A stretch of DNA of 64,000 nt from a virus. Lineage: Duplodnaviria > Heunggongvirae > Uroviricota > Caudoviricetes. The notes below the pieces were generated by a model. It was not told the origin of the DNA, ran no database searches, and saw nothing but the letters and a program-made list of their open reading frames with translations. The DNA is taken from the IMG/VR virus record IMGVR_UViG_3300029841_000009, positions 1-64,000 of that record; one strand, given 5' to 3'. Shown piece after piece: positions 1 through 64,000 of this stretch. Positions within the stretch are counted from its first letter, which is position 1. Each line of letters opens with the position of its first letter. A program made the translations under genes and the position numbers.

Positions 1-46
1 AAAACGAGTATTTTTAGTCATCCTGTTTACCTCTTTCTCAGGAAGT

Positions 47-2815
47 TTAGTCTCCAGGATTCCCGGGGCGGTTCAATGGCCCAAGAATACCGGATCTATC
101 TATACCCTCAAGCACCAGCTTCTCTGGTGACCAGTCAACATTTTTCCCTTTCGATGCTTCTTTAAGCGCATAGACCAGTGAGCCAAGAGCAATCTGAAAT
201 GCAGTGCCATAATAAAATTGCGCAGTTCCTTCCTGTAACCCACCAAGTAGCGCACGGTTGTATGAAGCCGTTGTGAATGATTTAAACTGAAATATCGTTC
301 GCCCCATTGGAGTACTCGCCCATAAAGGTGTGTCACCAATACCGGGGGTGATGATAGTGTTATTAACGTCTTTCAGAACCGCTGACTGGAATACTCCGGC
401 AACGTACTGATCGTCCCATTTATCAAAGTTACCAATGTGCCATCCATCAATTACCTCACCATGTTTCTCGAACTCACTGCGAATACGCGCAGCCATATTG
501 TCGTTGATACCGAGTTTTGCCAGGCGGCGTGCAGGAAATGCACCGGACAAAATACCGTCTGAAATAACCATTCCGTTCATGGATTTGTTTATGTCATTAA
601 AGCGATCCATGAGTGTCAGCTTGCCGAAGGCATCAGTAATTCGCTCCATTCCGGCTTCGACTGCTGTTGTCCTGGAAGAGCTGTCAACAAGATCACCAAT
701 TGCACGAGAGCGTGAATGCAGTACAGTTTCCAGTCCGATACCCATCTTCAACATCTCTTCTTTGCTGGCCTTAAATGCCGGTGATTGGGATATCTGAGAA
801 GCATAGCCTTTCATGGTGTTACGGAAACCATTAACCATAACCCCTCTGGCCAGATCTGGAATAGCTGATACTGTCATTCCACCGAGTTTGGTCGTGAAGT
901 TCACATCCCGCAGAAAAGCGCCAGCACGAACAAAAAACGAAGACGGGTCATCAGGCATACCATATGTACCAACAAGACGATCGCGTAATGCTGTTATGTC
1001 TCTGAGATCATTTGCTCTTGATTTTGAAAGTCTGGACTGTTCTTTCCGTAATTCCTTTTCGTACTTTCGCATTAATGAATCGAGTTTACCCTGAGGAACA
1101 ACTTCACCATTGCTCTCATAACGTGCTTTCAGATTTGCCACACTTTCGTCATATTTCGCCTTTATTTTTTCAGGCACTTCCCGTAACAGACTGTCATATT
1201 CGTCCTCAATTAATTGCAGACGCTCTGTCATAGTTCGTTTGCCAAATGTTCTCGTCAACTCAATTTCTGCTGCCGCTTCACGGATATGACGTTGTAGAAC
1301 GTAATTCACATCACTTTCGAGATAATCCCTGATAAGACTATCAGGCACATTTAATGTTCTTTCTTTCGTACTACCTGCGGCTTTTACAGAAAATACGCTG
1401 ACAAAATCCTGTGGAACCTTAGCACCAGTAATTTTATTAATTACGATATCCGCTGCAATTTCAGCATCCTCAGGATCCAGTGTTTTATTGCCTCTCGACC
1501 ACCAGTCAACCAAAATACGTCGAAATTTATCGCGTTCACTGATTATTTTTCCAACTTTATATATACGTGGGAAATAGCTTGCCTGGCCTAATGCTTTCAG
1601 TTCTTCATCTGGCGGCAATAAACCAAGCTTTTGCATTTCAACCTTCACCCGATTTAATACAGTTCGCATCGCCTGCGCCGTTTCCTGAACAACAGGATTA
1701 GCATGCACATCACCGCTTCGCATAGCATTCCCAACCTGCTGACGAAATGAATCAAAACTCATGTCACCACCATCAGCTTTATACTTTGCGTATGCCTGTT
1801 TATTTCCGACAACAACAGCAGCTTCTTCACGCTGCCATCCACGTGTACGGGTTTCTACAGCTACCGGTGTTTCAATCCCCCTTTCATTTCCTTTAAGGGT
1901 GAAATTATTTTCGGCTAACTCCAGCGTTGTTTTTCGCACTGTCTTGGACGGAGACTCCATTAACCTTGTCAAAGGAGTAAGATAGCTCCCTGCTTTCCAT
2001 GCAGCCTTTCCAACCACCCCACCGGAAACAGGGGTTAAATCATCCAGAGTCGCTGTATCAATTTTCATAGCACCAACACTACCACCATCAGAAAGCGAAG
2101 CGGCAGCCCTGTCAGTCACTGATGTAATGCTCATATTATCAAGAGCATCAGCAACCTCACGTGTGGCTGCAGCCCGGACGGATGGCGAAAGCGCAACACC
2201 AGCACTGGCAAACACGCCGCTCATTATCGCACCCGCTGCAACGTGAGCGGCACTTTCACCCCATGAGCGTGTTATTTGCTGATTATTCAGTACAACCTCG
2301 CTTAATGCAGTACCGGCAGCACCAATCGCAATCTGTGAGCCAATACGCGCCAGTGCCCCTCCTTGAGCACCTGGGATAAACATTGACGCAACAGTAACCG
2401 GGTCAAAAAGCATCGCTGTTGCACTGGCAATTCCACCAGCTAAGCCTGCTTCAGAGATAAAACGCCGATCTTCATTTTCATCATCTATCTGCTGCTTAAT
2501 CCACGCTGTTTCTTCTGGCGAGCGGGAACCTGCAAATTTCGCACCCCAGTATTCATAGCCGTGCAACTCATTTTTATCAGCATATGGGTTATAACCCTCG
2601 ACCGGTTCAAACTGTCTGGCAGGACGGAAAAAACCAGCCAGAATATTGTTCTGTCGTATTGCTGCGGCAAGCAATGAAGGCTCTTTTTGGCGAGGCTCAG
2701 GGTTCTTACCTTCTGGCGGATGCACATCAAAACTCTGTTCATCAGGTTCAGGAATGGCGCGACCAGCAGAAATAAATCCGTTATTGTTTGATTCAGATAC
2801 AGGATAGAACGGCAT
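47..2815 (-). CDS. large internal virion / ejection protein (T7 gp16-like position)
   Basis: 922-aa ORF at the distal end of the podovirus structural operon, with Gly/Ala-rich hydrophobic stretches; assignment is by size and position only. Confidence 0.45.
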   Translation of the reverse strand: MPFYPVSESNNNGFISAGRAIPEPDEQSFDVHPPEGKNPEPRQKEPSLLAAAIRQNNILAGFFRPARQFEPVEGYNPYADKNELHGYEYWGAKFAGSRSPEETAWIKQQIDDENEDRRFISEAGLAGGIASATAMLFDPVTVASMFIPGAQGGALARIGSQIAIGAAGTALSEVVLNNQQITRSWGESAAHVAAGAIMSGVFASAGVALSPSVRAAATREVADALDNMSITSVTDRAAASLSDGGSVGAMKIDTATLDDLTPVSGGVVGKAAWKAGSYLTPLTRLMESPSKTVRKTTLELAENNFTLKGNERGIETPVAVETRTRGWQREEAAVVVGNKQAYAKYKADGGDMSFDSFRQQVGNAMRSGDVHANPVVQETAQAMRTVLNRVKVEMQKLGLLPPDEELKALGQASYFPRIYKVGKIISERDKFRRILVDWWSRGNKTLDPEDAEIAADIVINKITGAKVPQDFVSVFSVKAAGSTKERTLNVPDSLIRDYLESDVNYVLQRHIREAAAEIELTRTFGKRTMTERLQLIEDEYDSLLREVPEKIKAKYDESVANLKARYESNGEVVPQGKLDSLMRKYEKELRKEQSRLSKSRANDLRDITALRDRLVGTYGMPDDPSSFFVRAGAFLRDVNFTTKLGGMTVSAIPDLARGVMVNGFRNTMKGYASQISQSPAFKASKEEMLKMGIGLETVLHSRSRAIGDLVDSSSRTTAVEAGMERITDAFGKLTLMDRFNDINKSMNGMVISDGILSGAFPARRLAKLGINDNMAARIRSEFEKHGEVIDGWHIGNFDKWDDQYVAGVFQSAVLKDVNNTIITPGIGDTPLWASTPMGRTIFQFKSFTTASYNRALLGGLQEGTAQFYYGTAFQIALGSLVYALKEASKGKNVDWSPEKLVLEGIDRSGILGPLNRPGNPGD

Positions 2816-5523
2816 TATTTAGATCCCCACGAAAAGTAATCTTTAAATTTGTCCATACGTTCGTTATGCAGGCGCTGATACTGCTCATCCAGAGCACGAT
2901 GCTTGTCTTTGAAGTTTTGTATAGCCTGTCCACGCATAATTTCTTCCTGCTCGTGCTGCTCCCGTTCCTGCTGCATTTTCTTATAAGGTTCCCAATCTTC
3001 TAGTGATGGCCCCCAGCGCATCAGTCTTCCATGCTTGTCATAAAATAAATCATCCCTCGTAATACCATCTTTATCTTTTGTTCTGATCACAACTGAATAA
3101 AGCTTATCTCTCGGAGTTGATAAATCAGGAACAAGAATCAACTCACCTCCAACCAGTGAGCGTGGTGTATTCAGTCCCAATGCACCAGCCTCAGTTGAAG
3201 GTCGGTTAAATGAAGGAGCTGGTTTATGCAAGTCATCGCCATACATGATTTTTTCTTTTTCAGCTTTCCATTGCGCTGCAATCCAGCCTGACGGCCCATA
3301 TTGATAAAGCGCCTCCGGTGCATATTTCATAAACTGTGCTTCCCCGTTGACCTCGCTGATACTCCAGGTGCGGGCTATCTGCTGGTTGGTCATTTGCTTC
3401 GCTACGTCAGCGTTACCACCAGCAAGGCGATAGTTAACGTCATACAGCATCTGATAGTCATTGCGAAAGAGCGCTGCTTCCGGCGTCTGGTCATCCGCAG
3501 ACGGATCCCAGCGAAGCCAATGAGCCATATTGCTGACAGCAGAATTGGCTGCGCTGTCACGCTCTTTTTTGTATTCTCTTGTACTCTGAACAGATGAGAG
3601 CTGCGCCCTTAGTGCATCTGTCTGGTTGTATGTCTTACTCTGCGCTTCCACAATAGCAGCATCAGAAGACATCCCTGCATCAGTTAGTTGCTTAACAGTC
3701 AGATAAAAACCCTGCATATCCTTCGGCATATTTCCAATAGATGCATTGTCTGTTTCATATAACCGACTAAACAGTTCCGCCGCATTTTTAACCACTTCCT
3801 GATTGCTGGATCGGGATACTGCTGAAAGCTGCGTGATGACCTGCGAAGGCATTATGCCAGTCTGAGCCACAAGCCGAACAACCCCATCATGAGTGGAGGC
3901 ATCATTAATACGAAAGTTCTGCGCCATTTCTGTGTAATCAGCAGCTTTCTGCATTGACTTGTTGCTTGGGTCTAATTTTTCACCTATTGTCAGCGCCTCA
4001 TTGAATCTGCGTGAATCCCGTTGCGCCTGAATTGCTTCATTTGATCTCTGAAGCAATGCAGACAATTTTCCGTAAGCATCGAGTTTTAACGCATAGTGAG
4101 GATCGTTAACCTCAGGCTTCACTTTCTGCATTTCTTCTTGCTGCTGAGAAGGAGGCAAATACTGAATTGCCTGGAATATTCTCGCGTTATCAATCGCTAT
4201 ATCCAGTTGATTGATTATTTTATCTGCGTTTTTTCCATACCCCCTGATGATGGTCTCCTGAGCCGGTATATAATCTGGAACCTCACCGTTATATAGCTGG
4301 GCCATGGTGTTATTAATAGCTGGCTCAAGCTGTTCTAATATTAACTTCCTTTGCTTTTCTATCTGACTATTAGCAAGGTTATCTATTTGATAAATAGTCA
4401 GCGGATCCATTCCAGTTTTATTTTTTCTATATCGGGAAAGCCACCCTTGTGTTTCTGATGGAAGATTTCGGATAAATTCTTCTTCTGATATTTCACCTTT
4501 ACGCGGATCACCGACTTTGGCGATCAGTTTATCCACGTTACCCATCCCCCAGTTATATGCTGCTCCGGTCAATATTTCTGAGCCGTACTTACCATACAGT
4601 TGATTTACATAGTCACTGGCAAGCATTTCATGCTGTTGTTCGTCCGTAGGGTTGTATTCAACGCCACGTTTGGCCGCCAGTTCTTTCCCTGTGCCCGGCA
4701 TTAACTGGTATTTCCCCTGGGCCCTCTCTCCAGAAGATGTTTTCGGTCCTTCAAGAATACTACCATCAGGATTAAAGTGACGATCACCTGATTCAACAAG
4801 GCGTATGGCACGCATGTCCATGCCTCCAGAATCATTTTTCTGAAACTGACCATTTAACCATCCTTCCGGGTTAGCAGCGGCATAATTCTTCGCCCGCATT
4901 TCTGTGGCACTGCGATCATCACTTTCTATTTCTTCCAGAATGCGTTCTTGTGACCATCCCCTGGCTGCTCCATATCTGGCAATGGCTACCATTCTGGAAT
5001 TTCTGGCTAAAGTGGCAGTTTGCGGGTCATTCCAGGCATCCGCTTCATTTTGTATCCATAATTTTCTCGTTGCCTGATATTGCTCATCTTCATAGGCATT
5101 TGTCTGCCCTATCTCATGTCTGAGAACTCCAGTACTGAACTGAATTTTCTGTGTTCTGGCTTGTTGCAAAAACATATTTCTTGCTGCTTCATCAGTCAAT
5201 GAAGCAGCTATTTCTTCCACATCCTGATCAAATCCAGATATGTACTCTTGCCCCTTACCAATCGCATTTTTGCCTTGTTGTGCATAAAAACCGGTTTGAG
5301 GGTTATAAAGACGTTCATTGCTGCGCTGATTAAGCTGAAGTATGGCATCCTGAGACAATGCAACATTCGCTTTCTGCCTGGCTTCACCATATGCCACCGC
5401 ATACTGATCTGCGACATTCGCCAGCACCTGACCTGCTTGAGGAACATCGAAGATCTGAAAACCACCGGTTTGCACACCACGACTTTGCACCTGGCGTCCG
5501 GATGTAGTAGGAACAACAGGCAT
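2815..5523 (-). CDS. internal virion protein with lytic transglycosylase (SLT) domain
   Basis: 902 aa; motifs SGERAQGKYQLMPGT ... AYNWG match the E-S / GLMQ / AYNAG pattern of family 1 lytic transglycosylases; start overlaps the upstream stop. Confidence 0.65.
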   Translation of the reverse strand: MPVVPTTSGRQVQSRGVQTGGFQIFDVPQAGQVLANVADQYAVAYGEARQKANVALSQDAILQLNQRSNERLYNPQTGFYAQQGKNAIGKGQEYISGFDQDVEEIAASLTDEAARNMFLQQARTQKIQFSTGVLRHEIGQTNAYEDEQYQATRKLWIQNEADAWNDPQTATLARNSRMVAIARYGAARGWSQERILEEIESDDRSATEMRAKNYAAANPEGWLNGQFQKNDSGGMDMRAIRLVESGDRHFNPDGSILEGPKTSSGERAQGKYQLMPGTGKELAAKRGVEYNPTDEQQHEMLASDYVNQLYGKYGSEILTGAAYNWGMGNVDKLIAKVGDPRKGEISEEEFIRNLPSETQGWLSRYRKNKTGMDPLTIYQIDNLANSQIEKQRKLILEQLEPAINNTMAQLYNGEVPDYIPAQETIIRGYGKNADKIINQLDIAIDNARIFQAIQYLPPSQQQEEMQKVKPEVNDPHYALKLDAYGKLSALLQRSNEAIQAQRDSRRFNEALTIGEKLDPSNKSMQKAADYTEMAQNFRINDASTHDGVVRLVAQTGIMPSQVITQLSAVSRSSNQEVVKNAAELFSRLYETDNASIGNMPKDMQGFYLTVKQLTDAGMSSDAAIVEAQSKTYNQTDALRAQLSSVQSTREYKKERDSAANSAVSNMAHWLRWDPSADDQTPEAALFRNDYQMLYDVNYRLAGGNADVAKQMTNQQIARTWSISEVNGEAQFMKYAPEALYQYGPSGWIAAQWKAEKEKIMYGDDLHKPAPSFNRPSTEAGALGLNTPRSLVGGELILVPDLSTPRDKLYSVVIRTKDKDGITRDDLFYDKHGRLMRWGPSLEDWEPYKKMQQEREQHEQEEIMRGQAIQNFKDKHRALDEQYQRLHNERMDKFKDYFSWGSK

Positions 5524-6089
5524 CAGTAACCTCCTATTTTGAATCGGGAGTCAGAATTCATAAAACCTGAGTTAGATAACATTGGCGTGTTTCCTTGCTT
5601 ACTAATCGGATTGATACTTCCGCTACCCAACTTATATGCACCGTATGCTTTTAGTGGTGCCGTTAACAAAGTGCTGGTCATCGATGATTTAGCAGCCGAC
5701 TGAGCAGCAGCCCCCTGTGCCTGAGCATTCATTCCCTGAACCTGATACCCATATGCCTCACGCTGAGCATTATTCACTGTCGTTAACGCATCAAGAGTGC
5801 CGAACTGAGCATTATCCGCAAAAACGTCAAGAGCTGTTCCGCTACTTAATTCCGCACCGGTAGCCCCCATAGTGGCCGCCGCAGTGCCTGAGCGTTGACG
5901 CATTTCACGACGACGCTGATCCGCTTCAATATTCCCACGATTGATTGAATCCTGTGCCTGAGCTTCAGCAATTTCAGCATTCCGATCAGCTATGGCTGAC
6001 TGGTATTTTGCCTGCTTGCTCTGGCTGTACATTGACGCGGCTGTGGATGCCACTGTGACGGCAACCAAAGCGATGGCTGGGTTACACAT
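5523..6089 (-). CDS. small virion protein, Ala/Gln-rich with N-terminal hydrophobic segment
   Basis: 188 aa, low-complexity A/Q-rich, hydrophobic N-terminus (AIALVAVTVASTAAS); sits among the internal virion protein genes. Confidence 0.4.
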   Translation of the reverse strand: MCNPAIALVAVTVASTAASMYSQSKQAKYQSAIADRNAEIAEAQAQDSINRGNIEADQRRREMRQRSGTAAATMGATGAELSSGTALDVFADNAQFGTLDALTTVNNAQREAYGYQVQGMNAQAQGAAAQSAAKSSMTSTLLTAPLKAYGAYKLGSGSINPISKQGNTPMLSNSGFMNSDSRFKIGGY

Positions 6090-6553
6090 TATTTTCTCTC
6101 CATGTGAAATCTGTGGAAATTAAGACCAAGAGCACCATAAGGCGCGGCTTCTTCAAGCCTGAATCCAAGCCAGTGCAGCCATGCTTTGGCAACATGGTTT
6201 CGCTCGTCGACATAGTTTTCCAGGCGCGGATAAACTGCCAGCATCTGCTGCAATACAGGGCGGCAGTGGCGAAGAAATGTCTTCTGATATTTTTCGATAC
6301 GGCTGGTTCCGACCAGCCAGGGCGTACCATTGCCACCGATCATTGACGCCGGAGATACGCCAAACATGGTTACCAGTTCTCCGTTCGCGAACCCTGACCA
6401 GGCCATAGTCGCAGTGCGCAGACCAACACGCAGCGCATCTTTGGTAGTCATCAGCGATACCGCATACAGTTCGTCAATATCAGCCTGACGAACATCCGGC
6501 AAAATCATCTGAAGATGCTCTTCGGTTGCGGGAATAATTTGAACATCGATCAT
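6089..6553 (-). CDS. hypothetical virion-module protein
   Basis: 154-aa ORF, translationally coupled inside the structural operon; no recognisable motif. Confidence 0.35.
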   Translation of the reverse strand: MIDVQIIPATEEHLQMILPDVRQADIDELYAVSLMTTKDALRVGLRTATMAWSGFANGELVTMFGVSPASMIGGNGTPWLVGTSRIEKYQKTFLRHCRPVLQQMLAVYPRLENYVDERNHVAKAWLHWLGFRLEEAAPYGALGLNFHRFHMERK

Positions 6554-9024
6554 CAGAATCCCCCAACAGTAAGGCGAGGAATAACGGCAAGAACAGACAG
6601 CGGCAACGGATCAAGCTGACGGATTTTTACACGTCCGTTTTTGCCCCAGTTACTGTCCAGTTTCACTTCTACTTTTCCGGTAGCATCATCAACAGGATCA
6701 TCGTAGAACTCGAATTCACGCTGTGGATATTCGTACCATTTACCGCCGGGCGTAGTCGCCCAGATGCCGCGACTGGCATTCACAACCAGAGTAACGGACG
6801 GGATCACCTGTTTTTTGTCCAGCAGCGTTTCCTGTCCGTTAATGTTGATATCCAGTGTTTCGAATTCAGCAGTTATTGGCAGGCCGATGTGCACTACAGC
6901 CCCCGGTGATTCCAGCGTGACGGCACCTCCGGAAACCACTTTCTGTGGTTCCACGTTCGCATCAGAGAGAATGTTTACGGTCTGGCCTTCAAGATGAGAC
7001 AGGCCTCCAAATGTCCGGCGCGCCATCTGCCAGTTCGTGGTGGCCACATTCCTGAGGGATGGCGGGACGTTCCTGTTAGCACGAACCACTACAGCGGTAT
7101 TGCTGGTTACAGAAATAATGTCGCAACGTAATTCTTTTGACACCTCATCGCCAGTATCAGGATCAGTTCCGGTATAAGGGAACTGTAGTTGCGCGCCGAC
7201 ATCACTACTGGTGAAGTACGCACCACCAGAAACACTGATTGTATATTCCGCGCGGTAATCCCATTCGCCAGAACCACCAGTGATGATCATCGTTCTGTCA
7301 GACGTATTTCTTCCATCATAGCTAAGGCCAGAATCAACAAAGAAAGCATCTTCATCGCTGGTAAATAAACGGCTGGACAGTCGCTCGATGTATCTCACTG
7401 TTTGCCCGTTAACGGTTCGGTTAACGACGAAATACACCGCATCTTCATTGCCTTCGCTGATACTGCATGTGCTTTCATATTTTCCGGTACTGGATTGTGG
7501 TGCCCATGCAAAAACCTGCTGATCACGCAAATAGGTCATCACCAGTAATTTACCGTCATCACGGATGCAGAAGGCGCTGGAGTAAGGGACTATTGAGAAG
7601 CACCAGTCAACAATGCTGTGCTTCTGAAAAAGATGATTGGCAAGGATAGTAAGGTCGTTCCCCTGATAGCCGTCAACATCGAATGAGTAGGCCAGATCAC
7701 GGACAACACTGCCTTTCTCCTGGACGAACAGAGCAATATTCGCCACGGCAATTGGTGGGACATTGCTCGAGCCATTTGATCCCTGAGAGCTGAATGCAAA
7801 TGATGATGGGGTAAGCACTTTGTTCTGGTCGCCAGTGATGACGTACTCACCTCCGGAAGTCAGCGCCACCAGCGAACCAACATCAATCAGGTGGCGGATC
7901 TCATTAACCTGACGCCCGGCATAGGTGTAGATAATTCTGTCGTCATCCTGCGTAGGATTGCTTTTGCCAAAATCCTTATAATCCCCGGTACGGCTGGCCC
8001 AGATAGTCTGAGGAAACGCAGTCGATGCGGCGAAGTAAAGACGTTGTTGATAATAAACAACAGTGCCAGGATAACCATTAACACTGTTCCAGGCATATTT
8101 AGCCCATTTATAGCTGGCATTATCCTCGCCAACTACCTGCGAAGGGATATAGGAAATCACCTCGGCAGTTGCAGTAGTTCCATTTGCAGCAGAGATACGG
8201 GCAATGCCAAAACCACTGTGCAGATACTCCCACTCAATGCCGGTATCATCATCACCGGATCCGCCCCAGCCATCCCATGATGTGCCTTCTGTATGCGAAG
8301 GGCGCAAAGTGCCTGTTTTGCCTACTGTAACGGCGCGATAGTAGTTACTGTCTGCACGGCGAATATCGCCAATTGACGTACTCTTACTGGTTTCCCATAC
8401 CGGCACAGAATCCACTGCAGGCTGTTCCAGATAGAACAATTTGCCTACCTGCTCCGCGCCAAAAATAGAGGCGCTTGCCGTTAACGTAATTGTCCCGGTG
8501 CTGGCGCTGGCATAAACCGTCACTGACTCGTCAATATTGATATCTTCAAATGGTCCGTTCTTCGTTACCACATCAACCAGTTGCCAGTTGTCATGCGCAT
8601 AGCGACGCAACTCTTTCGGCGGGTATGCCGGATGAACAAGCGTAAGCACGTCGGCGCTTTGCGTGAATTTAATTCGGAACAGATCGGCTTCAGTATATGG
8701 CGTGGCAATTTCATAAATAACATTGCTGCTGTTCAGCACCAACGCACCATCTTTGATAACGCGCATGTACTGGTGTCCGAACTCCAGAGCATAGGTCTGA
8801 ACCGTCGAGAACTGGAACGGGATCAGGCGGCATTTCCGATTTGGGTATTTGGCGGCACCGACAAAACGCGTACCTGGTCGATTCTCAACGCCGCCATACT
8901 GCCGCACGATAAAGTTATCGCACTTGCGCAATGCCACCTGGTACTTCGCCATGTCAATACGCCCGTACAACGACGGTCCAATCTCACCACCGGCAAAGCT
9001 GGGCTGGATCCAACTGATAGCCAT
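6553..9024 (-). CDS. tail tubular protein B-like (nozzle)
   Basis: 823 aa, immediately downstream of the adaptor-like gene as in the T7 gp11-gp12 order; size and position based. Confidence 0.45.
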   Translation of the reverse strand: MAISWIQPSFAGGEIGPSLYGRIDMAKYQVALRKCDNFIVRQYGGVENRPGTRFVGAAKYPNRKCRLIPFQFSTVQTYALEFGHQYMRVIKDGALVLNSSNVIYEIATPYTEADLFRIKFTQSADVLTLVHPAYPPKELRRYAHDNWQLVDVVTKNGPFEDINIDESVTVYASASTGTITLTASASIFGAEQVGKLFYLEQPAVDSVPVWETSKSTSIGDIRRADSNYYRAVTVGKTGTLRPSHTEGTSWDGWGGSGDDDTGIEWEYLHSGFGIARISAANGTTATAEVISYIPSQVVGEDNASYKWAKYAWNSVNGYPGTVVYYQQRLYFAASTAFPQTIWASRTGDYKDFGKSNPTQDDDRIIYTYAGRQVNEIRHLIDVGSLVALTSGGEYVITGDQNKVLTPSSFAFSSQGSNGSSNVPPIAVANIALFVQEKGSVVRDLAYSFDVDGYQGNDLTILANHLFQKHSIVDWCFSIVPYSSAFCIRDDGKLLVMTYLRDQQVFAWAPQSSTGKYESTCSISEGNEDAVYFVVNRTVNGQTVRYIERLSSRLFTSDEDAFFVDSGLSYDGRNTSDRTMIITGGSGEWDYRAEYTISVSGGAYFTSSDVGAQLQFPYTGTDPDTGDEVSKELRCDIISVTSNTAVVVRANRNVPPSLRNVATTNWQMARRTFGGLSHLEGQTVNILSDANVEPQKVVSGGAVTLESPGAVVHIGLPITAEFETLDININGQETLLDKKQVIPSVTLVVNASRGIWATTPGGKWYEYPQREFEFYDDPVDDATGKVEVKLDSNWGKNGRVKIRQLDPLPLSVLAVIPRLTVGGF

Positions 9025-9629
9025 CAGGACAACCTCGCAATGGTAAACTCGTCAACCGGTGGCTGTGGTTCCTGTGATTCATTCTGGCTATGCGAGCCAG
9101 CACTAAGAATCACGCGATTGTACATATTGAGAGCAAATGTACCGAGATCCGCATTCCCAGTCAGCGCCATGTTAATGGCTGCCGCAAGACGCCAGGCCAG
9201 CGCCTCCATAAAAATGGCATCAAACATGTTTACATCTGAAACGCGAGAGACATACTTGAGCCATGCCTGCGGCTGGTCTGTGTAGATCAATTTTCCTGTT
9301 CCGTTGGTGTCTGCACCAACTTCGTACTGAACGCGCATTGCTGCTGTTGGATTGCGTACACCAGGAAGCATAATTTCAGTAATGCGCAGACAATCTGACG
9401 GGTACTGGTACGCATATTCCCAGTCAGGCGGTGGATTGCTCGTATCTGCAAGCGCCACGCGTTTGGTAGCAAAGTTCCAGTCAAAATCAGAAAGCACAGC
9501 ATCACGGCAGGCCTCAAAGTGCAGCGAACATTCCCCCGCTTCCTTGCTGGCTTCCGTCAGGCTGTTAATGCTGCGGCTGTTGCCAATATTGGACAGCGCA
9601 CGATTGCAGATCTCTACTACAGAGGCCAT
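9024..9629 (-). CDS. tail tubular protein A-like (adaptor)
   Basis: 201 aa; N-terminal pattern (ICNRALSNIG...SLTEASKEAG...WNF) resembles the architecture of T7 gp11, recalled from memory. Confidence 0.4.
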   Translation of the reverse strand: MASVVEICNRALSNIGNSRSINSLTEASKEAGECSLHFEACRDAVLSDFDWNFATKRVALADTSNPPPDWEYAYQYPSDCLRITEIMLPGVRNPTAAMRVQYEVGADTNGTGKLIYTDQPQAWLKYVSRVSDVNMFDAIFMEALAWRLAAAINMALTGNADLGTFALNMYNRVILSAGSHSQNESQEPQPPVDEFTIARLS

Positions 9630-9650
9630 AAGTTTCTATACTCCTGCAAT

Positions 9651-9672
9651 AAAGGGGCCGAAGCCCCTTGTC
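9651..9672 (-). terminator. intra-operon rho-independent terminator / attenuator
   Basis: GC hairpin AAGGGGCTTCGGCCCCTT followed by TTTATT on the minus strand, between two structural genes. Confidence 0.4.
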
Positions 9673-9685
9673 TGATTCGCGAGGC

Positions 9686-10030
9686 TTACACGCCCAGTTC
9701 TTTACGCTTATCTGCGATCTTCTCGCGTAGCGTTTCGGCTTTGGCGTTATGGTGTGGCTTCTCGTTAAAGAGCAATTCGTACTCTTCACGGAGCTTATCC
9801 AGTTCACCATCATCTGACACATCGTTGATGATTTTGGTGCTGGTTGCTGCCATTGACACCTTTCCTGCAACTTTTGCTTTTGCCTGTCTGGCTGCATCGT
9901 TAACAGGTTCCAGTGCGCTACCAGGCTCACCTTCGTATTCGATTTCTGCCCCCTCCGGCCACAGAGTGTTATGGATATGAGAGAGGCGCAGAACGCGGTA
10001 TCTTGGTTTCTCACCTGACATCGATATCAC
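9686..10030 (-). CDS. hypothetical protein
   Basis: 114-aa ORF in the head module, charged C-terminus. Confidence 0.35.
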   Translation of the reverse strand: MISMSGEKPRYRVLRLSHIHNTLWPEGAEIEYEGEPGSALEPVNDAARQAKAKVAGKVSMAATSTKIINDVSDDGELDKLREEYELLFNEKPHHNAKAETLREKIADKRKELGV

Positions 10031-10031
10031 C

Positions 10032-10469
10032 TTAACCAGTTACTTTTGAGCGGATCGGGTACGGCGTATTGGCATCAACATCCAGACTGATACCCGCAGT
10101 GAATTTGCCAGCCGTTAGTGGGCCAGTTGCGACGGAGTAGTTAACACGCAGATATCGCTGAACACCGGCAGGCACCTTTGCAGAAACAACTCGTTTACCT
10201 GCTGTCAGGGCGGTCTTTGCCAGTGCGCCACTATCATAAATAGTGGTCCATGAGCTGTTATTCTCACTCGTCTGCAACTGGATGTTTACAGTTGCATCAC
10301 CGCTTGCCGCGGCGGCTGCGTTAACCAGCGCCCAAAACTCAAGCGGGTAACCCACGCCGATATCACGACGTTTTCCGTCAATTGGACCGAGATCGATTAC
10401 GTCAGTAGAAGCCGCGGTATTCGTAACCGCCTGAGCTTCGGAGAACATCAACAGTTTGTCGGTGATCAT
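10032..10469 (-). CDS. hypothetical virion protein (possible capsid accessory)
   Basis: 145 aa, directly downstream of the capsid gene; Ala/Thr-rich, beta-rich-looking composition. Confidence 0.35.
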   Translation of the reverse strand: MITDKLLMFSEAQAVTNTAASTDVIDLGPIDGKRRDIGVGYPLEFWALVNAAAAASGDATVNIQLQTSENNSSWTTIYDSGALAKTALTAGKRVVSAKVPAGVQRYLRVNYSVATGPLTAGKFTAGISLDVDANTPYPIRSKVTG

Positions 10470-10520
10470 CTTCTTTCTCCATTAGTGGGTCTGTTACGAC
10501 CCACAGGTTAATAACAGGCG

Positions 10521-11513
10521 TTACACCACGCGGGCTTCTGTTTCCAGAAGCGCATCAGTTTCACGGATTGGTACACCACGGAATGAAGTCCACCACTCGC
10601 CTTCAGTCTCTTTTACGCTGATAGCCAGAGATGTTTTCTCCAGAGATTGCAGATCAAGAGCCTGGCCTACAGTGCGGTTCATGTAGAACACCGGGCGGCC
10701 CATGCCACGGTTTGGAATGCGATGTAGTGCTTTAACCATCAACTTCGCAATATTTGCGGCAGAGGATGGTTCTGAAATATTGCTGACATCGATGTTTGCA
10801 ATGCGAACAACATAACGCCAGTCACGCAGAGCAAGTCCGTTATCCCATTTGTAATGGGTGCGATAGCCTTCGTACTTGCCGCCATTAGCATCTTCCAGTG
10901 TCACCTGGCCTTTATCTTCCATCTGGATGCCAGCCTTCTGCCCTTTCGGGAAGATGCCATGCACGGTGTTTTCGCCCCACACCACTAACCAGATTGAGGT
11001 GTTATCTGTACCCGTGCCACCAGCATCAATGATGTTCTGAGCATTACCCGCAGACAGGCTGGAATAGCGGGAGGACAGTCCCATAAACTGCTGAGGGTTA
11101 ACGCTGGAATCACCATAAAACAGCGTCTGCGCCATCTGCTGATTCATCGCTTCAATAAATGCGCGGTCTTCAGACAGGCGGAATTCGGCGGTATTGCCGT
11201 TCAGATCAGCCAGTGACTTATCGACTTCCGCATAGGTTTCCAGCATGCCAACGGAATCGGTTACCTGCACTGTGGTTGATTTGCTTGGCTGTACGCCATA
11301 GTTCAGCAAACGCCAGGTAGCTGAAGGTAAACCAGAACGAATGGTGGTTCGGTGTCCGGTAGGAAGGTTCCCTTCGACAAAAGGCATATCCTGAAGGATC
11401 GGGTTAGTTTGACCGAGAAGCTCGATAATCTTATCGACTTTCCCGTTTGGATCGACGCGCTTACCCCAGTCAGCCAGCGTTAGCGCAGTTAAGCCTTTAA
11501 CAGCCATTGTCAT
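10521..11513 (-). CDS. major capsid protein
   Basis: 330 aa, follows the scaffold gene in the portal-scaffold-capsid order typical of T7/epsilon15-like podoviruses. Confidence 0.6.
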   Translation of the reverse strand: MTMAVKGLTALTLADWGKRVDPNGKVDKIIELLGQTNPILQDMPFVEGNLPTGHRTTIRSGLPSATWRLLNYGVQPSKSTTVQVTDSVGMLETYAEVDKSLADLNGNTAEFRLSEDRAFIEAMNQQMAQTLFYGDSSVNPQQFMGLSSRYSSLSAGNAQNIIDAGGTGTDNTSIWLVVWGENTVHGIFPKGQKAGIQMEDKGQVTLEDANGGKYEGYRTHYKWDNGLALRDWRYVVRIANIDVSNISEPSSAANIAKLMVKALHRIPNRGMGRPVFYMNRTVGQALDLQSLEKTSLAISVKETEGEWWTSFRGVPIRETDALLETEARVV

Positions 11514-11521
11514 TTCCTCTC

Positions 11522-12223
11522 TTATTTGCCATAGAGCACTTCGGCCGCACTACGCTGGCCTTCATTACCACCGGTGACCATGCCATCTTCAGACATCGCC
11601 TTTCCGATTTTCACGAACGTTTTGACCAGATCAGGGTGATTACCCAGCCCGGTGGTGTTCAGATATTCTTTGAGTTCAGGTGTCCCGAACTGGTCAAGCG
11701 CACGCTGTGCGGCGCTAAGGTTAGAAATCAACTTGTCGCCACCGATTTCTTTGTCGGCTTTTACATCCGCTGCCCACTGCTCGGTTGTTTTCTGCCAGGC
11801 TTCTGCCTGGCGCTGCTGAACACCTGCCAGAATCTTCGGATAAGCATCAACCAGCTTTTGCGCTTGCTCGTTGGTCAGGTTTAGTTCTCGCGCCACCGGC
11901 TCGAATTCCTTCAACGCTTCTGTATCCAGCTCTACGCCTTCGGCAGCCTGAAACTCGTACTTTTCAGGCGCACCCTCTGGTTTATCGCCGTCCTTTTTTT
12001 CATCCTGCTTATCGTTTTCAGGCTTTTTGTCATCAGCAGGTTTATCGCCATCAGCAACAGGTTGTGGCTTATCACCTTCCTGTTGTGATGGATCACCAAC
12101 TGGAGCAGGGTTATCACCTGCAGGCGCTGACGGTTCTGACGCAGCCGGAGCTGCTCCACCATCGACTGGTTGCTCATTGCAAAGACGGCGATACAGCAAA
12201 CGCTCAAATAAATTCATGATCAC
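11522..12223 (-). CDS. scaffolding protein
   Basis: 233 aa, highly acidic with a Pro/Asp/Lys-rich low-complexity N-terminal half; lies between portal and capsid. Confidence 0.55.
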   Translation of the reverse strand: MIMNLFERLLYRRLCNEQPVDGGAAPAASEPSAPAGDNPAPVGDPSQQEGDKPQPVADGDKPADDKKPENDKQDEKKDGDKPEGAPEKYEFQAAEGVELDTEALKEFEPVARELNLTNEQAQKLVDAYPKILAGVQQRQAEAWQKTTEQWAADVKADKEIGGDKLISNLSAAQRALDQFGTPELKEYLNTTGLGNHPDLVKTFVKIGKAMSEDGMVTGGNEGQRSAAEVLYGK

Positions 12224-12516
12224 TCCTGTTCACTGGCCTCTTTGGCCATCTTCAAATACTGTTCAGGGCAATGCGCCATAACGCGCTGAAACAGTTCCAG
12301 CGCCAGATTGCGTTGCCCCTCATTAAATGCCATTGCCATAGCGTCCATCGGTGAGATAGCGGAAAACACACGGCCTTTCTCCAGCACCGACCAGACAACG
12401 CGACGCCCCTGTTCACTGCTCATGACAAAGCGAATGTCATCAATTTCACGCTGTGCCATGTCACGTTGCTTACGGGCGTTTTCTTCTTTCAGTTGATCAT
12501 CTTCGTAATCTGTCAT
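12220..12516 (-). CDS. hypothetical protein
   Basis: 98-aa ORF overlapping the portal stop and scaffold start (translational coupling). Confidence 0.4.
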   Translation of the reverse strand: MTDYEDDQLKEENARKQRDMAQREIDDIRFVMSSEQGRRVVWSVLEKGRVFSAISPMDAMAMAFNEGQRNLALELFQRVMAHCPEQYLKMAKEASEQE

Positions 12517-14192
12517 TGTGATTGCCCACCCTGACCACTAACTGCATTCGCCATAGCTGACAAAACACTCGGATCCGAAGTTTTAGCTTCGCTTAGCGTC
12601 TTGGCACCCTGTGCCGCCGCCATCCCCATCGCCATCATTTGTTGCTGCTGTTGTTGCTGTGCCCGTTGCTGGCGAGCCTGCTCAACCTGTTCCTGCGGAA
12701 CAATGACGGTTGGAGACACTCCGGACATATCAGCGAATGCATCGATCGCCTGATCAACGTTGAGTTTGTCGAGAGCTTCTGGTTTCGCTTGCGCAAGTTG
12801 ACCAATGAAGTTAACCGTGGACGCCAGACTGGACAGGCCGATAGACTTCTGCGCCTGAGCCATGACGGAAATGTATTCGACCTTCAGGGGCATACCTTCC
12901 ATCACGTCTGGCGGTGGCGGCAGCATGTTTTTACGCACCATCATCGAGAAAGAGCGGTCAATGAGAGGATTAAGACATTCGTCGTTCAGACGCTCCAGAA
13001 CCGGCCCCAACATCAGAAGTTTTTCTTCTTTCATTTCGATCACCGCTTCAACAGGCATCGAGCGGGTATTGATGTTCTGCAACATCATGAACAGATCGAC
13101 AAAGTAGGCGCTGTTAATGATTTGACGAGTGTCCTGAATGTCTGCCACCAAATCTGCTGTACTGGGGTTAACCAGATAAGCAGGCCTGAAACCATCCTGA
13201 CCAGTAATCTGATCGATATACGTGATGTCGCCAGGAAGAAGGGAGGCACGCTGATTCTTGAGGGAAGTCGGAGCAACCATCGGCGGATTGGTGGCTTTAT
13301 CAATCAACTGCGACTTGCGCTTCTGGAGAAGCTGCAATGCCTTAACAGGTCCAAGCGCCAGCATACCCGGGCATGATGATCCATAAACATCTTCGCCGTT
13401 AACTTCCCAGCGCGGGGCCATAATTGGAAACTCATCGAATCCGGACTCACGCAACAACTTGTCGTTATCGCCACCAACCTCGTAATAAACCGATTTGAAT
13501 GGCTTGTTCTTGCTATCCAGCTTCGATGTATCGCGGTCAATGTTCGGGTAAACCGAATGCATCACTTCAATCCACTTCTCGTAGGTTCCGCTTTCCCACA
13601 TGCTTTTTACGGATTCGCTGACGTTATTTAGCCCGAACTCCTGAACAAGCTGACGAACAGTCATAGAGAACTTGCGAAAACAGGTGTCCACACTGCCACG
13701 AGGTGAGTTAGCCAGGTAGTAACTGCCTATCGGGAATGGCATTGTGCGAATGATGTCCTCGTCATCCTCCAGCACTGCCATTGCACCAGTGCTGTATGTG
13801 CCGAGGCTTCCGTATAACTGCGGCAGCGACTGATAGAGATTCGACTTATTGAACATATCGTTCATGCGGTTCTGCACCGCCTCAAGCCACAACTTAACAG
13901 GGCCATAATCCATCATTTCAGGATCTGGCGTAGCCAGGCGAAACCACGGACGCGCGGGGCTTGTGATGCCTGACATCATGCCGCTGGCGAGAGTGCGCGC
14001 CGCCATAGTCCCGGTCGAATCAATAATGCGTGTATTGCGTCGATCGTTACGGTTGACCTCAGAAGTCAGAAAGCGGGAACCACGCGGGTTGATGTAATCA
14101 CTCAACTCGCGCCAGTGCGGCTCGAACGACTGACGCTCGCTTTCAAGTTGTGCGAACTGTTTGTTCAATCGCTCTTTAGTTGTTTCCGCCAT
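12513..14192 (-). CDS. portal (head-tail connector) protein
   Basis: 559 aa, first large gene after the terminase; GGAG ribosome-binding site upstream of the ATG; Gln-rich C-terminus; size matches podovirus portals. Confidence 0.65.
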   Translation of the reverse strand: MAETTKERLNKQFAQLESERQSFEPHWRELSDYINPRGSRFLTSEVNRNDRRNTRIIDSTGTMAARTLASGMMSGITSPARPWFRLATPDPEMMDYGPVKLWLEAVQNRMNDMFNKSNLYQSLPQLYGSLGTYSTGAMAVLEDDEDIIRTMPFPIGSYYLANSPRGSVDTCFRKFSMTVRQLVQEFGLNNVSESVKSMWESGTYEKWIEVMHSVYPNIDRDTSKLDSKNKPFKSVYYEVGGDNDKLLRESGFDEFPIMAPRWEVNGEDVYGSSCPGMLALGPVKALQLLQKRKSQLIDKATNPPMVAPTSLKNQRASLLPGDITYIDQITGQDGFRPAYLVNPSTADLVADIQDTRQIINSAYFVDLFMMLQNINTRSMPVEAVIEMKEEKLLMLGPVLERLNDECLNPLIDRSFSMMVRKNMLPPPPDVMEGMPLKVEYISVMAQAQKSIGLSSLASTVNFIGQLAQAKPEALDKLNVDQAIDAFADMSGVSPTVIVPQEQVEQARQQRAQQQQQQQMMAMGMAAAQGAKTLSEAKTSDPSVLSAMANAVSGQGGQSQ

Positions 14193-14206
14193 TTCAATGA
14201 CTCCGG

Positions 14207-14413
14207 TTACTGACCAAGCAGCGTTTTACCGCTGGTATTAGCGGTTGATGTGTCGCCCTGAGAACCGGTAAGCAGCGTAGAACTACGACCAGCAGCAGCG
14301 CGACGGCGACGAGTTTCTTCGTCGCGGGCATCAACAACGGCGGCATCCTGCTCCTGTGGTGCTGCCTGAACTTCTGGTGTTGCAGGCACTGATGGTGAGC
14401 TACCCATGCACAT
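14207..14413 (-). CDS. small low-complexity ORF upstream of portal
   Basis: 68-aa Ala/Thr/Gln-rich ORF; weak coding evidence. Confidence 0.2.
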   Translation of the reverse strand: MCMGSSPSVPATPEVQAAPQEQDAAVVDARDEETRRRRAAAGRSSTLLTGSQGDTSTANTSGKTLLGQ

Positions 14414-14840
14414 ATCAATGACTCCGTACGCAATTAAATTATTACCAATTTAACCACATATGATTTATTTATCGTAGATAGTTGACATTTAACGCACAAA
14501 TTATTACCTTTCAGGTAACCAAAGAATTCATTCCGGTTACTAACCTGACTGGCTTGTCGTTAAATTGAACAGGTGGAGTGAGCTTTTATTTTGAGCAGTA
14601 CGGCGTATGGCACATGCGCCGATAGCGGTCTGGATACGTTTAAGGGGCACCCTCCCTGGCTGTGGCAAACGAACCAGGTAGCCGGAATGTGCAAGTCGAG
14701 CGGTTTTATTCCGCGCACGGGGATTCACCATCCCGGCGATTCGGTGTGACGCCTCGGAAGAGACGAGGGTACAACGATGAGAGCATTTATGGAGCCGCGA
14801 CAAAGTGTGGCGCCTTAACAGGCTAAGTGCTCTCAGCGTT

Positions 14841-14917
14841 GTGGCATTAGCTCAGTCGGACAGAGCAACCGCCTTCTAAGCGGTTGGTCGCAGGTTCGAA
14901 TCCTGCATGCCACGCCA
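14841..14917 (+). tRNA. tRNA-Arg (anticodon UCU), CCA-encoded
   Basis: Cloverleaf traced by hand: acceptor GTGGCAT/ATGCCAC, D-arm GCTC/GAGC, anticodon stem ACCGC/GCGGT with loop CTTCTAA, T-arm GCAGG-TTCGAAT-CCTGC, discriminator G and CCA; closely resembles E. coli argU. Confidence 0.85.
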
Positions 14918-15115
14918 GAATCACGCCTAAGGACCGTGATGCCAGAAGTTCCAGGTGCTTGGCGGTGATGGTTTCCCTTGAAGGACTATCACCACCCTTT
15001 TTACAGCAGGACGCCATTGCGATGACTTCATGCTGTAAACCAGTACAGCCACGGAAGGCATAACTCATTGCTTCCAGTTCGCCCGATTCGCCGGGCATTT
15101 TTTTAAGGTGAGATT

Positions 15116-15487
15116 ATGAACGACCAGCAAATCGAAAAAGAAATCGTTGAGAAAGGCAAAACGGCACCGCGCGTTACGCCAGACCATATCGAAGGCATTA
15201 TTGCTCAGGAGGCATATTTCACAGCAGAAGATGGTGCCTTTGGCAAAGCCATAAAAGAGAAACATACTGGCGGAGAGGTAAACTACCAGCCGCACGAATC
15301 ACTTTCTCTGCTGACGTTCTGCGTCCTGGTGCTGCGCAACGGCTTCACCGTCACCGGAGAGAGCGCCTGTGCAAGCCCGGAAAACTTTGATGCGGAAATT
15401 GGTCGGAAGATTGCCCGGCAGAATGCTGTAAACAAAATCTGGATGCTCGAAGGTTACTTGCTGAAGCAGAAGCTAAGCGAGCAATAA
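15116..15487 (+). CDS. conserved hypothetical phage protein (moron, same strand as tRNA)
   Basis: 123-aa ORF on the opposite strand to the flanking structural operon; followed by a hairpin plus T-run. Confidence 0.5.
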   Translation: MNDQQIEKEIVEKGKTAPRVTPDHIEGIIAQEAYFTAEDGAFGKAIKEKHTGGEVNYQPHESLSLLTFCVLVLRNGFTVTGESACASPENFDAEIGRKIARQNAVNKIWMLEGYLLKQKLSEQ

Positions 15488-15504
15488 CGCCGTGACATGT
15501 CACA

Positions 15505-15537
15505 ATCAGCCAGCCTATGAGCTGGCTTTGTTTTATC
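15505..15537 (+). terminator. rho-independent terminator
   Basis: Hairpin AGCCAGC-CTATGA-GCTGGCT followed by TTGTTTTAT just after the 123-aa ORF. Confidence 0.4.
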
Positions 15538-15577
15538 CTCACCAGAGGATATCAGCAGCATTATCCCATCCAGCGGA

Positions 15578-17053
15578 TTAAGCATAGGGATCGTAATCTG
15601 TGATGGCTTTGCCTTGCTGGTTCTGCTGCCCGGGAATTCGCAGACGCTTCGACACAGGGAACGCAAACGTCAGCAGTAGCGCATCGCCTTTACCAGGAGA
15701 ACGCCCAAGTCGCTCTTTGATATCTTCCTTCGGTTCGATAACGATTTTACCGTCCACGCGAACTTTGTACTCTGCCGTCGACAGGTCGTCCGCTGTTTCC
15801 TGGTCATCCAGCATGCCGCCGAGCCTCAGCCATGTCTTGCATGAGTTGAACATCTCCCCACGCTTGTTGAGCATCTGCGGGTCAGTAGACGCGCCACCGA
15901 ACGGAACAAGTTGCCATGTACGACCCCAGCCGTCACCGATTGACTTCAAACCGGTTCCGTAACCGAAGTCGATGAACACCGCGTCAGCCTGATACTGGTC
16001 TTCAAAGTCAGCGATACGCTTCGCCATAATCAGATCGTCGGTAGTCTTGTTGCCAGTCCACAGCACCTTACTGTGTAGCCCCTGCCGCAGGTATATCACC
16101 GCGTCATCAACGCCTGAATATGCCGGGTCAACACCGATTATCACCGGAGCATGTGCAACCTGCGCAGCGGTTACCACCCGTTTCATTGCCTCGTCAGTAA
16201 GACCGGTAGGGATAAACTGCAATTCAGATGCATCAGGGAATATGCCACGCACACGGATTTTAACGAAGTCGCTATCTTCCCCGTAGTCATCAACCCATTT
16301 CTGCAACTGCTGTTTGTTGGTGCCTTCCACCGTCCTGCTGTCAATCTGCGCAGTTTTCCAGCGGTGTTTGTATTTGCGGAAACATTCACGGAAACGCCCG
16401 GTGTTACGTGTAGGGTTTCCGAAAGCCACCCAGATAATCTCAGTGTCTTCGTCCGTTAGCGCACCCTCGGCAACTTCCCACACCAGATCCGCAATGTTCG
16501 ACGCTTCATCAAATACCACAATGATGCGTTTACGCTCGTTGTGTAGTCCGGCGAATGCCTCAGTGTTGTGCTCAGACCAGGGGATTGCGTCAGCTCGCCA
16601 CCGCTTGTCGTGCCCAGGGTCATTGCTGTACATCGCGGTAGCGGTACAGGTAAACCAGTCTTTCGTGATAGCAAGGTTTGACCACTTGATAATTTCCGGC
16701 CAGGTCTTCGTTCGTAGCTGGTTGTCGGTGTTGGCGGTCACCACGACCTTACAATCCTCGCAAGTGGACATGCCCCAGTTGATCAGCATTGAGATGAATG
16801 CGGATTTACCAATACCGTGACCAGAAGCACGTGCCAGCATAAGCGGCTGATATCGCGTCTCTGGATTCTGCAGGTGATCACGTATCTCTCGGAACGCATC
16901 AGCCTGCCACTGACGTGGGCCGGTGGCATGTGCCAGTTCAGTCCCCTCTTCCCCCCATGGGAACGCATAGAGGGCATAGCCAAGCGGATCGTGAGTGAAC
17001 CCTGCAATATCCTCGATTAACTGCTCTTCAGGAGATAACGCTGTATCTGTCAC
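15578..17053 (-). CDS. terL: terminase large subunit
   Basis: 491 aa; Walker A-like GHGIGKS, Walker B-like VVFDEAS, C-terminal nuclease-like region; overlaps the small-subunit gene. Confidence 0.8.
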   Translation of the reverse strand: MTDTALSPEEQLIEDIAGFTHDPLGYALYAFPWGEEGTELAHATGPRQWQADAFREIRDHLQNPETRYQPLMLARASGHGIGKSAFISMLINWGMSTCEDCKVVVTANTDNQLRTKTWPEIIKWSNLAITKDWFTCTATAMYSNDPGHDKRWRADAIPWSEHNTEAFAGLHNERKRIIVVFDEASNIADLVWEVAEGALTDEDTEIIWVAFGNPTRNTGRFRECFRKYKHRWKTAQIDSRTVEGTNKQQLQKWVDDYGEDSDFVKIRVRGIFPDASELQFIPTGLTDEAMKRVVTAAQVAHAPVIIGVDPAYSGVDDAVIYLRQGLHSKVLWTGNKTTDDLIMAKRIADFEDQYQADAVFIDFGYGTGLKSIGDGWGRTWQLVPFGGASTDPQMLNKRGEMFNSCKTWLRLGGMLDDQETADDLSTAEYKVRVDGKIVIEPKEDIKERLGRSPGKGDALLLTFAFPVSKRLRIPGQQNQQGKAITDYDPYA

Positions 17054-17727
17054 TGATTGCCATCCTGACGTTCTTTCAGTCTCTTCCTGGCTGCCGCTAT
17101 GCGATCAGCAATTGTCACATTCACATTAACATCCAGGCGTTCTTTGAATGCGTTGACGTCGACGTGCTTACCAATCAGTTCGAGGTTCTTCACCTTGTCA
17201 GGCCATTTAATTTTTTTGAGGATGCCAACCAGCTCTTTCTCGTCTCCACGGCCTTCGAACATGTCGGCCAGTTCGAAACCTGTCAGGTACTGCCGCCAGA
17301 CCTTAGGCCATTCCGAGACCGGCTTGATGCTCATATCGTCGTTGAGAATGTCAATCACGTCCATCTGGTCGATCTCCACCAGGCGCATGAGAACGTAATC
17401 AGCACTGACGCGCATTCGTTTGTTGCGCTCCTCCATCAACTCGGCAATCCGTTTCTGAATGCGTTCATCGCGCATCATGACACTGGCTTTAACTGCCGCT
17501 GTATTTGGGGAGAATCCTGCATTAATCGCAGCCTGAGTCTGGTTTTCAGGCGTTTTGATGTATGACTGGCAATAAGCCTCCTGCATTGCTGTTAGTGGCT
17601 TAAATTGCGTTGATTTGCGTTTATAGGTTTTAGGTTCAGCAGGCATCATAACCACCGTGGTAATAGTTACCGTTGTGGTAATAGTACCATGCAAAATAAA
17701 GCCGCCATAGTTGGCGGCAGTATTCAA
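17050..17727 (-). CDS. terS: terminase small subunit
   Basis: Motif QEAYCQSYIKTPENQTQAAINAGFSPNTAAVKAS typical of small terminase DNA-binding domains; true start may be the internal Met (MMPAEP). Confidence 0.6.
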   Translation of the reverse strand: MNTAANYGGFILHGTITTTVTITTVVMMPAEPKTYKRKSTQFKPLTAMQEAYCQSYIKTPENQTQAAINAGFSPNTAAVKASVMMRDERIQKRIAELMEERNKRMRVSADYVLMRLVEIDQMDVIDILNDDMSIKPVSEWPKVWRQYLTGFELADMFEGRGDEKELVGILKKIKWPDKVKNLELIGKHVDVNAFKERLDVNVNVTIADRIAAARKRLKERQDGNQ

Positions 17728-17767
17728 AACCCATCAAATTCATCATGCATAACCCACTCGTGACATG

Positions 17768-18121
17768 TCACAATATTAATTTCGTTTCATGCCAGCCTTT
17801 AGTCACCCAGCATTGCGAGTCACCATTACACGGGCATGAATTCACAGGAACTCTCTCGCCGCACTTACCGCAACGTTTTCTGCTGATCGATTTTATACGC
17901 CCGTGCACGCGCGCATCATCCTGGCGGATCAGTAACGCTATATACTCACCAAATTCGTAAGGCGCACGCCCGGGGCGACGTGTGGCACAGTTACGCTCCA
18001 GCATTTCAATTTCCTGAGCATCAAGCACAATCTCCAGCTTACGCACACCAGATGCAGCTTGTCTGGCTCTCTGAGCGGCTTTGCGCTCTGCTGCTGCCTT
18101 AGCCATTACCATATCCACCAA
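17768..18121 (-). CDS. hypothetical protein with Cys-rich C-terminus
   Basis: 117 aa, TTG start in the track; C-terminal CGKCGERVPVNSCPCNGDSQC looks like a zinc-ribbon. Confidence 0.35.
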   Translation of the reverse strand: MVDMVMAKAAAERKAAQRARQAASGVRKLEIVLDAQEIEMLERNCATRRPGRAPYEFGEYIALLIRQDDARVHGRIKSISRKRCGKCGERVPVNSCPCNGDSQCWVTKGWHETKLIL

Positions 18122-18191
18122 ACTTCACCAGACATGATTCTCGCAATCACTATCATCACCAAAGTGATAATCACAACTTTAACTGGCGGCA

Positions 18192-18569
18192 TCATTCACC
18201 ATCCTGCTCCGGCGGTTCTGGCAGCGGCATCCAGTGGGTTACCTCCTTGAGATACAGGTCTTCGCCACCACCGTCATCCCAAGTGGGCTTGCCATCATTA
18301 AACCAGTCGCCATATACGCCGACCTGAGTGTTGGGGATGCTTGGTGGGTAGTTGTTTTTAAAGTCAGCAGCTAACACATAGCATTGTCGCTCTCCCATTT
18401 CTGGCATTCGTTCACTACAGCTTATCCAACTCTCCGGAGTTACCGGAGAGTTGCCAGCCTCATACGCCACACGCATCCAGTGCATAAGCGTTTCAGTGCT
18501 CACACAGCCGCAATCAACATCAATTTTGCCGTGCTGCTGTTCCAGCCATTGCTCAAGCGTAGTGCTCAT
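18192..18569 (-). CDS. DUF551-like phage protein
   Basis: 125 aa; C-terminal VTHWMPLPEPP motif recalled as characteristic of DUF551. Confidence 0.45.
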   Translation of the reverse strand: MSTTLEQWLEQQHGKIDVDCGCVSTETLMHWMRVAYEAGNSPVTPESWISCSERMPEMGERQCYVLAADFKNNYPPSIPNTQVGVYGDWFNDGKPTWDDGGGEDLYLKEVTHWMPLPEPPEQDGE

Positions 18570-18799
18570 TTTTCATCCCCCCGATGATGCCATCTGCATC
18601 GCATCTCATAACACCCCCACTCAACACGAAAACCACATAGCCTGTGCAGATCCACCCACTTCTGCGCCATCGCTGGCGACGTGTAAATCACAGTGAATGC
18701 GTTATCTTCGTTGTCGATTTGCGTAAACGTCACTTTGTACAACAACCCACCGTCGACACATGCTGTGTTCAACGATTTATTGCTAATACCCTCAATCAT
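18566..18799 (-). CDS. hypothetical protein
   Basis: 77-aa ORF, 4-nt overlap with neighbours. Confidence 0.35.
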   Translation of the reverse strand: MIEGISNKSLNTACVDGGLLYKVTFTQIDNEDNAFTVIYTSPAMAQKWVDLHRLCGFRVEWGCYEMRCRWHHRGDEK

Positions 18800-19443
18800 T
18801 CGTACTCACCCCCCGCTGTTTTGAATTTGATCTCCGCTGCCTGCAATGCGTGTTCGACGTCGAAGCGGTCCAGCCATCCACCAAAGTGGTGCGGCATCAT
18901 TACCACCCGCTCACCGCTATTTATTGGGTGGCCCATACGGGGTTCGTAGCCGTCCGGTAACTCGACTTCCCGCGCTTCCAGTTCTGCTATGCGCTTCTCT
19001 GATGCTTCAAGTAACGCCTGCTTATCGCGTAGCGCTTCTTCCAGTTCAGCAACATGGCACTCACTATCAATAAGGTTGTTCTCTGCGGCTTCCAGCTCAA
19101 CACGCAGCTTCCCTACCGTTAGCGCAATATCCTCGTTCTCTTGGTCGCGGCGTTTGATGTATTGCTGGTTTCTTTCCCGTTCATCCAACAATGCCAGCAC
19201 GGTAACTGGATTGGCTGCGGCGATGAATTCAGCATTGGCCTGCTGTTCCATTTGGAAATCTTCATCGAAACCGCTTTCAGGATGCGCTCCTTCAATTCTG
19301 CAAATGGGAAGATATCCAACAACTTCACGATGAATTAGCGCATCACCAGCATCAAATCTCTCCTCTCCATATTCTAGCGACCACACACCACACGTTGCTT
19401 TTTCTGCCTTAGCACGCAGTGCCTGGTAATTAATTTCGCTCAC
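18796..19443 (-). CDS. Ead/Ea22-like protein
   Basis: N-terminus SEINYQALRAKAE and coiled-coil middle; GTG start preceded by AGGAGG. Confidence 0.6.
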   Translation of the reverse strand: MSEINYQALRAKAEKATCGVWSLEYGEERFDAGDALIHREVVGYLPICRIEGAHPESGFDEDFQMEQQANAEFIAAANPVTVLALLDERERNQQYIKRRDQENEDIALTVGKLRVELEAAENNLIDSECHVAELEEALRDKQALLEASEKRIAELEAREVELPDGYEPRMGHPINSGERVVMMPHHFGGWLDRFDVEHALQAAEIKFKTAGGEYE

Positions 19444-19684
19444 TGGCTGCCTCCTGCTTTTCTGCCTTCAACACCATGCGAGAACCATCATCCAGCTCCC
19501 ACACTATCTCACCACCTTCAGCCATGACCAGTTGCCACACCAATTGAGCAGCCTCATTGGTAACATCACGACCTGGATCATTGCCAACGCGCATACGTCC
19601 ACCTTCAACATCGCGCATTTTTGCCAGCATGATAGTTTTTGATAGCGGTGAAAAACCAAGCTGTAGTCGTGCTGAATTACTCAC
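19430..19684 (-). CDS. hypothetical protein (probable GTG start)
   Basis: Track ORF 19430..19717; AGGAGG-N6-GTG at codon 12 suggests the real start at 19684; the junction sequence is shared with the neighbouring Ea22-like genes. Confidence 0.35.
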   Translation of the reverse strand: MSNSARLQLGFSPLSKTIMLAKMRDVEGGRMRVGNDPGRDVTNEAAQLVWQLVMAEGGEIVWELDDGSRMVLKAEKQEAASERN

Positions 19685-20277
19685 TGGTTGCCTCCTTTGC
19701 GAAGCTGTTCCGCCCATTCTTCAAGGGATTTCTCCGCATATTCACCGGACAGGCCATCAATCGGATGCGCTTCATTAACCAACTCTTCTTTCGCTGACAA
19801 AATCATGCGTGTAACGTCGAAAACTTCACGCAAAGACTTATTGATAAATCCGTGATTGAACGCAGCAGCAAGACGGCTGGCGGTATAGTTAATCCCCTCG
19901 TTGCGTGCTTCCGCACGAATTTCAGCCAGAAAAGCATCGGTAGCTGGAGTTTCGCTGTGGTGTAGGGCATCATTGATAATCATTGCAGCAACACCAGCCT
20001 GCCCTGCATCCGTGACCGACACATGCTCAAGAGTTACGGCCATTGCGTGTTTCAGTCCGTCGTTCTCCACCACCAGCGCAGCGAGATTAGTCTCATACTC
20101 CGCAATTCGGCACATAGCATCGATATTTGTGTCCTCCAGCCGCTTAATTTCATCCAGTAGCGCCAGCACAACCTGCGGTGTGACCTTCATACGAAACGCG
20201 AGCAATTTTTGCGGCGTTGCCACGACTTTTATTGCTTCTGCTGCCTCACGCAGTGCCTGGTAATTAATTTCGCTCAC
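19681..20277 (-). CDS. Ead/Ea22-like protein (second paralog)
   Basis: Track ORF 19681..20307; AGGAGG-N6-GTG start at 20277 gives the N-terminus SEINYQALREAAE, paralogous to 18796..19443. Confidence 0.55.
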   Translation of the reverse strand: MSEINYQALREAAEAIKVVATPQKLLAFRMKVTPQVVLALLDEIKRLEDTNIDAMCRIAEYETNLAALVVENDGLKHAMAVTLEHVSVTDAGQAGVAAMIINDALHHSETPATDAFLAEIRAEARNEGINYTASRLAAAFNHGFINKSLREVFDVTRMILSAKEELVNEAHPIDGLSGEYAEKSLEEWAEQLRKGGNQ

Positions 20278-21034
20278 TGGTTGCCTCCTGAATACGCTTA
20301 AACTCAATTACCCATACCCACGGGTTAGATAGCCAGTTCTCTTGCCCGTAAATACCGCGCCAGATATCACCAAAGCCAACGCGATAAACAGCTTCCGGCG
20401 GTGTAATCTTGTACGTCGCCGGAGATGCGCCTTCCGCTTTAGCATCTGCCTCGCTCATGTCATGCAGCCGTTCCACACGCACGTCGGTAATTTCCAGCAA
20501 AATACGCGAAGCCCAGCGCGGCATGTGAATTGATGGACACCACCCGCCATCAAACTTTTCATTCACAGTGTGAGGTTTCCAGTCGGCATCATCGGGTATC
20601 GACCACAGGCCGTAATCACCAGGCTTTTGCTCGCAACTGGCCCGATAAATCCTTGCTGCGTTCTTCTCATCGCCACGACAAAGGTTGTCGTTCCAGTCCA
20701 CACTGCAACCATCCTCATTGCCTAATATCGCCCACGCTTCACGGACCCATATGCGATCACCAACGTTACCGAACGGACATAAACCATGTTCAGGTGCATC
20801 CATAACGTGGGTATAGACACCATTGCGTTTCTTTGTCGGTTTACGGATAACCAGGCAGTTATCGGCCCTGACATTTTTTACAGGTCGGCGAGTCTGCGTC
20901 TTCCTGCCTTCGAGGATGGCCCTGACCATCGCATCATTAAAAATCATGCCGCGCTCTTTCATCTTGCTCACTTCAACTCCTCCCGACGACGTTCCTGAAG
21001 CTCTAGCATTGCTGCTCGGAAATCCTGCCACCAT
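20264..21034 (-). CDS. hypothetical phage protein (possible ASCH/PUA-like fold)
   Basis: 256 aa; MVRAILEGRKTQTRR resembles the GxKxxExR N-terminal motif of ASCH domains; start may be an internal Met. Confidence 0.35.
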   Translation of the reverse strand: MVAGFPSSNARASGTSSGGVEVSKMKERGMIFNDAMVRAILEGRKTQTRRPVKNVRADNCLVIRKPTKKRNGVYTHVMDAPEHGLCPFGNVGDRIWVREAWAILGNEDGCSVDWNDNLCRGDEKNAARIYRASCEQKPGDYGLWSIPDDADWKPHTVNEKFDGGWCPSIHMPRWASRILLEITDVRVERLHDMSEADAKAEGASPATYKITPPEAVYRVGFGDIWRGIYGQENWLSNPWVWVIEFKRIQEATSERN

Positions 21035-21333
21035 TCCTCATCTGCAACGGGGGTGTTCCGCTCCAGCACCTTGTCCGCATCGGAGATCAGGTTTGCCAGA
21101 CTCTTGTCTGAAATCTTCGTTACCGGAGTCGTTGGTTGCTCAACCTGCCCGATAGGTTTTATCGTGCTCAAAAGGAGGCGACGGCGGGAAAGTGGTGCCC
21201 CACAACGACGGCCATCTTCCTTGCGATATGTTTCTTTCGGACCAACACACCAGGTTGTCGGCGTCTCGCGCAACTTCACTTTTTTCTCACCATCATTGGT
21301 AATGATTATTCCGGTATGGGTTTTGATGCTCAT
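20968..21333 (-). CDS. hypothetical protein
   Basis: 121-aa basic ORF; overlaps the upstream ORF in another frame, so the start is uncertain. Confidence 0.3.
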   Translation of the reverse strand: MSIKTHTGIIITNDGEKKVKLRETPTTWCVGPKETYRKEDGRRCGAPLSRRRLLLSTIKPIGQVEQPTTPVTKISDKSLANLISDADKVLERNTPVADEEWWQDFRAAMLELQERRREELK

Positions 21334-21632
21334 GCCACAGCCCCTCTCAACGGCTTAACTTTGGCTAATAAGGTGTTAAACAACATGGAGTTAGGATTCA
21401 TGCCAAATGGCAATTCCGGTTTAGCGGAGTAGTACAGGCAACCATTTATTTTCCTGGTTGTTATCTGTCCTTCGGCAACCATGCTTCTCAGTCTGCAACG
21501 CATAGAGTTCTGCGACACACCAATGTGCTCCGCGATTACGTCCACTTTTGAACATGGGTGATCGGTCAGGAAATTAATCACATCTTGGGGGTTAATAATT
21601 TTGCGTTTCATTGTCGAGGCGTCCTTATACAT
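21330..21632 (-). CDS. small hypothetical protein (possible DNA-binding)
   Basis: 100 aa; likely start at the internal Met (MKRKII, about 21611) with an AAGGA ribosome-binding site; a hairpin terminator and AT-rich motif lie upstream. Confidence 0.4.
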   Translation of the reverse strand: MYKDASTMKRKIINPQDVINFLTDHPCSKVDVIAEHIGVSQNSMRCRLRSMVAEGQITTRKINGCLYYSAKPELPFGMNPNSMLFNTLLAKVKPLRGAVA

Positions 21633-21688
21633 TTATATAAATATATAATTCTATATACGGCGGGAGACATCCCGCCGTAGGCTTACTG

Positions 21689-22756
21689 TCAGGCTTTCAA
21701 TAGCGATTCTTTCAGATATCGGGCATCAGCCAGGGCATTTGGAGTAATCTTGCGAACCCATGCATTACGGGTTGGACTCCACTTAAAGGCGCGTGATTTA
21801 AGCAGCGAACGAATGTTTGCCTCTGGTTTGCCAGGGAAATAAAACAGGATGCGGTTATCCTCTGGATCTATCTCCATAGAAAAGTCGTCGTATTCTTCGC
21901 GCTGTGCTCCTGTTACAGACTTGACCGATTCAAGCTCCTTAATACGGCTCTGTAGTCGTTTGATCTCGGCGTTATTGTTGCTCAGTGCGTATGAAGGGAA
22001 TCCGATGTGCCCACAGAAATCTCCGGCCAGTAACTCTTTGGCTTCGCTTTCTGTAAACCTGAGATCGATTAATGCAGAAAGCTGCTGTAATTGGTCTTTT
22101 TTGTATTTGCGAATGGCCTTATTTGCGGCCTTCATTTTGACGTGTGACTTCATGCAGCCTTGCAGCTTACGAAGCAACTTAAATAGCGCATCAGGATCAT
22201 CAGACGAAATTCCATTACGACCAACACCTGCGGCTTTGCTCTCGTAGTGTGATGCTTTACTTTCGCATTCAACAAACGCTTTTCTTAATAACGCATCAGC
22301 TTTAGACAAACGGCGGCGATGGCCTTTCGCGCTATAATGGTCAACTAAAATCGGCTGGCCTAACGGGATCACATCCAACAGGTCATGCGCTCGCTTATGC
22401 GCTACCGCACCTTCTTTTCTGGCTTTTTCTGCACGAGCAATATATCGGGCAAGACGCGCGTTCTGGCGTTCCTGATAGGTGTTTACGTAATCATCTCCGC
22501 GCTGCTGCTGTTCAAGCCATGCTTTGCGCAGATCTTCTGTTACGTCCACCAGCTCCGCAGGGATACAACCAGTTTGGGCTTCATAAGAGTAACCATCCTC
22601 ATAGATACGCCCATCATCTTCAACAAAGAAAAAGGTTTCGTGCTCATCGCTTTTGACCATACGACCATTAACATGGCGTAATAGGTAGCCAGTATCAGTG
22701 CTTAACAGGCTGTTAGGGTTGTTGATCCAGTCAGAAATAATTACTTGTTTATTCAT
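21689..22756 (-). CDS. conserved hypothetical protein
   Basis: 355-aa ORF driven by promoter-leader repeat copy A; followed by hairpin CGGCGGGA-N4-TCCCGCCG. Confidence 0.5.
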   Translation of the reverse strand: MNKQVIISDWINNPNSLLSTDTGYLLRHVNGRMVKSDEHETFFFVEDDGRIYEDGYSYEAQTGCIPAELVDVTEDLRKAWLEQQQRGDDYVNTYQERQNARLARYIARAEKARKEGAVAHKRAHDLLDVIPLGQPILVDHYSAKGHRRRLSKADALLRKAFVECESKASHYESKAAGVGRNGISSDDPDALFKLLRKLQGCMKSHVKMKAANKAIRKYKKDQLQQLSALIDLRFTESEAKELLAGDFCGHIGFPSYALSNNNAEIKRLQSRIKELESVKSVTGAQREEYDDFSMEIDPEDNRILFYFPGKPEANIRSLLKSRAFKWSPTRNAWVRKITPNALADARYLKESLLKA

Positions 22757-22870
22757 CAGATTTCTCCGGTTTAACCAGGGCGGGTATCGCTCGGTTTCGG
22801 GTATAACCTTAGGAAATTTTTTCCCACCTGTAAAGCACTTTTTATATAAATCTATAATTATATATTTATA
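22757..22870 (-). repeat. promoter-leader repeat, copy A (TTTACA-17-TATGGT with shared 5' leader)
   Basis: About 110 bp nearly identical to 32755-32870 and 63334-63449; lies immediately 5' of the 21689..22756 start. Confidence 0.7.
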
Positions 22871-22925
22871 GATTTTCGATGTTCCCGATGTCTACACACC
22901 ATCAAAACAGCTCAAAATGACACTT

Positions 22926-23303
22926 TTACTCTCTTCGCTTTTTCAAATAGTCGACAACATACGCCCTGGCTTTTGCCAGCTTCCGGCGATACTGTCTGAG
23001 GCTAAGAGAAAGGGCGTGGGCTTTATCAATATGCGGTGCATTTATGTCGAGGCCCCGAATCTCCCACGCCCCGTATTCAATTCGGACAACCAGCGCCGCA
23101 GTCTCATCAACTACCGTGAGGGCCGTCACCGCTCCCTCTATACTGGTTTCCAGTGAGTCATTTGGTGCGCCGCCCCCTCCGGTAAACTGGCAGCGCGTAA
23201 CCATCATCATTTCTAACATCGACGCGAAACCGCTACGGGCGTTGCAGCCATTGCGCACCCACAGCGCCCATAGCTCAAACAAGCTATCCAGATCGCGTCT
23301 CAC
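22926..23303 (-). CDS. hypothetical phage regulatory-region protein
   Basis: 125-aa ORF; no motif recognised. Confidence 0.35.
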   Translation of the reverse strand: MRRDLDSLFELWALWVRNGCNARSGFASMLEMMMVTRCQFTGGGGAPNDSLETSIEGAVTALTVVDETAALVVRIEYGAWEIRGLDINAPHIDKAHALSLSLRQYRRKLAKARAYVVDYLKKRRE

Positions 23304-23306
23304 TGT

Positions 23307-23639
23307 TCAGATCTCCCGTATCGTGACGGGATAAAGCGCCTCTACCTGCTTTTTCTTCATGATGTAGACGTCTGTTCGCACACCTTTAGTGTCGACACAA
23401 TCAATCGTCCCATCGTCATAAAACACCATGAAATCAAGTTTATAAACGACACCACCTGGCAGATGAAAAGGCACCTGCATAAGAAACGTCACAACGCGGC
23501 CAGCTTTTCTCAGTAGCTTCAGTTCGCAGTAGTAATCAGCCTCTTTTTTGCTATCAAAAGAGATATCATCGACAACAGTTTTTTTATTGCCGTATTTGCT
23601 TTTCCTGGTCGCTGGTTTGCGAAAGCCGGTATATCTCAT
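23307..23639 (-). CDS. DUF1064-like phage protein
   Basis: 110 aa; pattern YGNKKT...FDSKKEADYY...VPFHLPGG recalled as DUF1064, common in phage replication modules. Confidence 0.45.
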   Translation of the reverse strand: MRYTGFRKPATRKSKYGNKKTVVDDISFDSKKEADYYCELKLLRKAGRVVTFLMQVPFHLPGGVVYKLDFMVFYDDGTIDCVDTKGVRTDVYIMKKKQVEALYPVTIREI

Positions 23640-24040
23640 TTGGTATCCCCTGGTACTTCACCAAGACTAAGATCAAACCCAATTTCGTCTTTAACTGACT
23701 GCGGCAACAGCTCCCACGTCTGCGCACACAAAAATTCATCGGTGCCATAACGCTCAACAAAGCGAGCACAATTACTCAGGGGAGGGTGACGAACGGCAAT
23801 ATGCGGAGGCACGCGCCCACCACCAGGCACAACACCGCGATGATGTGGTGCGCACAACCCAAAGCTATGGAAGTGGCAATTCTCATCAACGCTGCCGTAA
23901 TCAGGATCGTGATGTAGCTCCGTCCACAGCTCTGGATTCTCAATTTCACGGCCATCAATAATGCAAGCTATGCAACCCACGTGAGTGAGCACCGCTTGTA
24001 TATAAAGTTTCTCTTTCTTCGTTGGTGTACGTCCGTTCAT
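23636..24040 (-). CDS. Cys/His-rich protein (NinG/HNH-like putative nuclease)
   Basis: 134 aa with CIAC ... HHD ... CHFHSFGLCAPHH metal-binding-like motifs. Confidence 0.35.
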   Translation of the reverse strand: MNGRTPTKKEKLYIQAVLTHVGCIACIIDGREIENPELWTELHHDPDYGSVDENCHFHSFGLCAPHHRGVVPGGGRVPPHIAVRHPPLSNCARFVERYGTDEFLCAQTWELLPQSVKDEIGFDLSLGEVPGDTK

Positions 24041-24273
24041 CAGCGCCCCTTACCATTGATAAAGAGGTTGAACTCGTTGATTAACTGGACATACATGCTT
24101 CTGGCCGCGTAGTTCTTTGCCAGCTCTTTACGGGATGAGATCCCGCAAAACTCACGCAGAATCACAGAGGCCTCAGAACTGTTTGAAACGTTCTTCCCTG
24201 TTTTACTGGTCAGAAAGCGCCAGAATTGGGGATTCTGGCAATGCATCGCAGCACCGCGAACATAACTACTCAT
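24040..24273 (-). CDS. hypothetical protein
   Basis: 77-aa ORF, 4-nt overlaps with both neighbours. Confidence 0.35.
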   Translation of the reverse strand: MSSYVRGAAMHCQNPQFWRFLTSKTGKNVSNSSEASVILREFCGISSRKELAKNYAARSMYVQLINEFNLFINGKGR

Positions 24274-24785
24274 TGATGGCCCCCGTCATTTCTGGTGCTT
24301 TTCACCGTGCGGCTTCTTAAAAACCTGCCATCACGAACAACAGACACTTCTCGTTTACCCAACCTCATTTCACGGCGGTAACATTCAGAAAATGCCTCGT
24401 CCGGCATCATATAAATGCGACGCTTCGCCTCCGTATCCAGAAGGGAACGGCTTGGGGTTACATATAAAAACGACTCATCAATAGGGACAAAACCACGAGC
24501 AAGAATTGCTGGCAGAATGCCAGGAAGAACGCAGAAAACAGCTCCACGATGCAGCAACATCTGGTACTCCATGACCTCCGTTATCCCCGTGACTACTGTT
24601 ACGGTGTCACGTCTGTTACGGCTGGCAACCAGTCGCTGCACACGTCCAATTTTCTGATCTACAGATAGATGTTTGCTATCGTTATCAATATGATCGATAG
24701 CAAATCCTTTAATCGTTTGATCAAGGTAGTGCACCACCTTCGATTGAATCTGGTGATTATCACCAAAGAAGGCCAGAATCATCAT
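24270..24785 (-). CDS. hypothetical early-region protein
   Basis: 171-aa ORF coupled to the Cro-like gene. Confidence 0.4.
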   Translation of the reverse strand: MMILAFFGDNHQIQSKVVHYLDQTIKGFAIDHIDNDSKHLSVDQKIGRVQRLVASRNRRDTVTVVTGITEVMEYQMLLHRGAVFCVLPGILPAILARGFVPIDESFLYVTPSRSLLDTEAKRRIYMMPDEAFSECYRREMRLGKREVSVVRDGRFLRSRTVKSTRNDGGHQ

Positions 24786-25276
24786 TCCTCAAGCCTCCCA
24801 AGTGCTGAACGCCGGGCGTTGCTAATCTCCTTATGAATCAGCTCGATATCGCTGGAATCTTTATTCTTAAGCTCCAGCACGGTAATCGCATCACGAACCT
24901 CTGAAACGGTTACGTGTGAGTGTTTCCAGCGAGCAATGAATCGCGGACCGCGTAGATTGCAACGCTCCGCAGGCATCCCCAACTCAGAGAAAACCGCTTT
25001 CAGCCTTGATAAGCAGTTAACAGGGAGATTCCCTTTGATCTTGTTCTGCCGAACCGATGTGCCATCGCTACGCTGGCGCTGACGTTCGGCAAAATCTGCC
25101 GCCCATTGCTGGACGTTAATCCGGCCTTCCGAATACGCCACCAGCAGCGTCAGGTTATCCGCACGAGGGAATCTCTCGAAGCGATACCAGGCACCAATCA
25201 GTGATGACGTAAAGCCAAACTTTCTGGCAACACCAATTTGGCCTCCATTTTCGTCAACCCACTCCTGAAAGGTCAT
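24782..25276 (-). CDS. Cro/YdaS-like HTH regulator with C-terminal extension
   Basis: 164 aa, divergent from the CI gene; N-terminal helix-turn-helix-like segment (GVARKFGFTSSLIGAWYRFERFP). Confidence 0.5.
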   Translation of the reverse strand: MTFQEWVDENGGQIGVARKFGFTSSLIGAWYRFERFPRADNLTLLVAYSEGRINVQQWAADFAERQRQRSDGTSVRQNKIKGNLPVNCLSRLKAVFSELGMPAERCNLRGPRFIARWKHSHVTVSEVRDAITVLELKNKDSSDIELIHKEISNARRSALGRLEE

Positions 25277-25289
25277 TTAACGAACTCCA

Positions 25290-25415
25290 GTTAAAACCAC
25301 GATATGTGGTATTAAAACCACATATCGTGAGTTTTTCAATGGGCAAAACAAAAAATAACCTTCTATTTGTGGTCCACCTCTCGTCTTACCATGTGAAAAC
25401 CACTAAATGTGGTAA
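25290..25415. promoter_or_regulatory. divergent operator/promoter region (OR/OL-like) with ACCAC-N5-GTGGT operators
   Basis: ACCACGATATGTGGT (perfect palindrome), ACCACATATCGTGAG and ACCACTAAATGTGGT between the Cro-like and CI genes. Confidence 0.6.
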
Positions 25416-25450
25416 TGTATAAATAACCCACCATTCACGATTGATGAGAC

Positions 25451-26107
25451 ATGAAAAGCAACGACGAGAACATCAAGAAAGAAATAGGTCTGCGCATTCA
25501 GACTCTACGGAAACAATCCGGCATGACTGCCGGAGATCTCCAGCAAGTCACTGGAATAGGCTTAAGCACCTTGCAGAACTATGAGGCCGGATTAAGACAA
25601 CCATCTATACCTGCCATCAAGAAAATCGCGCACGCCCTGAAAGCATCAGCGCCTTATATCGCGTGCTTAACAGATAACCCGTTCCCACCCCAGAATACTA
25701 ACGCTCCTGTTATTCCTGGGCTTGTAGCTATAAAAAATGACATAGCATCGCACGCCGGAGAAAAGCCAGTGCTGGCGATAGAACAGGAGATTCTACGAAG
25801 CAAGAACATCAACCCATCGTCTCTGTCAGTTCTCCAGAGCAACGATGAGTTAATGTCACCAACAATATCCCCTGGCTCCCAAGTCCTGATTGATACAGAC
25901 GATACAGAGATTCATGAGGGGATCTATGCCCTTGAAGACAGAAATGGCCTGGTTGTTTTGAGGCACTGTAGAGTCATACCGGGTGACAATGCTGTTATGC
26001 TGTCAACCGAAAGGGATGCTGAAATGAACACTAAGCATCTGAATAACGAGGAATTTAAGCGTTATAAAGTTCTGGGCCGCGTAGTTAGTGTTGTCAACTG
26101 GTTATGA
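25451..26107 (+). CDS. cI: CI-type repressor (HTH_XRE N-terminal domain plus S24 LexA-like autopeptidase domain)
   Basis: 218 aa; N-terminal HTH (LRKQSGMTAGDLQQVTGIGLSTLQNYEAG), C-terminal Ser/Lys dyad context (LMSPT ... RYKVLGRVV). Confidence 0.8.
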   Translation: MKSNDENIKKEIGLRIQTLRKQSGMTAGDLQQVTGIGLSTLQNYEAGLRQPSIPAIKKIAHALKASAPYIACLTDNPFPPQNTNAPVIPGLVAIKNDIASHAGEKPVLAIEQEILRSKNINPSSLSVLQSNDELMSPTISPGSQVLIDTDDTEIHEGIYALEDRNGLVVLRHCRVIPGDNAVMLSTERDAEMNTKHLNNEEFKRYKVLGRVVSVVNWL

Positions 26108-26199
26108 TACACAGCACGGCGAAAGCCGTGCATTTCTACGCTCAAAAAAACCACATTTTGTGGTTTTGACAACATGTGAAAGTATAAAAGAGGCTACGC

Positions 26200-26574
26200 A
26201 TGGAATTACATACAGCCAATAAAAACGAAACTCTGATCACTGCTGGAATCGAAATCCAAGCGTTGAACATAGCGATTGAGTGTATGTTATGCCAAATCAT
26301 TGATAATGAGAAAGATATCGACTGGATATCATCTACCCTTCATCTTGCTTACGAGCAAAAAGCCTGCCTCAAAACAGCCTTACAATACGATGTGCCTTCT
26401 GTATCAAAGCTGTGCCAGTCATTGATGGCATATAACAGAGCTATCATTTCTGTATGCCTCATGATTCTCGATGAGAATACCCCTCTTAGCGACCGCTCAG
26501 AAGCAGCTCTAACCCTCTCACGTAAACAGCGACAGCTAGCAAATCAACTGATATCAACGATAGCTGACCTCTGA
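26200..26574 (+). CDS. hypothetical protein downstream of cI
   Basis: 124-aa ORF preceded by an ACCACATTTTGTGGT operator-like palindrome; followed by a hairpin. Confidence 0.4.
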   Translation: MELHTANKNETLITAGIEIQALNIAIECMLCQIIDNEKDIDWISSTLHLAYEQKACLKTALQYDVPSVSKLCQSLMAYNRAIISVCLMILDENTPLSDRSEAALTLSRKQRQLANQLISTIADL

Positions 26575-26577
26575 CTG

Positions 26578-26600
26578 CAAGCGGGCTAACGCCCGCTTAT
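26578..26600 (+). terminator. hairpin terminator
   Basis: AAGCGGGC-TAAC-GCCCGCTT followed by an A/T-rich run. Confidence 0.4.
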
Positions 26601-26705
26601 ATGATTATAGATTTATATAATTATATAAAACGCTTTTCATCCGCCAAAAAGTTGGTTATGCTTACCTCGTTCTATAAATATAGATTTATAGAATTATATA
26701 ACCAA
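26585..26705. repeat. AT-rich iteron-like repeats upstream of parA (candidate centromere / par operator)
   Basis: Repeated TATAGATTTATA(T/G)AATTATATAA units; a further copy lies at 27377-27420 between the two par genes. Confidence 0.45.
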
Positions 26706-26709
26706 ACAC

Positions 26710-27378
26710 ATGGAGTCTCGACAAATGACTATCTCTGTAGGTATTTTCAACGGAAAAGGCGGCGTAACCAAATCAACAATTGCCCGTGCTTTAGCAGTTG
26801 CTTATGCAAAGGCTGGCTGGAATGTATGCCTGATCGATATGGATGTGCTTAACGGAACGGTAACGCGTTGGGTACAACGCAGAATGGCCAACAATATCGA
26901 ACCAGCAATCGCGGCGCAGCCGTGCGGCACACCATCACAAGTCCAGAAAATCATCGAATCAGAAGTATACGACCTGGTTATCGTCGATGGCGGTGCCTAC
27001 GCATCTGAATCAGTACCGAAGCTCTCTGAATTTCTGGATATGGTTATTTTGCCAACCAGATTCTCTACCGATGACCTGGAAACCACCGTTAACACAGCTC
27101 ACGGCATCGTTAAAAAGGGTGTACCAATCAAGAAAATTTGCATGGTGTTTTCCGGCGCGGCTGAAAACGAAGCTGACTATATTGAAGCCCAAGAGTACCT
27201 GGCTAATACGCCATACTTTGTTGTCGATAAGTACATTCCCCACAAGCCAGCTCTGAGCAAAGCTCAGGATAAGGGCTTAAGCCTTATTGAGTGCTCATAC
27301 GTTGCGCCACGCAAAAAGGCAGACGATGTTATCCAGGGGATTATCAATCAGCTTGAGGCTCTGACTACTGCCGCGTAA
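26710..27378 (+). CDS. parA: ParA-family partition ATPase (small type Ib-like)
   Basis: Deviant Walker A GKGGVTKST near the N-terminus, about 220 aa with no N-terminal HTH; the start may be the second ATG (26725) preceded by GGAG. Confidence 0.8.
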   Translation: MESRQMTISVGIFNGKGGVTKSTIARALAVAYAKAGWNVCLIDMDVLNGTVTRWVQRRMANNIEPAIAAQPCGTPSQVQKIIESEVYDLVIVDGGAYASESVPKLSEFLDMVILPTRFSTDDLETTVNTAHGIVKKGVPIKKICMVFSGAAENEADYIEAQEYLANTPYFVVDKYIPHKPALSKAQDKGLSLIECSYVAPRKKADDVIQGIINQLEALTTAA

Positions 27379-27421
27379 TATATAATTATAGTTTTATAGA
27401 TTTATATAAAAGGGGATACAC

Positions 27422-27670
27422 ATGGCCGCACCATCAAAACCACCGAAAAAGAACAGCAAAGGCGTACCGCCATCAATCGAACAACCGCAGGTTTTCGACC
27501 CGACTGAAACGCCGACCAGAACCAAATCAGGTGGGGCACAAATGGCGTTTAACGTCGACCCTGAATTTAAACGCGAGTACAAAACGTTCGCCAGCTCAAT
27601 GGATATGTCATTGAAAGAAGTGCTGACAAAATCTTTTGAGTTACTCAAGGCTCAATACAACCAGAAGTAA
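27422..27670 (+). CDS. ribbon-helix-helix ParG-like partition / centromere-binding protein
   Basis: 82 aa, disordered basic N-terminus then MAFNVDPEFKREYKTFASSMDMSLKEVLTKSF (beta strand plus helices), immediately downstream of parA. Confidence 0.55.
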   Translation: MAAPSKPPKKNSKGVPPSIEQPQVFDPTETPTRTKSGGAQMAFNVDPEFKREYKTFASSMDMSLKEVLTKSFELLKAQYNQK

Positions 27671-27699
27671 GAGAAGGTGACGGCCTCCAGCGCCAACTG

Positions 27700-27882
27700 T
27701 TGGCCGTCGCGACACAACAAGGGGAATTTGTTATGTCCGAGCAACAATATACACGGTTACTGAAAACTCGTCTAACCGACCTCAAACGGCTGCAAGCTGG
27801 TTGCTTATTTGCCCTGCTATCTACCAGGCCAGAATGGGTACGTGAAGCAGTTCTGAAAGGTTTAATGCGCTCCAGCGTTTAA
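27700..27882 (+). CDS. small hypothetical protein
   Basis: 60-aa ORF (likely start MSEQQY) ahead of a strong hairpin. Confidence 0.3.
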   Translation: MAVATQQGEFVMSEQQYTRLLKTRLTDLKRLQAGCLFALLSTRPEWVREAVLKGLMRSSV

Positions 27883-27894
27883 ATTCAACCATAA

Positions 27895-27925
27895 AAAAGG
27901 CCCCCGAAGGGGCCTAATCGCTACT
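27895..27925. terminator. bidirectional hairpin terminator
   Basis: AGGCCCC-GAAG-GGGCCT with an A-run 5' on plus (T-run on minus). Confidence 0.5.
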
Positions 27926-28043
27926 TGCTGCTAATGTTTATCGTCACATTCAGAGCGTTATCAGTAATCTTCCAACCCTCCCCATGTGGCGTAAACAAAG
28001 CTCCAGTAACAACGATAAAAATACACATACAGTATTTTTTCAT
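27921..28043 (-). CDS. small hydrophobic peptide (about 40 aa)
   Basis: Internal Met of track ORF 27921..28103 gives MKKYCMCIFIVVTGALFTPHGEGWKITDNALNVTINISSK; ends at the terminator hairpin. Confidence 0.35.
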   Translation of the reverse strand: MKKYCMCIFIVVTGALFTPHGEGWKITDNALNVTINISSK

Positions 28044-28539
28044 TGTATGGCCCTTACAGGCCGTTTCACGGCATCCCCACCGACGAAAACAACGCGAGAG
28101 CAAGCACGGCTGCTTGTGCTTGCATGTACGGCAACGGAGAATCCTCCCCTAAAGTCGGTGCCCGGGTGCGAATCGGCGGGAAGGTCCACAGGTATTTTAC
28201 GATTATTTTAAGATTAGTTATAGGAAAGAAATTAAACGAAAAAACTCGTTTATTTTCACAAAATCAGTAACCTACCCACAATCTGTGAGTTTGCAGGCAC
28301 AACAAGAACCACAATTTTATGAAGCATAATAGTGGACTATTATTACCTTTTGGGTAAAATTAACTTGCTGCTTGTGCTTGCGTGGTTGTTTATACAACAA
28401 CGTAATGCTGAAAGGACCGCGAATCCGATCAGCACGAAAGAACCGTCCTCAATAGGGCGGTTTTTTTGTTTCTGCCTACCAATAAACCCACACTATGTGG
28501 TTGTCTCTGTTAAAATCCCGCCGTATTGACATAAATGCG

Positions 28540-28640
28540 CCATTGGTGGACACTTTCCGAGCCGTAGCAAAATCTACGGTCGGGATTGGAACCCCGATAA
28601 TCATCATGGCGCATACCGCGTTAGCGGTTTTTTTATGCGT
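28540..28640 (+). ncRNA. candidate structured regulatory RNA upstream of the antirepressor operon (immI/c4-like antisense RNA)
   Basis: ORF-free; successive hairpins (CCGTAG-caaaat-CTACGG; CGGG-ATTGGAA-CCCG) ending in ACCGC-GTTA-GCGGT plus T7; loop ATTGGAA is complementary to the downstream loop GTTCCAAC. Confidence 0.35.
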
Positions 28641-28799
28641 AAAGCACTGCTACACCCAAATTATGGTGGGGCGTGCGGGGGAGTCGTAAGACTCGCCGGA
28701 TTCCATGGTGACCGGTAGTTCCAACCCTGTACGTCTCACCACCCAATGATTGGAACCAGACGGTGGTGAGTATCCTTAACCTTTAAGGGAACTATCACC

Positions 28800-28991
28800 A
28801 TGACAAACCTACCCCATGACTATTACGTCAACCTCGTAAAGATCCTTCTCAAGAAAGCCTCATACGCCGATAAATTCCGCCTGGCTGAAATCATCGAGCG
28901 CGAAGCTATGCGCATCGCCAGCAACGATAACGCTGTTTCTGTCGCAAAAATCTCCCTCGTAACCAAAGTAGTTATGGGAGGTGCAAAATGA
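28800..28991 (+). CDS. small ORF translationally coupled to the antirepressor (icd-like position)
   Basis: 63 aa; stop overlaps the antirepressor ATG. Confidence 0.4.
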   Translation: MTNLPHDYYVNLVKILLKKASYADKFRLAEIIEREAMRIASNDNAVSVAKISLVTKVVMGGAK

Positions 28992-30169
28992 AAACGCTTC
29001 CGACCGTTAACACCCTACAGCCTATCCTGCATAACCAGCTCCCCGTTATCACTACTGAACTACTGGCGCAATTGTATGGAACCGAGCGCCAACGTCTGAC
29101 AAACAATTTCAATAGAAACAAGGAACGTTTTATAGAAGGTAAACACTTTTTTAGGATAGAAGGTAAAGAGTTACGAGAGTTGAAGAACAAAAACTCTTTA
29201 AGAGTTCCTGTGAGAGTAGTTAACGAACCATCTTTAAGAGGGTTACAAATTCCCCCGAAAGTTCGCTCCCTCATCCTCTGGACAGAACGCGGGGCTGCAC
29301 GTCACGCCAAAATGCTTGAAACTAACCAAGCGTGGGATGTGTTCGAACGGCTGGAAGACAGCTACTTCAACCAGAACGCACAAACGGCCGCGACCGTAAC
29401 CGTCTCACCAAACAATGCTCGTGAGGTTGTCGATACGCTCAACGCCAAACCAATGTATTACGTTAAGGTGTGCAACAACGAGCCACTCACAACCTCAGCC
29501 GATGTTGCCCAAGCATTCAGCACCACAAACAATTCCATCGTTATGGCCATCGATGCGTTACGCATTCCTCGCACGGCTGCGGCGCGTCACTTCTTTAAAG
29601 AACAACGACCGCTGGAAGGAAGCGACCGCGAAATAACAATCTATCGCATGACAAAAGACGGATTTACCTTGCTCATGGAAAGTATCGACGGTCCAGGCGT
29701 GAAGGATATCAAGCTGGCCTACATTGAAGCCTTTAACGCTATCAGCAGCGTGTTAAAGGCAGAATACGAGCGAATGCTATACAACCGACTGTATCAGGAA
29801 ACAAAGATTATCCGAACGGCAACAGAACATCATCGGCTATTAACGGAACCAAACTACCGCAAGACACTAATCAAAGAGTTTGACAAGGCGACGGAGAAAA
29901 CTAAAGCGGCACTAAATCTACCAACAATGACTAAAGATGATGTGATATCAGCCTTACTTCTTGATCTGCTCAGAAACGCCAGAGCACTTATCAGTTTTGA
30001 CGAAAACCTGAATCCTCAGCTCAAGCTACTACCACCGACAGGCAAAGTAGTCGACCAAGCAGATCACAACAGCATACTCAGCGTACTGGATGCAAACCTG
30101 CCAGCCAGGACACTACAGGAGCTGATAAAAATATCTGCGGATAAACTGGCCGCAGGTGCAAAACCATAA
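28988..30169 (+). CDS. ant: phage antirepressor (AntA/ORF6N-like N-terminal domain)
   Basis: 393 aa; N-terminal VITTELLAQLYGTERQRLTNNFNRNKERFIEGKHFFRIEGKELREL resembles antirepressor N-domains; sits downstream of the RNA-like region. Confidence 0.55.
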   Translation: MKTLPTVNTLQPILHNQLPVITTELLAQLYGTERQRLTNNFNRNKERFIEGKHFFRIEGKELRELKNKNSLRVPVRVVNEPSLRGLQIPPKVRSLILWTERGAARHAKMLETNQAWDVFERLEDSYFNQNAQTAATVTVSPNNAREVVDTLNAKPMYYVKVCNNEPLTTSADVAQAFSTTNNSIVMAIDALRIPRTAAARHFFKEQRPLEGSDREITIYRMTKDGFTLLMESIDGPGVKDIKLAYIEAFNAISSVLKAEYERMLYNRLYQETKIIRTATEHHRLLTEPNYRKTLIKEFDKATEKTKAALNLPTMTKDDVISALLLDLLRNARALISFDENLNPQLKLLPPTGKVVDQADHNSILSVLDANLPARTLQELIKISADKLAAGAKP

Positions 30170-30203
30170 AACAAAGCGCCCGATTTGGGCGCTTCTTCAA
30201 TTC

Positions 30204-30839
30204 TTAATATTTCGGTGTAATCAGTAGCGATACATGCCCTGATTTGTCACGAGAAACGTAATACTCGCCTCTCTTAGTCTTGAACTCAGCTTTCTGCATA
30301 TCTGATTTAACAATCTGCTCTAACTGCGCAATCACGGTGTCTCTTTCACTTGACGCATCCAAGACTTCAACTGCTACGGCCATAGAAAGCAAGGAATCAG
30401 AGTTAGGCTTGGATACTCGCCATAATAACTCAGAAATCTTCCCATCCTTATCAACTCTAGCCCGACCGTTAACAGATGAGTTGATGGCAAATTCAACGGT
30501 GTTATTACCTTGTTTAACAGACTTAATTCTTATAGTGGAGGTGGCTTTTCCTGATGTAACGATGCCTTCAAGGTCATCATTATATAACTGCTTAAACTTA
30601 TCTACGGTCACACCATCAAAAGCAGCTCCGGTAGTAGCCGCAGTGTTGGAGTCTTCTGGGATCAAGGTCACAGCCGCAAGAGTATTAACAACTACAAAAG
30701 TAGCAATCCCGAGAAAGCCACTCACTAAAACAGCTTTGAACTTACCACCAGAAGACGAGGCACATTGTTTCCGATATGCGCCACGAACTACGAAGAAACA
30801 CAAAATCAGGCTAATAATAAACGCCACCAGCATCCCCAT
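30204..30839 (-). CDS. membrane protein (two N-terminal transmembrane helices), unknown function
   Basis: 211 aa; hydrophobic segments LVAFIISLILCFFVV and VLVSGFLGIATFVVV followed by a soluble domain; convergent with ant. Confidence 0.45.
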   Translation of the reverse strand: MGMLVAFIISLILCFFVVRGAYRKQCASSSGGKFKAVLVSGFLGIATFVVVNTLAAVTLIPEDSNTAATTGAAFDGVTVDKFKQLYNDDLEGIVTSGKATSTIRIKSVKQGNNTVEFAINSSVNGRARVDKDGKISELLWRVSKPNSDSLLSMAVAVEVLDASSERDTVIAQLEQIVKSDMQKAEFKTKRGEYYVSRDKSGHVSLLITPKY

Positions 30840-31399
30840 AGAAATCTCCTTTTAGATATAAGGGTAAAGCAATATCGTATTAGATCTTCCTTAAGACACA
30901 ACCCCCCCTCCCCCCATACAGGGTGCCCTTTACCGGAGTTCCGGCCCCTTCTCAAAAGCATCAAAAAAAGCTCGAGATCGAGTACCGGAACTCATGCCAC
31001 CAGATAGCTCCACATCGTTTCCAATGCTTCGCCGCCGTGTGCGCCCTGTGGCCCACAATCATGCCATTGGTCGTCTGATATACCTTCTTCTGCTCATTGA
31101 GCACAGGCGAGTTGTCGCACTCCTGCCTTTCTCAGACTCGACTTAGTTTAGATCGCTGTTCCTGGCTTGCGTCAGCACACTTTCCCCTTGTACGCATACC
31201 CGCGCGCCACTTCGCCCAAAAACACCGAACCCAACGAAGTAGCAAAGACAACGACGCGAGCGTGAGTCTGAAACGTGCACCAGTAAAAAAGGGGTTGCAG
31301 GCGCAAAAAGATTTGATTATCTTTAGACGCAAGAAAGCCGCCCCAATCAAGAGGTGTCTTTTTAAATCCAGCCTACCAAGCAAGATTTAAATTTCAGAC

Positions 31400-31432
31400 T
31401 GAAAACCGCCCGGCAAGGCGGTTTTTGTCTTT
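31400..31432 (+). terminator. rho-independent terminator
   Basis: AAACCGCC-CGGCAA-GGCGGTTT followed by TTGTCTTT, at the end of an ORF-poor stretch. Confidence 0.45.
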
Positions 31433-31474
31433 CTGGCGCTTACATTACACCACCAGAAAACGATCCGTAAAGGA

Positions 31475-31747
31475 TCATTTGATCCCTTGTTCCAATTCTG
31501 CCGACACTTTAACCTTTTCCCATACAAGGGTTTGCAGCCTTAACAGAATCGCATCTTTATCAAGGTGTGAAAGATCCTTAACCATATCGTCAAACGACAG
31601 AACGCGAATGGCCATCTCAATGACCCTCGGCGGCTCCCCCTTCTCATATCGCTTATATGTAGCCAACGATATCCCAAACTCTTCGGCTGCTCGCTCCTGC
31701 GTCCAGTTCATCCCACGACGCCATAATTTCAATTCGTAACCCGTCAT
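31475..31747 (-). CDS. HTH XRE-family transcriptional regulator
   Basis: 90 aa with LKLWRRGMNWTQERAAEEFGISLATYKRYEKG helix-turn-helix. Confidence 0.55.
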   Translation of the reverse strand: MTGYELKLWRRGMNWTQERAAEEFGISLATYKRYEKGEPPRVIEMAIRVLSFDDMVKDLSHLDKDAILLRLQTLVWEKVKVSAELEQGIK

Positions 31748-31848
31748 TACATCCTCTACCTTTCCCTAGATATTCAATAAATTAGACATAGCCACTCACG
31801 ACAAAATAAGATGTATTAACAATCCAATCTTTAGGCTTTAGGTAAAAA

Positions 31849-32274
31849 ATGAGTTCATCTGCTTTTGTCACCGTGGTCACTGGTGTAAGTGTTTTTGTTC
31901 TAGGCCAACTCATCGTCAAAGGAGCTATTGAGCCTTACATTTCATTCAGGGAACAACTAGGGAAAATATCCAATCTGTTATTATGTAACCAAGCAAAAAT
32001 AGTGAATCCTAGCTCGAACTTAAAGCCAGAAATCATTCATGATCTAAAAGATTCCGCAGCACAGTTAATGGCAAAATATTCCACTTTACCTTTCTATATC
32101 AAAAAGTTACATATCGGCTTTCGTCTTGTTCCATCAGCCACCGAGATTCTTGGGGCAGCTCGAAATTTGAACTATATAGCGTCAATACATGAAGGTAAGA
32201 CTGGGGAGAATCCATCTAAGCATCTCGAAGAGATTGGCCATATGCTCAAAATACCAACTACCTATTCAAGCTAA
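31849..32274 (+). CDS. membrane-anchored hypothetical protein
   Basis: 141 aa; N-terminal transmembrane helix (FVTVVTGVSVFVLGQLIV); divergent from the HTH gene. Confidence 0.4.
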   Translation: MSSSAFVTVVTGVSVFVLGQLIVKGAIEPYISFREQLGKISNLLLCNQAKIVNPSSNLKPEIIHDLKDSAAQLMAKYSTLPFYIKKLHIGFRLVPSATEILGAARNLNYIASIHEGKTGENPSKHLEEIGHMLKIPTTYSS

Positions 32275-32376
32275 CCCAATGTAAGTTATCGGCTTGCCCC
32301 ACAATAAGTTATCTATCTTCAAACGCCCCTATATTAACACTCGCAAAGTGTCAAAATGACACTTTGCGCATTGTGT

Positions 32377-32757
32377 TTACTTAACGAGGAATAAAAATGG
32401 TTTATCGTTCGGCGGTGTACTCGGGGCTGGCTCGCTTTTGCTCATACGATCAGTGTACCAGGCCAGCTCCTTGTCAAAGTAAGCCTGATTAAAATAGGCC
32501 ATGAATGTGGTTTCAAATCCATAACGACCGCTAATACGCAGCATCTGATTGCCGTTCTCTGTTTCCAGATATACCTGGGCACGTTCCTGATTCTCCTTCA
32601 GCCAAGTTAAAGCCTCGTCGCACGAGGACACACGATACTCATCATCGTAGCCGTCATCGATGCGGCTTGAAGAAGAACGGCAAATCACGCCAACAGAACC
32701 AGCCAGGATAGTTTGAATTTTAAGGAAAGCGTTTTTGCGGATTTTAATCATGCTCAT
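32377..32757 (-). CDS. hypothetical protein (cargo of promoter-leader repeat copy B)
   Basis: 126-aa ORF starting right at the repeat. Confidence 0.45.
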   Translation of the reverse strand: MSMIKIRKNAFLKIQTILAGSVGVICRSSSSRIDDGYDDEYRVSSCDEALTWLKENQERAQVYLETENGNQMLRISGRYGFETTFMAYFNQAYFDKELAWYTDRMSKSEPAPSTPPNDKPFLFLVK

Positions 32758-32870
32758 CGGGTTATCTCCGGTTTAACCAGGGCGGGTATCGCTCGGTTTC
32801 GGGTATAACCATAGGAAATTTTTTCCCACCTGTAAAGCACTTTTATATAAATCTATAATTATATAATTCT
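32755..32870 (-). repeat. promoter-leader repeat, copy B
   Basis: Nearly identical to 63334-63449 and about 95 percent to 22757-22870; contains TTTACA-17nt-TATGGT and a GGAGA ribosome-binding site. Confidence 0.7.
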
Positions 32871-32919
32871 ATGAGCACAAAAAAGCCCCTTTGCAACAGG
32901 GGCTTATCATTCGTTCTGA

Positions 32920-33219
32920 TCAGATGTTAAACGCTATTCGTTTTCCTGTGGGAAGCTCAACATCCAGGCTTAATTTGCCTCCCATAGCTTCAACGTAACG
33001 CTTTAATGTCGCCAGCTTTAAATCATTTCCGCGCTGCTCCAGCTTTGTTACTGCTGGCTGGCTTATACCCATCGCCTCAGCAACCTGCTTTTGTGATAAC
33101 TGGAGTTCTTCACGCATCATCTGCAAGCCGACCTCAAGAATCATCTCATCTGCCATTTCTTTAATTCGCGCCTGGCTTTCCGGTAAACGGCTGGCAATCA
33201 CCTCATCTAATGTTCTCAT
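32920..33219 (-). CDS. higA: HigA-like antitoxin (HTH XRE)
   Basis: 99 aa with helix-turn-helix LSQKQVAEAMGISQPAVTKLEQ; immediately downstream of, and coupled to, the toxin gene. Confidence 0.6.
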   Translation of the reverse strand: MRTLDEVIASRLPESQARIKEMADEMILEVGLQMMREELQLSQKQVAEAMGISQPAVTKLEQRGNDLKLATLKRYVEAMGGKLSLDVELPTGKRIAFNI

Positions 33220-33572
33220 TACTTGCTCTCCAGTGTGTTCAGATGTGCTGCAAACTCATCCTCAGCTATACGCACCAGTTTTTTATAAAACCGCTTATCG
33301 TTACTTTTGTCTCCTGCACAAAGAACGATAGCCCGGCGAATCGGATCGAACGCATAAAAGGCTCTTATCGGACGGCCAGAAAACTGAACGCGAAGCTCTT
33401 TCATATTTTTGTACCGAGAACCTTTTACGGTATCGGCATATGGCCTGGGTAACTCAGGTCCGTAAACCTGTAGCTTTTTCAAATCAGCCAAAACCTTTTC
33501 CTGAAGAGCGTCTTCTTGCTCATTTAGCCAGCCGTCAAATCGCTGGCTAAAAAGTACCGTCCACATGCTCAA
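33219..33572 (-). CDS. higB: HigB/RelE-family toxin (Gp49-like addiction module killer)
   Basis: 117 aa; ELRVQFSGRPIRAFYAFDPIRRAIVLCAGDKSNDK matches the conserved core of this toxin family; toxin-first gene order; TATAACCTGT-type palindromes upstream. Confidence 0.65.
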   Translation of the reverse strand: MSMWTVLFSQRFDGWLNEQEDALQEKVLADLKKLQVYGPELPRPYADTVKGSRYKNMKELRVQFSGRPIRAFYAFDPIRRAIVLCAGDKSNDKRFYKKLVRIAEDEFAAHLNTLESK

Positions 33573-33810
33573 TCCTATAACCTGTAGTTTATATCACTAA
33601 CTATATAACCTGTGAGTTATAATTTCAAGAAAAACGGGGCCATTTAACATAATGGACGTTATCGGCACCACCGGATCACCGTTCATTGTCGGATCTAAAA
33701 AATCCGCTCAAAAGATCATGTTTTCCTGGGCGTTTTCCACCGTTTTTTATGTTGCTTATTTGTTAATGAAATCTCGTTTTCAGTTTCGCCTCATTTTCGA
33801 CGCGAAAGCC

Positions 33811-34101
33811 CTATTTTTGTGACTTTACTCCTGGCATATGGACTTCCCAGCGACGAATCCCCATAGCTGCGCAAAAATCAGCCACATAATTCAATCCCGC
33901 CCATTCGCGGATACCACCACGGGCTTTTTCAATGAAAACGGCAATCCCTTTTTTATTGAGAGCAAAAAGCCGCCAGCTTTTTGTCACTTCGTCCTGGGTA
34001 GCCACAACACAAGTGAAAGCTCCCATGCGATACAGGTCCAAGAACTCTTTGCGTGTTTTGCGTACAAGTTCCATAACAAACCTCATATTTGCATGTTTCA
34101 A
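33811..34101 (-). CDS. hypothetical protein (downstream partner of a two-gene module)
   Basis: 96 aa; 4-nt overlap with the upstream gene. Confidence 0.4.
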   Translation of the reverse strand: MKHANMRFVMELVRKTRKEFLDLYRMGAFTCVVATQDEVTKSWRLFALNKKGIAVFIEKARGGIREWAGLNYVADFCAAMGIRRWEVHMPGVKSQK

Positions 34102-34397
34102 ACATCTGTTTTGTTATCAATGAAGATTAACCCTAACCCAGCGAAGTAACACAGCAGCGCCCAGGCTGCATACGGAATGCTGGATCTGGATGTGGACTCC
34201 TTTAACATCTGCCAGTTGCGAACATTGCGACTATCTTTTAAGCCTAGTTTTTTGGCTAACTGCGAGCCGCTCATTCCGGTCAGGCCAATGACTGCCCGAA
34301 CTTCTCCACATGTAGGAGATTCCCATTCATCCGCTTTTTTTAAACAAGCCGGATTCAACATTTTTAAAACAGTATCTTTATCCATAACCATCTCCAT
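34098..34397 (-). CDS. HTH-like protein with C-terminal hydrophobic helix
   Basis: 99 aa; helix-turn-helix-like GLTGMSGSQLAKKLGL and C-terminal transmembrane-like AAWALLCYFAGLGLIF. Confidence 0.4.
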   Translation of the reverse strand: MEMVMDKDTVLKMLNPACLKKADEWESPTCGEVRAVIGLTGMSGSQLAKKLGLKDSRNVRNWQMLKESTSRSSIPYAAWALLCYFAGLGLIFIDNKTDV

Positions 34398-34779
34398 TTA
34401 TTATATCTACGATGATAGGAAATCTTTTCCTATGTGGCAATAGAAATTTACTACATTGCGTATAAGACAAGTTTTCTATGTCTAATAGGAAATGATGTTT
34501 CTTACATTTTATCGCGTTCTGATGGCTACTGTGTGCGTATTTATCGACGTTTATTGATAAGGCTCGCCCCTTCCTCCTGCAAAGCCCGGCCGTAGGCCTT
34601 ATTTCGGCCTTATATAAATTGATTTTGTATAGTTCGAAACGTGCCGTTTCGAAAAGGATGATCAGGCTGCTCCATGCCTCCGGCAAGTGCCGGAGGAGGT
34701 ATATTTGAGCGTAGCGACTCGAACCGGCGCGAGCTTTAGCTCGCTGCAAGGGCGAACATATTCACAGGCAAAGCCTGTG

Positions 34780-35028
34780 TAAGTTAAATAAAGAAAGTCT
34801 TAATAAAAGAAAGTGATTTTGCATTTATTTGTTTAGTGCATCTATTATAAAAAACCATTTGCATATACATATCAGAACTGTGGATAACTTTATTAGCCGA
34901 TGCCTGTAAAGGCGATATTTTTGCTGTGTTCAGGTTTAGAGAAAATTAATTTAGATTGTTTTTTGAACAGATATTTTATTGCGACGTAGATAATCCTCCG
35001 GTAAAACCGGATTCATCATTCAGGTGGG
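34780..35028. other. putative plasmid origin (oriR-like): AT-rich region with a DnaA box downstream of repA
   Basis: TGTGGATAA (DnaA box) at about 34879-34887 roughly 150 bp downstream of the repA stop; AT-rich, ORF-free, several palindromes. Confidence 0.45.
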
Positions 35029-35877
35029 TTAATGTTGGAGTGATTTCCAGGTCTTTCTTAACCTGTTATAACGCTGCTCAACGAGGGATCGTAAATATGC
35101 AAGGTCAGCACCAGGATACATGCCATCAGCAAATTCCTGACTAACCTCTCTGGTGATTTGATGACGAAGTTCGGCCTCTCCCTTTTCCCGAACAAGACGC
35201 GCAGCTCTCTCCGCTGCTTTCTGTTTTGCCTTTATCTCTCTGGCCGTCTTCCTCTGACGCCATACATTCTCCATCTGCTCCTGAATAACAATACGCTTAT
35301 AATCAGCCTCCGTTATCGCTTTTTTAAGCCGTTCGCTATTCTTCGCATTGAAGTAATTAAGTTTCTGGCTAACCGCACGTCTCCATGCTTGTTCAGTAAT
35401 ACCAACGGTTTCCAGCAGTTGATCACGAATCTCTATTTTCGCTGGCCAATACTGTTTATTCACCCGATCCCAGCGACGTTCATAATCAATAAAACCTAAC
35501 GCTTTCAGTTGCGACAACGCCCTTGTACAGCGCGTTATAGACTTGTTCCCAGCTTCGGATACGGTAGACAGGCCGCAAAAATCAGCCAACGCCTCAGCAC
35601 TAGCCAGAACCCGCTTAGAAATGATGTTTACATGGTGCAAAATCGCAGCGATCACAGCATTAATCGCCCGACGACGATGCTCGTTTATCCGGCGCTTCCG
35701 CTCTGACGGTTGATTAACGTAGAACGCAACCTCACACGTAAGATCACGCCCATTAATGCGCTGTAAAGCATCAGATAACACCAGCGGCAGCTTGTGCGTA
35801 TGGTGCTTTGGAGGCTGGAACTCCGGCGACAAATTACAAACGTAAGCTGAACGTAGAGACGGCATTGGTCTATCCAT
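35029..35877 (-). CDS. repA: IncFII-type replication initiator RepA (RepA1-like)
   Basis: 282 aa from the internal Met (MDRPMPSLR); SITRCTRALSQLKALGFIDYE and an Arg/Lys-rich C-terminus closely match R100/R1 RepA1 as recalled from memory. Confidence 0.75.
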   Translation of the reverse strand: MDRPMPSLRSAYVCNLSPEFQPPKHHTHKLPLVLSDALQRINGRDLTCEVAFYVNQPSERKRRINEHRRRAINAVIAAILHHVNIISKRVLASAEALADFCGLSTVSEAGNKSITRCTRALSQLKALGFIDYERRWDRVNKQYWPAKIEIRDQLLETVGITEQAWRRAVSQKLNYFNAKNSERLKKAITEADYKRIVIQEQMENVWRQRKTAREIKAKQKAAERAARLVREKGEAELRHQITREVSQEFADGMYPGADLAYLRSLVEQRYNRLRKTWKSLQH

Positions 35878-35964
35878 ATGTTCGCTCTTGCGTCCACGGA
35901 AAACCAACGTATAATGGGAGTTGTCGAGGCGCCCATGGATTGTTGTTGTTGGTTTTCCGTGGAT

Positions 35965-36005
35965 GTCGCAAGAAGCCCGCAGATTTATCTGCGGGCTTTT
36001 TGTTT
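35965..36005 (+). terminator. rho-independent terminator on the strand antisense to the repA leader (CopA-like antisense RNA 3' end)
   Basis: AAGCCCGCAGA-TTTA-TCTGCGGGCTT followed by TTTTGTTT about 100 nt upstream of the repA start, on the opposite strand. Confidence 0.45.
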
Positions 36006-36372
36006 CCATATCTGGTCACTTTCCAACCAGACACCCACAATCATAACCACGTTACGTGGTTTTAAGAGAACTCTACCACAACACTTTCGGTCATGCACGA
36101 AGTCTCTCACTGATCGAACGATAATCCACCAGTAAAAGGATCTAAATTGGATCTCGTTTTGCGAGCATCATACTACTGGCCTAACTCCAGTCAATGATTC
36201 CCAGCCAGAAACCTGCGGTAAACTCATCGTTCAGCAATATGCTGTCCGGCTTCAAAGATAAGGTGACATCATCCCTTAACAGCGCGGCCAGCTCCGTTAA
36301 AGGGTTGTTTTGACTTAATGCAAAACCGCTAATAAACATATTGGCGGTTTTGTTCCTTAAATCATCTTGCCT

Positions 36373-36948
36373 TTACACTAATTCTGGCCATTCGATATCA
36401 GGGGCATTTTCCGGCTGAACGCGATTCAGTAGCACACGGTATTTTTTCCAGTGTGTCAGGCTTAACTTTTCTTCCTCGGTAGCCATATCTAAATCGACAG
36501 CATCCTGCAGAGTGGCAATAATTTCACCTGCATATGCAATCAGCTCTTTCTTCTGAGAGTCAGCCGCTCTGACAAGCGCATCACGCTCTGCATTCTCATC
36601 ATTCACCCACGCATTGCCGTTCCATTTCTGATAATCCCCCTCCGGGGAAATGGCTGTCACGTCTGGAGGTAATACGCCAAGTTCAGAAATATAAATGGCT
36701 GCTCCCGTTTTCGTTTCATAGACGGTCTTTCCGCGATGGTCTTCCATCAGTTCCCATTTCATTTCATCTGCATTGAAAACGGCTGCATAACCCGCCGGAA
36801 TATCAGGCGGTGCAATATCTGTACTGTTTGCAGGCAGGCCAGTATACGGTGGGATATATGCGTCACTTTCGCCAATAAATTCATTGGTTCCATCAAGTAA
36901 ATTGAAAACGCGGATAGTTTGTGCTTCTGCACTCATTCTGAAAGCCAT
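36373..36948 (-). CDS. tfa: tail fiber assembly protein (lambda Tfa-like chaperone)
   Basis: 191 aa; MAFRMS...NEFIGE...[22 protein letters not shown]...[11 protein letters not shown]...APDIEWP matches lambda Tfa nearly residue for residue in conserved blocks. Confidence 0.85.
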
Positions 36949-39752
36949 TATGCAAGCCTCACAATATAGTTAAATGCGATGTTTTTGACGGTGTTTTCGG
37001 TATTACCCGTAGCATTTACCGTGATGGTGTGTCCGTGCGCACCTAATGCTACAGTGTGTGCATGGGCACCAATACCTACAGTGTGGTTATGCTGACCAAT
37101 ATCCACCGTATGGGCGTGCGCTCCGGCGGTGCTGGACACCTGATTGTTTCCTGAAGCCTGTACACGCTGTTTTCCACCGACAGAGTCGCCGCCATAAACA
37201 CCACCGACAGTGTGCGTATGATTGCCCGTATTGTTCGTTGATTTTGTGCCATGATTAAACGTACTGACCGTCTTCGTGCCGTAATCAAACGAACTGGTTG
37301 TTTTCGTTCCCAAATCCGTATTTGACGCACTGGCACTGTGAGTATGCGATTTAATCCCGTCCTGTTCCTGTGACAATACGGCACGCCCACTGGCGGGTTT
37401 GCCCTTGATTGTCCAGCCGCGCATATCTGGAATAACACCAGAAGGATAGGCTATAGCCAGTTTCGGATATGCTGCCTTATCAAACGTCTGCCCCTGCATA
37501 ATTGCATAGCCCGCAGGTGGTGTATCTGATGGCCACGGCAACGGAACACCTGGCGGAAATGCTTCAATATTTGCCGAGCCGTCAAATTTTACGCCGTTAA
37601 TTGTCCTTGCCGTTTTCAGCTTTGTAGCTGTAGCCGCATTGCCGGACAGTTCACCAGAAAGACCACCGCTGAATGTCTGTTTCGCCGCCCATGTCTGAGC
37701 TTCGTCGATAATTGGCACACGTCTTGTCGTGATCGTGCGGCTTCCCGGATTTCCTGAAATACGCACCATAAAAAAGCGGTAATTCGCTTTACTTACAGTG
37801 CTGCGCCATACATGCATTGAGCGCCCCGTACCGGAATCATCACTCGGACCAACTGCGATGTTTATCAGGTTGCCATCAATGACGCCCCAGTCCATACCGT
37901 CGGGAATGTTGGTCATGTTATCAAGCCGAACGGTTATCAGACTGCCCGGCACAAAGTCGTGGGTCTGCCAGTCCAGGCTGGTGAGCTTTGCCACTGCACC
38001 GCCGATACCCAGATTCAGGGGAAGTGAATACGAGGTGTAGACTTCCCGCCATTCGCTCCATGAGCTGCCGGTAAAAACGCGCTCAAACGTGCGACCTTTA
38101 AGGGTTGTACCTGTTCCGGCAGTTGTATAACGCTGCCATACGTTAACACCATCAAAGCGCCTCAACACTTCCAGAATACCGAGGACTGTCACGCCGTTTC
38201 CGTCCAGTATTGGACCATTGGTCGCTTTACCTGTAACGCTGTAAATACCTGGTGAAGTCACATCATTCAAATCCCCGTCGTAATAACGACTCTCTGACTG
38301 ATGACCGACTCTTAACCACGGTTCCCACTGCGGATTTGATGCATCCCAGCTTGCCGCAAGGCAGCGGACATACATATTTCCACGGCGAGTGGTATAACGT
38401 TGCGTTCTTCCATAATTCCCGCCTTCGAGGATCTCAAGCGTCCCCTGAGCAAAGCCGCCTTCCTCTGGATAATTGCGTTCATATGAAGCTATAGCCGAGC
38501 TACTGTTACGCCATAAACCAAGATGCTCGGCGGCTCCAAGCGTATTCAGGTCTATAGTCGTACTCAAAGGGCGGGTAGCAGATTGAGTGTGACGCCATAC
38601 GCCCCACGGACCATCAGTGCCATTCCACTTACTGGCGAGTTTACGCATGTATACATTGCCGTCTCCCGTGGTAAAGCGTTGAGTACCTGCAAAATTGCCG
38701 GCAGCAAAAACCTCAAGCACACCGACAGCATTATCTTCCGGGAAATTTTTCTCCAGTGTTGCGTTAGTTGAGGTAGCTTTAGACCAGATCCCCAGATAAG
38801 CCTTAACGGGACCAAATGTATTCAGGTCGGCATCAACCGGCATTTCGCCATTGTTTTTCATAAACGTCAGGCTAGTAACGCCAACATTGTCCAGAAAAGC
38901 TGATTTATCCTGGATATCTGCACCGTTCTGATTTTTCGCCAGACGTGAATTTGCGTTGTCATTTGCTGCCTTGACCGCTTTTGGCGTTGCCGCCTGCGTT
39001 TCAGACGTACTGTTAGTGGCACTACTGAGCTGAACAATCCCTTTTCGCGCCGTGGTAGCGTCCTGTGCGGTGTATTTAGCGTTAGCCAGGTCATATGCAG
39101 CCTTAACAGCCTTAGGCGTCGCTGCGAGCTTTTCAGACGTGCTATTGGTGGCATTACTGAGTTGAACAATGCCTTTTGATGTTAAAGTTGCATCAGGATG
39201 ATTACGTGATTGCTCATGTTTTACAATAGCTTGCTTAAGCCGCTTTGCTGAAACAGCCAGGGAATCATCTGTACCTGCATCAATTTCTTGTTCATTAGCA
39301 AATCTTGCTACTCCAACAACAGTTTCGGTTGCGGGAGGGTTAATAAACTCAACATCACCAAATGTAATGTTTTTAGTATCAAGATTTTTAATTGCTATAT
39401 CACTTGATATTAAAGCAATTGTAGAAGATGCTTTATTTATTATTACTTGTTCTTGCGAGTATACAGCAAACAATGTTCCTTTATTTGTATACAAACCTAT
39501 TGTATGGACAACATACTCATCTTTACTATCATCCTTCGCAGTTACATGAATGGTATCAGGAGAAACGACTTTGCCTCCTATTGTGGTAAGTCGCTTTATT
39601 TCATCTGTTATTTTTGTTTGTGTGGTTGATGTGGCATAATATCTACTACCTAAACCAACAGAAACGATCTCAACTTTATTTGTTCCAGTCTTGTTGGCAT
39701 TAACCAGCGCCTTACGCCCGGCGTCAGTCATCGTAAATAATAATTTACTCAC
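36948..39752 (-). CDS. tail fiber protein (receptor-binding)
   Basis: 934 aa; two tandem about 35-aa fiber repeats (GIVQLS[NS][17 protein letters not shown]), three tandem about 80-aa domains, C-terminal HxH-rich region ending [11 protein letters not shown]. Confidence 0.7.
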
Positions 39753-39782
39753 GCTTAATTCCTTGGATTAACAAATCGCAAA

Positions 39783-40364
39783 TTAGCACTCACCAATTAA
39801 TCGTACATAAGACACAGGCTGGAAAGCACCGACAATACCAACACCACCTGAAACATTGGTTGCTTGCGAAAATGTAAATAGTGTTCTTGCCGACTTTGCA
39901 CTCTTGATACTTCTTAACGTATCCTCCAACATCTCTTTCGAAGGAACAGCACCATCAAAAGAGTTAATCGAAGCAACAATTGAGGCTGTATATGGTTCGC
40001 CAGGTGGTGATGTTTCAAACCATTCTGTTATGTTTACCTCTCCACCCAAGCTATTTACTACATCTTCAACCGCTGCCCTTGTACCCTTTATTCGCTTTGT
40101 TCGTATTATTGATTTAAAAACAGAACGCTTTAACGATACAGGCCAACTATCCCTCCATGTATCAGCATTCCATTGCCAAGCTAAATGATCGAGAACAACT
40201 GAGTCCAGGTTATCAACAACGCTATATATTTCTGTCTTATATATTAAATTGTTAATTGCTTGTAGTTCATCATCAATAGCTTTCGACATAGCTATCACGT
40301 TGGGATCGCTAGCTAAGTTAGGAGGTAAAACATCCAACAAGCTAACATTAAAGATATCAGCCAT
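39783..40364 (-). CDS. baseplate protein (P2 gpI-like)
   Basis: 193 aa, between the gpJ-like and fiber genes. Confidence 0.45.
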   Translation of the reverse strand: MADIFNVSLLDVLPPNLASDPNVIAMSKAIDDELQAINNLIYKTEIYSVVDNLDSVVLDHLAWQWNADTWRDSWPVSLKRSVFKSIIRTKRIKGTRAAVEDVVNSLGGEVNITEWFETSPPGEPYTASIVASINSFDGAVPSKEMLEDTLRSIKSAKSARTLFTFSQATNVSGGVGIVGAFQPVSYVRLIGEC

Positions 40365-41481
40365 CCTCTAACCCCGCATACTGGCAATTTATATTTCTCT
40401 CTCTGGCGACCTGTGTCTCTCCAACCACATTAAAAACAGGACTTGATATTTCTAATCTTTTAGCCCCAGCATTTTTTAAACGTTGAATAATTTCATCTGG
40501 ATTTATATCTCTTCCCATAACCGAACGTTGCCATTGTTTATACTCATCAATAGCTTTCTCAACCTCACTTTGAATTAAAGTTGTTCTGTTTTTGTCCGAT
40601 GAGTTAATCCAGTATTTAATTATTATATCGTATTCAATGCTCTCTGGTTTCTTAACAAGAACTTTATCTGTGAATGGTCGAATATTAGTTGCAGAGAGAA
40701 CGCTATTTATCTGCTCTAATAGTTCATCAGAAGGTATATCTCCGTTCTCTAACAAAGAACGGATTTCTACAATTCCGGGCGATGGTGTATATACATTCAC
40801 ATCTTTTATATTCTGATTGGCTGTTCTTGTCCAATATTTATAAGAATCCTCCGGCCCTGCTGTAGACAGTTTTTCCGGCGACAGTTTTATTCTTTCAGCA
40901 TAATTATCATCTGACTCCGTATCAGCACCAGAATTAGATGTTGTTACATTCCTTACTCTGGAAACATACGGCAACGGAGTCACCAACTCATTTATTTGCC
41001 CTGGTAAAAAGCCATTCCCAGATAAACCAGGTATAACAGCATATCCTGAGACTGTACCAACTGTTTTCCCAGCAGGTATTTCCAACAAAATATCTGTTTG
41101 GAAAATAACACCATTTCCAGTTGAAACTTGAGTGCCAGCAGGTATTGTATATATCCCCGATAATTTTGTTGACAGATTAAACTCAAATGTAGTCAAGGCA
41201 GATTGAGCTTCCAGCCTAGGCGTATCCGTCAGATAGCCTATATGGTCGAGATATTCACCTTCACCATATGTAAGAAGGTTTTGTTTTGCAGAAAAATCGA
41301 TAGCTTTTCTTTGCTGTATAATAATCTCACACAATGATAAGATGAATAATCTACGTGGATCAGCAGGTGCTAATGTTTCACCTGTTATACTCTCAAAAGC
41401 CCTGATTGAACGAGTTGTTATATCAGTCGGGTTAGAATCTGCGAAAGTAATATCTGGCAAACCACCACGCGGCAACGTCAT
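40357..41481 (-). CDS. baseplate wedge protein (P2 gpJ-like)
   Basis: 374 aa, follows the gp25-like gene; size and order match the Baseplate_J family. Confidence 0.5.
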   Translation of the reverse strand: MTLPRGGLPDITFADSNPTDITTRSIRAFESITGETLAPADPRRLFILSLCEIIIQQRKAIDFSAKQNLLTYGEGEYLDHIGYLTDTPRLEAQSALTTFEFNLSTKLSGIYTIPAGTQVSTGNGVIFQTDILLEIPAGKTVGTVSGYAVIPGLSGNGFLPGQINELVTPLPYVSRVRNVTTSNSGADTESDDNYAERIKLSPEKLSTAGPEDSYKYWTRTANQNIKDVNVYTPSPGIVEIRSLLENGDIPSDELLEQINSVLSATNIRPFTDKVLVKKPESIEYDIIIKYWINSSDKNRTTLIQSEVEKAIDEYKQWQRSVMGRDINPDEIIQRLKNAGAKRLEISSPVFNVVGETQVARERNINCQYAGLEDG

Positions 41482-41798
41482 TCTCTAACTCCTATCACAA
41501 GTTTTGGCCTAATAAAACCATCAGAAACGTCCGTTCTTTCAAAAGTAACAGAATGGATAATCGCTCTAGGCTCAAACTCACTAATTTTTTGAATTATTTC
41601 TCGTGTTGCTGTAGCAATAAAAATTGGACTAGAGCTATCAACAAGACTTGAATTAATTCCTAATTTTCTGGCATATGGTACAGTGCCAATTTGAGTATTA
41701 ATAATAGTAGAGACATTTTGCAAAACTTCTTCTACAACTGTTTTGGGCGACCAATCAATCGAGTAAGAAGGTGATGATATGGTAAACGTATTATTCAT
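41478..41798 (-). CDS. baseplate wedge protein (GPW/gp25-like)
   Basis: 106 aa with an EPR motif (FEPRA) as in P2 gpW / T4 gp25. Confidence 0.55.
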   Translation of the reverse strand: MNNTFTISSPSYSIDWSPKTVVEEVLQNVSTIINTQIGTVPYARKLGINSSLVDSSSPIFIATATREIIQKISEFEPRAIIHSVTFERTDVSDGFIRPKLVIGVRE

Positions 41799-42262
41799 AA
41801 TAATTTACCTAACGCACTTCTAGTTTTTGACTCTATATTGCCAGCAATATCAACTAATGCTTCTTTCAGAGAGGTCTGTCCGACTTCCTGTAATTTAATG
41901 CCGACGATAATCACTCGTGGATTCCCAGTTGGACCGAAATAAGTCCATGATTCCTCTATATCTGTAATTATAAAATTACCAAAATACTGAATACCAATTA
42001 CAACAGGATTTACTTCCTGAATTGATTGCATTGTCCTAAGTAATGAAAGCGCAGCCAATGGAACAATGCCAAGTGTTGTATCCAACCGCATATTAAAACT
42101 AACTTCATCCAGATCTGGACCTATATCCTCCAGAACAGGTTTAAGCCCAATAACATCATGGCGCGCTACACGACGCTTTGACGTCCTTTTAAAATTGTTG
42201 AACGTATTCACCACTATTGATGAGGCAACAAAAGGCATTGTACCAAGCATACCCACAATCAT
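41795..42262 (-). CDS. hypothetical baseplate-module protein
   Basis: 155 aa, coupled between the spike and gp25-like genes. Confidence 0.35.
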   Translation of the reverse strand: MIVGMLGTMPFVASSIVVNTFNNFKRTSKRRVARHDVIGLKPVLEDIGPDLDEVSFNMRLDTTLGIVPLAALSLLRTMQSIQEVNPVVIGIQYFGNFIITDIEESWTYFGPTGNPRVIIVGIKLQEVGQTSLKEALVDIAGNIESKTRSALGKLL

Positions 42263-42879
42263 GCCTGAGCCTCCGTTGTCGGAGCGTATTCCCCCTGAGC
42301 TGTGTGATGGTGGCCTTTAGATTTAATCCCATCAACATCTATATCACCACCAACAACCTTAACATTCCCAGAAATTGTAGCTGCAACACCTCCAGCAGAA
42401 GATCCTTTCATTCCACCTTTGAAGGTTAGTAATCCTTCAACTGTAGCATTTCCGGTAATGATGGTTTCTGGAGCATCAATAGTTACGGTTCCTGTAGCCT
42501 TAATGGTTACATCTCCGACAGCATCAACAAGGAGTAAATTAGATTCTCTGTCTATCTCAATACGAGTTCCGTTATTAAATCTAATGACGCGTTTATTAAC
42601 AGTATTAGATGGCGGCTTCTGTGTTTCATCATAAAAACTACCAAGAATAAAACCTTGTTGCGGCCCCGCGGGATGAAAGATACACAAAACTTGCTCACCA
42701 ATATCTGGCATCCAGTAATCAGCATTCTTATCTGTATTTTTCACAATAACTGATAACTTTGCCGAAGTGACGCTATCCTGATCATCGAAAGTAACTCTTG
42801 CTGTAACATCACCATCATCAATATCAGAAACAACGCCAACTCTTATAGTCTGACGTAATAATGTTTCTAAATCATTCAT
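42259..42879 (-). CDS. baseplate spike protein (P2 gpV-like)
   Basis: 206 aa; IGEQVLCIF and a C-terminal beta-helix-like G-rich region with an HHH cluster, resembling P2 gpV. Confidence 0.65.
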   Translation of the reverse strand: MNDLETLLRQTIRVGVVSDIDDGDVTARVTFDDQDSVTSAKLSVIVKNTDKNADYWMPDIGEQVLCIFHPAGPQQGFILGSFYDETQKPPSNTVNKRVIRFNNGTRIEIDRESNLLLVDAVGDVTIKATGTVTIDAPETIITGNATVEGLLTFKGGMKGSSAGGVAATISGNVKVVGGDIDVDGIKSKGHHHTAQGEYAPTTEAQA

Positions 42880-42881
42880 AA

Positions 42882-43883
42882 TTAATACCCATTAATTACT
42901 CTTCGGACATCAATCGAGGTGGTATAACCACTAGTCCCAATTGAATGCACAGCTTTCGATATAAGATATTTTCCAGAAAATGAACCGAATCCCTCCAGAT
43001 TTATAGTTACACCAGCTACCAATCTGGTGTCTCCAACCAATACTAAAGATCCGGTATTTTGATATCTATTTTTAAGCCGCAAAGCAGCCTTTGCCTTACG
43101 TTTTGCTTCATCTAAATTAGCTACCAGTTTTCTTATCTTAAGATTCGACCCTTCTTCTACGGATGGATCTACCCAAGTATACGAAAGCGACTTTCTTTTT
43201 TTAGGTACGCGATATTTGCACGTGCAACTTTTATACAAATCTGTAGATTGTGTGCTAAAGCTATATCTGATTATCTCATCAATACCTAACGTAAGCGTAG
43301 CGATAGGATCTTTTTGCTCAAACATCTCTTGAGCAAATATTATTAATTGGCTATCAGTGACCTTTAACGACAACCCTTCATCCTGGCAAAGTCGATGGAG
43401 AAATTTTAAATCGCTTTCCTCCATTTGATCTTCACGCGCATAATATGGATTACTATCACCATCAATAAGAAACAACAGTTCAAGGTTAGCTAATTTAGCT
43501 ATAGAAGTTGCTATATCTTTAAGAGTTGTTTTTTCCCATGCATTACTTTTTAAATCACGTCTAATGCCTGATGAAACAGGAACAGAAACAGCAGTTACCT
43601 CAACCACAGAAGGTGGTCCAGAGCAAGTTATGCCATCTACCTGGAATTTCCCGCACTCAAGGACGATTTGATTTATAGGCTTAAAGCTCAAATCAATAAA
43701 ATCACCCTTTTTAGGTGTCCAGTCTCCAGACCATTTCCCATCATCATTTTTTAATATAATAGAAATATCATCGACCTGACCATCTTCATTATCTGTATAA
43801 GACATTGACAAAACATCAGGTGACATATGAGCGGTAATATTTACATTCTGATATATAACATCAAAAAGCGTTTTACGTAACAC
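42882..43883 (-). CDS. baseplate hub protein (P2 gpD / Mu gpP-like)
   Basis: 333 aa, position between the tail-X-like and spike genes. Confidence 0.45.
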   Translation of the reverse strand: MLRKTLFDVIYQNVNITAHMSPDVLSMSYTDNEDGQVDDISIILKNDDGKWSGDWTPKKGDFIDLSFKPINQIVLECGKFQVDGITCSGPPSVVEVTAVSVPVSSGIRRDLKSNAWEKTTLKDIATSIAKLANLELLFLIDGDSNPYYAREDQMEESDLKFLHRLCQDEGLSLKVTDSQLIIFAQEMFEQKDPIATLTLGIDEIIRYSFSTQSTDLYKSCTCKYRVPKKRKSLSYTWVDPSVEEGSNLKIRKLVANLDEAKRKAKAALRLKNRYQNTGSLVLVGDTRLVAGVTINLEGFGSFSGKYLISKAVHSIGTSGYTTSIDVRRVINGY

Positions 43884-44091
43884 TATTGCGTCTCCACGGA
43901 GGAAAATTGTTTACTGATATTGGCATAACCGGAGCATCAGGAACTTTAAGAATAATTCCCGCAGAAAAAAGCACCGTAAAGCGGTGCTCAGTATTAGCAT
44001 CAATAAGAAGATAAGACAGGTACTCATTACCATACAACTTTAAAGCGATACTATCCCATGAGTCCCCTTGAACCGTTCTATAATCATCCAA
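43873..44091 (-). CDS. tail protein X-like (LysM-like)
   Basis: 72 aa; YRTVQGDSWDSIALKLYGN matches the LysM-like pattern of P2 gpX. Confidence 0.55.
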   Translation of the reverse strand: MDDYRTVQGDSWDSIALKLYGNEYLSYLLIDANTEHRFTVLFSAGIILKVPDAPVMPISVNNFPPWRRNSVT

Positions 44092-46876
44092 AACTTAATC
44101 TCCGTTGTTGGAACATATGAGCACTCAATTTCTTCTCAAAATCAGAATATCCCGCATCTAATGCTCTTTTAGCTGCCGCCTCAGTTTCCTTTGGTGAACC
44201 AGCCGGAAGATTGATTACAGGTGAATAGGTTATTCCACCAGTCACAGCGTTAACGTTCTGGCGAGGTCCAGAAGTCCCAGCGGCAGATATCCCGTGAGGT
44301 GATAAATTTGATTGCCCGAACTTGCTTGCTATTGCATTCTGTAAGCTGTTATTCCTGCTAACACCTGATGCCAGAGTAGTCATTATTGCACCACCTGACT
44401 TTGTTAGCTGTGAGAATGGACCTTTTTTCGCGTCAGAGAACGGTAAATACTCACGTACAGAAGAAAAAACGCCTTTCACTTCATTAATTAAAGCATTTGC
44501 TTTTGATTTTATCCCAGTGATTAACGTCTCAATTATTTTTGCGCCTGACTCACTCCAGTTTATTCCAGATAAATAAGTCGTTACAGATTGGAATGCTCTT
44601 ATAAAGAGTCCAACTGGTGAAAAACGCATAAAAACAGATACCAGTGTATCTATGATTTTCTTTCCTGTTTCGCTCCAGTTAATGCCAGAAAGGTAATTTG
44701 TTGTAATTTTAAATGCTTTAATTAAGAACGGAAGCGGAGACATCCATTTAAAAGCACTAATTAATGTACTGTAAATTCTTACTCCTGCCGAACTCCAGTT
44801 TATGTTGGAAAGATAATCCCATGCTTTACCAAACATAGATATAATCCATCCATTGAGGTCAAAGTTTAAGATAAAGTTTTTTATAGCCTCAAATGATTTA
44901 ACTGTATATTCCTTAACAGAAGGCCAAACTCTGACAGCATAATCTCTGATCTTATCCCAATTCTGATAGAGCAATATTCCTGCGGCAACCAGCGCAGATA
45001 TAGCCATCTGAATCCACCCGAAGGGTGTTAGCTTTGTCGCTACAGATAAAGCCAGCATAGCTACCCTACACGCTATAACCACACTTTTCATGGTTAGAAA
45101 CGCACCTGCCGCCATCACTATCTGAGACACAAAATTGGGGTTGTTAGCTACAAATTCACTAATTTTTGTAATCAGCGGAACCAAAACACTAAGCGCGGCA
45201 TTCAAAGCAGGTTGCAAGGCCTGACCAAAACTTAATGATGCATTGCTAGCCTGAATACGTAATTGTTTCAATCGCTCCGCATTATCTTTCGTTATGTTGG
45301 CAAAATCGCGGTCAATAACAGCACTTCCAGCTCCAAGAGATGTTGCTTTGATTCTCTGGTATTCCTTCCAGTTTTGAATCATCGGACGAACAAAGTTCTG
45401 AACCTGCATATCGCCAAATAGTTCACCAAGTAACTTCTGATCTCCGTTCTTAGTCATTTTCATGACAGAATGCATTGCAGCTTCGAATGGATTCTTCCCT
45501 TTTTTCTGCGCTGTTGTAACAATTTTATATAAATCTACACCGAAATTTTTCTTTGCTTTTTTTAGTGTTTCAGGGGAAAGTATTTTTGCCAAAAAGTTGT
45601 TCATATTATTAGCAGCCTCATCCGAAGTTGCAGCCCCCTTGCGAGCTATCTGCAAAGCTGCACCCATCGTCGCGGCTGCTTCTTTACCTCCCATTTTTAA
45701 TGCCTGGAACTGAGCACCAAGCACAGGAAGATTTTTGGCCATATCTTTAAATTCAAAGTTCCCCTCTTTCCCTGCCTGAACCAGAATCCCCATTGCAGAC
45801 TTCATTTGAGATGGATCAATCTTCAATGAGTCACTTAATGTAAATGATGCTTTCGAGACATCGAGGATATCAGAGCCAGTAGCTGTAGCTGTTCGCCCAA
45901 TAGTTAGTAGATTCGCCTGAGCCTCTTTATAATCCTGCCCAGCAGCGACGAGAAAACCCTGAGCGGCCTGAATATCAGATGCAAACTGGTTGGTAGCCGT
46001 TCCGGTAACAAGCATCGCCTGCCCCATCGCCTGAACTTCTTCCGGCTTCATATCTGCCGTAAGACCAATCATTTTGTTTTCACGATTGAAATTTGCTGCA
46101 TTGTTAGCAGCAGCAAATGCACCAGCCGCTACAGCACCAGTTTGTAATCCTGACCTTACAAGTTGACTCTTTGCCTCACCAAGATGCTCTCGCTTCAATT
46201 CACGCTGCCTTTCCAACGCGCGGTTTAACTCCTCCTGAGCACGTTTTACTGCAAGAACATTTTTCCGTGCTTCAGCCAACGCATTTTTATAGCTGTTAAT
46301 TTTATCAATACGTTGTTTTTCTAATGCCCGGTTAAGTTCCTCCTGCTGTTTTTTCACTTGCTGAACATTTGCTCTGGCTAAAGCCAAAGCCGTTCTGTAG
46401 CGGTTAACCTGCTCAACGCTACGGGCCTGAGCCTCACGATTACGATCAATGCTGGCTTTAAGCTCTTTCTCTCTTGAGGCCAAAGCTCTGGCAGATGTAT
46501 CAGCTCCCTGATAGGCAGACTTTAAAGCGGCCAGTTCTTCACGCTGAGAACGTAGTGATGCTCGTAAATTTGATGAATGTGTTTTTGCCTTCTCAAAGTC
46601 ACGAAGCATCGCTCTGGTTGGATTGGCCGTGTTTTTTATTTGCTTCTGTAACTCTTCAACGCGAGCGGCAGCTTTATGATATTCGAGGGCAGTCTGTCCA
46701 ACCTTTACTTTTACAGATTGTAGCTTTTGAATTTCCCCATGTTCTTTCGTTAACCCAGCAAGCTCTGCATTTAATTTAGCAACAGCCTGATTAGCTGTAG
46801 TAAAACTTTTGGGGAGAGAGGCGGCAACTTTGCCGCCAATTTCAAAAGCCAGCTTAAAGTTCTTATTGCTGGCCAT
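44084..46876 (-). CDS. tail tape measure protein
   Basis: 930 aa; long coiled-coil N-terminal half, hydrophobic central segments, downstream of the chaperone frameshift pair. Confidence 0.75.
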   Translation of the reverse strand: MASNKNFKLAFEIGGKVAASLPKSFTTANQAVAKLNAELAGLTKEHGEIQKLQSVKVKVGQTALEYHKAAARVEELQKQIKNTANPTRAMLRDFEKAKTHSSNLRASLRSQREELAALKSAYQGADTSARALASREKELKASIDRNREAQARSVEQVNRYRTALALARANVQQVKKQQEELNRALEKQRIDKINSYKNALAEARKNVLAVKRAQEELNRALERQRELKREHLGEAKSQLVRSGLQTGAVAAGAFAAANNAANFNRENKMIGLTADMKPEEVQAMGQAMLVTGTATNQFASDIQAAQGFLVAAGQDYKEAQANLLTIGRTATATGSDILDVSKASFTLSDSLKIDPSQMKSAMGILVQAGKEGNFEFKDMAKNLPVLGAQFQALKMGGKEAAATMGAALQIARKGAATSDEAANNMNNFLAKILSPETLKKAKKNFGVDLYKIVTTAQKKGKNPFEAAMHSVMKMTKNGDQKLLGELFGDMQVQNFVRPMIQNWKEYQRIKATSLGAGSAVIDRDFANITKDNAERLKQLRIQASNASLSFGQALQPALNAALSVLVPLITKISEFVANNPNFVSQIVMAAGAFLTMKSVVIACRVAMLALSVATKLTPFGWIQMAISALVAAGILLYQNWDKIRDYAVRVWPSVKEYTVKSFEAIKNFILNFDLNGWIISMFGKAWDYLSNINWSSAGVRIYSTLISAFKWMSPLPFLIKAFKITTNYLSGINWSETGKKIIDTLVSVFMRFSPVGLFIRAFQSVTTYLSGINWSESGAKIIETLITGIKSKANALINEVKGVFSSVREYLPFSDAKKGPFSQLTKSGGAIMTTLASGVSRNNSLQNAIASKFGQSNLSPHGISAAGTSGPRQNVNAVTGGITYSPVINLPAGSPKETEAAAKRALDAGYSDFEKKLSAHMFQQRRLSFG

Positions 46877-46881
46877 TAGTA

Positions 46882-47064
46882 TTAATCCTCATTAAACACG
46901 TCAATCCATGCGACGATTCGCCTCAACCGAAGAGAAAGCCAGTAGGATATAGGTGTTGATTGAGATGATTGAGATAGAGAACTCGCGGCCCTCATTATTT
47001 GCTTATCAATAGGTTTTTGCTCATCAAAACCTACGAGAGCAAAAAATTCTGTACCTTTTGACAA
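46882..47064 (-). CDS. tail assembly chaperone, -1 frameshift extension
   Basis: Overlaps the 3' end of 47031..47312 in the -1 frame; slippery TTTTTTG at 47040-47046. Confidence 0.5.
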   Translation of the reverse strand: MSKGTEFFALVGFDEQKPIDKQIMRAASSLSQSSQSTPISYWLSLRLRRIVAWIDVFNED

Positions 47065-47312
47065 ACTTTAACAAAGTCTTTCGCTGGTAATCCATTCAGA
47101 TACTCTATTGGACGACCAATACAGCGAGCAGCCAAGGCTGCATGGACTTTATTATCAAGTGATGTTTGAACTGAAACATGCCCTTGAGATTGCAGTAAGT
47201 CCGATACCTCTAAAATATCACTGCCTTTTAGGTTGTCTAAATCAAGGTTGAGTTCAGTCACCGGCTCAAAGTCTTCAAAACGATATTCTTTACTTAATTT
47301 AACGGTTTCCAT
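47031..47312 (-). CDS. tail assembly chaperone
   Basis: 93 aa between the tube and tape measure genes; the ORF ends just after a slippery heptamer. Confidence 0.6.
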   Translation of the reverse strand: METVKLSKEYRFEDFEPVTELNLDLDNLKGSDILEVSDLLQSQGHVSVQTSLDNKVHAALAARCIGRPIEYLNGLPAKDFVKVCQKVQNFLLS

Positions 47313-47321
47313 TTTGTCACC

Positions 47322-47843
47322 TTATAAACCTAAATCATCACGAACGCTTTTTAATATATCTTCACCATCAAAGATACAAATAAAGTTCAACTTATCAATT
47401 TCCAGGACTTCTTTTCCATCAATAAATAATTTGATATAGAGAACTTCAAATTCATTCTCTGAATCAGTAGCCTTTGCCACCTGTAGCGAACCTAAATCCA
47501 GTTTTTTAGGGTTTAGCTTCATTGAAGCCCGAATAGGAACCGTTTTATATTTTCCTGTTCCTGCATCATAAACCTGCTGGCTACCGCGAAAATCTACCTG
47601 ATGCGATGAGGATAGAAATAATTTTGTACCAGCAGAGGTCAGAGTTCGCCATTTAAGAGAGACAGTCATTGGTTTGAAATGCCCCAGCGTTCCGCTCTCA
47701 AGCTCTCCAGCGATACCTGCACCACTAACAGTTTCTGTCATCATCTCAATTGATGGCAGCTTTGCGTCAGCAACACCGATAATACGGTTTCCTTCACCGT
47801 ATACTGTAAAGTTAATAAGTCTCTCAGGAATTTGATTGCTCAA
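47322..47843 (-). CDS. tail tube protein
   Basis: 173 aa immediately downstream of the sheath gene. Confidence 0.6.
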   Translation of the reverse strand: MSNQIPERLINFTVYGEGNRIIGVADAKLPSIEMMTETVSGAGIAGELESGTLGHFKPMTVSLKWRTLTSAGTKLFLSSSHQVDFRGSQQVYDAGTGKYKTVPIRASMKLNPKKLDLGSLQVAKATDSENEFEVLYIKLFIDGKEVLEIDKLNFICIFDGEDILKSVRDDLGL

Positions 47844-47859
47844 AGCAACCTCCTATTAT

Positions 47860-49323
47860 TTATTCAGAAAACAAGTTCAGCAGATAATCAGGATTATATT
47901 CCATGACGAACTCTATATCTCTGGCAGGTGAGAATGGTGTCATTTTTACATGGAATTTAACAATCCCGTCCATCAATGACGTAATCGTGTTTTCAGACTG
48001 ATCAAAGGTAACAACACCACCTGCAATATCCTGATTACCAGTGAGGCCGTTAAGCCAAATATTCGCACTAGTAACAATCGATTCAATTAATCGACGGTTT
48101 GCAGGATTGTCTATTTTTGACCAATGCGAAAGAATTAACGTATTACCCACCCAGTTAAACATACGTCGGCAAACACGAAATGCGTCTTTGGGGTCTGTAG
48201 ATGTTGGATAAATAGCATTACGGTTTCCCCATGATTTCCAACCATCAAAATTAAGGCTTGTTACAATCCCCTGTCCATTTAAGTAGTTTGCCTGGCTAAT
48301 GTTAAGCCATACCTCACTGCCATCTTTACGTACAGCACCGTCCATCTGTAGTTTTATATTTGACGGAGAACGTGATGGAATATCACCATACTGACTATCC
48401 AGCAAGCATGTTGCTGCAGCTAAATGGGTTGAGTGATGGTAAATATTGTCACCAAGTTTCACCATCGGCCAGCACACTGTCTGGTTAGCTGCCATATGAT
48501 TATTGTTCTGCTTCCATTCAGGAACAGCAGAATAATCACTGATAGTAGATTTATCAGTCGGCGCATCGGTGATAGCTTCTGCTTTGAACAATTCACTAAT
48601 CAGCGCAGCTTTAGCCGCCATTAGCTGGCCAACTTCACTATCAGAACTAAATCCAGGCGCAATCACTTGTCCAGGAACCAACTTGAAGCGGGGATACACA
48701 TCAGACAGTAACTCAAGCCCTGTATTGGCTTTAGTGTTGGAATCCACACCACCGATAATGTCATTTTTAGTTACGGCACCGGGATCAAGATGCGTATAAC
48801 TAACCTTAAGAGTAGCGTCTTTTTCGGTAATTTTTCCTCCGCTAATAGCGGTAATGACCGTATAGCCATTATCATCCAGCGCCAGCACATAATCGGTGTC
48901 AACCGTTAATCCTGCCGAATCACCATCTGCTTTTTTCACAACAACAGATTTATATAAGACACCATCGTTAGAGAGCGTACCTTTCCCGCCAGAAAGTTTT
49001 ACTACCTCATCAGGTACGTCTTTCTTATGCTTTGCTGGATCAAGCACATTAATAAATACAACTGGCGCAACACCATATATTCCAAATGCGACTTTAATTA
49101 CTTCGCTTAAAGTATATTTCTCGAAGTTTGTGCTATATCCTATTTTAGATACGGCCTCTGCGTATGTATAAGCAATGATAGGTTTATTTACCGCTGAGGC
49201 TGGATCTTCTAACTGATTAACAGGAGCTGTACCAAATGCGACAATCAACCCAGCACTAACTTGTACTGGAGGAGTTATAGATGTAGCCAGCTCAGATATA
49301 TAAATACCGTGGCGATATCCCAT
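47860..49323 (-). CDS. contractile tail sheath protein
   Basis: 487 aa, first gene of the sheath-tube-chaperone-tape measure block; size typical of P2 FI / Mu gpL. Confidence 0.65.
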   Translation of the reverse strand: MGYRHGIYISELATSITPPVQVSAGLIVAFGTAPVNQLEDPASAVNKPIIAYTYAEAVSKIGYSTNFEKYTLSEVIKVAFGIYGVAPVVFINVLDPAKHKKDVPDEVVKLSGGKGTLSNDGVLYKSVVVKKADGDSAGLTVDTDYVLALDDNGYTVITAISGGKITEKDATLKVSYTHLDPGAVTKNDIIGGVDSNTKANTGLELLSDVYPRFKLVPGQVIAPGFSSDSEVGQLMAAKAALISELFKAEAITDAPTDKSTISDYSAVPEWKQNNNHMAANQTVCWPMVKLGDNIYHHSTHLAAATCLLDSQYGDIPSRSPSNIKLQMDGAVRKDGSEVWLNISQANYLNGQGIVTSLNFDGWKSWGNRNAIYPTSTDPKDAFRVCRRMFNWVGNTLILSHWSKIDNPANRRLIESIVTSANIWLNGLTGNQDIAGGVVTFDQSENTITSLMDGIVKFHVKMTPFSPARDIEFVMEYNPDYLLNLFSE

Positions 49324-49613
49324 TATTTAATCTCCATGATAGAAGAAGAAACTCTAGAGTACATTACATACTCGACACTGGTTTTATCAGAAAGTCTTTT
49401 TTCTGCATCTGCAAAATCACTGGTTGCCACAAACAAACACTTTGCACCAGGAATATGTGATATTAATTTTTTACACTCTGGAGATAAACCATTCTTAAAT
49501 AGTTTATGCTTCAAAATTGAGAGTTGAGGGATTGTTGGTCCTATATATACAAATGTTTGAGCAACATCTTCCTTCTTTTCTATATCTTCTTTACTACTTT
49601 TCTTATTAGCCAT
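49323..49613 (-). CDS. hypothetical head-tail joining module protein
   Basis: 96-aa ORF. Confidence 0.35.
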   Translation of the reverse strand: MANKKSSKEDIEKKEDVAQTFVYIGPTIPQLSILKHKLFKNGLSPECKKLISHIPGAKCLFVATSDFADAEKRLSDKTSVEYVMYSRVSSSIMEIK

Positions 49614-50099
49614 TTAGATAAACTCCTGAGACTGAATATTCTGAGGCTTTAATACTAGCCACGTTCCAGTTGCTTCCGTTATCCAATATGGATATGGTTG
49701 ATCATCAAACATTCGCCATCTGATATCACCCTGAAAGAGAAATTTCTCTTCAAGTAAAGGCTTCTCCTGAAAATGAAACATCATCCTTTCAAGAAGAGCC
49801 ATTACCCATTCATATCCAGTATGGTCCTCACAAAAACCACCTAGAAGAAACTTAACCTTAACTTCATCCGTTTCAGGCTGCATTCCTCCTTCCGTGGGCC
49901 TGATAATCACATGAGGAAATTCTGGCGGTTTATCTGGAGATGGTTGTGATTTAGGAGGCAAGTACCCTTTAAATATTGTTGGAACAAACAATTTAATATC
50001 GCTGTCTGTTTCATCATAAGGAGGCCCCTGCACTAATAAATCATGGAAAACCTCATGTTCCAACCGATTTTTTATTGCATCTATCAAAAGATTAATCAA
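49614..50099 (-). CDS. hypothetical neck / tail completion protein
   Basis: 161-aa ORF between the head and tail modules. Confidence 0.35.
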   Translation of the reverse strand: MINLLIDAIKNRLEHEVFHDLLVQGPPYDETDSDIKLFVPTIFKGYLPPKSQPSPDKPPEFPHVIIRPTEGGMQPETDEVKVKFLLGGFCEDHTGYEWVMALLERMMFHFQEKPLLEEKFLFQGDIRWRMFDDQPYPYWITEATGTWLVLKPQNIQSQEFI

Positions 50100-50440
50100 A
50101 TCGGCATTCCTCTGTTAGTATTAACAGTGAGAGTTATTTCCAATACACCAACATTATCTGATACTTCATCAATAATATAATTTTTACCGTTGATTTTCAT
50201 TGACTGGTCTTTGACAGGGAGAACAGGAAAATCTTTTCTTGAAACAAATAATATTATTTGCCCCTGATTTATTCCCTCTGCAAACTCAGCATATGAGCGT
50301 TTATTCCGCTCATGAATAAGGTCTGTATCAATAACGGCAAGGATATCCTTGCCGTCTATGTTATATGTATCGGCAAACTCTTTTTCATTGAGGAATATTG
50401 CAGAAATATCTTGCGCTATAACCTCTTTGAAGGAGTTCAT
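50096..50440 (-). CDS. head-tail connector protein (lambda FII-like position)
   Basis: 114 aa, matches lambda gpFII in size and position. Confidence 0.4.
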   Translation of the reverse strand: MNSFKEVIAQDISAIFLNEKEFADTYNIDGKDILAVIDTDLIHERNKRSYAEFAEGINQGQIILFVSRKDFPVLPVKDQSMKINGKNYIIDEVSDNVGVLEITLTVNTNRGMPI

Positions 50441-50832
50441 TACTTCTTATTACCTTTTTTTTGCGTTGATTTTTTCGCATTACTGGTATCAGAAGTAGCT
50501 ACAGATTCAGATGAATCATCAGCAACCGTTTCCTCATTGCCGCCATCATCCTCAAACTCAACCTCGAATACACAGCTACCCGCCTCCGTTCGCGTAATCA
50601 ACCCCGCGTCCACAGCATCATTAACAGCAGATGCGTATCCATGCTCAAAAGCTAACTTAGCAGCATCATAGCCCCCGGCCGATGCCAAATCACCATCCTC
50701 TTCGGTGGCAATAGCATGTCCTGACGCAATCAGTTCGGCAATTCTGGAGTTATCCATTAGCCCATTAAGCAAACGGCCCGCTTTTAGCGAGCCGTGGCTT
50801 ATCGTATCAATGTTTTTAATCAGTCTGGCCAT
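50440..50832 (-). CDS. hypothetical head protein (lambda FI-like position)
   Basis: 130 aa with an acidic, low-complexity C-terminal half; follows the capsid gene. Confidence 0.35.
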   Translation of the reverse strand: MARLIKNIDTISHGSLKAGRLLNGLMDNSRIAELIASGHAIATEEDGDLASAGGYDAAKLAFEHGYASAVNDAVDAGLITRTEAGSCVFEVEFEDDGGNEETVADDSSESVATSDTSNAKKSTQKKGNKK

Positions 50833-51876
50833 TTAAACCACCTTAGCCACCAGATAGGCATCAGCCACACCAGGATTAGGCAGTGGAGATGACTTCATGG
50901 CAACATAACGGCCAGCCGGCTTACGAGTTACCCAGGTGTCTGGAACTCGTGGTGACTCAACAATCGTTAGAGTCTTTTCGGCGTCATCTACAAGCTCTAC
51001 AGCACCATACAGCATCGTTCCTCGACCAGGAGAGCCAAAGAGGATCTTATCTTCCGGTACTAATGGTTCTGGTTTTCCTGTTTTATCATTGCGAATAAGT
51101 TCGTCGTAACCATAAAAATCGACACCTTCAAGATTGCCATAATGAGTTACGCCTTCTTCTAACTCCTTAGGCTCAATATACCCAAGCTCTTTTCGGCGAT
51201 TATCAAGATATTTAGTTACTGCTTCATTTTTAACGAAAGCATCAACAACTTTTGCGCCCATTACGGCAACACGAGGTGTAAAACCTGAAGTTAGTGATAC
51301 CCGACGTTTCCAGTTGCGAACATTGACCAACGGATCTGATTTTGCAGCACTCCATAAATCATCACCTGTCAGTTCAAGATATGGTTTATCTCCTTCCTCT
51401 TCAGGCCAAAAATAAACTGTGTCATCCACACCTTCACCAACAATATCAACCTGCCCCGTAAACAAGACTTGTGCACACATCCATTCTTCACGGCGGTTAA
51501 CCATTTCATCAAGCTCAAGCAAATCTTTACCTAATTGCTCGGCGGCTCGTTCTGCTGGCGATTTTGCGTTGTAAATATTCTCACCCGGAAGCCTGTTTAA
51601 AAGCAGCTCTGCTGTTGTTACCAAATCAGGTGCAACAAGTGGTGGCTCCAGAGTTCTCGTTACAAAGCCGCGTCGCTCAACGGTTTTTGAGCCAAAACCT
51701 TTACCAACAAACGGAGCCATAGTACGGCCACCGCGAACAAAATCCAGATCAACTTTCTTTGTATTAAAGGTCTGAACACCAGGAAAAAAGGTACGAAGAA
51801 GAAAACGACGAGCCTTGAAATTCTGAATAACAGGCTCAAGCATTGTACGTCGTTCAAAAATATCAATATTCGGCAT
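50833..51876 (-). CDS. major capsid protein (lambda gpE-like)
   Basis: 347 aa; N-terminal FKARRFLLRTFFPGVQTF resembles the lambda gpE N-terminus; gene order W-B-C-D-E. Confidence 0.7.
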   Translation of the reverse strand: MPNIDIFERRTMLEPVIQNFKARRFLLRTFFPGVQTFNTKKVDLDFVRGGRTMAPFVGKGFGSKTVERRGFVTRTLEPPLVAPDLVTTAELLLNRLPGENIYNAKSPAERAAEQLGKDLLELDEMVNRREEWMCAQVLFTGQVDIVGEGVDDTVYFWPEEEGDKPYLELTGDDLWSAAKSDPLVNVRNWKRRVSLTSGFTPRVAVMGAKVVDAFVKNEAVTKYLDNRRKELGYIEPKELEEGVTHYGNLEGVDFYGYDELIRNDKTGKPEPLVPEDKILFGSPGRGTMLYGAVELVDDAEKTLTIVESPRVPDTWVTRKPAGRYVAMKSSPLPNPGVADAYLVAKVV

Positions 51877-51896
51877 AAAAATACGACCTCTTTATA

Positions 51897-52280
51897 TTAT
51901 GCAGATGGATTTTGTTGTGCGGTGTTAAGGAATATCCCAACCTTCCGGCAAGCCAGATATACATCGGCAATCTTTGCTGATTCAGGAAGGATAACCGCAT
52001 GTGCATTGAACATTCCGGTCAGCCATGCTGTTCCAACTTGCGCTGAATCAGTCGCATCAATACTGTGTTGAGCGATACAATACGGTTCTTTTGCCACCCC
52101 CTCACCAGAGAGATTTATTGGTGCTACAGTGACAACATTTGTTGTCTGATCAATACTGACAAAAGCAAGCAACTCACCTCGATTTACTTTACCGCTGGCA
52201 AGTTTAATACTTGTTGTAATTGCTGGCATACCACCAGAAATAATCAGATTATCTGGTTCAAATGAAAAAGACTCTCGCAT
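51897..52280 (-). CDS. head decoration protein (putative)
   Basis: 127 aa between the protease and capsid genes (lambda gpD position). Confidence 0.45.
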   Translation of the reverse strand: MRESFSFEPDNLIISGGMPAITTSIKLASGKVNRGELLAFVSIDQTTNVVTVAPINLSGEGVAKEPYCIAQHSIDATDSAQVGTAWLTGMFNAHAVILPESAKIADVYLACRKVGIFLNTAQQNPSA

Positions 52281-52289
52281 AAACTCACC

Positions 52290-53378
52290 TTAATTTTTAT
52301 CGCGGTTTTTAAATACTGACCCAATAACATTTTTTACTACTTCAGCTTGTTTATCTCCGTTGTTTTCTGGTTGATTAACATCAACTGAATCATTCACCTC
52401 ATTTGCGTCTTCTTGCCGTTGATTAAGAAAGTTTTTGTTACGCGCTCGCTCTGCATTCATAATTTCCAAAGCAAGTTCAGCCGCAGAAACTCCCGTTTTG
52501 AATTTTGCATTCTTAACCAGGTCGTCATGACCTGGAATCACGCTATTCTCGATTGTTTCAATGCGCTCGCGTTCTGATTTAACGCCCTCGTCTTTACCAG
52601 CATTAAAAACCTGATTGTATAATTCTGGATGTTTATTTTTTAATTCATCAAGAGTCACAACATCGTCCTCATTTTGTTCATTTAATTCAGTAGATAATTC
52701 ATTTTTATTTTGTGGCAACTTTGCGAGCGAATCAGGTAATTTTGAAAACCTTGATGCTTCAAAAGTTATTCCATTGAGCGAAAGCATCCCTTCCTTTATA
52801 GAAGCGGATAAGCGCATTGGTTTTTCAACTTCGTCAGCAAATCCAAGCTCTACAGCCTCTTCTGCATTTAGCCATGTTTCCTGATCCATTAGTTCAATTA
52901 ATTTATCCTCAGAAAGCCCTGTTTTCTCCTTATATGCAGATAAAATACTATCTCGTATCTTATCCATCATCTCAGCAATATCACGTAGTTCATCCGCATC
53001 ACCAGCAGCAAATGTCCACGGATTATGGATCATCATCATAGCATTAGATGGGATAACAACTTTATCACCTGCCATTGCAATAATGGTTGCAGCCGATGCA
53101 GCAATACCATCAATATAAACAGTAATATTAGCCTTATGACGTTTTAATGAAGAAAGAATAGCTTGAGCAGTAAAAACAGAACCACCATAACTATTAATTT
53201 TTACGTTGATAGCATTTGATGATATATCCTTTAATTTATTAACTATGTCAGAAGAAGAAACCTCATCAAATTCGCCAATATATCCGTAGATTAAAAGTTC
53301 AGCCGGAGAGTCATCTTCACCCGTGCTATTTTTTATTTCCCACCAATTAGGCATCATCTGTCTCCATATTTTGTTCAT
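52290..53378 (-). CDS. prohead protease / scaffold (ClpP/S49-like, lambda gpC-like)
   Basis: 362 aa; KINSYGGSVFTAQAIL...IDGIAASAATIIAMAGDKVV is typical of S49/ClpP-type prohead proteases; acidic C-terminal half. Confidence 0.7.
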   Translation of the reverse strand: MNKIWRQMMPNWWEIKNSTGEDDSPAELLIYGYIGEFDEVSSSDIVNKLKDISSNAINVKINSYGGSVFTAQAILSSLKRHKANITVYIDGIAASAATIIAMAGDKVVIPSNAMMMIHNPWTFAAGDADELRDIAEMMDKIRDSILSAYKEKTGLSEDKLIELMDQETWLNAEEAVELGFADEVEKPMRLSASIKEGMLSLNGITFEASRFSKLPDSLAKLPQNKNELSTELNEQNEDDVVTLDELKNKHPELYNQVFNAGKDEGVKSERERIETIENSVIPGHDDLVKNAKFKTGVSAAELALEIMNAERARNKNFLNQRQEDANEVNDSVDVNQPENNGDKQAEVVKNVIGSVFKNRDKN

Positions 53379-54921
53379 TTACCTCAGAAACAGGAGGCGT
53401 AATCAGCCCCAACTCACGGCGAGCATTCTCTTCTCTGCCACAAATTTGTGCGGTTTCTTCCCAGTTAAGACCTGACATTTCAGCCGCTTCCTTTTCACGG
53501 GTAGAGAATGTTTCCTCAACACGCAGTTTTGCAGCTTTGACTTCTTTAAGGGGATCTAATTGGCCTTGTGATGGGCCATACCATTGAGCGCCACTCCATG
53601 CAGCGCGATATTCAGGCCCATAAAAAAAACCAGGGGCAATAACACGACCTTTAGCAACGGCTTCGGCCAACCATTCCTCATAGATCGGTTGGCAAAATGA
53701 CTGAACCATCCAGTCACGTCGCATACGGAACATTTTCCAGGCTTCAAGTAATGCGGCCCTGCTTGCGCTATAACTTGCTGTAAAATGCTTTACCAAGAGT
53801 TCGTAAGGGAGTTCTAAAGCAGCCCCAATTTGACGGCATATGGCGACAACAAAACCATCAAATGCCGTATTTGGTCGCCCGGGATTTGCTGTATCTATCG
53901 ACTCACCTTCACCCAAACTTACTATGGAGCCATTCCCCATTTCTTGGGTGTTATCATCATGGTTATCGATCTGCTCGTACTGAGGGATACCCGATTCACC
54001 GACTGGTCCATCAGGAGCGTCTGTTTTAATAAAGACAGTAAACATCCCTGACACAACCGCAGCAACCAATTCAGCATCGGTGTATCGTCCTAACTGCTTC
54101 AATGCTTCAATAACAGGAGCAAGGACAGGAACGCCACGACGTTGCCCAGGCCTTTCAAAATCCTGCATGACATGCAGAATATTTCTTCTTCCTGTTTTAC
54201 TCCCATATGCGGGAATACGTTCCCACTTGCGGGTTACAAAACCAGAAGTCCCGGCTGGGTGATGTTTTGCAACCCAGTACGCCACAGGCTCGCTAAATTC
54301 ACCAACCTCTACGCCACCGTAAAGATTTGGTATAAAACGATCCTCTGGATTGCAAACACGATCACCTTCAATTAAATAGACGCACAAATCATATATAACA
54401 CCCTTACGCTTAATAACTGGTAGCGCAGCAAATATATCGCCAGATGTTAACGCAGATATTTGGACCAATGATTGCAATTGTCCAAAAGTACACATTCTTG
54501 ATGCATCACAATTTGGAGAATCAGCCCATAATCTAAACTCACGCTCAACATGCTTTTCCCATGCTCGCGCTTCTTCCTGCGTCATCCCCAAGAAATCGGC
54601 ATCAATGTTCGCATTTAGTTTTAAACCGGAACCAACAACGTTTGTCCTGATAGTTTTTATTGCGCCAACCGATAGCGGGTTTCCCATGAAGAGATCACGA
54701 GAACGCTCACGCAATTTATCTATATTTTTAACAATATCATCATCAGGAGAACCAGCTTTACTAAACCAACCCCTTAATGATTTTTTATGAGTGCTTGCAC
54801 CATGACGTGAATATCCAAGGTTATTAATACCTTCAAGTGCTTCTAACCGTTTTCTTGCCAAAGCTCGATTTAATGCCCTCTGAGGTGAAAACGGCGCAAT
54901 AACTCGATCAAGAATATTCAT
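53347..54921 (-). CDS. portal protein (lambda gpB-like)
   Basis: 524 aa between the gpW-like and protease genes. Confidence 0.7.
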   Translation of the reverse strand: MNILDRVIAPFSPQRALNRALARKRLEALEGINNLGYSRHGASTHKKSLRGWFSKAGSPDDDIVKNIDKLRERSRDLFMGNPLSVGAIKTIRTNVVGSGLKLNANIDADFLGMTQEEARAWEKHVEREFRLWADSPNCDASRMCTFGQLQSLVQISALTSGDIFAALPVIKRKGVIYDLCVYLIEGDRVCNPEDRFIPNLYGGVEVGEFSEPVAYWVAKHHPAGTSGFVTRKWERIPAYGSKTGRRNILHVMQDFERPGQRRGVPVLAPVIEALKQLGRYTDAELVAAVVSGMFTVFIKTDAPDGPVGESGIPQYEQIDNHDDNTQEMGNGSIVSLGEGESIDTANPGRPNTAFDGFVVAICRQIGAALELPYELLVKHFTASYSASRAALLEAWKMFRMRRDWMVQSFCQPIYEEWLAEAVAKGRVIAPGFFYGPEYRAAWSGAQWYGPSQGQLDPLKEVKAAKLRVEETFSTREKEAAEMSGLNWEETAQICGREENARRELGLITPPVSEVNEQNMETDDA

Positions 54922-55157
54922 AAATCTCTTATCACCACTCGTTTAATTCGTGGGCCTCGGCGTATACCTGCTGATAATCTTTCTACTTCATTACGCCAGT
55001 AATCCATCTCTTTTCTGACTTCTGATAAATCCGCACGAGTTAACTGCCGCGTACCAAATTTATATGACTGACCGCCAATAGCAATAGCGCGATATGCTTC
55101 CCGCCAGACAGATAACATCTCTCTGGCTTCAGTCAGAGAAAATGCTTCATTGTTCAT
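54918..55157 (-). CDS. head-tail joining protein gpW-like
   Basis: 79 aa; IGGQSYKFGTRQLTRADLSEVRKE ... RRGPR aligns with the pattern of lambda gpW. Confidence 0.6.
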   Translation of the reverse strand: MNNEAFSLTEAREMLSVWREAYRAIAIGGQSYKFGTRQLTRADLSEVRKEMDYWRNEVERLSAGIRRGPRIKRVVIRDL

Positions 55158-55168
55158 TTATATTTCCT

Positions 55169-57025
55169 CTATATGGTTACGCCTTTACTTATAACTCTAC
55201 GGCGTCTTCTACGTATACCTGACGAGTTCTGCACATACACATTACCTCGCATTTCCTGTTCGGCAAGCCAGTTAAAATTAGGGTTCAGAATTTCCATCGC
55301 GGCAGTTGCATAGTTACGGCAATCAAGAGGCTCGTTACGCTCGTAGACTTTCACCCACTTTTCTTTTGTCTGCCCATTTTTATATTCAAATATTTTCTTC
55401 TCTGATAATAATCCTTTAAAGTATTCGGTATCATATCCTCTGTCAGAATCTAATGGGAAATGCATATAACCAGGACCAGGATCATGTAGTTTAATTCTTG
55501 CCATGATGGTCCCTTTACCATCATCAACCCCCAAATTAAACAACATAGCACCCACACGGTTATTATTACTTGGCTTTCCTATAAATGGTAAACCTACCCC
55601 ACCACGCCCCCTGATAGAGTATATTCGCCTTGATTCTCTCGGCTTAGTAAAGCGATATACCTCTGTCGTAAAATGCCCACCAGAGTCAATACAAACGGAA
55701 GAAATCTGTAATTTTCGACCGTCACGGAATGACCAGCTACGGAGTAAGTATTCATCAAGTTGTTTCCAGACAACATCTTGTGCGGGATCACCTGGGAATA
55801 TTTTATATTCTATCCCCCATGACTCCTTACCTTTTCCCCAACCGACCAATTCACAAACTAAATACGTGTCCTGTACGTCAACACCAGCACTTAACAATAA
55901 AACATCATCTGGTAAAAACTCTTCAAACCTTATTCTGCGTTGCAACAAGTATTCAGGATCGATATCGTCTTTAGCATCCTCTTTCCATGGCTCACCCAGC
56001 TTAAGGTTAATAAACTCCATTAATCCATTTTTATCGCGGTTTCTGGTTGCTTCCGTAAATTCTTCAACCAGCTCTGACAATGCAACCCACGGGGAGTAAA
56101 GACTGTTAATATGAAAACCAACAATACCTTTAACTCCAGTATGTTCAGCTATCCATACCCCCTTCGCCAACCAATCAACGTCTGGTTTACCAGATCCGCG
56201 CATAATCCCGCCGCACTCACAGCACTCATATCTGGCCGTTTCCGGTAACGCCTCACCTGAATCGCTCTTATCCCATCTGACTTGCGACCATTTCATCACC
56301 TGCATGGTGCCACAACATGGGCAAGGAACATGGTAGTAACGCTGATCGGAGAGCTTAAACCACTTGTGGATTTTGCTCGTTTCCTCCAAAACAGGAGTAG
56401 AAACAAAAACTTTCTTACGATTATGAAAGTTGGTAGTACGCTGAATACCTAGTTTTAGTGGGTCGCCCTCCTGCGTCACACCGTAACGATCAATCTCATC
56501 AGCTAACAGTATTCGAATTGGCCTGGATGCAAGACCTGCTGGGGAATTAGCACCAACAAGTGCTATATATCCACCAGCGTAATGCTTCATACGTATAGTC
56601 GTGCTGGACTTTTTGGCTGCACCGCGCCCCTCTTTCCCTTCATGCAGCTTGTGTTTCAAACCAGGGGAATATTTGAACGTCGGATCAATACGCTCTTTTG
56701 AAAAAGCCTCAGCCGCCTCTACCGTTGGATAAATCATCAACTGAGGAGATGGCTCCTGATCTGCAAAGTAACCCATAACATTTAGCTGTAATTCGGATTT
56801 ACCAATTTGCGAGCTACATTGCATCACTACTGTTTCTGTATCAGCGTCACCAATAACATCCATTGGTTCACGCAAATATGGCACTCGGCTTGTACGCCAC
56901 GGCCCTGGCTCTGGAGACGTTCCCGGCGCTACATGACGATACTTATCAGCCCATTCGGAAACAGTTAGCCGTGATTTAGGGCGAAGCGCACGGAAAAAAG
57001 CGGTGCTCCATACTGTTTCGCCCAT
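55169..57025 (-). CDS. terL: terminase large subunit (lambda gpA-like)
   Basis: 618 aa; ATPase motifs (QIGKSE ... ILLADEIDRY) and a zinc-ribbon-like CPCCG ... CCECGG as in the GpA family. Confidence 0.8.
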   Translation of the reverse strand: MGETVWSTAFFRALRPKSRLTVSEWADKYRHVAPGTSPEPGPWRTSRVPYLREPMDVIGDADTETVVMQCSSQIGKSELQLNVMGYFADQEPSPQLMIYPTVEAAEAFSKERIDPTFKYSPGLKHKLHEGKEGRGAAKKSSTTIRMKHYAGGYIALVGANSPAGLASRPIRILLADEIDRYGVTQEGDPLKLGIQRTTNFHNRKKVFVSTPVLEETSKIHKWFKLSDQRYYHVPCPCCGTMQVMKWSQVRWDKSDSGEALPETARYECCECGGIMRGSGKPDVDWLAKGVWIAEHTGVKGIVGFHINSLYSPWVALSELVEEFTEATRNRDKNGLMEFINLKLGEPWKEDAKDDIDPEYLLQRRIRFEEFLPDDVLLLSAGVDVQDTYLVCELVGWGKGKESWGIEYKIFPGDPAQDVVWKQLDEYLLRSWSFRDGRKLQISSVCIDSGGHFTTEVYRFTKPRESRRIYSIRGRGGVGLPFIGKPSNNNRVGAMLFNLGVDDGKGTIMARIKLHDPGPGYMHFPLDSDRGYDTEYFKGLLSEKKIFEYKNGQTKEKWVKVYERNEPLDCRNYATAAMEILNPNFNWLAEQEMRGNVYVQNSSGIRRRRRRVISKGVTI

Positions 57026-57030
57026 GAGGT

Positions 57031-57591
57031 TTATTCTTCCTGCTTAATAAATCGGGATTCCTGGAGCGCCTGAAGCGCAAAATTAATCTCGTCTTCAATA
57101 ATGCGTTCGATCTCCCTGGCTGTTTTGCCTTCACAACGGGGAGCTGCTCTTGGAGCAATACTAAATAAGCGGCTACGCAATTCATTAGCTGCCAGAAATG
57201 CATCATCCCTGACCGCATCTTTAGCGATGAGAGAGCCTTCCTTTTCTTCAAATTCAAGGCGTTTCAGCTTTGCCTGATAAATTTTTTCTGCGGTCTTAGC
57301 CTTGTTGAATTGCACCGCAACACCGGAAGTACCACCAGCTAATCCGGCATCATCAGCGGGTAACTCTGGTTGTTCCGAAGATATCCCATGCCCTCTTTTT
57401 CCATTTTCAGCAGATACCTCACGACCAACCTGTCGGCTCGCTTCATAAGCCGCACTGGCTTTATCAAAATCCAGCTTGCCGCTTTTCAGCACTGGAATGC
57501 GACCGGAACGACAGAGCTTCGTAACCATTGCCGGAGAAATACCTTTCCGGCGAGCAAACTCTGACTTACTGACGATGGCCATTACTTGCAA
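57031..57591 (-). CDS. terS: terminase small subunit (HTH DNA-binding)
   Basis: 186 aa; N-terminal helix-turn-helix (SKSEFARRKGISPAMVTKLCRSGRIP) immediately upstream of terL. Confidence 0.6.
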   Translation of the reverse strand: MQVMAIVSKSEFARRKGISPAMVTKLCRSGRIPVLKSGKLDFDKASAAYEASRQVGREVSAENGKRGHGISSEQPELPADDAGLAGGTSGVAVQFNKAKTAEKIYQAKLKRLEFEEKEGSLIAKDAVRDDAFLAANELRSRLFSIAPRAAPRCEGKTAREIERIIEDEINFALQALQESRFIKQEE

Positions 57592-58172
57592 CCATTAGCA
57601 AGATACTGAACAAATCCCTCATGCGTTTCATGCGCGTCGTGGTACTGACGATAAACATCCAGCAACAATGCAATTTCCATATCCGTCGCGGGAATACGTT
57701 CTTTATCAATAGCCAGGTACTTAATTTGAACAACAGGGGAAGAATTATCGTCTTCTTCCTGCGGCTGTTCATCGCTTAACATTTCGTCAAGCTCTGCATC
57801 ATTAAACCCAAGCAGATCAATATCAAAATCATCATCCATTAACTCTTTGACTTCTTCGGCCAGAAGCTGCATATCCCAGCCAGCATTTAAGGCCAGCTTG
57901 TTATCTGCAATCCTGTAAGCCTTCTTCTGTTTTTCAGAAAGGTTACTCAACCGAATCGCCGGAACTTTATCCATTTCCAGAATTTCGGCTGCTGCAAGCC
58001 GACCATGCCCCGCAATCAGTTCATTCTTTTCATCGATCAGCACAGGATTAGTGAAACCGAACTCACGGATACTGTTCACCAACTGTTCAACCTGCTCATC
58101 TGAATGAGTCCGTGAATTTTTGGCGTATCTGAGCAGCTTACCGACTGGTAAATATTCGATTTTTAGAGCCAT
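57582..58172 (-). CDS. ParB-like nuclease N-terminal domain protein
   Basis: 196 aa; ParB/Srx-type motif ...NPVLIDEKNELIAGHGRLAAA...; paralog of 60839..61462. Confidence 0.6.
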   Translation of the reverse strand: MALKIEYLPVGKLLRYAKNSRTHSDEQVEQLVNSIREFGFTNPVLIDEKNELIAGHGRLAAAEILEMDKVPAIRLSNLSEKQKKAYRIADNKLALNAGWDMQLLAEEVKELMDDDFDIDLLGFNDAELDEMLSDEQPQEEDDNSSPVVQIKYLAIDKERIPATDMEIALLLDVYRQYHDAHETHEGFVQYLANGCK

Positions 58173-58729
58173 TTTTTAACCGCCATAACACAACAGGTTA
58201 AAGAAAACTGTTTAACTTATTGATACTAAAAGAGAAAAATGACGATCTTTTTACTCATAAAAAATCACACAAACCAGCATAATCATCTGATTTTATTAAG
58301 TTTTTATAAGTAAAAAGGATCTTGAGATGGTGTTTTGGTTAAAAGATTGGATGTATTTGCATGATTTATAACGATTTTTATCAGAACAACATCACATTGG
58401 TTAAAGATCTGCGCGTATCTTGATGATCTAAAAGAAAATTTTCTACTTTCTTTTTACCAGCACAAATACAGCAAAAAATCACGTTTTCCCGATATTTTTC
58501 AATGAGATGAGTAAATTTCTTTTACCGCAACTTTTAACCTAACTTTTTTCACGTTTAGCTAGCCGAACATCGGGGTTCGAATGACCCGCATCCAACGCTT
58601 TTGTCCAGAAGGACCCAATTCTGCCGGACGATGAAACGATGCTCGTGCACCCCCACAGACAGCCAGCGAGCGACGCTACAGAACACAGTGAATACACTCT
58701 GCATAACAACACCATCAACCACACGATGA

Positions 58730-59449
58730 TTAACGAGAGAAGGTCTTGGAAAGAATGTCATCAATAGCCTTTGTGACTTCATCAGCAAACGCATCCTCAC
58801 CAGCACGCAGCGCCACGCCATGCCAATCAAGACGCTGCGAATAGTTAGGTTGCTGGATAAACGTAAGGATCAACGTAGGACGCCGCCCAACGCGCTGCCA
58901 GACGCCTGGTTGAAGCGGGTTACTTGTACCAGGTCGAACAACAAAAAACTCCGTAGGCTTGCCCTGACGGCGATTTTGATGCGCATCTCGCTGAACTCTT
59001 AGGCCAGATAAGACCTGCTGTAATTGCCCCCGCGAAATATTCCCGTATTTGTCCAGCTTTGCGCCGGGACCAGGAGCAATCTGCCAGCCGTTAGGCAAAT
59101 ATCCACCAGCCCTTAGCGCCCCTTCTGAGCGTTTGTACTGTCGTTGGCCACCTTCGATTTGCGGAGTCAACGTTACAGGGGCTGGCGTTCCTCCCCATTC
59201 ACGAGCATACACAATGGCTGTAGGATCACTCTTCTTTGCGGCCAAAACGTAAGTAGAGTTCTGAATCCACGGCGTGGGCCTGTCAAATACCCGATTAATT
59301 TCATTCTTAATCGCAGCCTGAGAAGCCTTTGCCGTTCTGGTTGCCGCAAGCGCCATTGCGAACGGCAATTCGCGTTCTTCAAGGCGCTGGAGTTGTCGTT
59401 GAATATCCTGAGAAGAAAAATCCATCTTTATCTCAATTCTGTCAGCCAC
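58730..59449 (-). CDS. hypothetical protein
   Basis: 239-aa ORF between the ParB-like genes. Confidence 0.4.
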   Translation of the reverse strand: MADRIEIKMDFSSQDIQRQLQRLEERELPFAMALAATRTAKASQAAIKNEINRVFDRPTPWIQNSTYVLAAKKSDPTAIVYAREWGGTPAPVTLTPQIEGGQRQYKRSEGALRAGGYLPNGWQIAPGPGAKLDKYGNISRGQLQQVLSGLRVQRDAHQNRRQGKPTEFFVVRPGTSNPLQPGVWQRVGRRPTLILTFIQQPNYSQRLDWHGVALRAGEDAFADEVTKAIDDILSKTFSR

Positions 59450-59465
59450 CAGCGCCTCCTACACA

Positions 59466-60845
59466 CTACTTAATCAACGGCCGGAAAGCCGCCAGCACAT
59501 CATCAGATCGTCCGATTGTTGAACCACCAGGCAACGGCAACTCAAACTCAAAACGAACAGCTTTCTCCAGACTCGCCCAACTAAGGGAATCATCGTTAAT
59601 GACGTGCAAATACCAGCTCTTACAGTTGAATATTGACCGCTTAATCCTGAAACCATGTACACGACACAACTGCTTCACTTCCTCATCAGAGTGAAACTTC
59701 TGGTAAAACCAGTGCCCCTTCCGGTACAACGCGGTAAAACCGTCATGATCAATAAAATAAAGCCGGCTTTTGGAACTCGCCGCTTGTGTTTGCTTCAGGA
59801 CTGTTTCCAGTTCTCCACGGCTACGGCCAGAAAAGAATATTGACCCACCAGCTTTACACAGGCCTTTCAGAACCGTCAGAACGGACCATTCAGCCTCGAC
59901 ACTATCGACCGAGTTCAAAACGCTATCGCAAATCACGTAGTCGTAACGCCCTCGCGTTTTTAAGTCGTCCACCAGCGTATCAATCATCCGGTTTGTTGCG
60001 GCCCTATCCAGAGTGTTTCCAGCGCCCTTACGGCGGAAAAGCTCGAGATCATGCAGGTTATATCCCTTTGCCCTGAGCATTCGCGCGTAGTCTCCCTGCC
60101 CCGAACCAAAATCAATTCCTCTTGGCGTCTTGGCAATGATCGGGAGGATCAACGACTCATACAGATTTGATTTCAGGCTGCCACCATTACGCAACCGCAT
60201 AAGCTGCGCATACGTCTGGATGTATGTTGTTTTCTCCAGATGAGAATACTCAAATACACCATAAGTTTTATTCAGATAACTTTGGTATTTTTCCTTCTCA
60301 ACATCAGGGATCACAAACACCGTTAGCGGTGTGCGCGTCATTTTCGCTGCTAATGCATACTGAGCACAGTGAATAACCTCACCAGACTGAGTAGCAACAC
60401 AACCACCCCACGGACCATACTTGATAACCAGTTCCGCTATGTTCTTTCGAACATATGCCATTTTCGCGCGCATATTGCCTGAGATCTGGCTTGCCGATAC
60501 CTGAACAAAACCATGCTTATCTTCCAGACCGGACACCCTGCAACGCTCATCTCCGCTATCAAAATCCGTTCCGTTATGCAGTTGGTTAAACCGTACTTCG
60601 TCGTATACCGTCGTTTCACAGGGCAACACATACACCGCAGCACGCGTTATTCCCAACTTACGTAGCGCCTTCGTCCTTTGGTGTCCCGCCACCAGCAAAT
60701 CGCCGCGCACTATCAATGGCTTCACAAGCCCCAGCTCCCTGACGCTTTCCGCCAGCCTCGCAAGATCATCCTCACCGATAAAACGCGGGTTATATTCCGC
60801 GCCGCGTAGGTGCGTTATGTCGTAATTGAGGTGAAGCATCAGCAC
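59466..60845 (-). CDS. ParB-like N-terminal domain fused to a class I SAM-dependent methyltransferase
   Basis: 459 aa; N-terminal ParB motif (LIVRGDLLVAGHQRTKAL), C-terminal motif I IDFGSGQGDY and acidic post-I residues; no DPPY/NPPY motif, so the substrate is unclear. Confidence 0.6.
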   Translation of the reverse strand: MLMLHLNYDITHLRGAEYNPRFIGEDDLARLAESVRELGLVKPLIVRGDLLVAGHQRTKALRKLGITRAAVYVLPCETTVYDEVRFNQLHNGTDFDSGDERCRVSGLEDKHGFVQVSASQISGNMRAKMAYVRKNIAELVIKYGPWGGCVATQSGEVIHCAQYALAAKMTRTPLTVFVIPDVEKEKYQSYLNKTYGVFEYSHLEKTTYIQTYAQLMRLRNGGSLKSNLYESLILPIIAKTPRGIDFGSGQGDYARMLRAKGYNLHDLELFRRKGAGNTLDRAATNRMIDTLVDDLKTRGRYDYVICDSVLNSVDSVEAEWSVLTVLKGLCKAGGSIFFSGRSRGELETVLKQTQAASSKSRLYFIDHDGFTALYRKGHWFYQKFHSDEEVKQLCRVHGFRIKRSIFNCKSWYLHVINDDSLSWASLEKAVRFEFELPLPGGSTIGRSDDVLAAFRPLIK

Positions 60846-61462
60846 ACCTCCCCAGCCAGCAATGCGGATACAAATCCGATATAGCTGCCATTATCATCAA
60901 CATAACGAGACACCGCGCAGTCAAAACGATCCGCTTCCTCATCCGTTGCCGGGATTTTATGACCTCCAAATGACAGGTACTGAACTTTTACGCCTGATTT
61001 GGCCTCATCCTTCTCAAATGGGATATCCATACCCTCTGTGTCATCGTAGACTGCCGCACTCAATAAGTTATCCAGTTCGCGCTGAGTAAAACCAATTGAG
61101 TCCAGAGCAAAATCATCGGCCGCAAGATCTGCAAGCTCCGCGCTTAACAACTCTTCATCCCAACCAGCATTCAGCGGAATACGGTTGTCGGCCAGACGAT
61201 ATGCCTTCTTCTGATTCTCCGTTAGCCCAGCCAGAACAATGCAGGGAACATCATCCATCCCCAACTGAGTGGCCGCAGCAATTCGACCATGACCAGCAAT
61301 TACAACGTTGTTCTCGTCTATCAGGATCGGATTAGTCCATCCGTACTCCTGTATGCTGGCAACAATCTGATCTACCTGCTCCACGGAGTGTGTGCGAGCG
61401 TTCTTTTCATAACCAATCAACACAGAAAGTGGTAAAGAAACCACATTAAGATGTTTTGTCAT
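60839..61462 (-). CDS. ParB-like nuclease N-terminal domain protein
   Basis: 207 aa; ...NPILIDENNVVIAGHGRIAAA...; about 60 percent identical to 57582..58172 over the N-terminal domain. Confidence 0.6.
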   Translation of the reverse strand: MTKHLNVVSLPLSVLIGYEKNARTHSVEQVDQIVASIQEYGWTNPILIDENNVVIAGHGRIAAATQLGMDDVPCIVLAGLTENQKKAYRLADNRIPLNAGWDEELLSAELADLAADDFALDSIGFTQRELDNLLSAAVYDDTEGMDIPFEKDEAKSGVKVQYLSFGGHKIPATDEEADRFDCAVSRYVDDNGSYIGFVSALLAGEVC

Positions 61463-61696
61463 GCCGTTTATCCGCTAAAATCCCCTCGCTTGTGCAAGCA
61501 AGTGGGCCTCGGTTTGTATCCACGGCACCCTGTGGGTATGAATGACTGTCGTCAGGTCGCAACTGACGGCGGTCGCCCACCTTCCAGTAATAAAAAAGCC
61601 ACCAGCATTAACTCCACAGCGAGCAGGAGTTAATGAGGCAGCTTTGGTTTGCGCATTATCGCAGCCCCTGATTAGCACAAGAGCTGCTGTAATGCG

Positions 61697-62107
61697 TTAC
61701 GCAGGGATCAAACAGATGTGGCCGTTATTTACCTCAATACGGGAATATTCCGGCTTACCATCCACGATTCCGGTAATGACAAGTTCGCCATCAGGCGACC
61801 ATTCTTCTTTGTCGTCTTCAAGTACCGCGCCTTCTGGCAAATCAATACAGGCAAAAACAGGGCAGCCAGGATGACGTTTATCCTCCATCGCAATCAGCAT
61901 CGACTCACCGAACCACTCTGTGGTAGCACGGCCATCAGCCGCCTGATAGTGAATCAGATACTGGTTTTCGCCATTTGCATACTGAGCACGGGCTTGAACT
62001 TCTCCCCACTCTTCACTGATACGCATTGTTACCAGTTGGGATAATTCAAACTTAAACGGAACAGACTCTGCACCAATGGCAATCGGTTTATCTTCTTTCT
62101 TTTCCAT
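61697..62107 (-). CDS. hypothetical protein
   Basis: Internal Met (MEKKEDKP) with an AGGTGA ribosome-binding site, inside track ORF 61697..62176; a hairpin terminator lies upstream. Confidence 0.4.
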   Translation of the reverse strand: MEKKEDKPIAIGAESVPFKFELSQLVTMRISEEWGEVQARAQYANGENQYLIHYQAADGRATTEWFGESMLIAMEDKRHPGCPVFACIDLPEGAVLEDDKEEWSPDGELVITGIVDGKPEYSRIEVNNGHICLIPA

Positions 62108-62156
62108 AACATCACCTGAAAATAAAAAGCCCCGCGACACCGCGAGGCTGTAAGAG

Positions 62157-62309
62157 TTACTTTCGATATAAATCAAGGCGCATTTGCTCCCGCTTAAGCC
62201 GAAAAGCCCTCTGCGCCACTAAGATGCGCCACAGGACACCAGCGATAACCACCAGCGAGATACAAAAACACACGGCCACAACCATCAGAAAAATGCCAAC
62301 ACCATTCAT
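62157..62309 (-). CDS. small membrane protein (50 aa, not in ORF track)
   Basis: Hand translation gives MNGVGIFLMVVAVCFCISLVVIAGVLWRILVAQRAFRLKREQMRLDLYRK; ATGA start/stop overlap with the upstream 70-aa membrane ORF. Confidence 0.35.
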   Translation of the reverse strand: MNGVGIFLMVVAVCFCISLVVIAGVLWRILVAQRAFRLKREQMRLDLYRK

Positions 62310-62518
62310 GAAACTATCCATTCTTCAATGAATATCTCCAGTAATGTCAAGAGATACGCCGTCCCCAGCGCGGTTCCTACCGATATAGCTAAGACAAACC
62401 TCAAAGATAACGAGGTGTCTTTCGCTTTTCTCCAGACGTAAGCGCCAGCTAGAAATACCAACAAATCTCTTATTGGAAGCGGAAACCAGAACAAATCACT
62501 CGGCATAAGCACGATCAT
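62306..62518 (-). CDS. small membrane protein (70 aa, two predicted transmembrane segments)
   Basis: Hydrophobic segments LLVFLAGAYVW and FVLAISVGTALGTAYLLTLL. Confidence 0.4.
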   Translation of the reverse strand: MIVLMPSDLFWFPLPIRDLLVFLAGAYVWRKAKDTSLSLRFVLAISVGTALGTAYLLTLLEIFIEEWIVS

Positions 62519-62795
62519 CTTCCGCTGCTGATTTACATGCCGCAGTTACTGATATATTGATAACCGGTGCGCTAATCGTGATGGACGACGCTGTCGGTTG
62601 ACGCGATATAACTGAACGATGGCTATCAATGAAGTCCACAATCTCATTCAGGCACTCTTTAGCTGCCTCATCGTGACTTTTTCCGTATGCTTCATGGAGG
62701 ACTTTCATCCTCATCATTGCTCCGTCACATATAGTCGAAAGCGCGTAAAGCACATCACTAACCGCCATTTCTTTTTTGGTGCTTGTCGAAGGCAT
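62496..62795 (-). CDS. hypothetical protein
   Basis: 99-aa ORF preceded by a hairpin terminator of the upstream operon. Confidence 0.4.
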   Translation of the reverse strand: MPSTSTKKEMAVSDVLYALSTICDGAMMRMKVLHEAYGKSHDEAAKECLNEIVDFIDSHRSVISRQPTASSITISAPVINISVTAACKSAAEDDRAYAE

Positions 62796-62869
62796 CCCAT
62801 GTTCTCCTTTGTCTGGATGTAAAAAAGCCCCGGCAATTGCCGAGGCTCGTTGTTCGTTATCGTTACGGT

Positions 62870-63070
62870 TTAATGCTCGCGTCGTCCGGCGACAACTTCG
62901 GATTTGTATTTCAGGTCGCCCAGCAAGAATTGCAGTTTAAGCATCTTTGCCGCCGTGTAGTTCCCTGATTCCACAACCTCTTTCATGAGGTCATAAACGG
63001 CCGCTACATCATCAGCCAGGAACTCTTTGCGTTGCTGCTCAGTCGCACGTTTGAAGGAAATACGCATCAC
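62870..63070 (-). CDS. hypothetical protein (second gene of repeat-C cassette)
   Basis: 66 aa; ATGA overlap with the upstream gene; hairpin plus T-run downstream. Confidence 0.4.
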   Translation of the reverse strand: MMRISFKRATEQQRKEFLADDVAAVYDLMKEVVESGNYTAAKMLKLQFLLGDLKYKSEVVAGRREH

Positions 63071-63336
63071 TCATCATCTCCTGCCGCACATACAACCTCA
63101 CAAAAAAAATCAGCAGAATGTTTCTCCTTGAACGAATGACGCTCAAAACCGCACTCAATATCAGGCGCAAAAACATCCACCACATACGGTCTTTCAGAAT
63201 GTTTGTTTTCCCAACGATAAACCGTAGTGACGTTGAAATGTTTTAACGCTTCACGGAACTCAACGCTGCCAGTCAGGTTTTTTGAGGTCAGGTATTGCAG
63301 GAGGTTTTTTACTACTTCACGGTCTTGTACTTTCAT
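63067..63336 (-). CDS. hypothetical protein (first gene of repeat-C cassette)
   Basis: 89-aa ORF starting at the repeat. Confidence 0.45.
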   Translation of the reverse strand: MKVQDREVVKNLLQYLTSKNLTGSVEFREALKHFNVTTVYRWENKHSERPYVVDVFAPDIECGFERHSFKEKHSADFFCEVVCAAGDDE

Positions 63337-63449
63337 CGGGTTATCTCCGGTTTAACCAGGGCGGGTATCGCTCGGTTTCGGGTATAACCATAGGAAATTT
63401 TTTCCCACCTGTAAAGCACTTTTATATAAATCTATAATTATATAATTCT
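63334..63449 (-). repeat. promoter-leader repeat, copy C
   Basis: Nearly identical to copy B across about 115 bp including the start-codon context. Confidence 0.7.
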
Positions 63450-64000
63450 ATACCACTTGCCAGAGAGCATCATGCAACTGGATACTTCCATTGCACTGGT
63501 TGCCCCAGCCATGCCAACCATCAGGTAAATCACCGCGAGCAAACAGCTCAATACGAGGAACATCACCTAACAGCCTTACCAGCTTGTCACGAACCACATC
63601 AGGCTTCCGAGAATGCTCCAGACGAGGCGATGTAAACGACTGAATGATCCCCGCATCAAGGCGGGTCGGCAATTTGCCTTTTACCGCAAACAAGCAATCT
63701 TCACTGTTTGCACGAGTCATATGCCCCATCCCCATCACCAGCTTATCTGGTTGTCGGCTACCACATTTGTTCCATGTGAAGCCCTTCATGGTCATAAGCC
63801 TGAATCCCCATGCTTTCACCACCAGCAACGCTTCTTCTGGCTGAGTCGGAACCCACCACATGGCCAACAAACACGATTCAGGATTAGCAAGCTGCCAGAC
63901 AGGAATACGAGCAATATCCTCAGCTTTCATCGTTGGATACTTAAAACCAGCTCCACGATTCCCATCCTTACACTTATCTTTGTATTCCCAGGGGGGATCT
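63448..64000 (-). CDS. MT-A70-family N6-adenine DNA methyltransferase (5' end beyond window)
   Basis: Track ORF 63448..63930 stays open in frame to the window edge, where the upstream codons read DPPWEYKDK (the catalytic DPPW motif). Confidence 0.6.
   Translation of the reverse strand, partial: DPPWEYKDKCKDGNRGAGFKYPTMKAEDIARIPVWQLANPESCLLAMWWVPTQPEEALLVVKAWGFRLMTMKGFTWNKCGSRQPDKLVMGMGHMTRANSEDCLFAVKGKLPTRLDAGIIQSFTSPRLEHSRKPDVVRDKLVRLLGDVPRIELFARGDLPDGWHGWGNQCNGSIQLHDALWQVV

Follow-up and report, generated by a model that had tools for sequence, protein, structure and literature searches.

The 64-kb stretch of DNA analyzed here (hereafter the window) carries two unrelated virion gene sets on its minus strand, at 47-17727 and 36373-57591 (Pfam). 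This raises the question of how both sets came to lie on one stretch, and why no integrase or lysis genes are found between them. By gene content and identity, the window is the late half of a phiV10/epsilon15-type E. coli prophage plus almost the whole of a 48-kb phage-plasmid, fused within a shared Ea22-type gene. Integrase and lysis genes are missing between the virion sets because the late half of the prophage meets the nearly whole phage-plasmid inside this gene. Two explanations of the joint are live: recombination, as a rare event, and a chimera made during assembly.

An earlier note on this DNA had described a podovirus-type set and a lambda-head/contractile-tail set about 19 kb apart. 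The first set was confirmed by Pfam and by 95-98% DNA identity to phiV10/TL-2011b, the second by Pfam and by PGAP names in a 99%-identical plasmid, and the spacing measured 18.6 kb. This interval has content of its own, namely the phage-plasmid's early region and its plasmid-maintenance and immunity genes. The note had also reported that a recombinase and a lysis cassette are absent, and our searches of the window agreed. No integrase, invertase, or lysis cassette came up when 50 ORFs were scanned with Pfam, and tblastn (E<=1e-3) gave no match to either parental-type integrase, to the Hin invertase of the family, or to the lysis cassette of either family. RecT and P likewise had no tblastn match in the window. 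The description of both modules as complete has to be given up, as the podovirus set is truncated by the window's left end and its tailspike is missing from the window.

The podophage part

From position 1 to about 19140, the window is, on gene content, the late half of a temperate Uetakevirus (phiV10/TL-2011b-like) podophage, from the pre-terminase accessory genes through the last internal virion protein gene (Table 1). It was collinear with phiV10/TL-2011b over 73-18107 (95-98% identity). Furthermore, a normal chromosomal prophage contig (L007) was 100% identical over 8192-19140, and a gut-metagenome contig (L005) was 100% identical over 1-12815. The hallmark virion proteins of the Uetakevirus type (T7-type portal, epsilon15 GP7 capsid, Bbp16/Bbp19, and gp14-like core protein) were supported by matches to PF12236, PF20911, and PF24072, and PF25181 and PF21190 are recorded for identical genes. 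The tail and ejection block (47-9629, minus strand) is the gene-for-gene counterpart of TL-2011b gp33-gp38. The late region as a whole (47-18107) resembles phiV10, TL-2011b, O157 typing phages 9/10, and epsilon15 gene for gene (95-98%), including the tRNA-Arg(TCT), for which O157 typing phage 9 and chromosomal relatives have the same annotation. In addition, the pre-terminase accessory genes have the identical order in normal prophages (L006-L008). The true start of terS is probably further inside its ORF.

The segment is not a complete Uetakevirus genome. The tyrosine integrase, early region, TL-2011b tailspike, and holin/endolysin/Rz had no tblastn match in the window, and in relatives these genes are positioned beyond both ends of the segment present here. 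For instance, the tailspike is placed beyond the last internal virion protein gene, and the stretch represented here normally contains neither the integrase nor the lysis genes. Unlike the normal Uetakevirus relatives examined, this podophage has its own early region replaced by the phage-plasmid at the joint. In normal relatives, that region includes DUF1064, P, DnaT, repressor, RecET-type recombination genes, and integrase, and in the relative with a visible flank the early region/integrase end adjoins guaA. Here, the early half (integrase, recET, repressor, DnaT/P) is wholly missing at the joint, where normal prophages carry it.

The phage-plasmid part and its relatives

The rest of the window, about 19811-64000, is, by its collinearity with free plasmids, almost the whole of a ~48-kb myovirus phage-plasmid. 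It has a full virion, packaging, and tail set: terminase, portal, protease, capsid, tube, tape measure, baseplate, and fibre were recognized by Pfam, and the sheath and remaining virion genes were named via the annotation of the 99%-identical plasmid. Replication and partition genes were also present (RepA, PF02387, E=1e-43; ParA-type ATPase). Since the lysogen would replicate as a plasmid via its IncFII-family RepA and ParA, no integrase would be needed; none was found in the complete family members examined, which carry RepA and ParA. In addition, the C4 and isrK RNAs lie directly upstream of the ORF6N/Rha gene, forming a putative P1-type immunity region. The 393-aa ORF at 28988-30169 (plus strand) was considered as a hidden integrase and rejected, as it is this ORF6N/Rha antirepressor (Pfam).

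The closest relatives were free plasmids. The 47.7-kb circular plasmid pMB9698_3 (NZ_CP103471.1) was ~99% identical and collinear over 20273-64000, and the free 48.6-kb contigs L015 and L017 were 100% identical over 19811-30962, as was L015 over 58860-64000 (16.3 kb compared). Among 5,426 complete E. coli genomes, the RepA region occurred at 79 places in 71 genomes, where repA is so annotated; every one was on a plasmid, mostly of 47-52 kb, and none on a chromosome. Unlike these plasmid-borne relatives, the present RepA-bearing copy is contiguous with podophage DNA.

The same gene order (98-100% identity) is found in the free ~48-kb E. coli phage-plasmids pMB9698_3, the ATCC 25922 48.5-kb plasmid, and pCE-O153H30-B, and in Yersinia vB_YpM_39/41/44. 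All share RepA, ParA, the XRE/S24 repressor, C4/isrK with the antirepressor, the RelE-type toxin-antitoxin, the lambda-type head, the P2/Mu-type contractile tail, and ParB/Srx-like genes. For instance, vB_YpM_39 (49 kb) was ~98-99% identical over most shared stretches, repA included. All three records, which include repA and are ~98-99% identical over most shared stretches, were deposited as Yersinia phages, an indirect hint that the present element may form infectious virions. Unlike in the free phage-plasmids, the circle is here opened in the Ea22 array, and podophage DNA follows in place of its own lysis cassette. Furthermore, unlike many family members, the present copy has no Hin-type invertase adjoining repA. 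Another free plasmid, pN10e (57.4 kb), has a 100% identical repA region and an internal duplication of its head-to-baseplate region. In PLSDB, phiV10-type DNA was not found on any E. coli plasmid together with the phage-plasmid; apart from circular phiV10-type records of 41 kb, the matches were distant epsilon15-like modules on large plasmids of Klebsiella. No paper describing this family by name was found in the literature searched.

The lysis cassette of the phage-plasmid had no tblastn match within the window. L015 is collinear and remains 100% identical as far as position 64000; by comparison with it, the holin/GH108 cassette should begin ~0.7 kb past 64000 (window-equivalent 64713-66252).

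Table 1. Features of the window, with strand and basis of assignment
Position	Strand	Feature	Basis
47-2815	-	922-aa internal virion protein	Pfam; TL-2011b gene-for-gene match
2815-5523	-	902-aa SLT-domain internal virion protein	Pfam; TL-2011b match
5523-6089	-	T7-gp14-like protein	Pfam; TL-2011b match
6089-6553	-	154-aa protein	TL-2011b gene-for-gene match
6553-9024	-	823-aa tail tube protein	Pfam; TL-2011b match
9024-9629	-	201-aa connector/tube protein	Pfam; TL-2011b match
9686-10469	-	small head proteins incl. Bbp16-type cement	Pfam; annotations of relatives
10521-11513	-	major capsid GP7 (PF20911)	Pfam; annotations of relatives
11522-12223	-	protease/scaffold	Pfam; annotations of relatives
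12220-12516	-	Bbp19-like protein	Pfam; annotations of relatives
12513-14192	-	portal (PF12236)	Pfam; annotations of relatives
14841-14917	+	tRNA-Arg(TCT), podophage-borne, between portal and terL	ARAGORN; Rfam
15578-17053	-	terL	collinear with TL-2011b gp21/gp22
17050-17727 (ORF)	-	terS (PF03592)	Pfam; collinear with TL-2011b gp21/gp22
17701-17718		hairpin then T-run (terminator-like)	just upstream of podophage terminase genes
17768-18799	-	podophage-type pre-terminase accessory genes	gene order as in L006-L008
within 17768-18799	-	117-aa protein	"transcriptional regulator" in TL-2011b
18192-18569	-	DUF551 protein	pre-terminase accessory gene
18566-18799	-	77-aa protein	pre-terminase accessory gene
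18796-19443	-	Ead/Ea22 gene, hybrid, intact, 215 aa	Pfam
19430-19684	-	DUF7446 gene	Pfam
19681-20277	-	second Ead/Ea22 gene, 198 aa	Pfam
20264-25276	-	phage-plasmid early operon	98.7-100%, collinear with plasmids L001 and L015
20264-20962	-	ASCH-like protein, then two small genes	Pfam
21689-22756	-	DUF3560	Pfam
23307-23639	-	DUF1064	Pfam
23636-24040	-	Ref-family RecA-dependent nuclease, then further small genes to 25276	Pfam
25297-25330	n/a	palindrome, 14-bp arms, between repressor and early operon	sequence scan
25451-26107	+	XRE-HTH/peptidase-S24-like repressor	Pfam; plasmid annotations
within 25451-27378	+	124-aa gene between repressor and ParA	listed with lysogeny/partition genes
26710-27378	+	ParA ATPase	Pfam; plasmid annotations
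27893-28189	-	ryfA-like RNA	Rfam, gathering-score match
28561-28634	+	isrK RNA	Rfam, 70 bits vs gathering score 50
28659-28746	+	C4 antisense RNA	Rfam, 84 bits vs gathering score 45
28988-30169	+	ORF6N/Rha antirepressor	Pfam
32920-33219	-	HTH antitoxin of type II pair	Pfam; plasmid annotations
33219-33572	-	Gp49/RelE-HigB-type toxin of type II pair	Pfam; plasmid annotations
35029-36009	-	RepA replication initiator, IncFII RepA family	PF02387
36373-36948	-	Tfa	Pfam; PGAP names in 99%-identical plasmid
36948-39752	-	fibre	Pfam; PGAP names in 99%-identical plasmid
39783-43883	-	baseplate I/J/W/V/D-like genes	Pfam; PGAP names
44084-46876	-	tape measure	Pfam; PGAP names
47031-47312	-	tail assembly protein	Pfam/PGAP names
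47322-47843	-	tube (PF04985)	Pfam
47860-49323	-	sheath	PGAP annotation in 99%-identical plasmid
49323-50832	-	head-tail joining genes	Pfam/PGAP names
50833-51876	-	capsid E (PF03864)	Pfam
51897-52280	-	decoration-like protein	Pfam/PGAP names
52290-53378	-	ClpP-type protease	Pfam
53347-54921	-	lambda-type portal (PF05136)	Pfam
about 54918-55157	-	gpW-like DUF6148	Pfam/PGAP names
55169-57025	-	terL gpA (PF05876/PF20454)	Pfam
57031-57591	-	putative terS	Pfam/PGAP names
57582-64000	-	region upstream of phage-plasmid terminase, incl. small genes	Pfam; collinear with L001
57582-58172, 60839-61462	-	ParB/Srx-like genes	Pfam
59466-60845	-	ParB-N/methyltransferase fusion	Pfam
63448-64000	-	MT-A70 methyltransferase, truncated by window end	Pfam

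The joint in the Ea22 array

The joint is seamless and lies inside the Ead/Ea22-DUF7446-Ea22 array carried by both families, with no att-like discontinuity. SNP maps showed that L007 is identical up to 19140, another contig (L011) over 18967-19941, and L015/L017 from 19811 onwards. The overlaps of these parental identities give two crossover intervals, 18967-19140 (174 bp) and 19811-19941 (131 bp). Meanwhile, neither of the two 100%-identical parents, prophage or plasmid, is matched by the 0.7-kb block 19141-19810. Such overlaps may be the signature of homologous recombination to a cointegrate, which we think probable; possibly, they instead mark where an assembly passed through this repeat. 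A concatenation of two contigs in the dataset was rejected, as the joint is seamless, in frame, and within homologous genes.

The independent contig L011 has the same phage-plasmid early operon joined, at the same Ea22 spot, to a different prophage, a lambdoid integrase end adjoining torS. L011 is a draft contig and terminates inside the phage-plasmid at another repeated gene. A 1-kb array segment was matched in about half of the complete E. coli genomes (2,690 of 5,426), on chromosomes and plasmids, and the Ea22/DUF7446 array is, by this distribution, a ubiquitous recombination substrate.

None of 5,426 complete E. coli genomes, 72,556 plasmids, or 50,697 phage records spans the joint, and exact junction-spanning patterns were absent from the viral, genome, and metagenome contig collections. 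A 70-mer taken from the junction block had just two matches in these collections, both partial (L027 and L028), and neither is arranged like the window. Podophage-part 60-mers found 40 loci among the viral contigs scanned, none crossing into the phage-plasmid. Furthermore, the hybrid Ea22 protein was absent from the exact-protein index, and the exact-protein look-up of a 95-aa ORF overlapping the DUF7446 gene was negative.

Origin of the joint and known systems

The window probably shows one end of a cointegrate that formed when two temperate elements, a Uetakevirus-type prophage and the ~48-kb myovirus phage-plasmid, shared one E. coli cell. In both families, a variable Ead/Ea22, DUF7446, DUF551, ASCH array closes the rightward early operon, just before terS in the podophage and just before the lysis cassette in the phage-plasmid. 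A homologous crossover within the array would join the phage-plasmid early operon to the podophage late genes, and it would leave both parts with a common transcriptional direction and the Ea22 genes intact. The joint may have arisen in vivo by RecA-dependent or phage-recombinase-assisted recombination; a Ref-family nuclease is available in the phage-plasmid, and RecT/exonuclease genes in podophage relatives. The reciprocal joint would lie ~4.4-4.7 kb past position 64000, preceded by the phage-plasmid tRNA-Ile, two holins, the GH108 endolysin, and the rest of the array, and followed by the podophage early region and integrase. The whole structure would be ~90 kb, too large for either capsid, and therefore packaging of either genome would first require resolution by recombination between the flanking repeats.

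L011, as a second independent joint of the same operon to another prophage, speaks for a cointegrate. Against it are the lack of any public record across the joint, the RepA region that is never chromosomal in complete genomes, and the 100% identity of both flanks to separately existing elements, as expected of an in-silico chimera. In that possible case, the strain or sample would contain a normal phiV10-type prophage and, separately, the free phage-plasmid of 48 kb, and an assembler would have linked them by crossing the exact Ea22/DUF7446 repeat. The joint falls exactly at 131-174 bp of perfect parental identity, the configuration is unique among all collections searched, and the family replicon is otherwise always extrachromosomal. 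In addition, an independent metagenome contig ends 51 bp from window position 1, which hints at a short-read draft contig beginning at a repeat, and the sole other such joint (L011) is likewise in a draft. However, unresolved repeats normally break short-read assemblies instead of being joined across, and ordinary read pairs bridge a 131-174-bp repeat, so a crossing contig usually reflects real molecules. Moreover, a simple two-parent graph walk does not reproduce the block 19141-19810, because this block matches neither identical parent, and two independent assemblies have phage-plasmid-to-prophage joints at the same spot.

The earlier note had offered tandem prophages, a hybrid element, or a mis-assembly. 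The hybrid, as a cointegrate, and the mis-assembly are still live; two ordinary tandem prophages, with the integrase, att sites, and lysis genes of each just outside the window, are hardly tenable and already contradicted. Collinear relatives, 100% identical over the compared stretches, do place the lysis genes of each element outside the window, but a separate integrase and att site for the integrase-less phage-plasmid are not expected at all. In the window, neither element has its own integrase and att boundary. Furthermore, the first element lacks its early half with the integrase at the boundary, unlike normal prophages, and this boundary is a homologous crossover inside a gene. A single functional hybrid that stably bears two alternative virion modules is very improbable. 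Both gene sets appear intact and co-oriented, and the phage-plasmid early operon is now directed towards the podophage late genes; however, the 64-kb window already exceeds the genome sizes of both parental families (39-45 kb and 47-52 kb), neither a tailspike nor lysis genes accompany the podophage set within it, and no collection searched contained a relative with both modules.

It seems unlikely that a real cointegrate forms and resolves reversibly in vivo, with the array as a general integrase-free docking route into different resident prophages. If so, the host would be a phiV10-type prophage here and, in L011, a lambdoid one at torS. A foreign late module would then follow the plasmid's SOS-responsive early operon, while the early operon of the resident phage would come to lie upstream of the plasmid lysis and late genes. 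Thus, induction of one element could drive the virion genes of the other.

P1-like phage-plasmids have been found integrated in chromosomes beside resident prophages, with the cause left open (Pfeifer & Rocha 2024, PMC10879196), and phage-plasmid/phage cointegrates are expected (tyPPing paper, PMC12977533). Like those cases, the present element keeps its replication/partition genes and is linked to an integrative prophage with no integrase of its own. Unlike them, it belongs to a different family, outside the ten typed groups named in PMC12977533, and overlaps of homology allow its joint to be placed in one particular shared gene. A real joint would be a base-level example of an integrase-less phage-plasmid becoming linked to a resident prophage, and homologous recombination in a shared accessory gene would be a route for what PMC10879196 left open. 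The Ea22-type array would then be a recombination hub between phages on plasmids and phages on chromosomes. An artefactual joint would serve as a warning that, through repeats shared by prophages and phage-plasmids, draft assemblies and prophage predictions can come to include false "giant prophages" that combine two virion modules.

The exchange point, in a widely shared accessory gene with reading frames and order kept, also resembles lambdoid mosaicism. In lambdoid-type mosaicism, exchange occurs at conserved, widespread accessory genes by homologous recombination, and gene order and frames are preserved. Unlike in that process, the partners here are a plasmid-borne myovirus and a chromosomal podovirus, and both whole modules would be kept as a cointegrate, not swapped.

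Two virion gene sets and the elements that carry them

Nearly all long ORFs of the window are on the minus strand. Between 6 and 21 kb the GC content is about 50%; the first 6 kb are at 44-48%, and values drop to 37-41% at 39-53 kb. This uneven composition fits more than one origin. Two virion gene sets, at 47-17727 and at 36373-57591, were confirmed by Pfam searches (table below), and the gene identifications of the earlier note were essentially right in both. That note had also described two complete modules without integrase or lysis genes. This absence was borne out and has an ordinary explanation: one of the elements is a plasmid-prophage, and both lysis cassettes fall beyond the ends of the window. 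The word "complete" did not hold for the podophage set, since a tblastn search of the window with the tailspike, holin, endolysin, and Rz of phage TL-2011b found no match.

Features of the two elements and of their joint
Feature	Position	Strand	Evidence or remark
Terminase_2 small subunit	in set 1, 47-17727		Pfam
T7-type head-tail connector	in set 1, 47-17727		Pfam PF12236, E=3e-187
epsilon15-type GP7 capsid	in set 1, 47-17727		Pfam PF20911
T7 gp14-like core protein	in set 1, 47-17727		Pfam
902-aa protein with SLT transglycosylase domain	in set 1, 47-17727		Pfam
Ead/Ea22 gene	18796-19443		intact, at joint
DUF7446 gene	19430-19684		intact, at joint
Second Ead/Ea22 gene (198 aa)	19681-20277		intact, at joint
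Phage-plasmid early operon			Ref-family nuclease, DUF1064, DUF3560, ASCH-like gene
XRE-HTH repressor	25451-26107		peptidase-S24 match weak
ParA ATPase	26710-27378		domain match
ryfA-like RNA	27893-28189	minus	Rfam gathering-score match, 142 bits
isrK	28561-28634	plus	Rfam gathering-score match
C4 antisense RNA	28659-28746	plus	Rfam gathering-score match
ORF6N/Rha antirepressor	28988-30169		preceded by the three RNA matches
RelE/Gp49-type toxin-antitoxin pair	32920-33572
RepA, IncFII RepA family	35029-36009		E=1e-43
gpA-type terminase	in set 2, 36373-57591		Pfam PF05876 and PF20454
lambda-family portal	in set 2, 36373-57591		Pfam PF05136
ClpP-type protease	in set 2, 36373-57591		Pfam
Capsid E	in set 2, 36373-57591		Pfam PF03864
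Tail tube FII, tape measure, baseplate J, fibre	in set 2, 36373-57591		Pfam

The results of megablast showed that window 73-18107 matches the late region of Escherichia phage TL-2011b, and 6085-19950 matches phiV10 and the O157 typing phages 9 and 10, all Uetakevirus, at 95-98% identity. In annotated relatives, the early side runs integrase, recombination genes, repressor, DnaT/P replication genes, DUF1064, and Ea22/DUF551 array; then come terS, terL, portal, capsid, tail tube, and internal virion proteins, and finally tailspike, O-antigen modification, and holin/endolysin/Rz. The window holds only the part from the array through the last internal virion protein gene, and the tailspike and lysis cassette would fall left of position 1. 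Two mutually independent contigs match the podophage part at 100% identity, namely a normal prophage contig (L007; window 8192-19140) and a human-gut metagenome contig (L005; window 1-12815). The latter is the sole 100%-identical contig at the left edge and ends 51 bp past window position 1 (L005 12816-12866), and similarity to all relatives stops at position 73, at the 3′ end of a 922-aa gene. Both observations suggest a variable or repeated segment that breaks assemblies directly left of the window. One chromosomal podophage-type copy, the one with a visible flank, adjoins guaA. In PLSDB, two 41,027-bp "plasmid" records from duck E. coli (NZ_CP079771.1 and NZ_CP079768.1) match phiV10-type late genes and could represent phage genomes in circular or induced form, and large Klebsiella plasmids hold distant (77-78%) epsilon15-like head modules.

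Judged by its sequence, the right-hand element is a phage-plasmid. Window 20273-64000 is collinear with pMB9698_3, a 47,715-bp circular plasmid, at ~99% identity when read around the circle, and the 18.6-kb interval between the virion sets is its lysogeny and plasmid region. Among 5,426 complete E. coli genomes, the repA region was found at 79 places in 71 genomes, all plasmid-borne and mostly on plasmids of 47-52 kb, and never on a chromosome. Furthermore, the 49-kb Yersinia phages vB_YpM_39/41/44, deposited as such, share ~98-99% identity over most shared stretches, repA included. A phage-plasmid needs no integrase, and none was found in the annotated complete family members examined. Within the family, a Hin-type invertase beside repA was the sole recombinase seen, and tblastn did not find it in the window copy. 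In each of three free plasmids of the family (L015, L017, and L018), the interval from the accessory array to the MT-A70 gene holds two holins, one GH108 endolysin, and a further small gene. One of these plasmids, L015, matches the window at 100% identity as far as position 64000; by collinearity with it, the lysis cassette would lie at window-equivalent 64713-66252, and it is missing because the window ends at 64000. Larger relatives were also seen: pN10e (NZ_JBUBMA010000006.1, 57.4 kb) has a ~12.5-kb internal duplication from the protease and capsid genes to a baseplate gene, and the 94-kb ATCC 25922 plasmid record NZ_CP032086.1 has the repA region twice. In both cases, an assembly duplication or a dimer of the 48-kb plasmid is the probable cause.

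The joint within the Ea22 array

There is no att-like discontinuity between the podophage and phage-plasmid parts. The joint was mapped by SNP-level comparison of the window with L007, the free plasmids L015 and L017, and L011, another contig with a phage-plasmid-to-prophage joint. L007 agrees with the window at every position through 19140, after which 34 mismatches accumulate by 19447. From 19811 rightward, L015 and L017 agree fully with the window for at least 11 kb; they have seven mismatches between 19704 and 19810 and are without the DUF7446 gene. The stretch 18967-19941 is matched at 100% identity by a single other contig, L011, giving perfect-identity overlaps of 174 bp (18967-19140) and 131 bp (19811-19941). 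In this comparison, the window reads as podophage-type sequence, a 0.7-kb block, and phage-plasmid-type sequence. DUF7446-Ea22 pairs occur in normal phiV10-type prophages (L024 and L025), as does a homologue of the 198-aa Ea22 gene's 3′ part. Thus, the simplest history would be one crossover in 19811-19941 between the phage-plasmid and a variant prophage in which the block was already present. The 1-kb junction segment is matched in 2,690 of the 5,426 complete genomes (4,333 chromosomal and 636 plasmid places) and is clearly well suited to homologous exchange.

If the circular phage-plasmid crossed over once with the prophage, or with the circular form of the prophage, the whole 48-kb element would be placed in the podophage pre-terminase array, with the shared Ea22 sequence as a direct repeat on each side. 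A reciprocal joint would then be expected about 4.4-4.7 kb past position 64000, in the order phage-plasmid tRNA-Ile, GH108 endolysin, two holins, remaining array genes, a hybrid Ea22 gene, and podophage DUF1064, P, and DnaT. Both elements would keep all their genes in an altered order. The phage-plasmid early operon would now point into the podophage 117-aa gene and terminase genes, and the podophage early operon into the phage-plasmid lysis and late genes. A terminator-like hairpin is present at 17701-17718, between the phage-plasmid early operon and the podophage terminase genes. The cointegrate would be too large for either capsid, and productive growth of either phage would need resolution by recombination between the repeats.

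Real cointegrate or assembly chimera

We consider that the joint is probably a real cointegrate, either in a chromosome or as a ~90-kb plasmid. An assembly chimera is a less probable but quite possible explanation. The joint was absent from all 5,426 complete E. coli genomes, 72,556 plasmids, and 50,697 phage records; its exact junction patterns were absent from viral, genome, and metagenome collections, and the hybrid Ea22 protein from an exact-protein index. These absences speak for a chimera, as do the 100% identity of both flanks to separately existing elements and a replicon otherwise never chromosomal in complete genomes. In addition, position 1 lies close to where an independent metagenome contig ends, a hint that the window comes from a short-read draft contig starting at a repeat. 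However, ordinary read pairs bridge repeats of 131-174 bp, and at unresolved repeats assemblers usually stop rather than join across. Every reading frame is kept at the joint, and, because of the extra block, a simple path from one 100%-identical sequence into the other would not yield the window. Furthermore, recombination functions are available, since the phage-plasmid has a nuclease of the Ref family and podophage relatives have RecT/exonuclease.

A second joint bears on both explanations. L011 is a 75.5-kb draft contig (GCA_958321215.1, CATTCA010000026.1), independent of the window, with its joint in locus 1-13500. It carries the same phage-plasmid early operon, with only two differences over window 19942 to 25872, and leaves the phage-plasmid at the point where the window does, within the 198-aa Ea22 gene. 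There it enters the end of a different, lambdoid prophage (DUF7446, Ea22, DUF551, Ant, and a lambda-type integrase adjoining torS). Normal lambdoid prophages match L011 from this spot on, and plasmids match up to and somewhat past it; no complete genome spans the joint. Thus, either Ea22 docking of the phage-plasmid into resident prophages recurs in nature, or assemblers recurrently cross the Ea22 repeat.

Linkage of phage-plasmid and prophage is already known in kind. P1-like phage-plasmids are on record as integrated beside resident prophages, in work that did not settle the cause (PMC10879196), and phage-plasmid and phage cointegrates are expected on general grounds (PMC12977533). If its joint is real, the window would contribute a phage-plasmid family that is common in E. 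coli and distinct from the P1-like one, together with a homologous joint that has been mapped.

Regulatory features of the phage-plasmid

The RNA matches at 27893-28746 sit directly upstream of the ORF6N/Rha antirepressor gene, and this region resembles the antirepressor control regions of P1/P7 immI type or Gifsy isrK type. The early operon and the divergent XRE/S24 repressor gene are separated by a perfect palindrome with 14-bp arms (CACGATATGTGGT...ACCACATATCGTG) at 25297-25330, which is likely an operator. We also found a ~119-nt element in three copies (22752-22870, 32754-32872, and 63333-63451), each immediately upstream of a minus-strand gene, namely DUF3560 and genes of 126 and 89 aa. 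In each copy, an AT-rich repeat and a promoter close to the consensus (TTTACA, 17 nt, TATGGT) are accompanied by a conserved leader of ~60 nt, the ribosome site GGAGA, and an ATG. The element is conserved in free plasmids of the family and looks like a common promoter/leader that would co-regulate three phage-plasmid operons. In addition, three ParB/Srx-N-domain genes lie at 57582-61462, just upstream of the phage-plasmid terminase genes; one carries a methyltransferase domain fusion (459 aa), and the deposited vB_YpM_39 genome begins beside them, at window-equivalent ~58587.

What the first reader, a model, noticed from the sequence alone, without database searches (positions are those of the whole stretch)
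14434..15560. Opposite-strand moron between terminase and portal carrying tRNA-Arg(UCU) and a 123-aa ORF
Inside an otherwise uninterrupted minus-strand packaging operon there is a 1.1-kb plus-strand insert with an argU-like tRNA (reads rare AGA codons), a 123-aa ORF and its own terminator. Phage tRNA-Arg(UCU) genes are known, but an antisense position between terL and portal is unusual. About 400 bp upstream of the tRNA (14434-14840) is ORF-free.
Basis: partly seen in the sequence, partly recalled or inferred. Interest (0 to 1): 0.45.

Follow-up and report, generated by a model that had tools for sequence, protein, structure and literature searches.

The report
Structured leader RNA, tRNA-Arg, Acb4 sponge
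The plus-strand insert between terminase and portal is a normal, already annotated feature of phiV10/epsilon15-like prophages, but its "ORF-free" 400 bp holds a widespread, unannotated pseudoknotted RNA also found in phage P1 and many lambda-like phages, and its small ORF belongs to a known family of anti-CBASS sponge proteins.

Summary
The tRNA-Arg(UCU) lies at 14841-14917, the 123-aa ORF at 15116-15487 and a terminator at 15508-15527, all on the plus strand inside the minus-strand terS-terL / gp3-portal operon.

The arrangement is not unusual. It is 96-98% identical in phiV10, O157 typing phages 9 and 10, and 223 complete E. coli genomes, where tRNA-Arg and "Gp49 family protein" are already annotated.

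- The ORF is PF13876, the Acb4 family of anti-CBASS nucleotide sponges.
- The ORF-free stretch (about 14600-14840) is a conserved structured RNA with five helices, a pseudoknot and an invariant 19-mer. Twelve base pairs show compensatory changes.

This RNA has no Rfam 15 match. It occurs in 1840 of 5426 complete E. coli genomes, unannotated in every listed hit. It lies between trnI and ban in P1, and just after the PL promoter in many lambdoid phages.

Its first hairpin carries the sequence signature of stem I of the HK022/HK639 put antiterminator RNA, but profile searches do not link the two families.

My best reading is a repressor-controlled early anti-defence unit whose leader RNA promotes read-through of two terminators. 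That mechanism is inferred, not shown.

The parts
14482..14510 (+). Candidate sigma-70 promoter: -35 TTGACA (14482-14487), 17-bp spacer, weak -10 TACCTT (14505-14510).
   Evidence: Read from the sequence. The -35 box is conserved in 25 of 26 distinct upstream variants, the exception being a locus truncated upstream, while the spacer varies. The consensus scan did not list it because the -10 matches only 3 of 6 positions. It is inferred, not mapped.
14504..14518 (.). Palindrome TTACCTTTCAGGTAA over the -10/start region; candidate repressor operator.
   Evidence: Exact match. Conserved in 24 of 25 distinct full-length variants. The equivalent epsilon15 site, ATTACCTTTTAGGTAAT, is annotated 'repressor' in NC_004775. 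A one-mismatch copy lies at 28343-28357, about 220 bp upstream of the isrK/c4 antirepressor module. Window-wide, the number of matches is not above chance (4 found, 2 expected).
14601..14769 (+). Module 1 of the structured RNA:
- P1 14601-14621
- J1/2 AUAGCGGU 14622-14629
- P2 14630-14633 with 14674-14677, enclosing a variable hairpin
- invariant GGUAGCCGGAAUGUGCAAG 14677-14695
- variable P3 14696-14718
- P4 14720-14724 with 14730-14734
- pseudoknot CACC 14726-14729 with GGUG 14743-14746
- P5 14752-14756 with 14764-14768 (loop GAAGAGA)
   Evidence: Alignment A3 holds 30 diverse copies. Pair counts: 94.7% of cells paired, 12 pairs with compensatory change, 0 of 500 shuffles reach the observed values, slid controls 25-47% paired. 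Covariance model R1 scores 175 bits, E 1e-50, and finds a single copy in the window. No Rfam family matches.
14772..14840 (+). Module 2 (P6): a long hairpin, CAACGAUGAGAGCA paired with UGCUCUCAGCGUUG, with a lineage-variable interior. Its last pair would use G14841, the first base of the tRNA.
   Evidence: Minimum-free-energy fold of -29.3 kcal/mol. The same closing stem forms in most of the 30 representatives, with different interiors of about 30-85 nt and stem variants such as GAGAGCGCAC/GUGCGCUCCC. It is absent from the P1-type copies.
14841..14917 (+). tRNA-Arg, anticodon UCU, with encoded CCA.
   Evidence: ARAGORN. Rfam RF00005 at 73.3 bits. Annotated as tRNA-Arg in typing phages 9/10 and in RefSeq E. 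coli genomes.
14964..14993 (+). Terminator-like hairpin followed by ACCCUUUUUA. It also resembles the P2 hairpin of other lineages of the RNA.
   Evidence: Scan. The sequence from about here onward is collinear with epsilon15 L006 2815-2960, which in epsilon15 follows directly after a truncated copy of the RNA.
15081..15096 (+). Intrinsic terminator (GCCCG-loop-CGGGC followed by AUUUUUUU), ending 10 nt before the Shine-Dalgarno sequence of the ORF.
   Evidence: Scan. epsilon15 has GCCCAC-UUCG-GUGGGC plus a U-run at the same place, annotated as a rho-independent terminator, so the stem is kept through changed bases. No promoter-like site was found between the tRNA and the ORF.
15116..15487 (+). 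123-aa protein of the Acb4 / Phage_gp49_66 family (PF13876); a candidate cyclic-nucleotide sponge.
   Evidence: Pfam E 8.1e-35, 119.6 bits against a cut-off of 27. PHROG 322. phmmer to PDB 9e4w_A 'anti-CBASS 4 (Acb4)' gives E 0.006. The preprint 10.1101/2024.12.30.630793 equates PF13876 with the Acb4 family.
15508..15527 (+). Intrinsic terminator that ends the plus-strand unit, 50 bp from the stop codon of terL.
   Evidence: Scan. It is annotated as a putative rho-independent terminator in phiV10. The U-tract is on the + strand only.

Best explanation
Window 14482-15527 is one plus-strand transcription unit of a phiV10/epsilon15-like (Uetakevirus) prophage. In order it contains:
1. a promoter overlapped by a candidate repressor operator;
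2. a leader RNA of about 240 nt (module 1, pseudoknotted, plus the module 2 hairpin);
3. tRNA-Arg(UCU);
4. two intrinsic terminators;
5. an Acb4-family sponge gene;
6. a final terminator.

**Shown here:**
- The tRNA is genuine.
- The ORF belongs to PF13876, the Acb4 family.
- The leader is a conserved structured RNA supported by covariation.
- The same RNA lies at the start of early operons in other temperate phages. In several lambdoid phages it directly follows the PL promoter and operators. In P1 it lies inside the C1-controlled ban operon.

**Inferred mechanism:**
- The unit is switched on early after infection or induction.
- The nascent leader RNA folds and, like the put RNAs of HK022 and HK639, acts in cis on the RNA polymerase that made it. 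Polymerase then reads through the terminators at 14964-14993 and 15081-15096 and reaches the sponge gene.
- RNase P cleavage at the 5' end of the tRNA would separate the leader from the tRNA.
- The tRNA supplies AGA decoding for the AGA-rich phage genes.
- The sponge sequesters CBASS-type cyclic nucleotides.

My confidence by step: structured RNA is real, above 0.95. Acb4-family membership, above 0.9. Early, repressor-controlled expression, about 0.6. Cis-acting antitermination, about 0.4.
For: **The structure is real**
- 30 diverse copies give 94.7% paired cells, 12 pairs with compensatory change and 80 such cells. None of 500 shuffles reaches these values.
- In the pseudoknot pair, C:G changes to A:U in 5 sequences with no violations.
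- Indels that are not multiples of three rule out a coding frame.

**Position**
- In 72 of the 94 copies with no tRNA within 400 nt, mostly lambdoid loci, a cI-type repressor gene (Peptidase_S24, in one of the two families with an HTH domain) lies just upstream on the same strand.
- In cdtI a TTGACA-16-CATAAT promoter lies about 50 nt upstream of the RNA.
- In mEp390 the promoter upstream of the RNA carries operators identical to those in the cI-cro interval. This is the place of nutL or putL.
- put RNAs in UPF_BP1, S9-5, CobraSix and phiEt88 sit at the same place.

**Sequence signature**
- Hairpin P1 reads ACGGCG...CAUGCGUCG..AGCG, as in put stem I. That includes the G.U pair and the CAUG that holds U28, the base that inserts into the beta' zinc-binding domain (PMC9378689).
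- A pattern taken from this family's consensus hits HK022 once, at putL, and HK639 once, at the annotated putL-like RNA. It gives only 2 unrelated hits in 2.9 Mb of other loci.

**Need for read-through**
- Two + strand terminators and no promoter-like site lie between the tRNA and the ORF.
- The terminator in front of the Shine-Dalgarno sequence is conserved in epsilon15 with changed stem bases.

**Operator and promoter conservation:**

**Anti-defence slot**
- In sister prophages the ORF after the tRNA is Acb4-family in 16 loci, a Tad2-like protein (PF11195) in 2, or a 306-aa unknown protein in 8.
- For the Acb4 family, 8 of 8 tested homologues bind 3'3'-cGAMP.

**Codon usage:** AGA accounts for 13.5% of Arg codons.
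Against: - Profile methods do not connect the RNA with put. nhmmer with this family ranks the put sites at E 15-93. The put HMM does not find the window element. Model R1 gives no hit in HK022 or HK639.
- The RNA is three times the size of put and has a different architecture.
- LLS, a lambdoid phage without an N protein for which a put-type mechanism has been suggested (PMC12315714), lacks module 1. Its PL leader nevertheless has terminators and module-2-like hairpins. Module 1 is therefore not the general answer for that group.
- Terminators downstream of the RNA in cdtI and mEp390 were not picked up by the scan. Only long-loop hairpins are seen there by eye.
- The -10 box of the window promoter is weak, and the promoter is unmapped.
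- The operator pattern is not enriched window-wide.
- Tight linkage to tRNA genes in two independent arrangements fits a processed, stable RNA equally well.
- There are no expression data.
Confidence: 0.4

Rival explanations
1. The RNA is a stable, trans-acting non-coding RNA carried as cargo in early phage transcripts. It would be cut out by tRNA-processing enzymes: RNase P at the tRNA-Arg 5' end here, and 3' processing of tRNA-Ile in P1. It would then bind a conserved host factor or a defence component, acting as an RNA decoy or inhibitor, in keeping with the anti-defence genes around it.
For: - 59 of 153 loci have a tRNA directly abutting the RNA on the same strand, in two independent arrangements. 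The RNA is followed by tRNA-Arg in 32 loci and preceded by tRNA-Ile(CAT) in 27.
- The last pair of module 2 overlaps tRNA base 1.
- The invariant 19-mer is kept across at least 12 Enterobacterales genera and a phage deposited as a Stenotrophomonas phage. That suggests a conserved host partner.
- No protein gene co-occurs with the RNA across the three contexts.
- Its neighbours are anti-defence or host-takeover genes: Acb4, Tad2-like, the tci genes, and the dicF-like region and tRNAs of the P1 ban operon.
- LLS does without module 1, as expected for optional cargo.
Against: - In about two thirds of copies it is simply the 5' leader of the PL operon, with no tRNA nearby.
- The put-like signature in P1 and the terminators downstream in the window are not explained.
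- No target or partner can be named.
Confidence: 0.3
2. The RNA is a cis-regulatory sensor or catalyst. It could be a riboswitch, for example one that senses a nucleotide signal, or a self-cleaving ribozyme that processes the early transcript next to the tRNAs.
For: - It has a pseudoknotted multi-helix fold with long invariant single-stranded stretches, as is typical of aptamers and ribozymes.
- It sits upstream of terminators in the window.
- It lies at transcript junctions with tRNAs.
Against: - No Rfam riboswitch or ribozyme family matches, even at E up to 1.
- The downstream genes are unrelated in the three contexts: Acb4/Tad2, ban, RdgC.
- No alternative terminator/antiterminator pairing adjoins the conserved core. 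Module 2 and a tRNA lie in between.
Confidence: 0.12
3. One reading: an ordinary moron that supplies a rare-codon tRNA and a small protein from the prophage, with the 400 bp upstream being only promoter and spacer.
For: - The tRNA is real and AGA is over-used.
- The unit has its own terminator.
- The gene content of the slot varies between relatives, as with morons.
Against: - The 'spacer' is about 80% identical to non-coding DNA in unrelated phages (P1, lambdoids) and shows strong covariation.
- The promoter carries a conserved operator-like palindrome.
- In the lambdoid copies examined the RNA sits behind an operator-bearing promoter placed like PL, which would be repressed in lysogens.
Confidence: 0.05

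Closest known systems
put antiterminator RNAs of phages HK022 and HK639 (putL, putR)
   Same: - In lambdoid genomes both sit directly downstream of the early promoter, just past the repressor gene (for put; for this RNA).
- The first hairpin has the same flanks, ACGGCG ... CAUGCGUCG, followed by AGCG. One contiguous stretch is identical at 17 of 22 nt.
- No phage protein partner is evident.
- Terminators lie downstream in the window.
   Different: - put is about 70 nt with two stems. This RNA has a core of about 170 nt with five helices and a pseudoknot, plus a hairpin of about 70 nt.
- HMM and covariance-model searches find no significant similarity in either direction.
- The invariant 19-mer GGUAGCCGGAAUGUGCAAG has only a loose counterpart in put stem II (GGGUUCAGGAUGAACGGCAAU).
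- It also occurs outside lambdoids, in P1, Uetakevirus and a Lastavirus, and is often fused to tRNA genes.
- RNA polymerase binding is untested.
Acb4 (anti-CBASS 4) of Bacillus phage SPO1; Pfam PF13876, Phage_gp49_66
   Same: - The 123-aa ORF matches PF13876 over the full model (E 8e-35).
- It aligns to the crystallised SPO1 protein 9e4w.
- F48, F62, I66 and the ENF-DEIGR motif are kept.
- The family is defined as viral nucleotide sponges, and 8 of 8 tested members bind 3'3'-cGAMP.
   Different: - The guanine-contacting E49 is T here, and Y57 is A. Ligand preference may therefore differ.
- There is an N-terminal extension of about 30 aa relative to SPO1 Acb4.
- This particular protein has not been tested.
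Phage-encoded argU-like tRNA-Arg(UCU) genes
   Same: The anticodon, the cloverleaf and the presence in a temperate enterobacterial phage whose genes over-use AGA.
   Different: Here the tRNA is physically fused to a structured leader RNA and co-transcribed with an anti-defence gene. [quoted passage not shown]
Stable RNAs co-transcribed with tRNAs in phage T4 (species 1 and 2 RNAs); from memory, not tested
   Same: A structured RNA of unknown function made from the same precursor as phage tRNAs.
   Different: No sequence comparison was made here. T4 is lytic and unrelated.

Membership tests
tRNA (Rfam RF00005), isoacceptor Arg-UCU | The cloverleaf scores above the gathering threshold, and the anticodon is read by a tRNA finder. 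| tested here: met
   73.3 bits against a gathering score of 29. ARAGORN reports anticodon tct at position 35.
Acb4 / PF13876 viral nucleotide sponges | Match to the Pfam model above the curated cut-off. | tested here: met
   119.6 bits against 27, covering profile positions 1-82 of 82.
Acb4 / PF13876 viral nucleotide sponges | Similarity to the crystallised founder (SPO1 Acb4) and conservation of its ligand-contact residues. | tested here: inconclusive
   phmmer to 9e4w_A gives E 0.006 over 42 residues. F48, F62 and I66 are conserved. E49 is T, V56 is C, Y57 is A and T70 is I. K36 and K81 lie outside the aligned stretch.
Acb4 / PF13876 viral nucleotide sponges | Tetrameric alpha-beta-beta-beta-alpha fold that binds cyclic dinucleotides. 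| not testable with these tools
   Single-sequence AlphaFold2 gave mean pLDDT 47, which is unusable. Binding needs an EMSA.
put antiterminator RNA (HK022 type) | Location in the leader of an early operon just downstream of PL or PR. | tested here: met
   Shown for the homologues in cdtI and mEp390: promoter plus operators lie upstream, and 72 loci have cI upstream. In the window it lies downstream of an operator-bearing candidate promoter.
put antiterminator RNA (HK022 type) | Detectable sequence or profile homology to known put RNAs. | tested here: not met
   nhmmer in both directions and model R1 give no significant match. Only the stem I flank motif is shared.
put antiterminator RNA (HK022 type) | Two-stem, V-shaped architecture of about 70 nt. 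| tested here: not met
   Five helices plus a pseudoknot over about 170 nt, followed by a further long hairpin.
put antiterminator RNA (HK022 type) | Binds the RNA polymerase beta' zinc-binding domain and suppresses pausing and termination in cis. | not testable with these tools
   Needs transcription assays or rpoC mutants.
Moron (autonomous unit expressed from the prophage) | Own promoter and terminator, with expression in the lysogen independent of the lytic programme. | tested here: inconclusive
   A terminator is present. The candidate promoter is overlapped by a conserved palindrome that is annotated as a repressor site in epsilon15. That argues against expression in the lysogen, but there are no expression data.
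Any Rfam 15 family other than tRNA | A covariance-model match within 13800-16000. | tested here: not met
   The only hits at E up to 1 are the tRNA and a chance antisense hit on the tRNA.

The most novel reading that the evidence does not exclude
The RNA at 14600-14840 would be the founding example of a new class of large pseudoknotted phage RNA. It is unrelated, or only anciently related, to put. It is made at the very start of infection by P1-like, lambda-like and epsilon15-like phages, and acts on a conserved host machine. It could be a new RNA-only way of reprogramming RNA polymerase, or an RNA that disarms a host defence or processing enzyme. It is present but unannotated in about a third of complete E. 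coli genomes.
Probability: 0.35. Interest if true: 0.85.

Novelty: new variant of a known kind. Interest (0 to 1): 0.62.

Why it matters
**What is routine.** The tRNA-plus-ORF insert is routine annotation and needs no further attention as such.

**The ORF family.** Knowing that the ORF belongs to the Acb4 family turns a "hypothetical Gp49 protein" in hundreds of E. coli prophages into a testable anti-CBASS candidate. It also marks the slot after the tRNA as an anti-defence hotspot, because sister prophages carry a Tad2-like gene there.

**The RNA.**
- It is covariation-supported, pseudoknotted and of about 190-250 nt.
- It lies in classic model phages, in the P1 trnI-ban interval and in the PL leaders of many lambdoid and Stx2c phages.
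- It occurs in 1840 of 5426 complete E. coli genomes.
- It is absent from Rfam 15 and unannotated in every listed E. coli hit.

If it is an antiterminator, it would be only the second kind of RNA-only processive antitermination device known in phages. It could also explain how some lambdoid phages that lack N express their early-left operon. If it acts in trans, it is a new early phage RNA with an unknown host target. Either outcome can be tested directly with simple reporters in E. coli.

Tried and rejected
- **Rfam 15:** at E up to 1 over 13800-16000 only the tRNA matched.
- **Coding potential of 14434-14840:** rejected. The mechanical ORFs are not conserved, and indels of 1, 2 and 5 nt separate homologues.
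- **RNAalifold's long-range pairing of GGCACAU with AUGUGC:** not adopted. All columns involved are invariant, whereas the local P1 hairpin shows compensatory changes.
- **Profile tests for put homology:** negative. These were nhmmer with this family against HK022 and HK639, the put HMM against the window, and model R1 against all put loci.
- **Phage LLS:** I expected the RNA there because LLS lacks N. It is absent.
- **King 2011 (HK639 put paper):** could not be read here. The put alignment in the Nature Communications supplement is an image only.
- **Full-text search for the invariant sequence:** only irrelevant hits.
- **Single-sequence AlphaFold2 of the ORF:** pLDDT 47, so it was not used for a fold search.
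- **Terminator scan downstream of the RNA in cdtI and mEp390:** no clear + strand terminator was found.
- **tRNA as attachment site:** rejected. ZX5 has its attP next to the integrase gene and its attB at the 3' end of guaA.
- **L139 (Oscillospiraceae contig):** a chance match to the 19-mer, so it was excluded.
Full report
**1. The observation**

ARAGORN finds exactly one tRNA in the window, tRNA-Arg (anticodon TCT) at 14841-14917 on the + strand. Rfam's tRNA model scores it 73.3 bits against a gathering score of 29.

The 123-aa ORF is at 15116-15487 on the + strand. A hairpin followed by a T-tract lies at 15508-15527.

The neighbours are all on the minus strand. They are the portal (12513-14192, PF12236), a 68-aa gp3-like ORF (14207-14413), terL (15578-17053) and terS (17050-17727, PF03592). 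A GP7-type major capsid gene lies further on.

**2. What the element is part of**

The 1.47 kb from 14150 to 15620 is 95.7% identical to phiV10 and to O157 typing phages 9 and 10, all genus Uetakevirus. It is about 98% identical to 223 complete E. coli genomes. In those records the tRNA-Arg and a "Gp49 family protein" are already annotated between the terminase and portal genes.

epsilon15 has the Gp49-family gene at the same place without the tRNA. SPN1S- and SPC32H-type Salmonella phages and some Klebsiella phages have the tRNA. The antisense insert is therefore the normal layout of this phage group. It is neither an oddity nor an assembly artefact.

The tRNA is not the attachment site. [quoted passage not shown]

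AGA makes up 73 of 539 Arg codons (13.5%) in the ORFs of window 47-30839. From general knowledge, not computed here, E. coli uses AGA for roughly 4% of Arg codons. A decoding role for the tRNA is therefore reasonable.

**3. The ORF**

The protein matches Pfam PF13876 (Phage_gp49_66) at E 8e-35. It also aligns to PDB 9e4w, "anti-CBASS 4 (Acb4)" of phage SPO1, at E 0.006.

The Acb4 preprint (10.1101/2024.12.30.630793) states that PF13876, with 1,331 sequences, is the Acb4 family. It describes tetrameric sponges for cyclic nucleotides and reports that all eight tested homologues bind 3'3'-cGAMP.

Of the SPO1 ligand-contact residues, F48, F62 and I66 are kept here. E49 is T and Y57 is A. Family membership is therefore solid, but ligand specificity is open.

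In sister prophages with the same upstream RNA and tRNA, the ORF in this slot varies:
- Acb4-family in 16 loci;
- a Tad2-like protein (PF11195) in 2 loci;
- an unknown 306-aa protein in 8 loci.

This is the pattern of an anti-defence hotspot.

**4. The "ORF-free" 400 bp**

A sensitive DNA search with 14434-14840 gave an unexpected result:
- 14600-14840 is about 81% identical to non-coding DNA in lambdoid phages, including cdtI, mEp460, 2H10 and Stx2c-converting phages.
- 14600-14762 is about 79% identical to P1, P7, D6 and SJ46.

In P1 the matching segment lies between trnI and ban in the C1-controlled ban operon. In cdtI, mEp390 and the phage BUCT708 (deposited as a Stenotrophomonas phage), it lies just downstream of the cI-type repressor gene on the same strand.

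In complete E. coli genomes, 1840 of 5426 carry it, and nothing is annotated under the match in any of the 40 hits listed. An exact 19-mer scan of one genome per species found it in about a dozen Enterobacterales genera.

**5. It is a structured RNA**

Thirty diverse copies (alignment A3) support the following structure, in window coordinates:
- P1, 14601-14621
- P2, 14630-14633 with 14674-14677, closing a variable hairpin
- an invariant single-stranded stretch, GGUAGCCGGAAUGUGCAAG, 14677-14695
- a variable hairpin P3
- P4, 14720-14724 with 14730-14734
- a pseudoknot between the P4 loop (CACC, 14726-14729) and GGUG (14743-14746)
- P5, 14752-14756 with 14764-14768

Counting pairs on the alignment gives these figures:

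| Measure | Result |
|---|---|
| Cells paired | 94.7% |
| Pairs with changes on both sides | 12 |
| Cells with such changes | 80 |
| Shuffles reaching these values | 0 of 500 |
| Cells paired in slid controls | 25-47% |
| Pseudoknot pair | C:G in 25 sequences, A:U in 5, no exceptions |

Indels of 1, 2 and 5 nt between homologues exclude a coding frame.

A covariance model built from A3 finds a single copy in the window (14583-14798, 175 bits). It finds a truncated copy in epsilon15 (38 bits).

A second module follows at 14772-14840. It is a long hairpin with a conserved closing stem and a lineage-specific interior. Its last pair would involve the first base of the tRNA. P1-type copies lack this module.

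Rfam 15 has no matching family. A full-text search for the invariant sequence found nothing relevant.

**6. Context census**

- 32 are followed at once by tRNA-Arg(TCT), the Uetakevirus type;
- 27 are preceded, about 15 nt upstream, by tRNA-Ile(CAT), the P1 type, and are then followed by ban;
- 94 have no tRNA within 400 nt, mostly lambdoid loci.

Of those 94, 72 have a cI-type repressor gene (Peptidase_S24, in one of the two families with an HTH domain) just upstream on the same strand. Sixty-two have an RdgC-family gene downstream.

In cdtI a TTGACA-16-CATAAT promoter lies about 50 nt before the RNA, next to operator-like palindromes. In mEp390 the promoter region upstream of the RNA contains GTAAGATATCCTAC, the exact reverse complement of an operator in the cI-cro interval. 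In those two phages the RNA is therefore the 5' leader of the early-left (PL) transcript.

In the window, a perfect -35 box (14482-14487) is followed by the palindrome TTACCTTTCAGGTAA (14504-14518). Both are conserved in 24 of 25 distinct full-length upstream variants, while the surrounding bases vary. The epsilon15 record annotates the equivalent site as a repressor site. A one-mismatch copy lies at 28343-28357, about 220 bp upstream of the isrK/c4 antirepressor module.

This points to a repressor-controlled early unit rather than a moron expressed from the prophage. Two caveats apply. The -10 box is weak, and the operator pattern is not enriched window-wide.

**7. Relation to put**

The position just past the repressor gene at the head of the early-left operon is where lambda has nutL. 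It is also where HK022, HK639, UPF_BP1, S9-5, CobraSix and phiEt88 have putL.

Hairpin P1 reads ACGGCGUAUGGCACAUGCGUCG(UU)AGCGG. put stem I reads ACGGCGCG...AAACCAUGCGUCGGGAGCGCGG. The 5' six bases are identical, the 3' nine bases are identical, and an AGCG follows. The shared part includes the G.U pair and the CAUG whose U28 inserts into the beta' zinc-binding domain in the cryo-EM structure (PMC9378689).

A pattern derived from this family's consensus hits HK022 once and HK639 once. Both hits fall exactly at the start of their put RNAs. The same pattern gives two unrelated hits in 2.9 Mb of other loci.

Against this, HMM and covariance-model searches in both directions are not significant, and the architectures differ. 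I therefore do not file the RNA as a put family member. I take the shared motif together with the shared position as the best available lead to its mechanism.

**8. Mechanism proposed, and its weak points**

Two + strand terminators lie between the tRNA and the sponge gene, at 14964-14993 and 15081-15096. The second ends 10 nt before the Shine-Dalgarno sequence. It is conserved in epsilon15 with different stem bases. No promoter-like site lies between the tRNA and the ORF. Expression of the sponge gene therefore appears to need read-through, which a put-like leader would provide.

The weak points are these:
- The N-less lambdoid LLS, for which Casjens and co-workers suggested a put-type mechanism (PMC12315714), lacks module 1. 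Its leader has only terminators and module-2-like hairpins.
- Clear terminators downstream of the RNA were not detected in cdtI or mEp390.
- The repeated fusion to tRNA genes fits a processed, stable, trans-acting RNA equally well.

I put cis-antitermination at about 0.4, a trans-acting RNA at about 0.3, and a riboswitch or ribozyme at about 0.1.

**9. Verdict**

The finding as written is real but ordinary and already annotated. Its interpretation is partly right.

The non-coding stretch is a widespread, well-supported and unannotated structured RNA, shared by P1, lambdoid and epsilon15-like phages. The small ORF is an Acb4-family anti-CBASS candidate.

Noticed in passing
window 27893-28189 (-), 28561-28634 (+), 28659-28746 (+), 28988-30169 (+): Rfam gathering-level hits to ryfA (142 bits), isrK (70 bits) and C4 antisense RNA (84 bits), followed by a 393-aa ORF. 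This looks like a P1 immI-type isrK-c4-antirepressor module in the same prophage. The identity of the ORF was not checked.
   Followed up: partly
window 28343-28357: The palindrome TTACCTTTTGGGTAA is one mismatch from the candidate operator at 14504-14518. It lies about 220 bp upstream of isrK/c4, which suggests that the same repressor controls both units.
   Followed up: partly
L130 (mEp390) 2600-3060; L163 (LLS) 32150-31780 minus strand; L005 (cdtI) 2915-3000: The PL leaders of these lambdoid phages carry several further long hairpins of the module-2 type. Each ends in ...GCGCUYCC-AGUUGUGG or ...CUCUGUUGUG. The 3' strand resembles boxA (UGCUCUUU, GCUCUUA) followed by a GU-rich boxC-like tail. 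This may be coincidence, because the boxA-like bases are paired.
   Followed up: partly
L006 (epsilon15) 2790-2850: epsilon15 keeps only P1, AGCGGUC and one hairpin of the RNA. This is joined directly to the sequence that follows the tRNA in the window (14964 onward). It is either a deletion derivative or a minimal two-hairpin form of about put size.
   Followed up: partly
window 14964-14993: The first terminator-like hairpin after the tRNA (GGUGAUGGUUUCCCUUGAAGG...) resembles the P2 hairpin of other lineages of the RNA (GGAUGGGUUCCCUUGAUGC). The RNA-plus-tRNA block may therefore have entered by recombination within an older copy of the RNA.
   Followed up: no
L061 and L106 (IMG/VR Uetakevirus-type loci), downstream of the tRNA-Arg: The slot that holds the Acb4-family gene here is occupied by a 98-aa Tad2-like protein (PF11195, E 2e-24) in L061. 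In L106 and seven other loci it holds a 306-aa protein with no Pfam match. One P1-type locus (L066) has a 191-aa Tad2-like protein downstream of the RNA.
   Followed up: partly
L094, L128, L138, L146, L147, L150 (just 3' of module 2): Many lambdoid-type copies continue with CGUUGUGGUGAAU and a further small hairpin, GCGCAGGCUGAUGCGC. L146 has GCCCAGGCUGAUGGGC, a compensatory variant. The RNA may therefore extend beyond what is present in the window.
   Followed up: no
L151 (MAG labelled Bacillota, contig of 1753 bp): This contig carries a full, typical copy of the RNA, close to the Enterobacter and mEp390 type. It is probably a mis-binned enterobacterial phage contig rather than a true occurrence in Bacillota.
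   Followed up: no
L156 (HK639) 37910-37969: The HK639 record annotates an 'M3-like RNA' after cII in the early-right operon. It was not examined.
   Followed up: no
window 35029-63930: A second long run of minus-strand ORFs, several of them AGA-rich (for example 40357-41481, with 10 AGA among 20 Arg codons), follows the Uetakevirus-like region. It was not characterised.
   Followed up: no

Follow-up and report, generated by a model that had tools for sequence, protein, structure and literature searches.

A block of 17 nucleotides recurs at three consecutive gene junctions within a 64,000-nucleotide stretch of viral DNA (the window). This block is probably a translational-coupling joint that doubles as a short homology for the gain, loss and exchange of gene cassettes. 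It is also likely to be the standard gene joint of a large pool of small accessory genes of the 'ea' type, which is common to temperate enterobacterial phages and phage-plasmids. The comparison with related genomes suggests that whole genes have been gained, lost and exchanged at this core.

The exact core, AGGAGGCA(A/G)CCAGTGAG, occurs at 19439-19455, 19680-19696 and 20273-20289, named cores A, B and C in the following. All three copies and all genes of the array are on the minus strand, and no fourth copy was found within the 64 kb of the window when up to three mismatches were tolerated. Three copies compare with 0.19 expected by chance, and three matches were obtained in none of 100 shuffled sequences; the threefold exact occurrence is not due to chance. 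A 24-nt similarity at 17775-17798 (repeat family D4) was judged to be a chance match. Within the block, a perfect Shine-Dalgarno sequence is followed by an unvarying 6-nt spacer, by GTG as start codon and by the first 2 nt of a Ser codon. The genes of the array follow each other in the order ASCH-like, Ead (198 aa), DUF7446 (84 aa) and Ead (215 aa), and the features are listed here in this order.

20264 to 20962, minus strand: ASCH-like first gene, 232 aa from the ATG at 20962 or 235 aa from the GTG at 20971
20273 to 20289, minus strand: core C, AGGAGGCAACCAGTGAG, consisting of the AGGAGG Shine-Dalgarno sequence, the spacer CAACCA, the GTG of the 198-aa Ead gene and 2 nt of a Ser codon
20236 to 20290, minus strand: first copy of an extended 55-nt repeat (family D2), core C plus codons 1-13 of the 198-aa Ead gene
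19681 to 20277, minus strand: Ead/Ea22-like gene 2, 198 aa; PF13935, E = 3e-11, 44.3 bits
19697 to 20289, minus strand: Ead core-to-core cassette of 593 bp, made up of core C and the body of Ead gene 2
19680 to 19696, minus strand: core B, AGGAGGCAACCAGTGAG, with the GTG at 19684-19682 as start of DUF7446 and the TGA at 19683-19681 as stop of the upstream Ead gene
19430 to 19684, minus strand: DUF7446 gene, 84 aa from the GTG at 19684; PF24233, E = 7e-19, 67.9 bits
19439 to 19455, minus strand: core A, AGGAGGCAGCCAGTGAG, with the GTG at 19443-19441 as start of the 215-aa Ead gene
19402 to 19456, minus strand: second copy of the extended 55-nt repeat, core A plus codons 1-13 of the 215-aa Ead gene
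18796 to 19443, minus strand: Ead/Ea22-like gene 1, 215 aa; PF13935, E = 4e-32, 112.1 bits
18192 to 18799, minus strand: core-free extension of the array by a 77-aa gene (18566-18799) and a DUF551 gene (18192-18569), joined by ATGA overlaps

The two Ead genes and the DUF7446 gene all exceed their Pfam gathering thresholds (27 bits for PF13935, 24.1 bits for DUF7446). A look-up of the exact protein sequence of Ead gene 1 returned no record. A Pfam search with the product of 20264-20962 gave no match; the RefSeq annotation of its homologues is ASCH domain-containing. RefSeq gene calls in homologous plasmids place the gene boundaries at the same sites. The initial annotation had described the locus as an Ead/Ea22-like paralog array. 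Two Ead genes are indeed present, but the gene between them belongs to the DUF7446 family.

The three cores are read in two different ways by the upstream genes. Core C is read through in frame 2 by the ASCH-like gene, whose 3' tail, ...QEATSERN-stop, is encoded by the core together with the first codons of the next gene. Core A is likewise read through in frame 2 by the DUF7446 gene, which ends in ...QEAASERN-stop with the TAA at 19432-19430. At core B the genes overlap by the 4 nt GTGA, and the upstream Ead protein ends in ...RKGGNQ-stop, which is read in another frame than at A and C. The proposed ...SERN-stop ending of the upstream genes therefore applies to junctions A and C, where the TAA lies 14 nt inside the downstream gene, but not to junction B. 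Similarly, the 27-nt sequence originally quoted for all three junctions is found only at 19430-19456 and 20264-20290, whereas the 17-nt core is found at all of them. In all three cores, it was confirmed that the downstream gene starts from GTG, with AGGAGG 6 nt before it as ribosome-binding site; the common beginning SEINYQALR of the two proteins downstream of junctions A and C was confirmed as well. It had further been considered that the similarity might be limited to the ribosome-binding site and the start codon. This is nearly so at junction B, where the identity ends after GTGAG, but the 6-nt spacer and 2 nt of codon 2 are identical as well; the similarity extends over 55 nt only at the outer junctions A and C, and the two copies of this longer repeat are 89% identical.

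The most direct support for a role in cassette exchange comes from precise indels. The 593-bp Ead cassette is absent from two complete 48-kb plasmids, NZ_CP069971 and NZ_CP032259, with breakpoints inside the core. Window positions 19413-19696 correspond to 1757-2040 of the NZ_CP069971 locus and window positions 20273-20536 to 2024-2287, which is an overlap of exactly 17 nt; the flanking alignments with NZ_CP032259 overlap by the same 17 nt. For 49 of 99 adjacent core pairs there is a counterpart locus without the cassette, in which a single core lies between the same outer flanks; among these 49 pairs, some 15 different spacings between 224 and 1237 bp are represented. The commonest spacing elsewhere (63 of the 99 pairs) is 241 bp, the length of the DUF7446 core-to-core unit. 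Furthermore, long HSPs to other phages stop at 19455 or begin at 19677-19680; these breakpoints were read from HSPs of at least 150 nt, as a histogram of all hit ends is inflated by short matches to the joint only. The last (3') 269 nt of Ead gene 2 are common to the eae-like gene p46 of phiV10. Cassette number, which had been proposed as a check, varies from zero to three Ead genes among plasmids and phiV10-like prophages whose backbones are otherwise 97-99% identical. Thus, reassorted flanks, homology ends, precise indels and cassette number support the earlier proposal of a recombination-prone cassette junction. Its restriction to the swapping of Ea22-like genes was not borne out, since other gene families use the core too.

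At least 120 IMG/VR viral contigs carry this core with diverse flanks, and the core was identified in HK620 (at the hkaH/hkaG(Ead) junction), phiV10, Stx phages, HK75, HK106 and P13374. The junction occurs in 2355 of 5426 complete E. coli genomes (43%), at up to 11 places per genome. Core-bearing backbones are lambdoid, P22-like, epsilon15/phiV10-like and those of the 48-kb myovirus phage-plasmids; matches were also found in plasmids of about 97 kb. The joint has the general form (A)AAGGAGGCA(A/G)CCAGTGAG with a length of 17-19 nt. The upstream stop is either the TGA of GTGA, giving the tail ...KGGNQ-stop, or a codon of the other frame, located a few codons behind the start of the next gene, giving ...EATSE(R/Q)(N/D)-stop or ...SE-stop. 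Of 228 unique core contexts, 145 have a stop/start overlap of 4 nt, 67 one of 14 nt and 12 one of 8 nt. These contexts cluster into at least 16 upstream and at least 16 downstream protein families, which are combined in 38 pairings, and all four combinations of two upstream with two downstream families were observed in 21 cases. When each pairing is represented once, about 90-100% conservation within the block contrasts with 30-50% on either side, and the edges lie near -15 and +5 relative to the GTG; the values within the block are partly built in because most junction sets were gathered by searching for the core, a bias that the protein-selected sets lessen in part.

The core is not forced by the Ead N-terminus, because Ead homologues selected at the protein level are also found in other upstream contexts, mostly with an ATG start. 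The ea22 gene of lambda has kept the GTG start and lacks the core. In a codon-by-codon comparison for synonymous conservation at Ead 5' ends, every protein-selected locus was closely related to the query across the first 240 nt. On the upstream side, the same DUF2737-type gene ends in ...MWRKGGNQ-stop with the core and in ...MWRSGKK-stop in HK620 without it; the upstream protein tails are thus by-products of the core. Two dialects of the joint can be distinguished. Dialect 1 comprises 359 phage records, about 85% of which are Escherichia or Stx phages, and dialect 2 (AGGAGGCCGCCCAATGAGCAAC) comprises 90 records, 55 of them from Salmonella, including the P22 eaF/eaD junction. The dialects are host-linked; each is common to unrelated genes, while orthologues differ between them. 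The literature searched, to which the text of Clark et al. 2001 did not belong, contained no paper with the exact core string, and for Ea22 in combination with junctions or mosaicism only protein-level mosaicism was found.

The following mechanism probably accounts for these observations. Consecutive genes would be translationally coupled, and short-homology recombination from block to block would delete, insert or exchange whole genes with expression undisturbed. Such an exchange would be possible without loss of expression because the block found at the beginning of a cassette recurs at its end. The window would contain two of these units, the 593-bp Ead cassette and the 241-bp DUF7446 cassette. 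Recombination could take place inside a single genome or between prophages, phages and phage-plasmids that reside together, and with the E. coli genomes counted above the potential partners are many. Candidate pathways are annealing enzymes of the Red, RecET or Erf type encoded by phages, or RecA aided by the plasmid Ref nuclease. Efficient RecA- or Red-mediated exchange usually needs roughly 20-40 nt of homology. For Ead genes, the conserved first 13 codons would lengthen the homology to about 45-55 nt; the 17 nt of the other junctions fall below the usual need, and events there would therefore be rare or reliant on partly matching flanks. Relaxed homologous recombination by phage recombinases has been described as a source of mosaicism (PMC3945230). 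Illegitimate recombination, combined with selection for intact genes and the spread of one efficient initiation region, could produce a similar picture, but the exact overlaps of 17 nt would be harder to account for in this way.

A different interpretation treats the block as a signal for expression only, namely an especially efficient or regulated coupling signal that each cassette brings along at its 5' end; breakpoints would then result from illegitimate recombination and selection for intact genes, as in a Hendrix-type model. The perfect Shine-Dalgarno sequence, its near-optimal spacing and overlaps of GTGA or 14 nt are typical of coupled genes. The array also sits in a long, tightly packed operon: a scan of the minus strand from 18.1 to 25.3 kb detected no promoter-like sites and only one weak terminator-like hairpin at 20325-20310. 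Furthermore, the joint also exists in diverged forms, for instance AAGGAAGCATAACTATGAGC and CAGGGGGCAAACGATG, and conserved sequences are missing from most mosaic boundaries (PMC3233612, PMC3029335). However, an expression signal leaves unexplained why the 6-nt spacer is invariant and why bases are conserved that are read as unrelated upstream tails in two frames. It explains neither the exact 17-nt overlap of the flanking alignments at indels nor the host-linked dialects that are shared by unrelated genes and differ between orthologues. A role in expression alone is thus considered unlikely. Plain paralogy, according to which the repeat is merely the conserved 5' end of duplicated Ead/Ea22 genes (ribosome-binding site plus N-terminal peptide) and plays no role in recombination, is highly improbable. 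The 55 nt common to A and C do precede two Ead genes with the N-terminus MSEINYQALR, and members of the Ea22 family are known to share a short N-terminal segment (PMC10834534). Yet the identical 17 nt at junction B precede the non-homologous DUF7446 gene, the core is found before at least 15 non-Ead families and after 16 unrelated 3' ends in two frames, and Ead genes also exist without it. The two Ead proteins of the window are alike only in their first 14 residues (12 of 14 identical) and in a weak internal motif; the remainder of the two paralogues cannot be aligned, which excludes a recent duplication.

A dedicated site-specific system, in which integron-like cassettes are joined at a recognition site for a recombinase or nuclease, would account for promoterless cassettes of variable number that are bounded by the same short sequence. 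The plasmid backbone moreover encodes a RecA-dependent nuclease of the Ref family about 4 kb upstream. On the other hand, the three junctions contain neither an inverted repeat nor a stable structure and fold no better than shuffled sequences (z = 0.11, 0.69 and -0.57), so that attC-like or riboregulatory structures were rejected. No integrase or recombinase gene is adjacent to the arrays in the plasmids, and the joint is found in backbones with different recombination genes, namely HK620 (Sak4-like), phiV10 (RecE/RecT) and the plasmids (Ref). Such a system has very little probability. Like integron cassettes, the arrays are promoterless, variable in number and bounded by a recurring sequence; the integron assignment was nevertheless discarded, as there is no hairpin-forming attC-like site, no attI and no integron integrase annotated in the plasmid, and the junction is part of coding and translation signals. 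The array was also not classified as a phage moron, because the scan from 18.1 to 25.3 kb revealed no promoter-like sites and, as a terminator, only the weak hairpin at 20325-20310.

The preferred reading, a coupling joint that also serves as recombination homology, resembles the boundary-sequence model of lambdoid mosaicism, which is credited in PMC3233612 and PMC3029335 to Susskind and Botstein 1978 and to Clark et al. 2001 (HK620). As with the boundary or linker sequences cited there, a short conserved sequence lies between unrelated genes, breakpoints coincide with it, and it is a proposed substrate of homologous recombination. Our joint is present in lambdoid early and accessory operons including that of HK620, and it fits the model as attributed to Clark et al. 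2001. Documented here in addition are the use of two frames, the network of 16 by 16 families, exact core-to-core indels, host-linked dialects and the occurrence in several backbones. The ATGA overlaps of the nin region and the early left operon (phage L/P22, PMC8022706) are comparable with respect to stop/start overlap, probable coupling and small non-essential genes. However, these are generic 4-nt overlaps, whereas unrelated genes agree here in every position of 17-19 nt, spacer included, with a GTG start and an additional 14-nt overlap class. The mosaic Ea22 proteins of lambda and Stx phages consist of a short N-terminal segment, a coiled coil and unrelated C-terminal domains (PMC10834534), which is similar to the Ead proteins; that mosaicism affects domains within a protein, in contrast to an intergenic joint. 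In mycobacteriophages Island3 and Brujita, presence or absence of a segment is likewise bounded by short direct repeats and was ascribed to general recombination (PMC3029335), but this is a single case in one cluster with repeats of about 50 bp, compared to a 17-nt joint in hundreds of genomes.

The left and right parts of the window resemble different elements.

6085 to 18106, strand not assigned: phiV10-like (Uetakevirus) backbone, 97-98% identical to NC_007804, with structural genes, terL, terS and the p55 regulator
20962 to 64000, strand not assigned: 48-kb myovirus phage-plasmid backbone, collinear with p853EC2 (NZ_CP040921) in the order 22140 to 49465, then 1 to 17720

Closer bona fide 48-kb plasmids are 99.4-99.7% identical from 19692 rightwards, and this similarity ends at 19692, inside core B. 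Judged by these alignments, the window is a hybrid of a phiV10-like prophage and a phage-plasmid, with the switch from plasmid type to prophage type inside core B. This hybrid may have formed by true cointegration or may be a chimera of the assembly; shared cassette arrays are possible sites of prophage/phage-plasmid contig joins, real or artefactual, and call for caution in assembly. A further step, which is speculative and rather unlikely, would be to regard the block not as a passive by-product but as a 'standard plug' maintained throughout the pool, by which accessory genes are interchangeable, in frame and with expression kept, between temperate phages whose backbones are unrelated (lambdoid siphoviruses, podoviruses of the P22 and phiV10 types, and 48-kb myovirus phage-plasmids). 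On this view, the block might even fuse whole replicons, as the joint in the window may show. If this were true, ongoing exchange would keep the host-specific dialects uniform, and the joint would do the work of integron cassettes independently of a recombinase.

It is debated whether phage mosaicism arises by homologous exchange at boundary sequences or by random illegitimate joins that are filtered by selection (PMC3945230, PMC3233612). The locus offers a concrete and abundant test case, with a defined 17-nt joint, exact core-to-core variants in near-identical plasmids and partners in almost half of the complete E. coli genomes; the joint can be directly mutated and assayed. In gene annotation, it has to be taken into account that the neighbouring gene creates GTG starts, overlaps of 14 nt and C-terminal tails of variable sequence.

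Two observations concern the left part of the array. The pair formed by the 77-aa gene and the DUF551 gene is common in chromosomal lambdoid prophages. Ead gene 1 has an internal mosaic breakpoint near 18967, which corresponds to the boundary between the coiled coil and the C-terminal domain, and contains islands at 19076-19239.

A pattern scan of the whole window yielded three exact copies of a 17-nt block, AGGAGGCA(A/G)CCAGTGAG on the minus strand, designated cores A, B and C; no further copy was found in the window when up to three mismatches were allowed. The three copies compare with 0.19 expected by chance, and none of 100 shuffled sequences contained three matches. All genes between 17 and 25 kb are located on the minus strand. 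The cassette array comprises the following features:

20264-20962, minus strand: ASCH-like gene, 232-aa protein without Pfam match; RefSeq annotates homologues as ASCH-domain proteins
20273-20289, minus strand: core C, exact match to the block
19681-20277, minus strand: Ead gene 2, Ead/Ea22 (Pfam PF13935)
19680-19696, minus strand: core B, exact match to the block
19430-19684, minus strand: DUF7446 (Pfam PF24233)
19439-19455, minus strand: core A, exact match to the block
18796-19443, minus strand: Ead gene 1, Ead/Ea22 (Pfam)
beyond Ead gene 1, minus strand: a 77-aa gene, then a DUF551 gene (Pfam)

The initial annotation had proposed an Ead/Ea22-like array with one 27-mer and upstream genes ending in SERN-stop at all three junctions. 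The 27-mer is present at C and A only, where similarity reaches 55 nt with 89% identity (19402-19456 versus 20236-20290); at B, the alignment shows that similarity stops past GTGAG, and only the 17-nt core matches. At C and A the upstream gene crosses the core in one frame and ends, as proposed, in SERN-stop; its TAA lies 14 nt inside the Ead gene. At B, the upstream Ead gene uses the other frame and ends at the TGA of GTGA (RKGGNQ-stop). Two genes indeed belong to PF13935, but B leads into the non-Ead gene DUF7446. The observation is thus real but imprecise: a 17-nt core occurs at three junctions, two of which are extended by the conserved Ead 5' end. The two Ead proteins have 12 of the first 14 residues in common and almost nothing beyond.

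Alignments of at least 150 nt between the window and other phage contigs ended repeatedly at 19455, where core A has its 5' edge, and others began at 19677-19680, where core B has its 3' edge. In the clearest case, window 19413-19696 aligns with positions 1757-2040 of the plasmid NZ_CP069971 (comparison locus L298), and window 20273-20536 with positions 2024-2287. What the two alignments have in common is precisely the 17-nt core; the 593-bp Ead cassette is therefore a core-to-core insertion or deletion. A second plasmid, NZ_CP032259, behaves identically. In a systematic search, a counterpart locus with one core and the same outer flanks was found for 49 of 99 adjacent core pairs. These pairs have about 15 spacings (224-1237 bp), the 241-bp DUF7446 unit being by far the commonest. 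Comparison of six complete 48-kb plasmids with near-identical backbones revealed, between a conserved 366-nt gene and the holin genes, arrays of differing content: they hold 0, 1 or 2 Ead genes and assorted small ORFs, and some include DUF7446. Of two phiV10-like chromosomal prophages, one contains one Ead gene and the other three. Among all gene starts listed for the arrays, a single ASCH-like 3' end, GTAATTGAGTTTAA(G/A)CGTATT, is followed by the core and then either Ead or DUF7446, or else by a diverged joint, AAGGAAGCATAACTATGAGC, and a different gene. The core-to-core indels and the varying cassette number in plasmids and prophages argue that the original reading, a recombination-prone cassette junction, is essentially right.

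Exchange may also occur within genes. Islands at 19076-19239 (Ead coiled-coil region) and 18400-18450 (DUF551) are common to about 70-80 core-selected viral contigs, and the gene sequence around them is not, which indicates domain-level mosaicism inside the cassettes. A short, fusion-like 121-aa Ead gene of chromosomal lambdoid prophages (loci L285-L293; for example 9639-10004 in L285) resembles Ead gene 2 at its 5' end (window 20099-20277, 88%) and Ead gene 1 at its 3' end (window 18796-18993, 98%). This suggests that Ead genes also recombine internally with one another.

An exact-pattern scan of IMG/VR found the core in at least 120 viral contigs. Among the matches listed, it follows many unrelated upstream 3' ends and precedes many Ead variants (SEINYQ, SKIDYQ and others) as well as several non-Ead gene starts. 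Pooling all fetched loci with up to two mismatches to the core gave 228 unique junction contexts, with stop/start overlaps of 4 nt (n=145), 14 nt (n=67) or 8 nt (n=12). After removal of core-encoded residues, the flanking proteins of these core-selected loci formed 16 upstream and 16 downstream clusters in 38 distinct pairings; for 21 sets of two upstream and two downstream families, each of the four possible combinations was found. With one representative per pairing, conservation was about 90-100% over AAAGGAGGCAACCAGTGAG versus 30-50% on either side, the common block extending from about -15 to +5 relative to GTG. Because sets selected by the core itself are biased, loci were additionally collected by protein similarity. 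Most Ead homologues in this collection have the core with GTG; the remainder have unrelated upstream contexts and mostly an ATG start. The E. coli-type DUF7446 homologues, likewise protein-selected, have the core after at least 10 different upstream ends. A core-plus-Ead-start junction occurs in 2355 of 5426 complete E. coli genomes, in up to 11 places per genome. The core is also present at p46/p47 of phiV10, whereas lambda ea22 has a GTG-SEIN start without it.

More distant DUF7446 homologues are preceded by a second, related joint, AAGGAGCCGC(C/A)C(A/T)ATGAGCAA, and followed by the joint CAGGAGGCCGCCCAATGAGCAAC. Among GenBank phages, the first dialect, that of the window, occurs in 359 records, of which Escherichia or Stx phages make up about 85%, and the second in 90, of which 55 are from Salmonella; the 90 records include the P22 eaF/eaD junction, ES18, L, ST64B and Gifsy-2, and also Enterobacter phages. 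In loci L202-L279 and the phage records, the second dialect, AGGAGGCCGCCCAATGAGCAAC, has an ATGA overlap and a spacer 1 nt longer; it is the prevailing form in Salmonella and Enterobacter phages. The nucleotide missing from the E. coli dialect takes DUF7446 past the TGA to a stop inside the next gene (84 versus 81 aa).

A perfect SD, a spacer that is fixed and the GTG start all lie within the block; the upstream gene stops in it or a few codons further on. No internal promoter-like or strong terminator-like sites were found in the long, tightly packed operon holding it, and no significant fold at the block. Neighbouring genes would be translationally coupled. The C-terminal tails encoded by the core are by-products, since unrelated proteins carry them, in two frames, and one and the same DUF2737-type gene has another ending where the core is missing. 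The identical blocks would act as short homologies, through which recombination could remove, add or swap whole cassettes. Efficient homologous exchange usually needs more than 17 nt; for Ead genes, 45-55 nt would be available. Two enzymes encoded nearby are candidates for this recombination: a RecE/RecT fusion, in phiV10-type phages, and a Ref-family nuclease, in the plasmid. Ref is known from the P1 literature to stimulate RecA-dependent recombination; linking it to short-homology recombination is speculative. The gene for this RecA-dependent nuclease (PF16786; about 23636-24040, minus strand) lies about 4 kb upstream of the array in the same plasmid backbone and is annotated in homologous plasmids.

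Simple paralogy is ruled out by junction B and the multi-family distribution. That the block serves expression only and that the cassettes were joined by illegitimate recombination is improbable, albeit worth considering, as it would not readily account for a spacer that never varies, for indel overlaps of exactly 17 nt or for dialects common to unrelated genes. A dedicated site-specific system is unlikely, given that neither hairpin nor integrase was found and that the joint is present in backbones whose recombination genes differ. Short-homology exchange at the core fits the boundary-sequence model, which PMC3233612 and PMC3029335, in the passages citing them, credit to Susskind & Botstein and to Clark et al. 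It also agrees with experiments showing that diverged sequences can be exchanged with the help of phage recombinases (PMC3945230). The core belongs to a class already described, the conserved boundary sequences of lambdoid-type accessory operons, and represents no new mechanism; the same block is present in HK620, known for lambdoid boundary sequences, at the hkaH/hkaG(Ead) junction. Its value is that the example is exceptionally clean and abundant: indels run exactly from core to core, the block is used in two reading frames, its dialects are linked to hosts, and it extends across several phage backbones. This makes the choice between boundary sequence and illegitimate recombination directly testable.

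From 6085 to 18106, through the structural genes, terminase and p55 regulator, the window is collinear with phiV10 (97-98%), and from 20962 to 64000 with the circular 49.5-kb phage-plasmid p853EC2 (22140 to 49465, then 1 to 17720); the p853EC2 segment absent from the window contains a methylase, lysis genes and the plasmid's own Ead array. Bona fide 48.5-kb plasmids match the window with 99.4-99.7% identity down to 19692, inside core B, where the match stops. Judged by this collinearity, the window is a hybrid: its left part is a phiV10-like podovirus genome, its right part a 48-kb myovirus phage-plasmid that is almost complete and opened in the Ead array. A 75.5-kb draft contig from another genome, CATTCA010000026.1 (GCA_958321215; L282/L305), has the same plasmid-type segment, 99.93% identical to window 18967-21999 and 99.45% to 18967-28276. 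Left of 18967, a position inside Ead gene 1, it departs from the window: the Ead C-terminal domain is a different one, followed by DUF551, AntA, integrase and chromosomal torS. In about 70 complete E. coli genomes with the plasmid backbone, it is always a plasmid of 46-57 kb (one of 31 kb) and never chromosomal, chromosomal matches spanning only about 100 nt. Coverage of at least 80% of window 18500-21100 or 17000-19700 was found in none of the complete E. coli genomes and GenBank phages. The array may be the site of real recombination between phage-plasmid and resident prophage (a rare cointegrate) or of assembler joins via shared Ead sequence (a chimera).

A repeat of about 115 nt occurs in three copies (22752-22867, 32754-32873 and 63332-63452), with 87% mean column identity over an aligned stretch that includes non-repeat flanks. 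Each copy, with an AT-rich stretch TTTATATAAATCTATAATTATATA, directly precedes the first gene of a minus-strand operon; one of these operons is the DUF3560 operon, which holds the Ead array. The repeat is probably a promoter/operator or leader that the phage-plasmid carries in several copies. The phiV10-like part contains one further feature, which is also annotated in related Uetakevirus records:

14841-14917, plus strand: tRNA-Arg (anticodon TCT), between the portal and terminase genes
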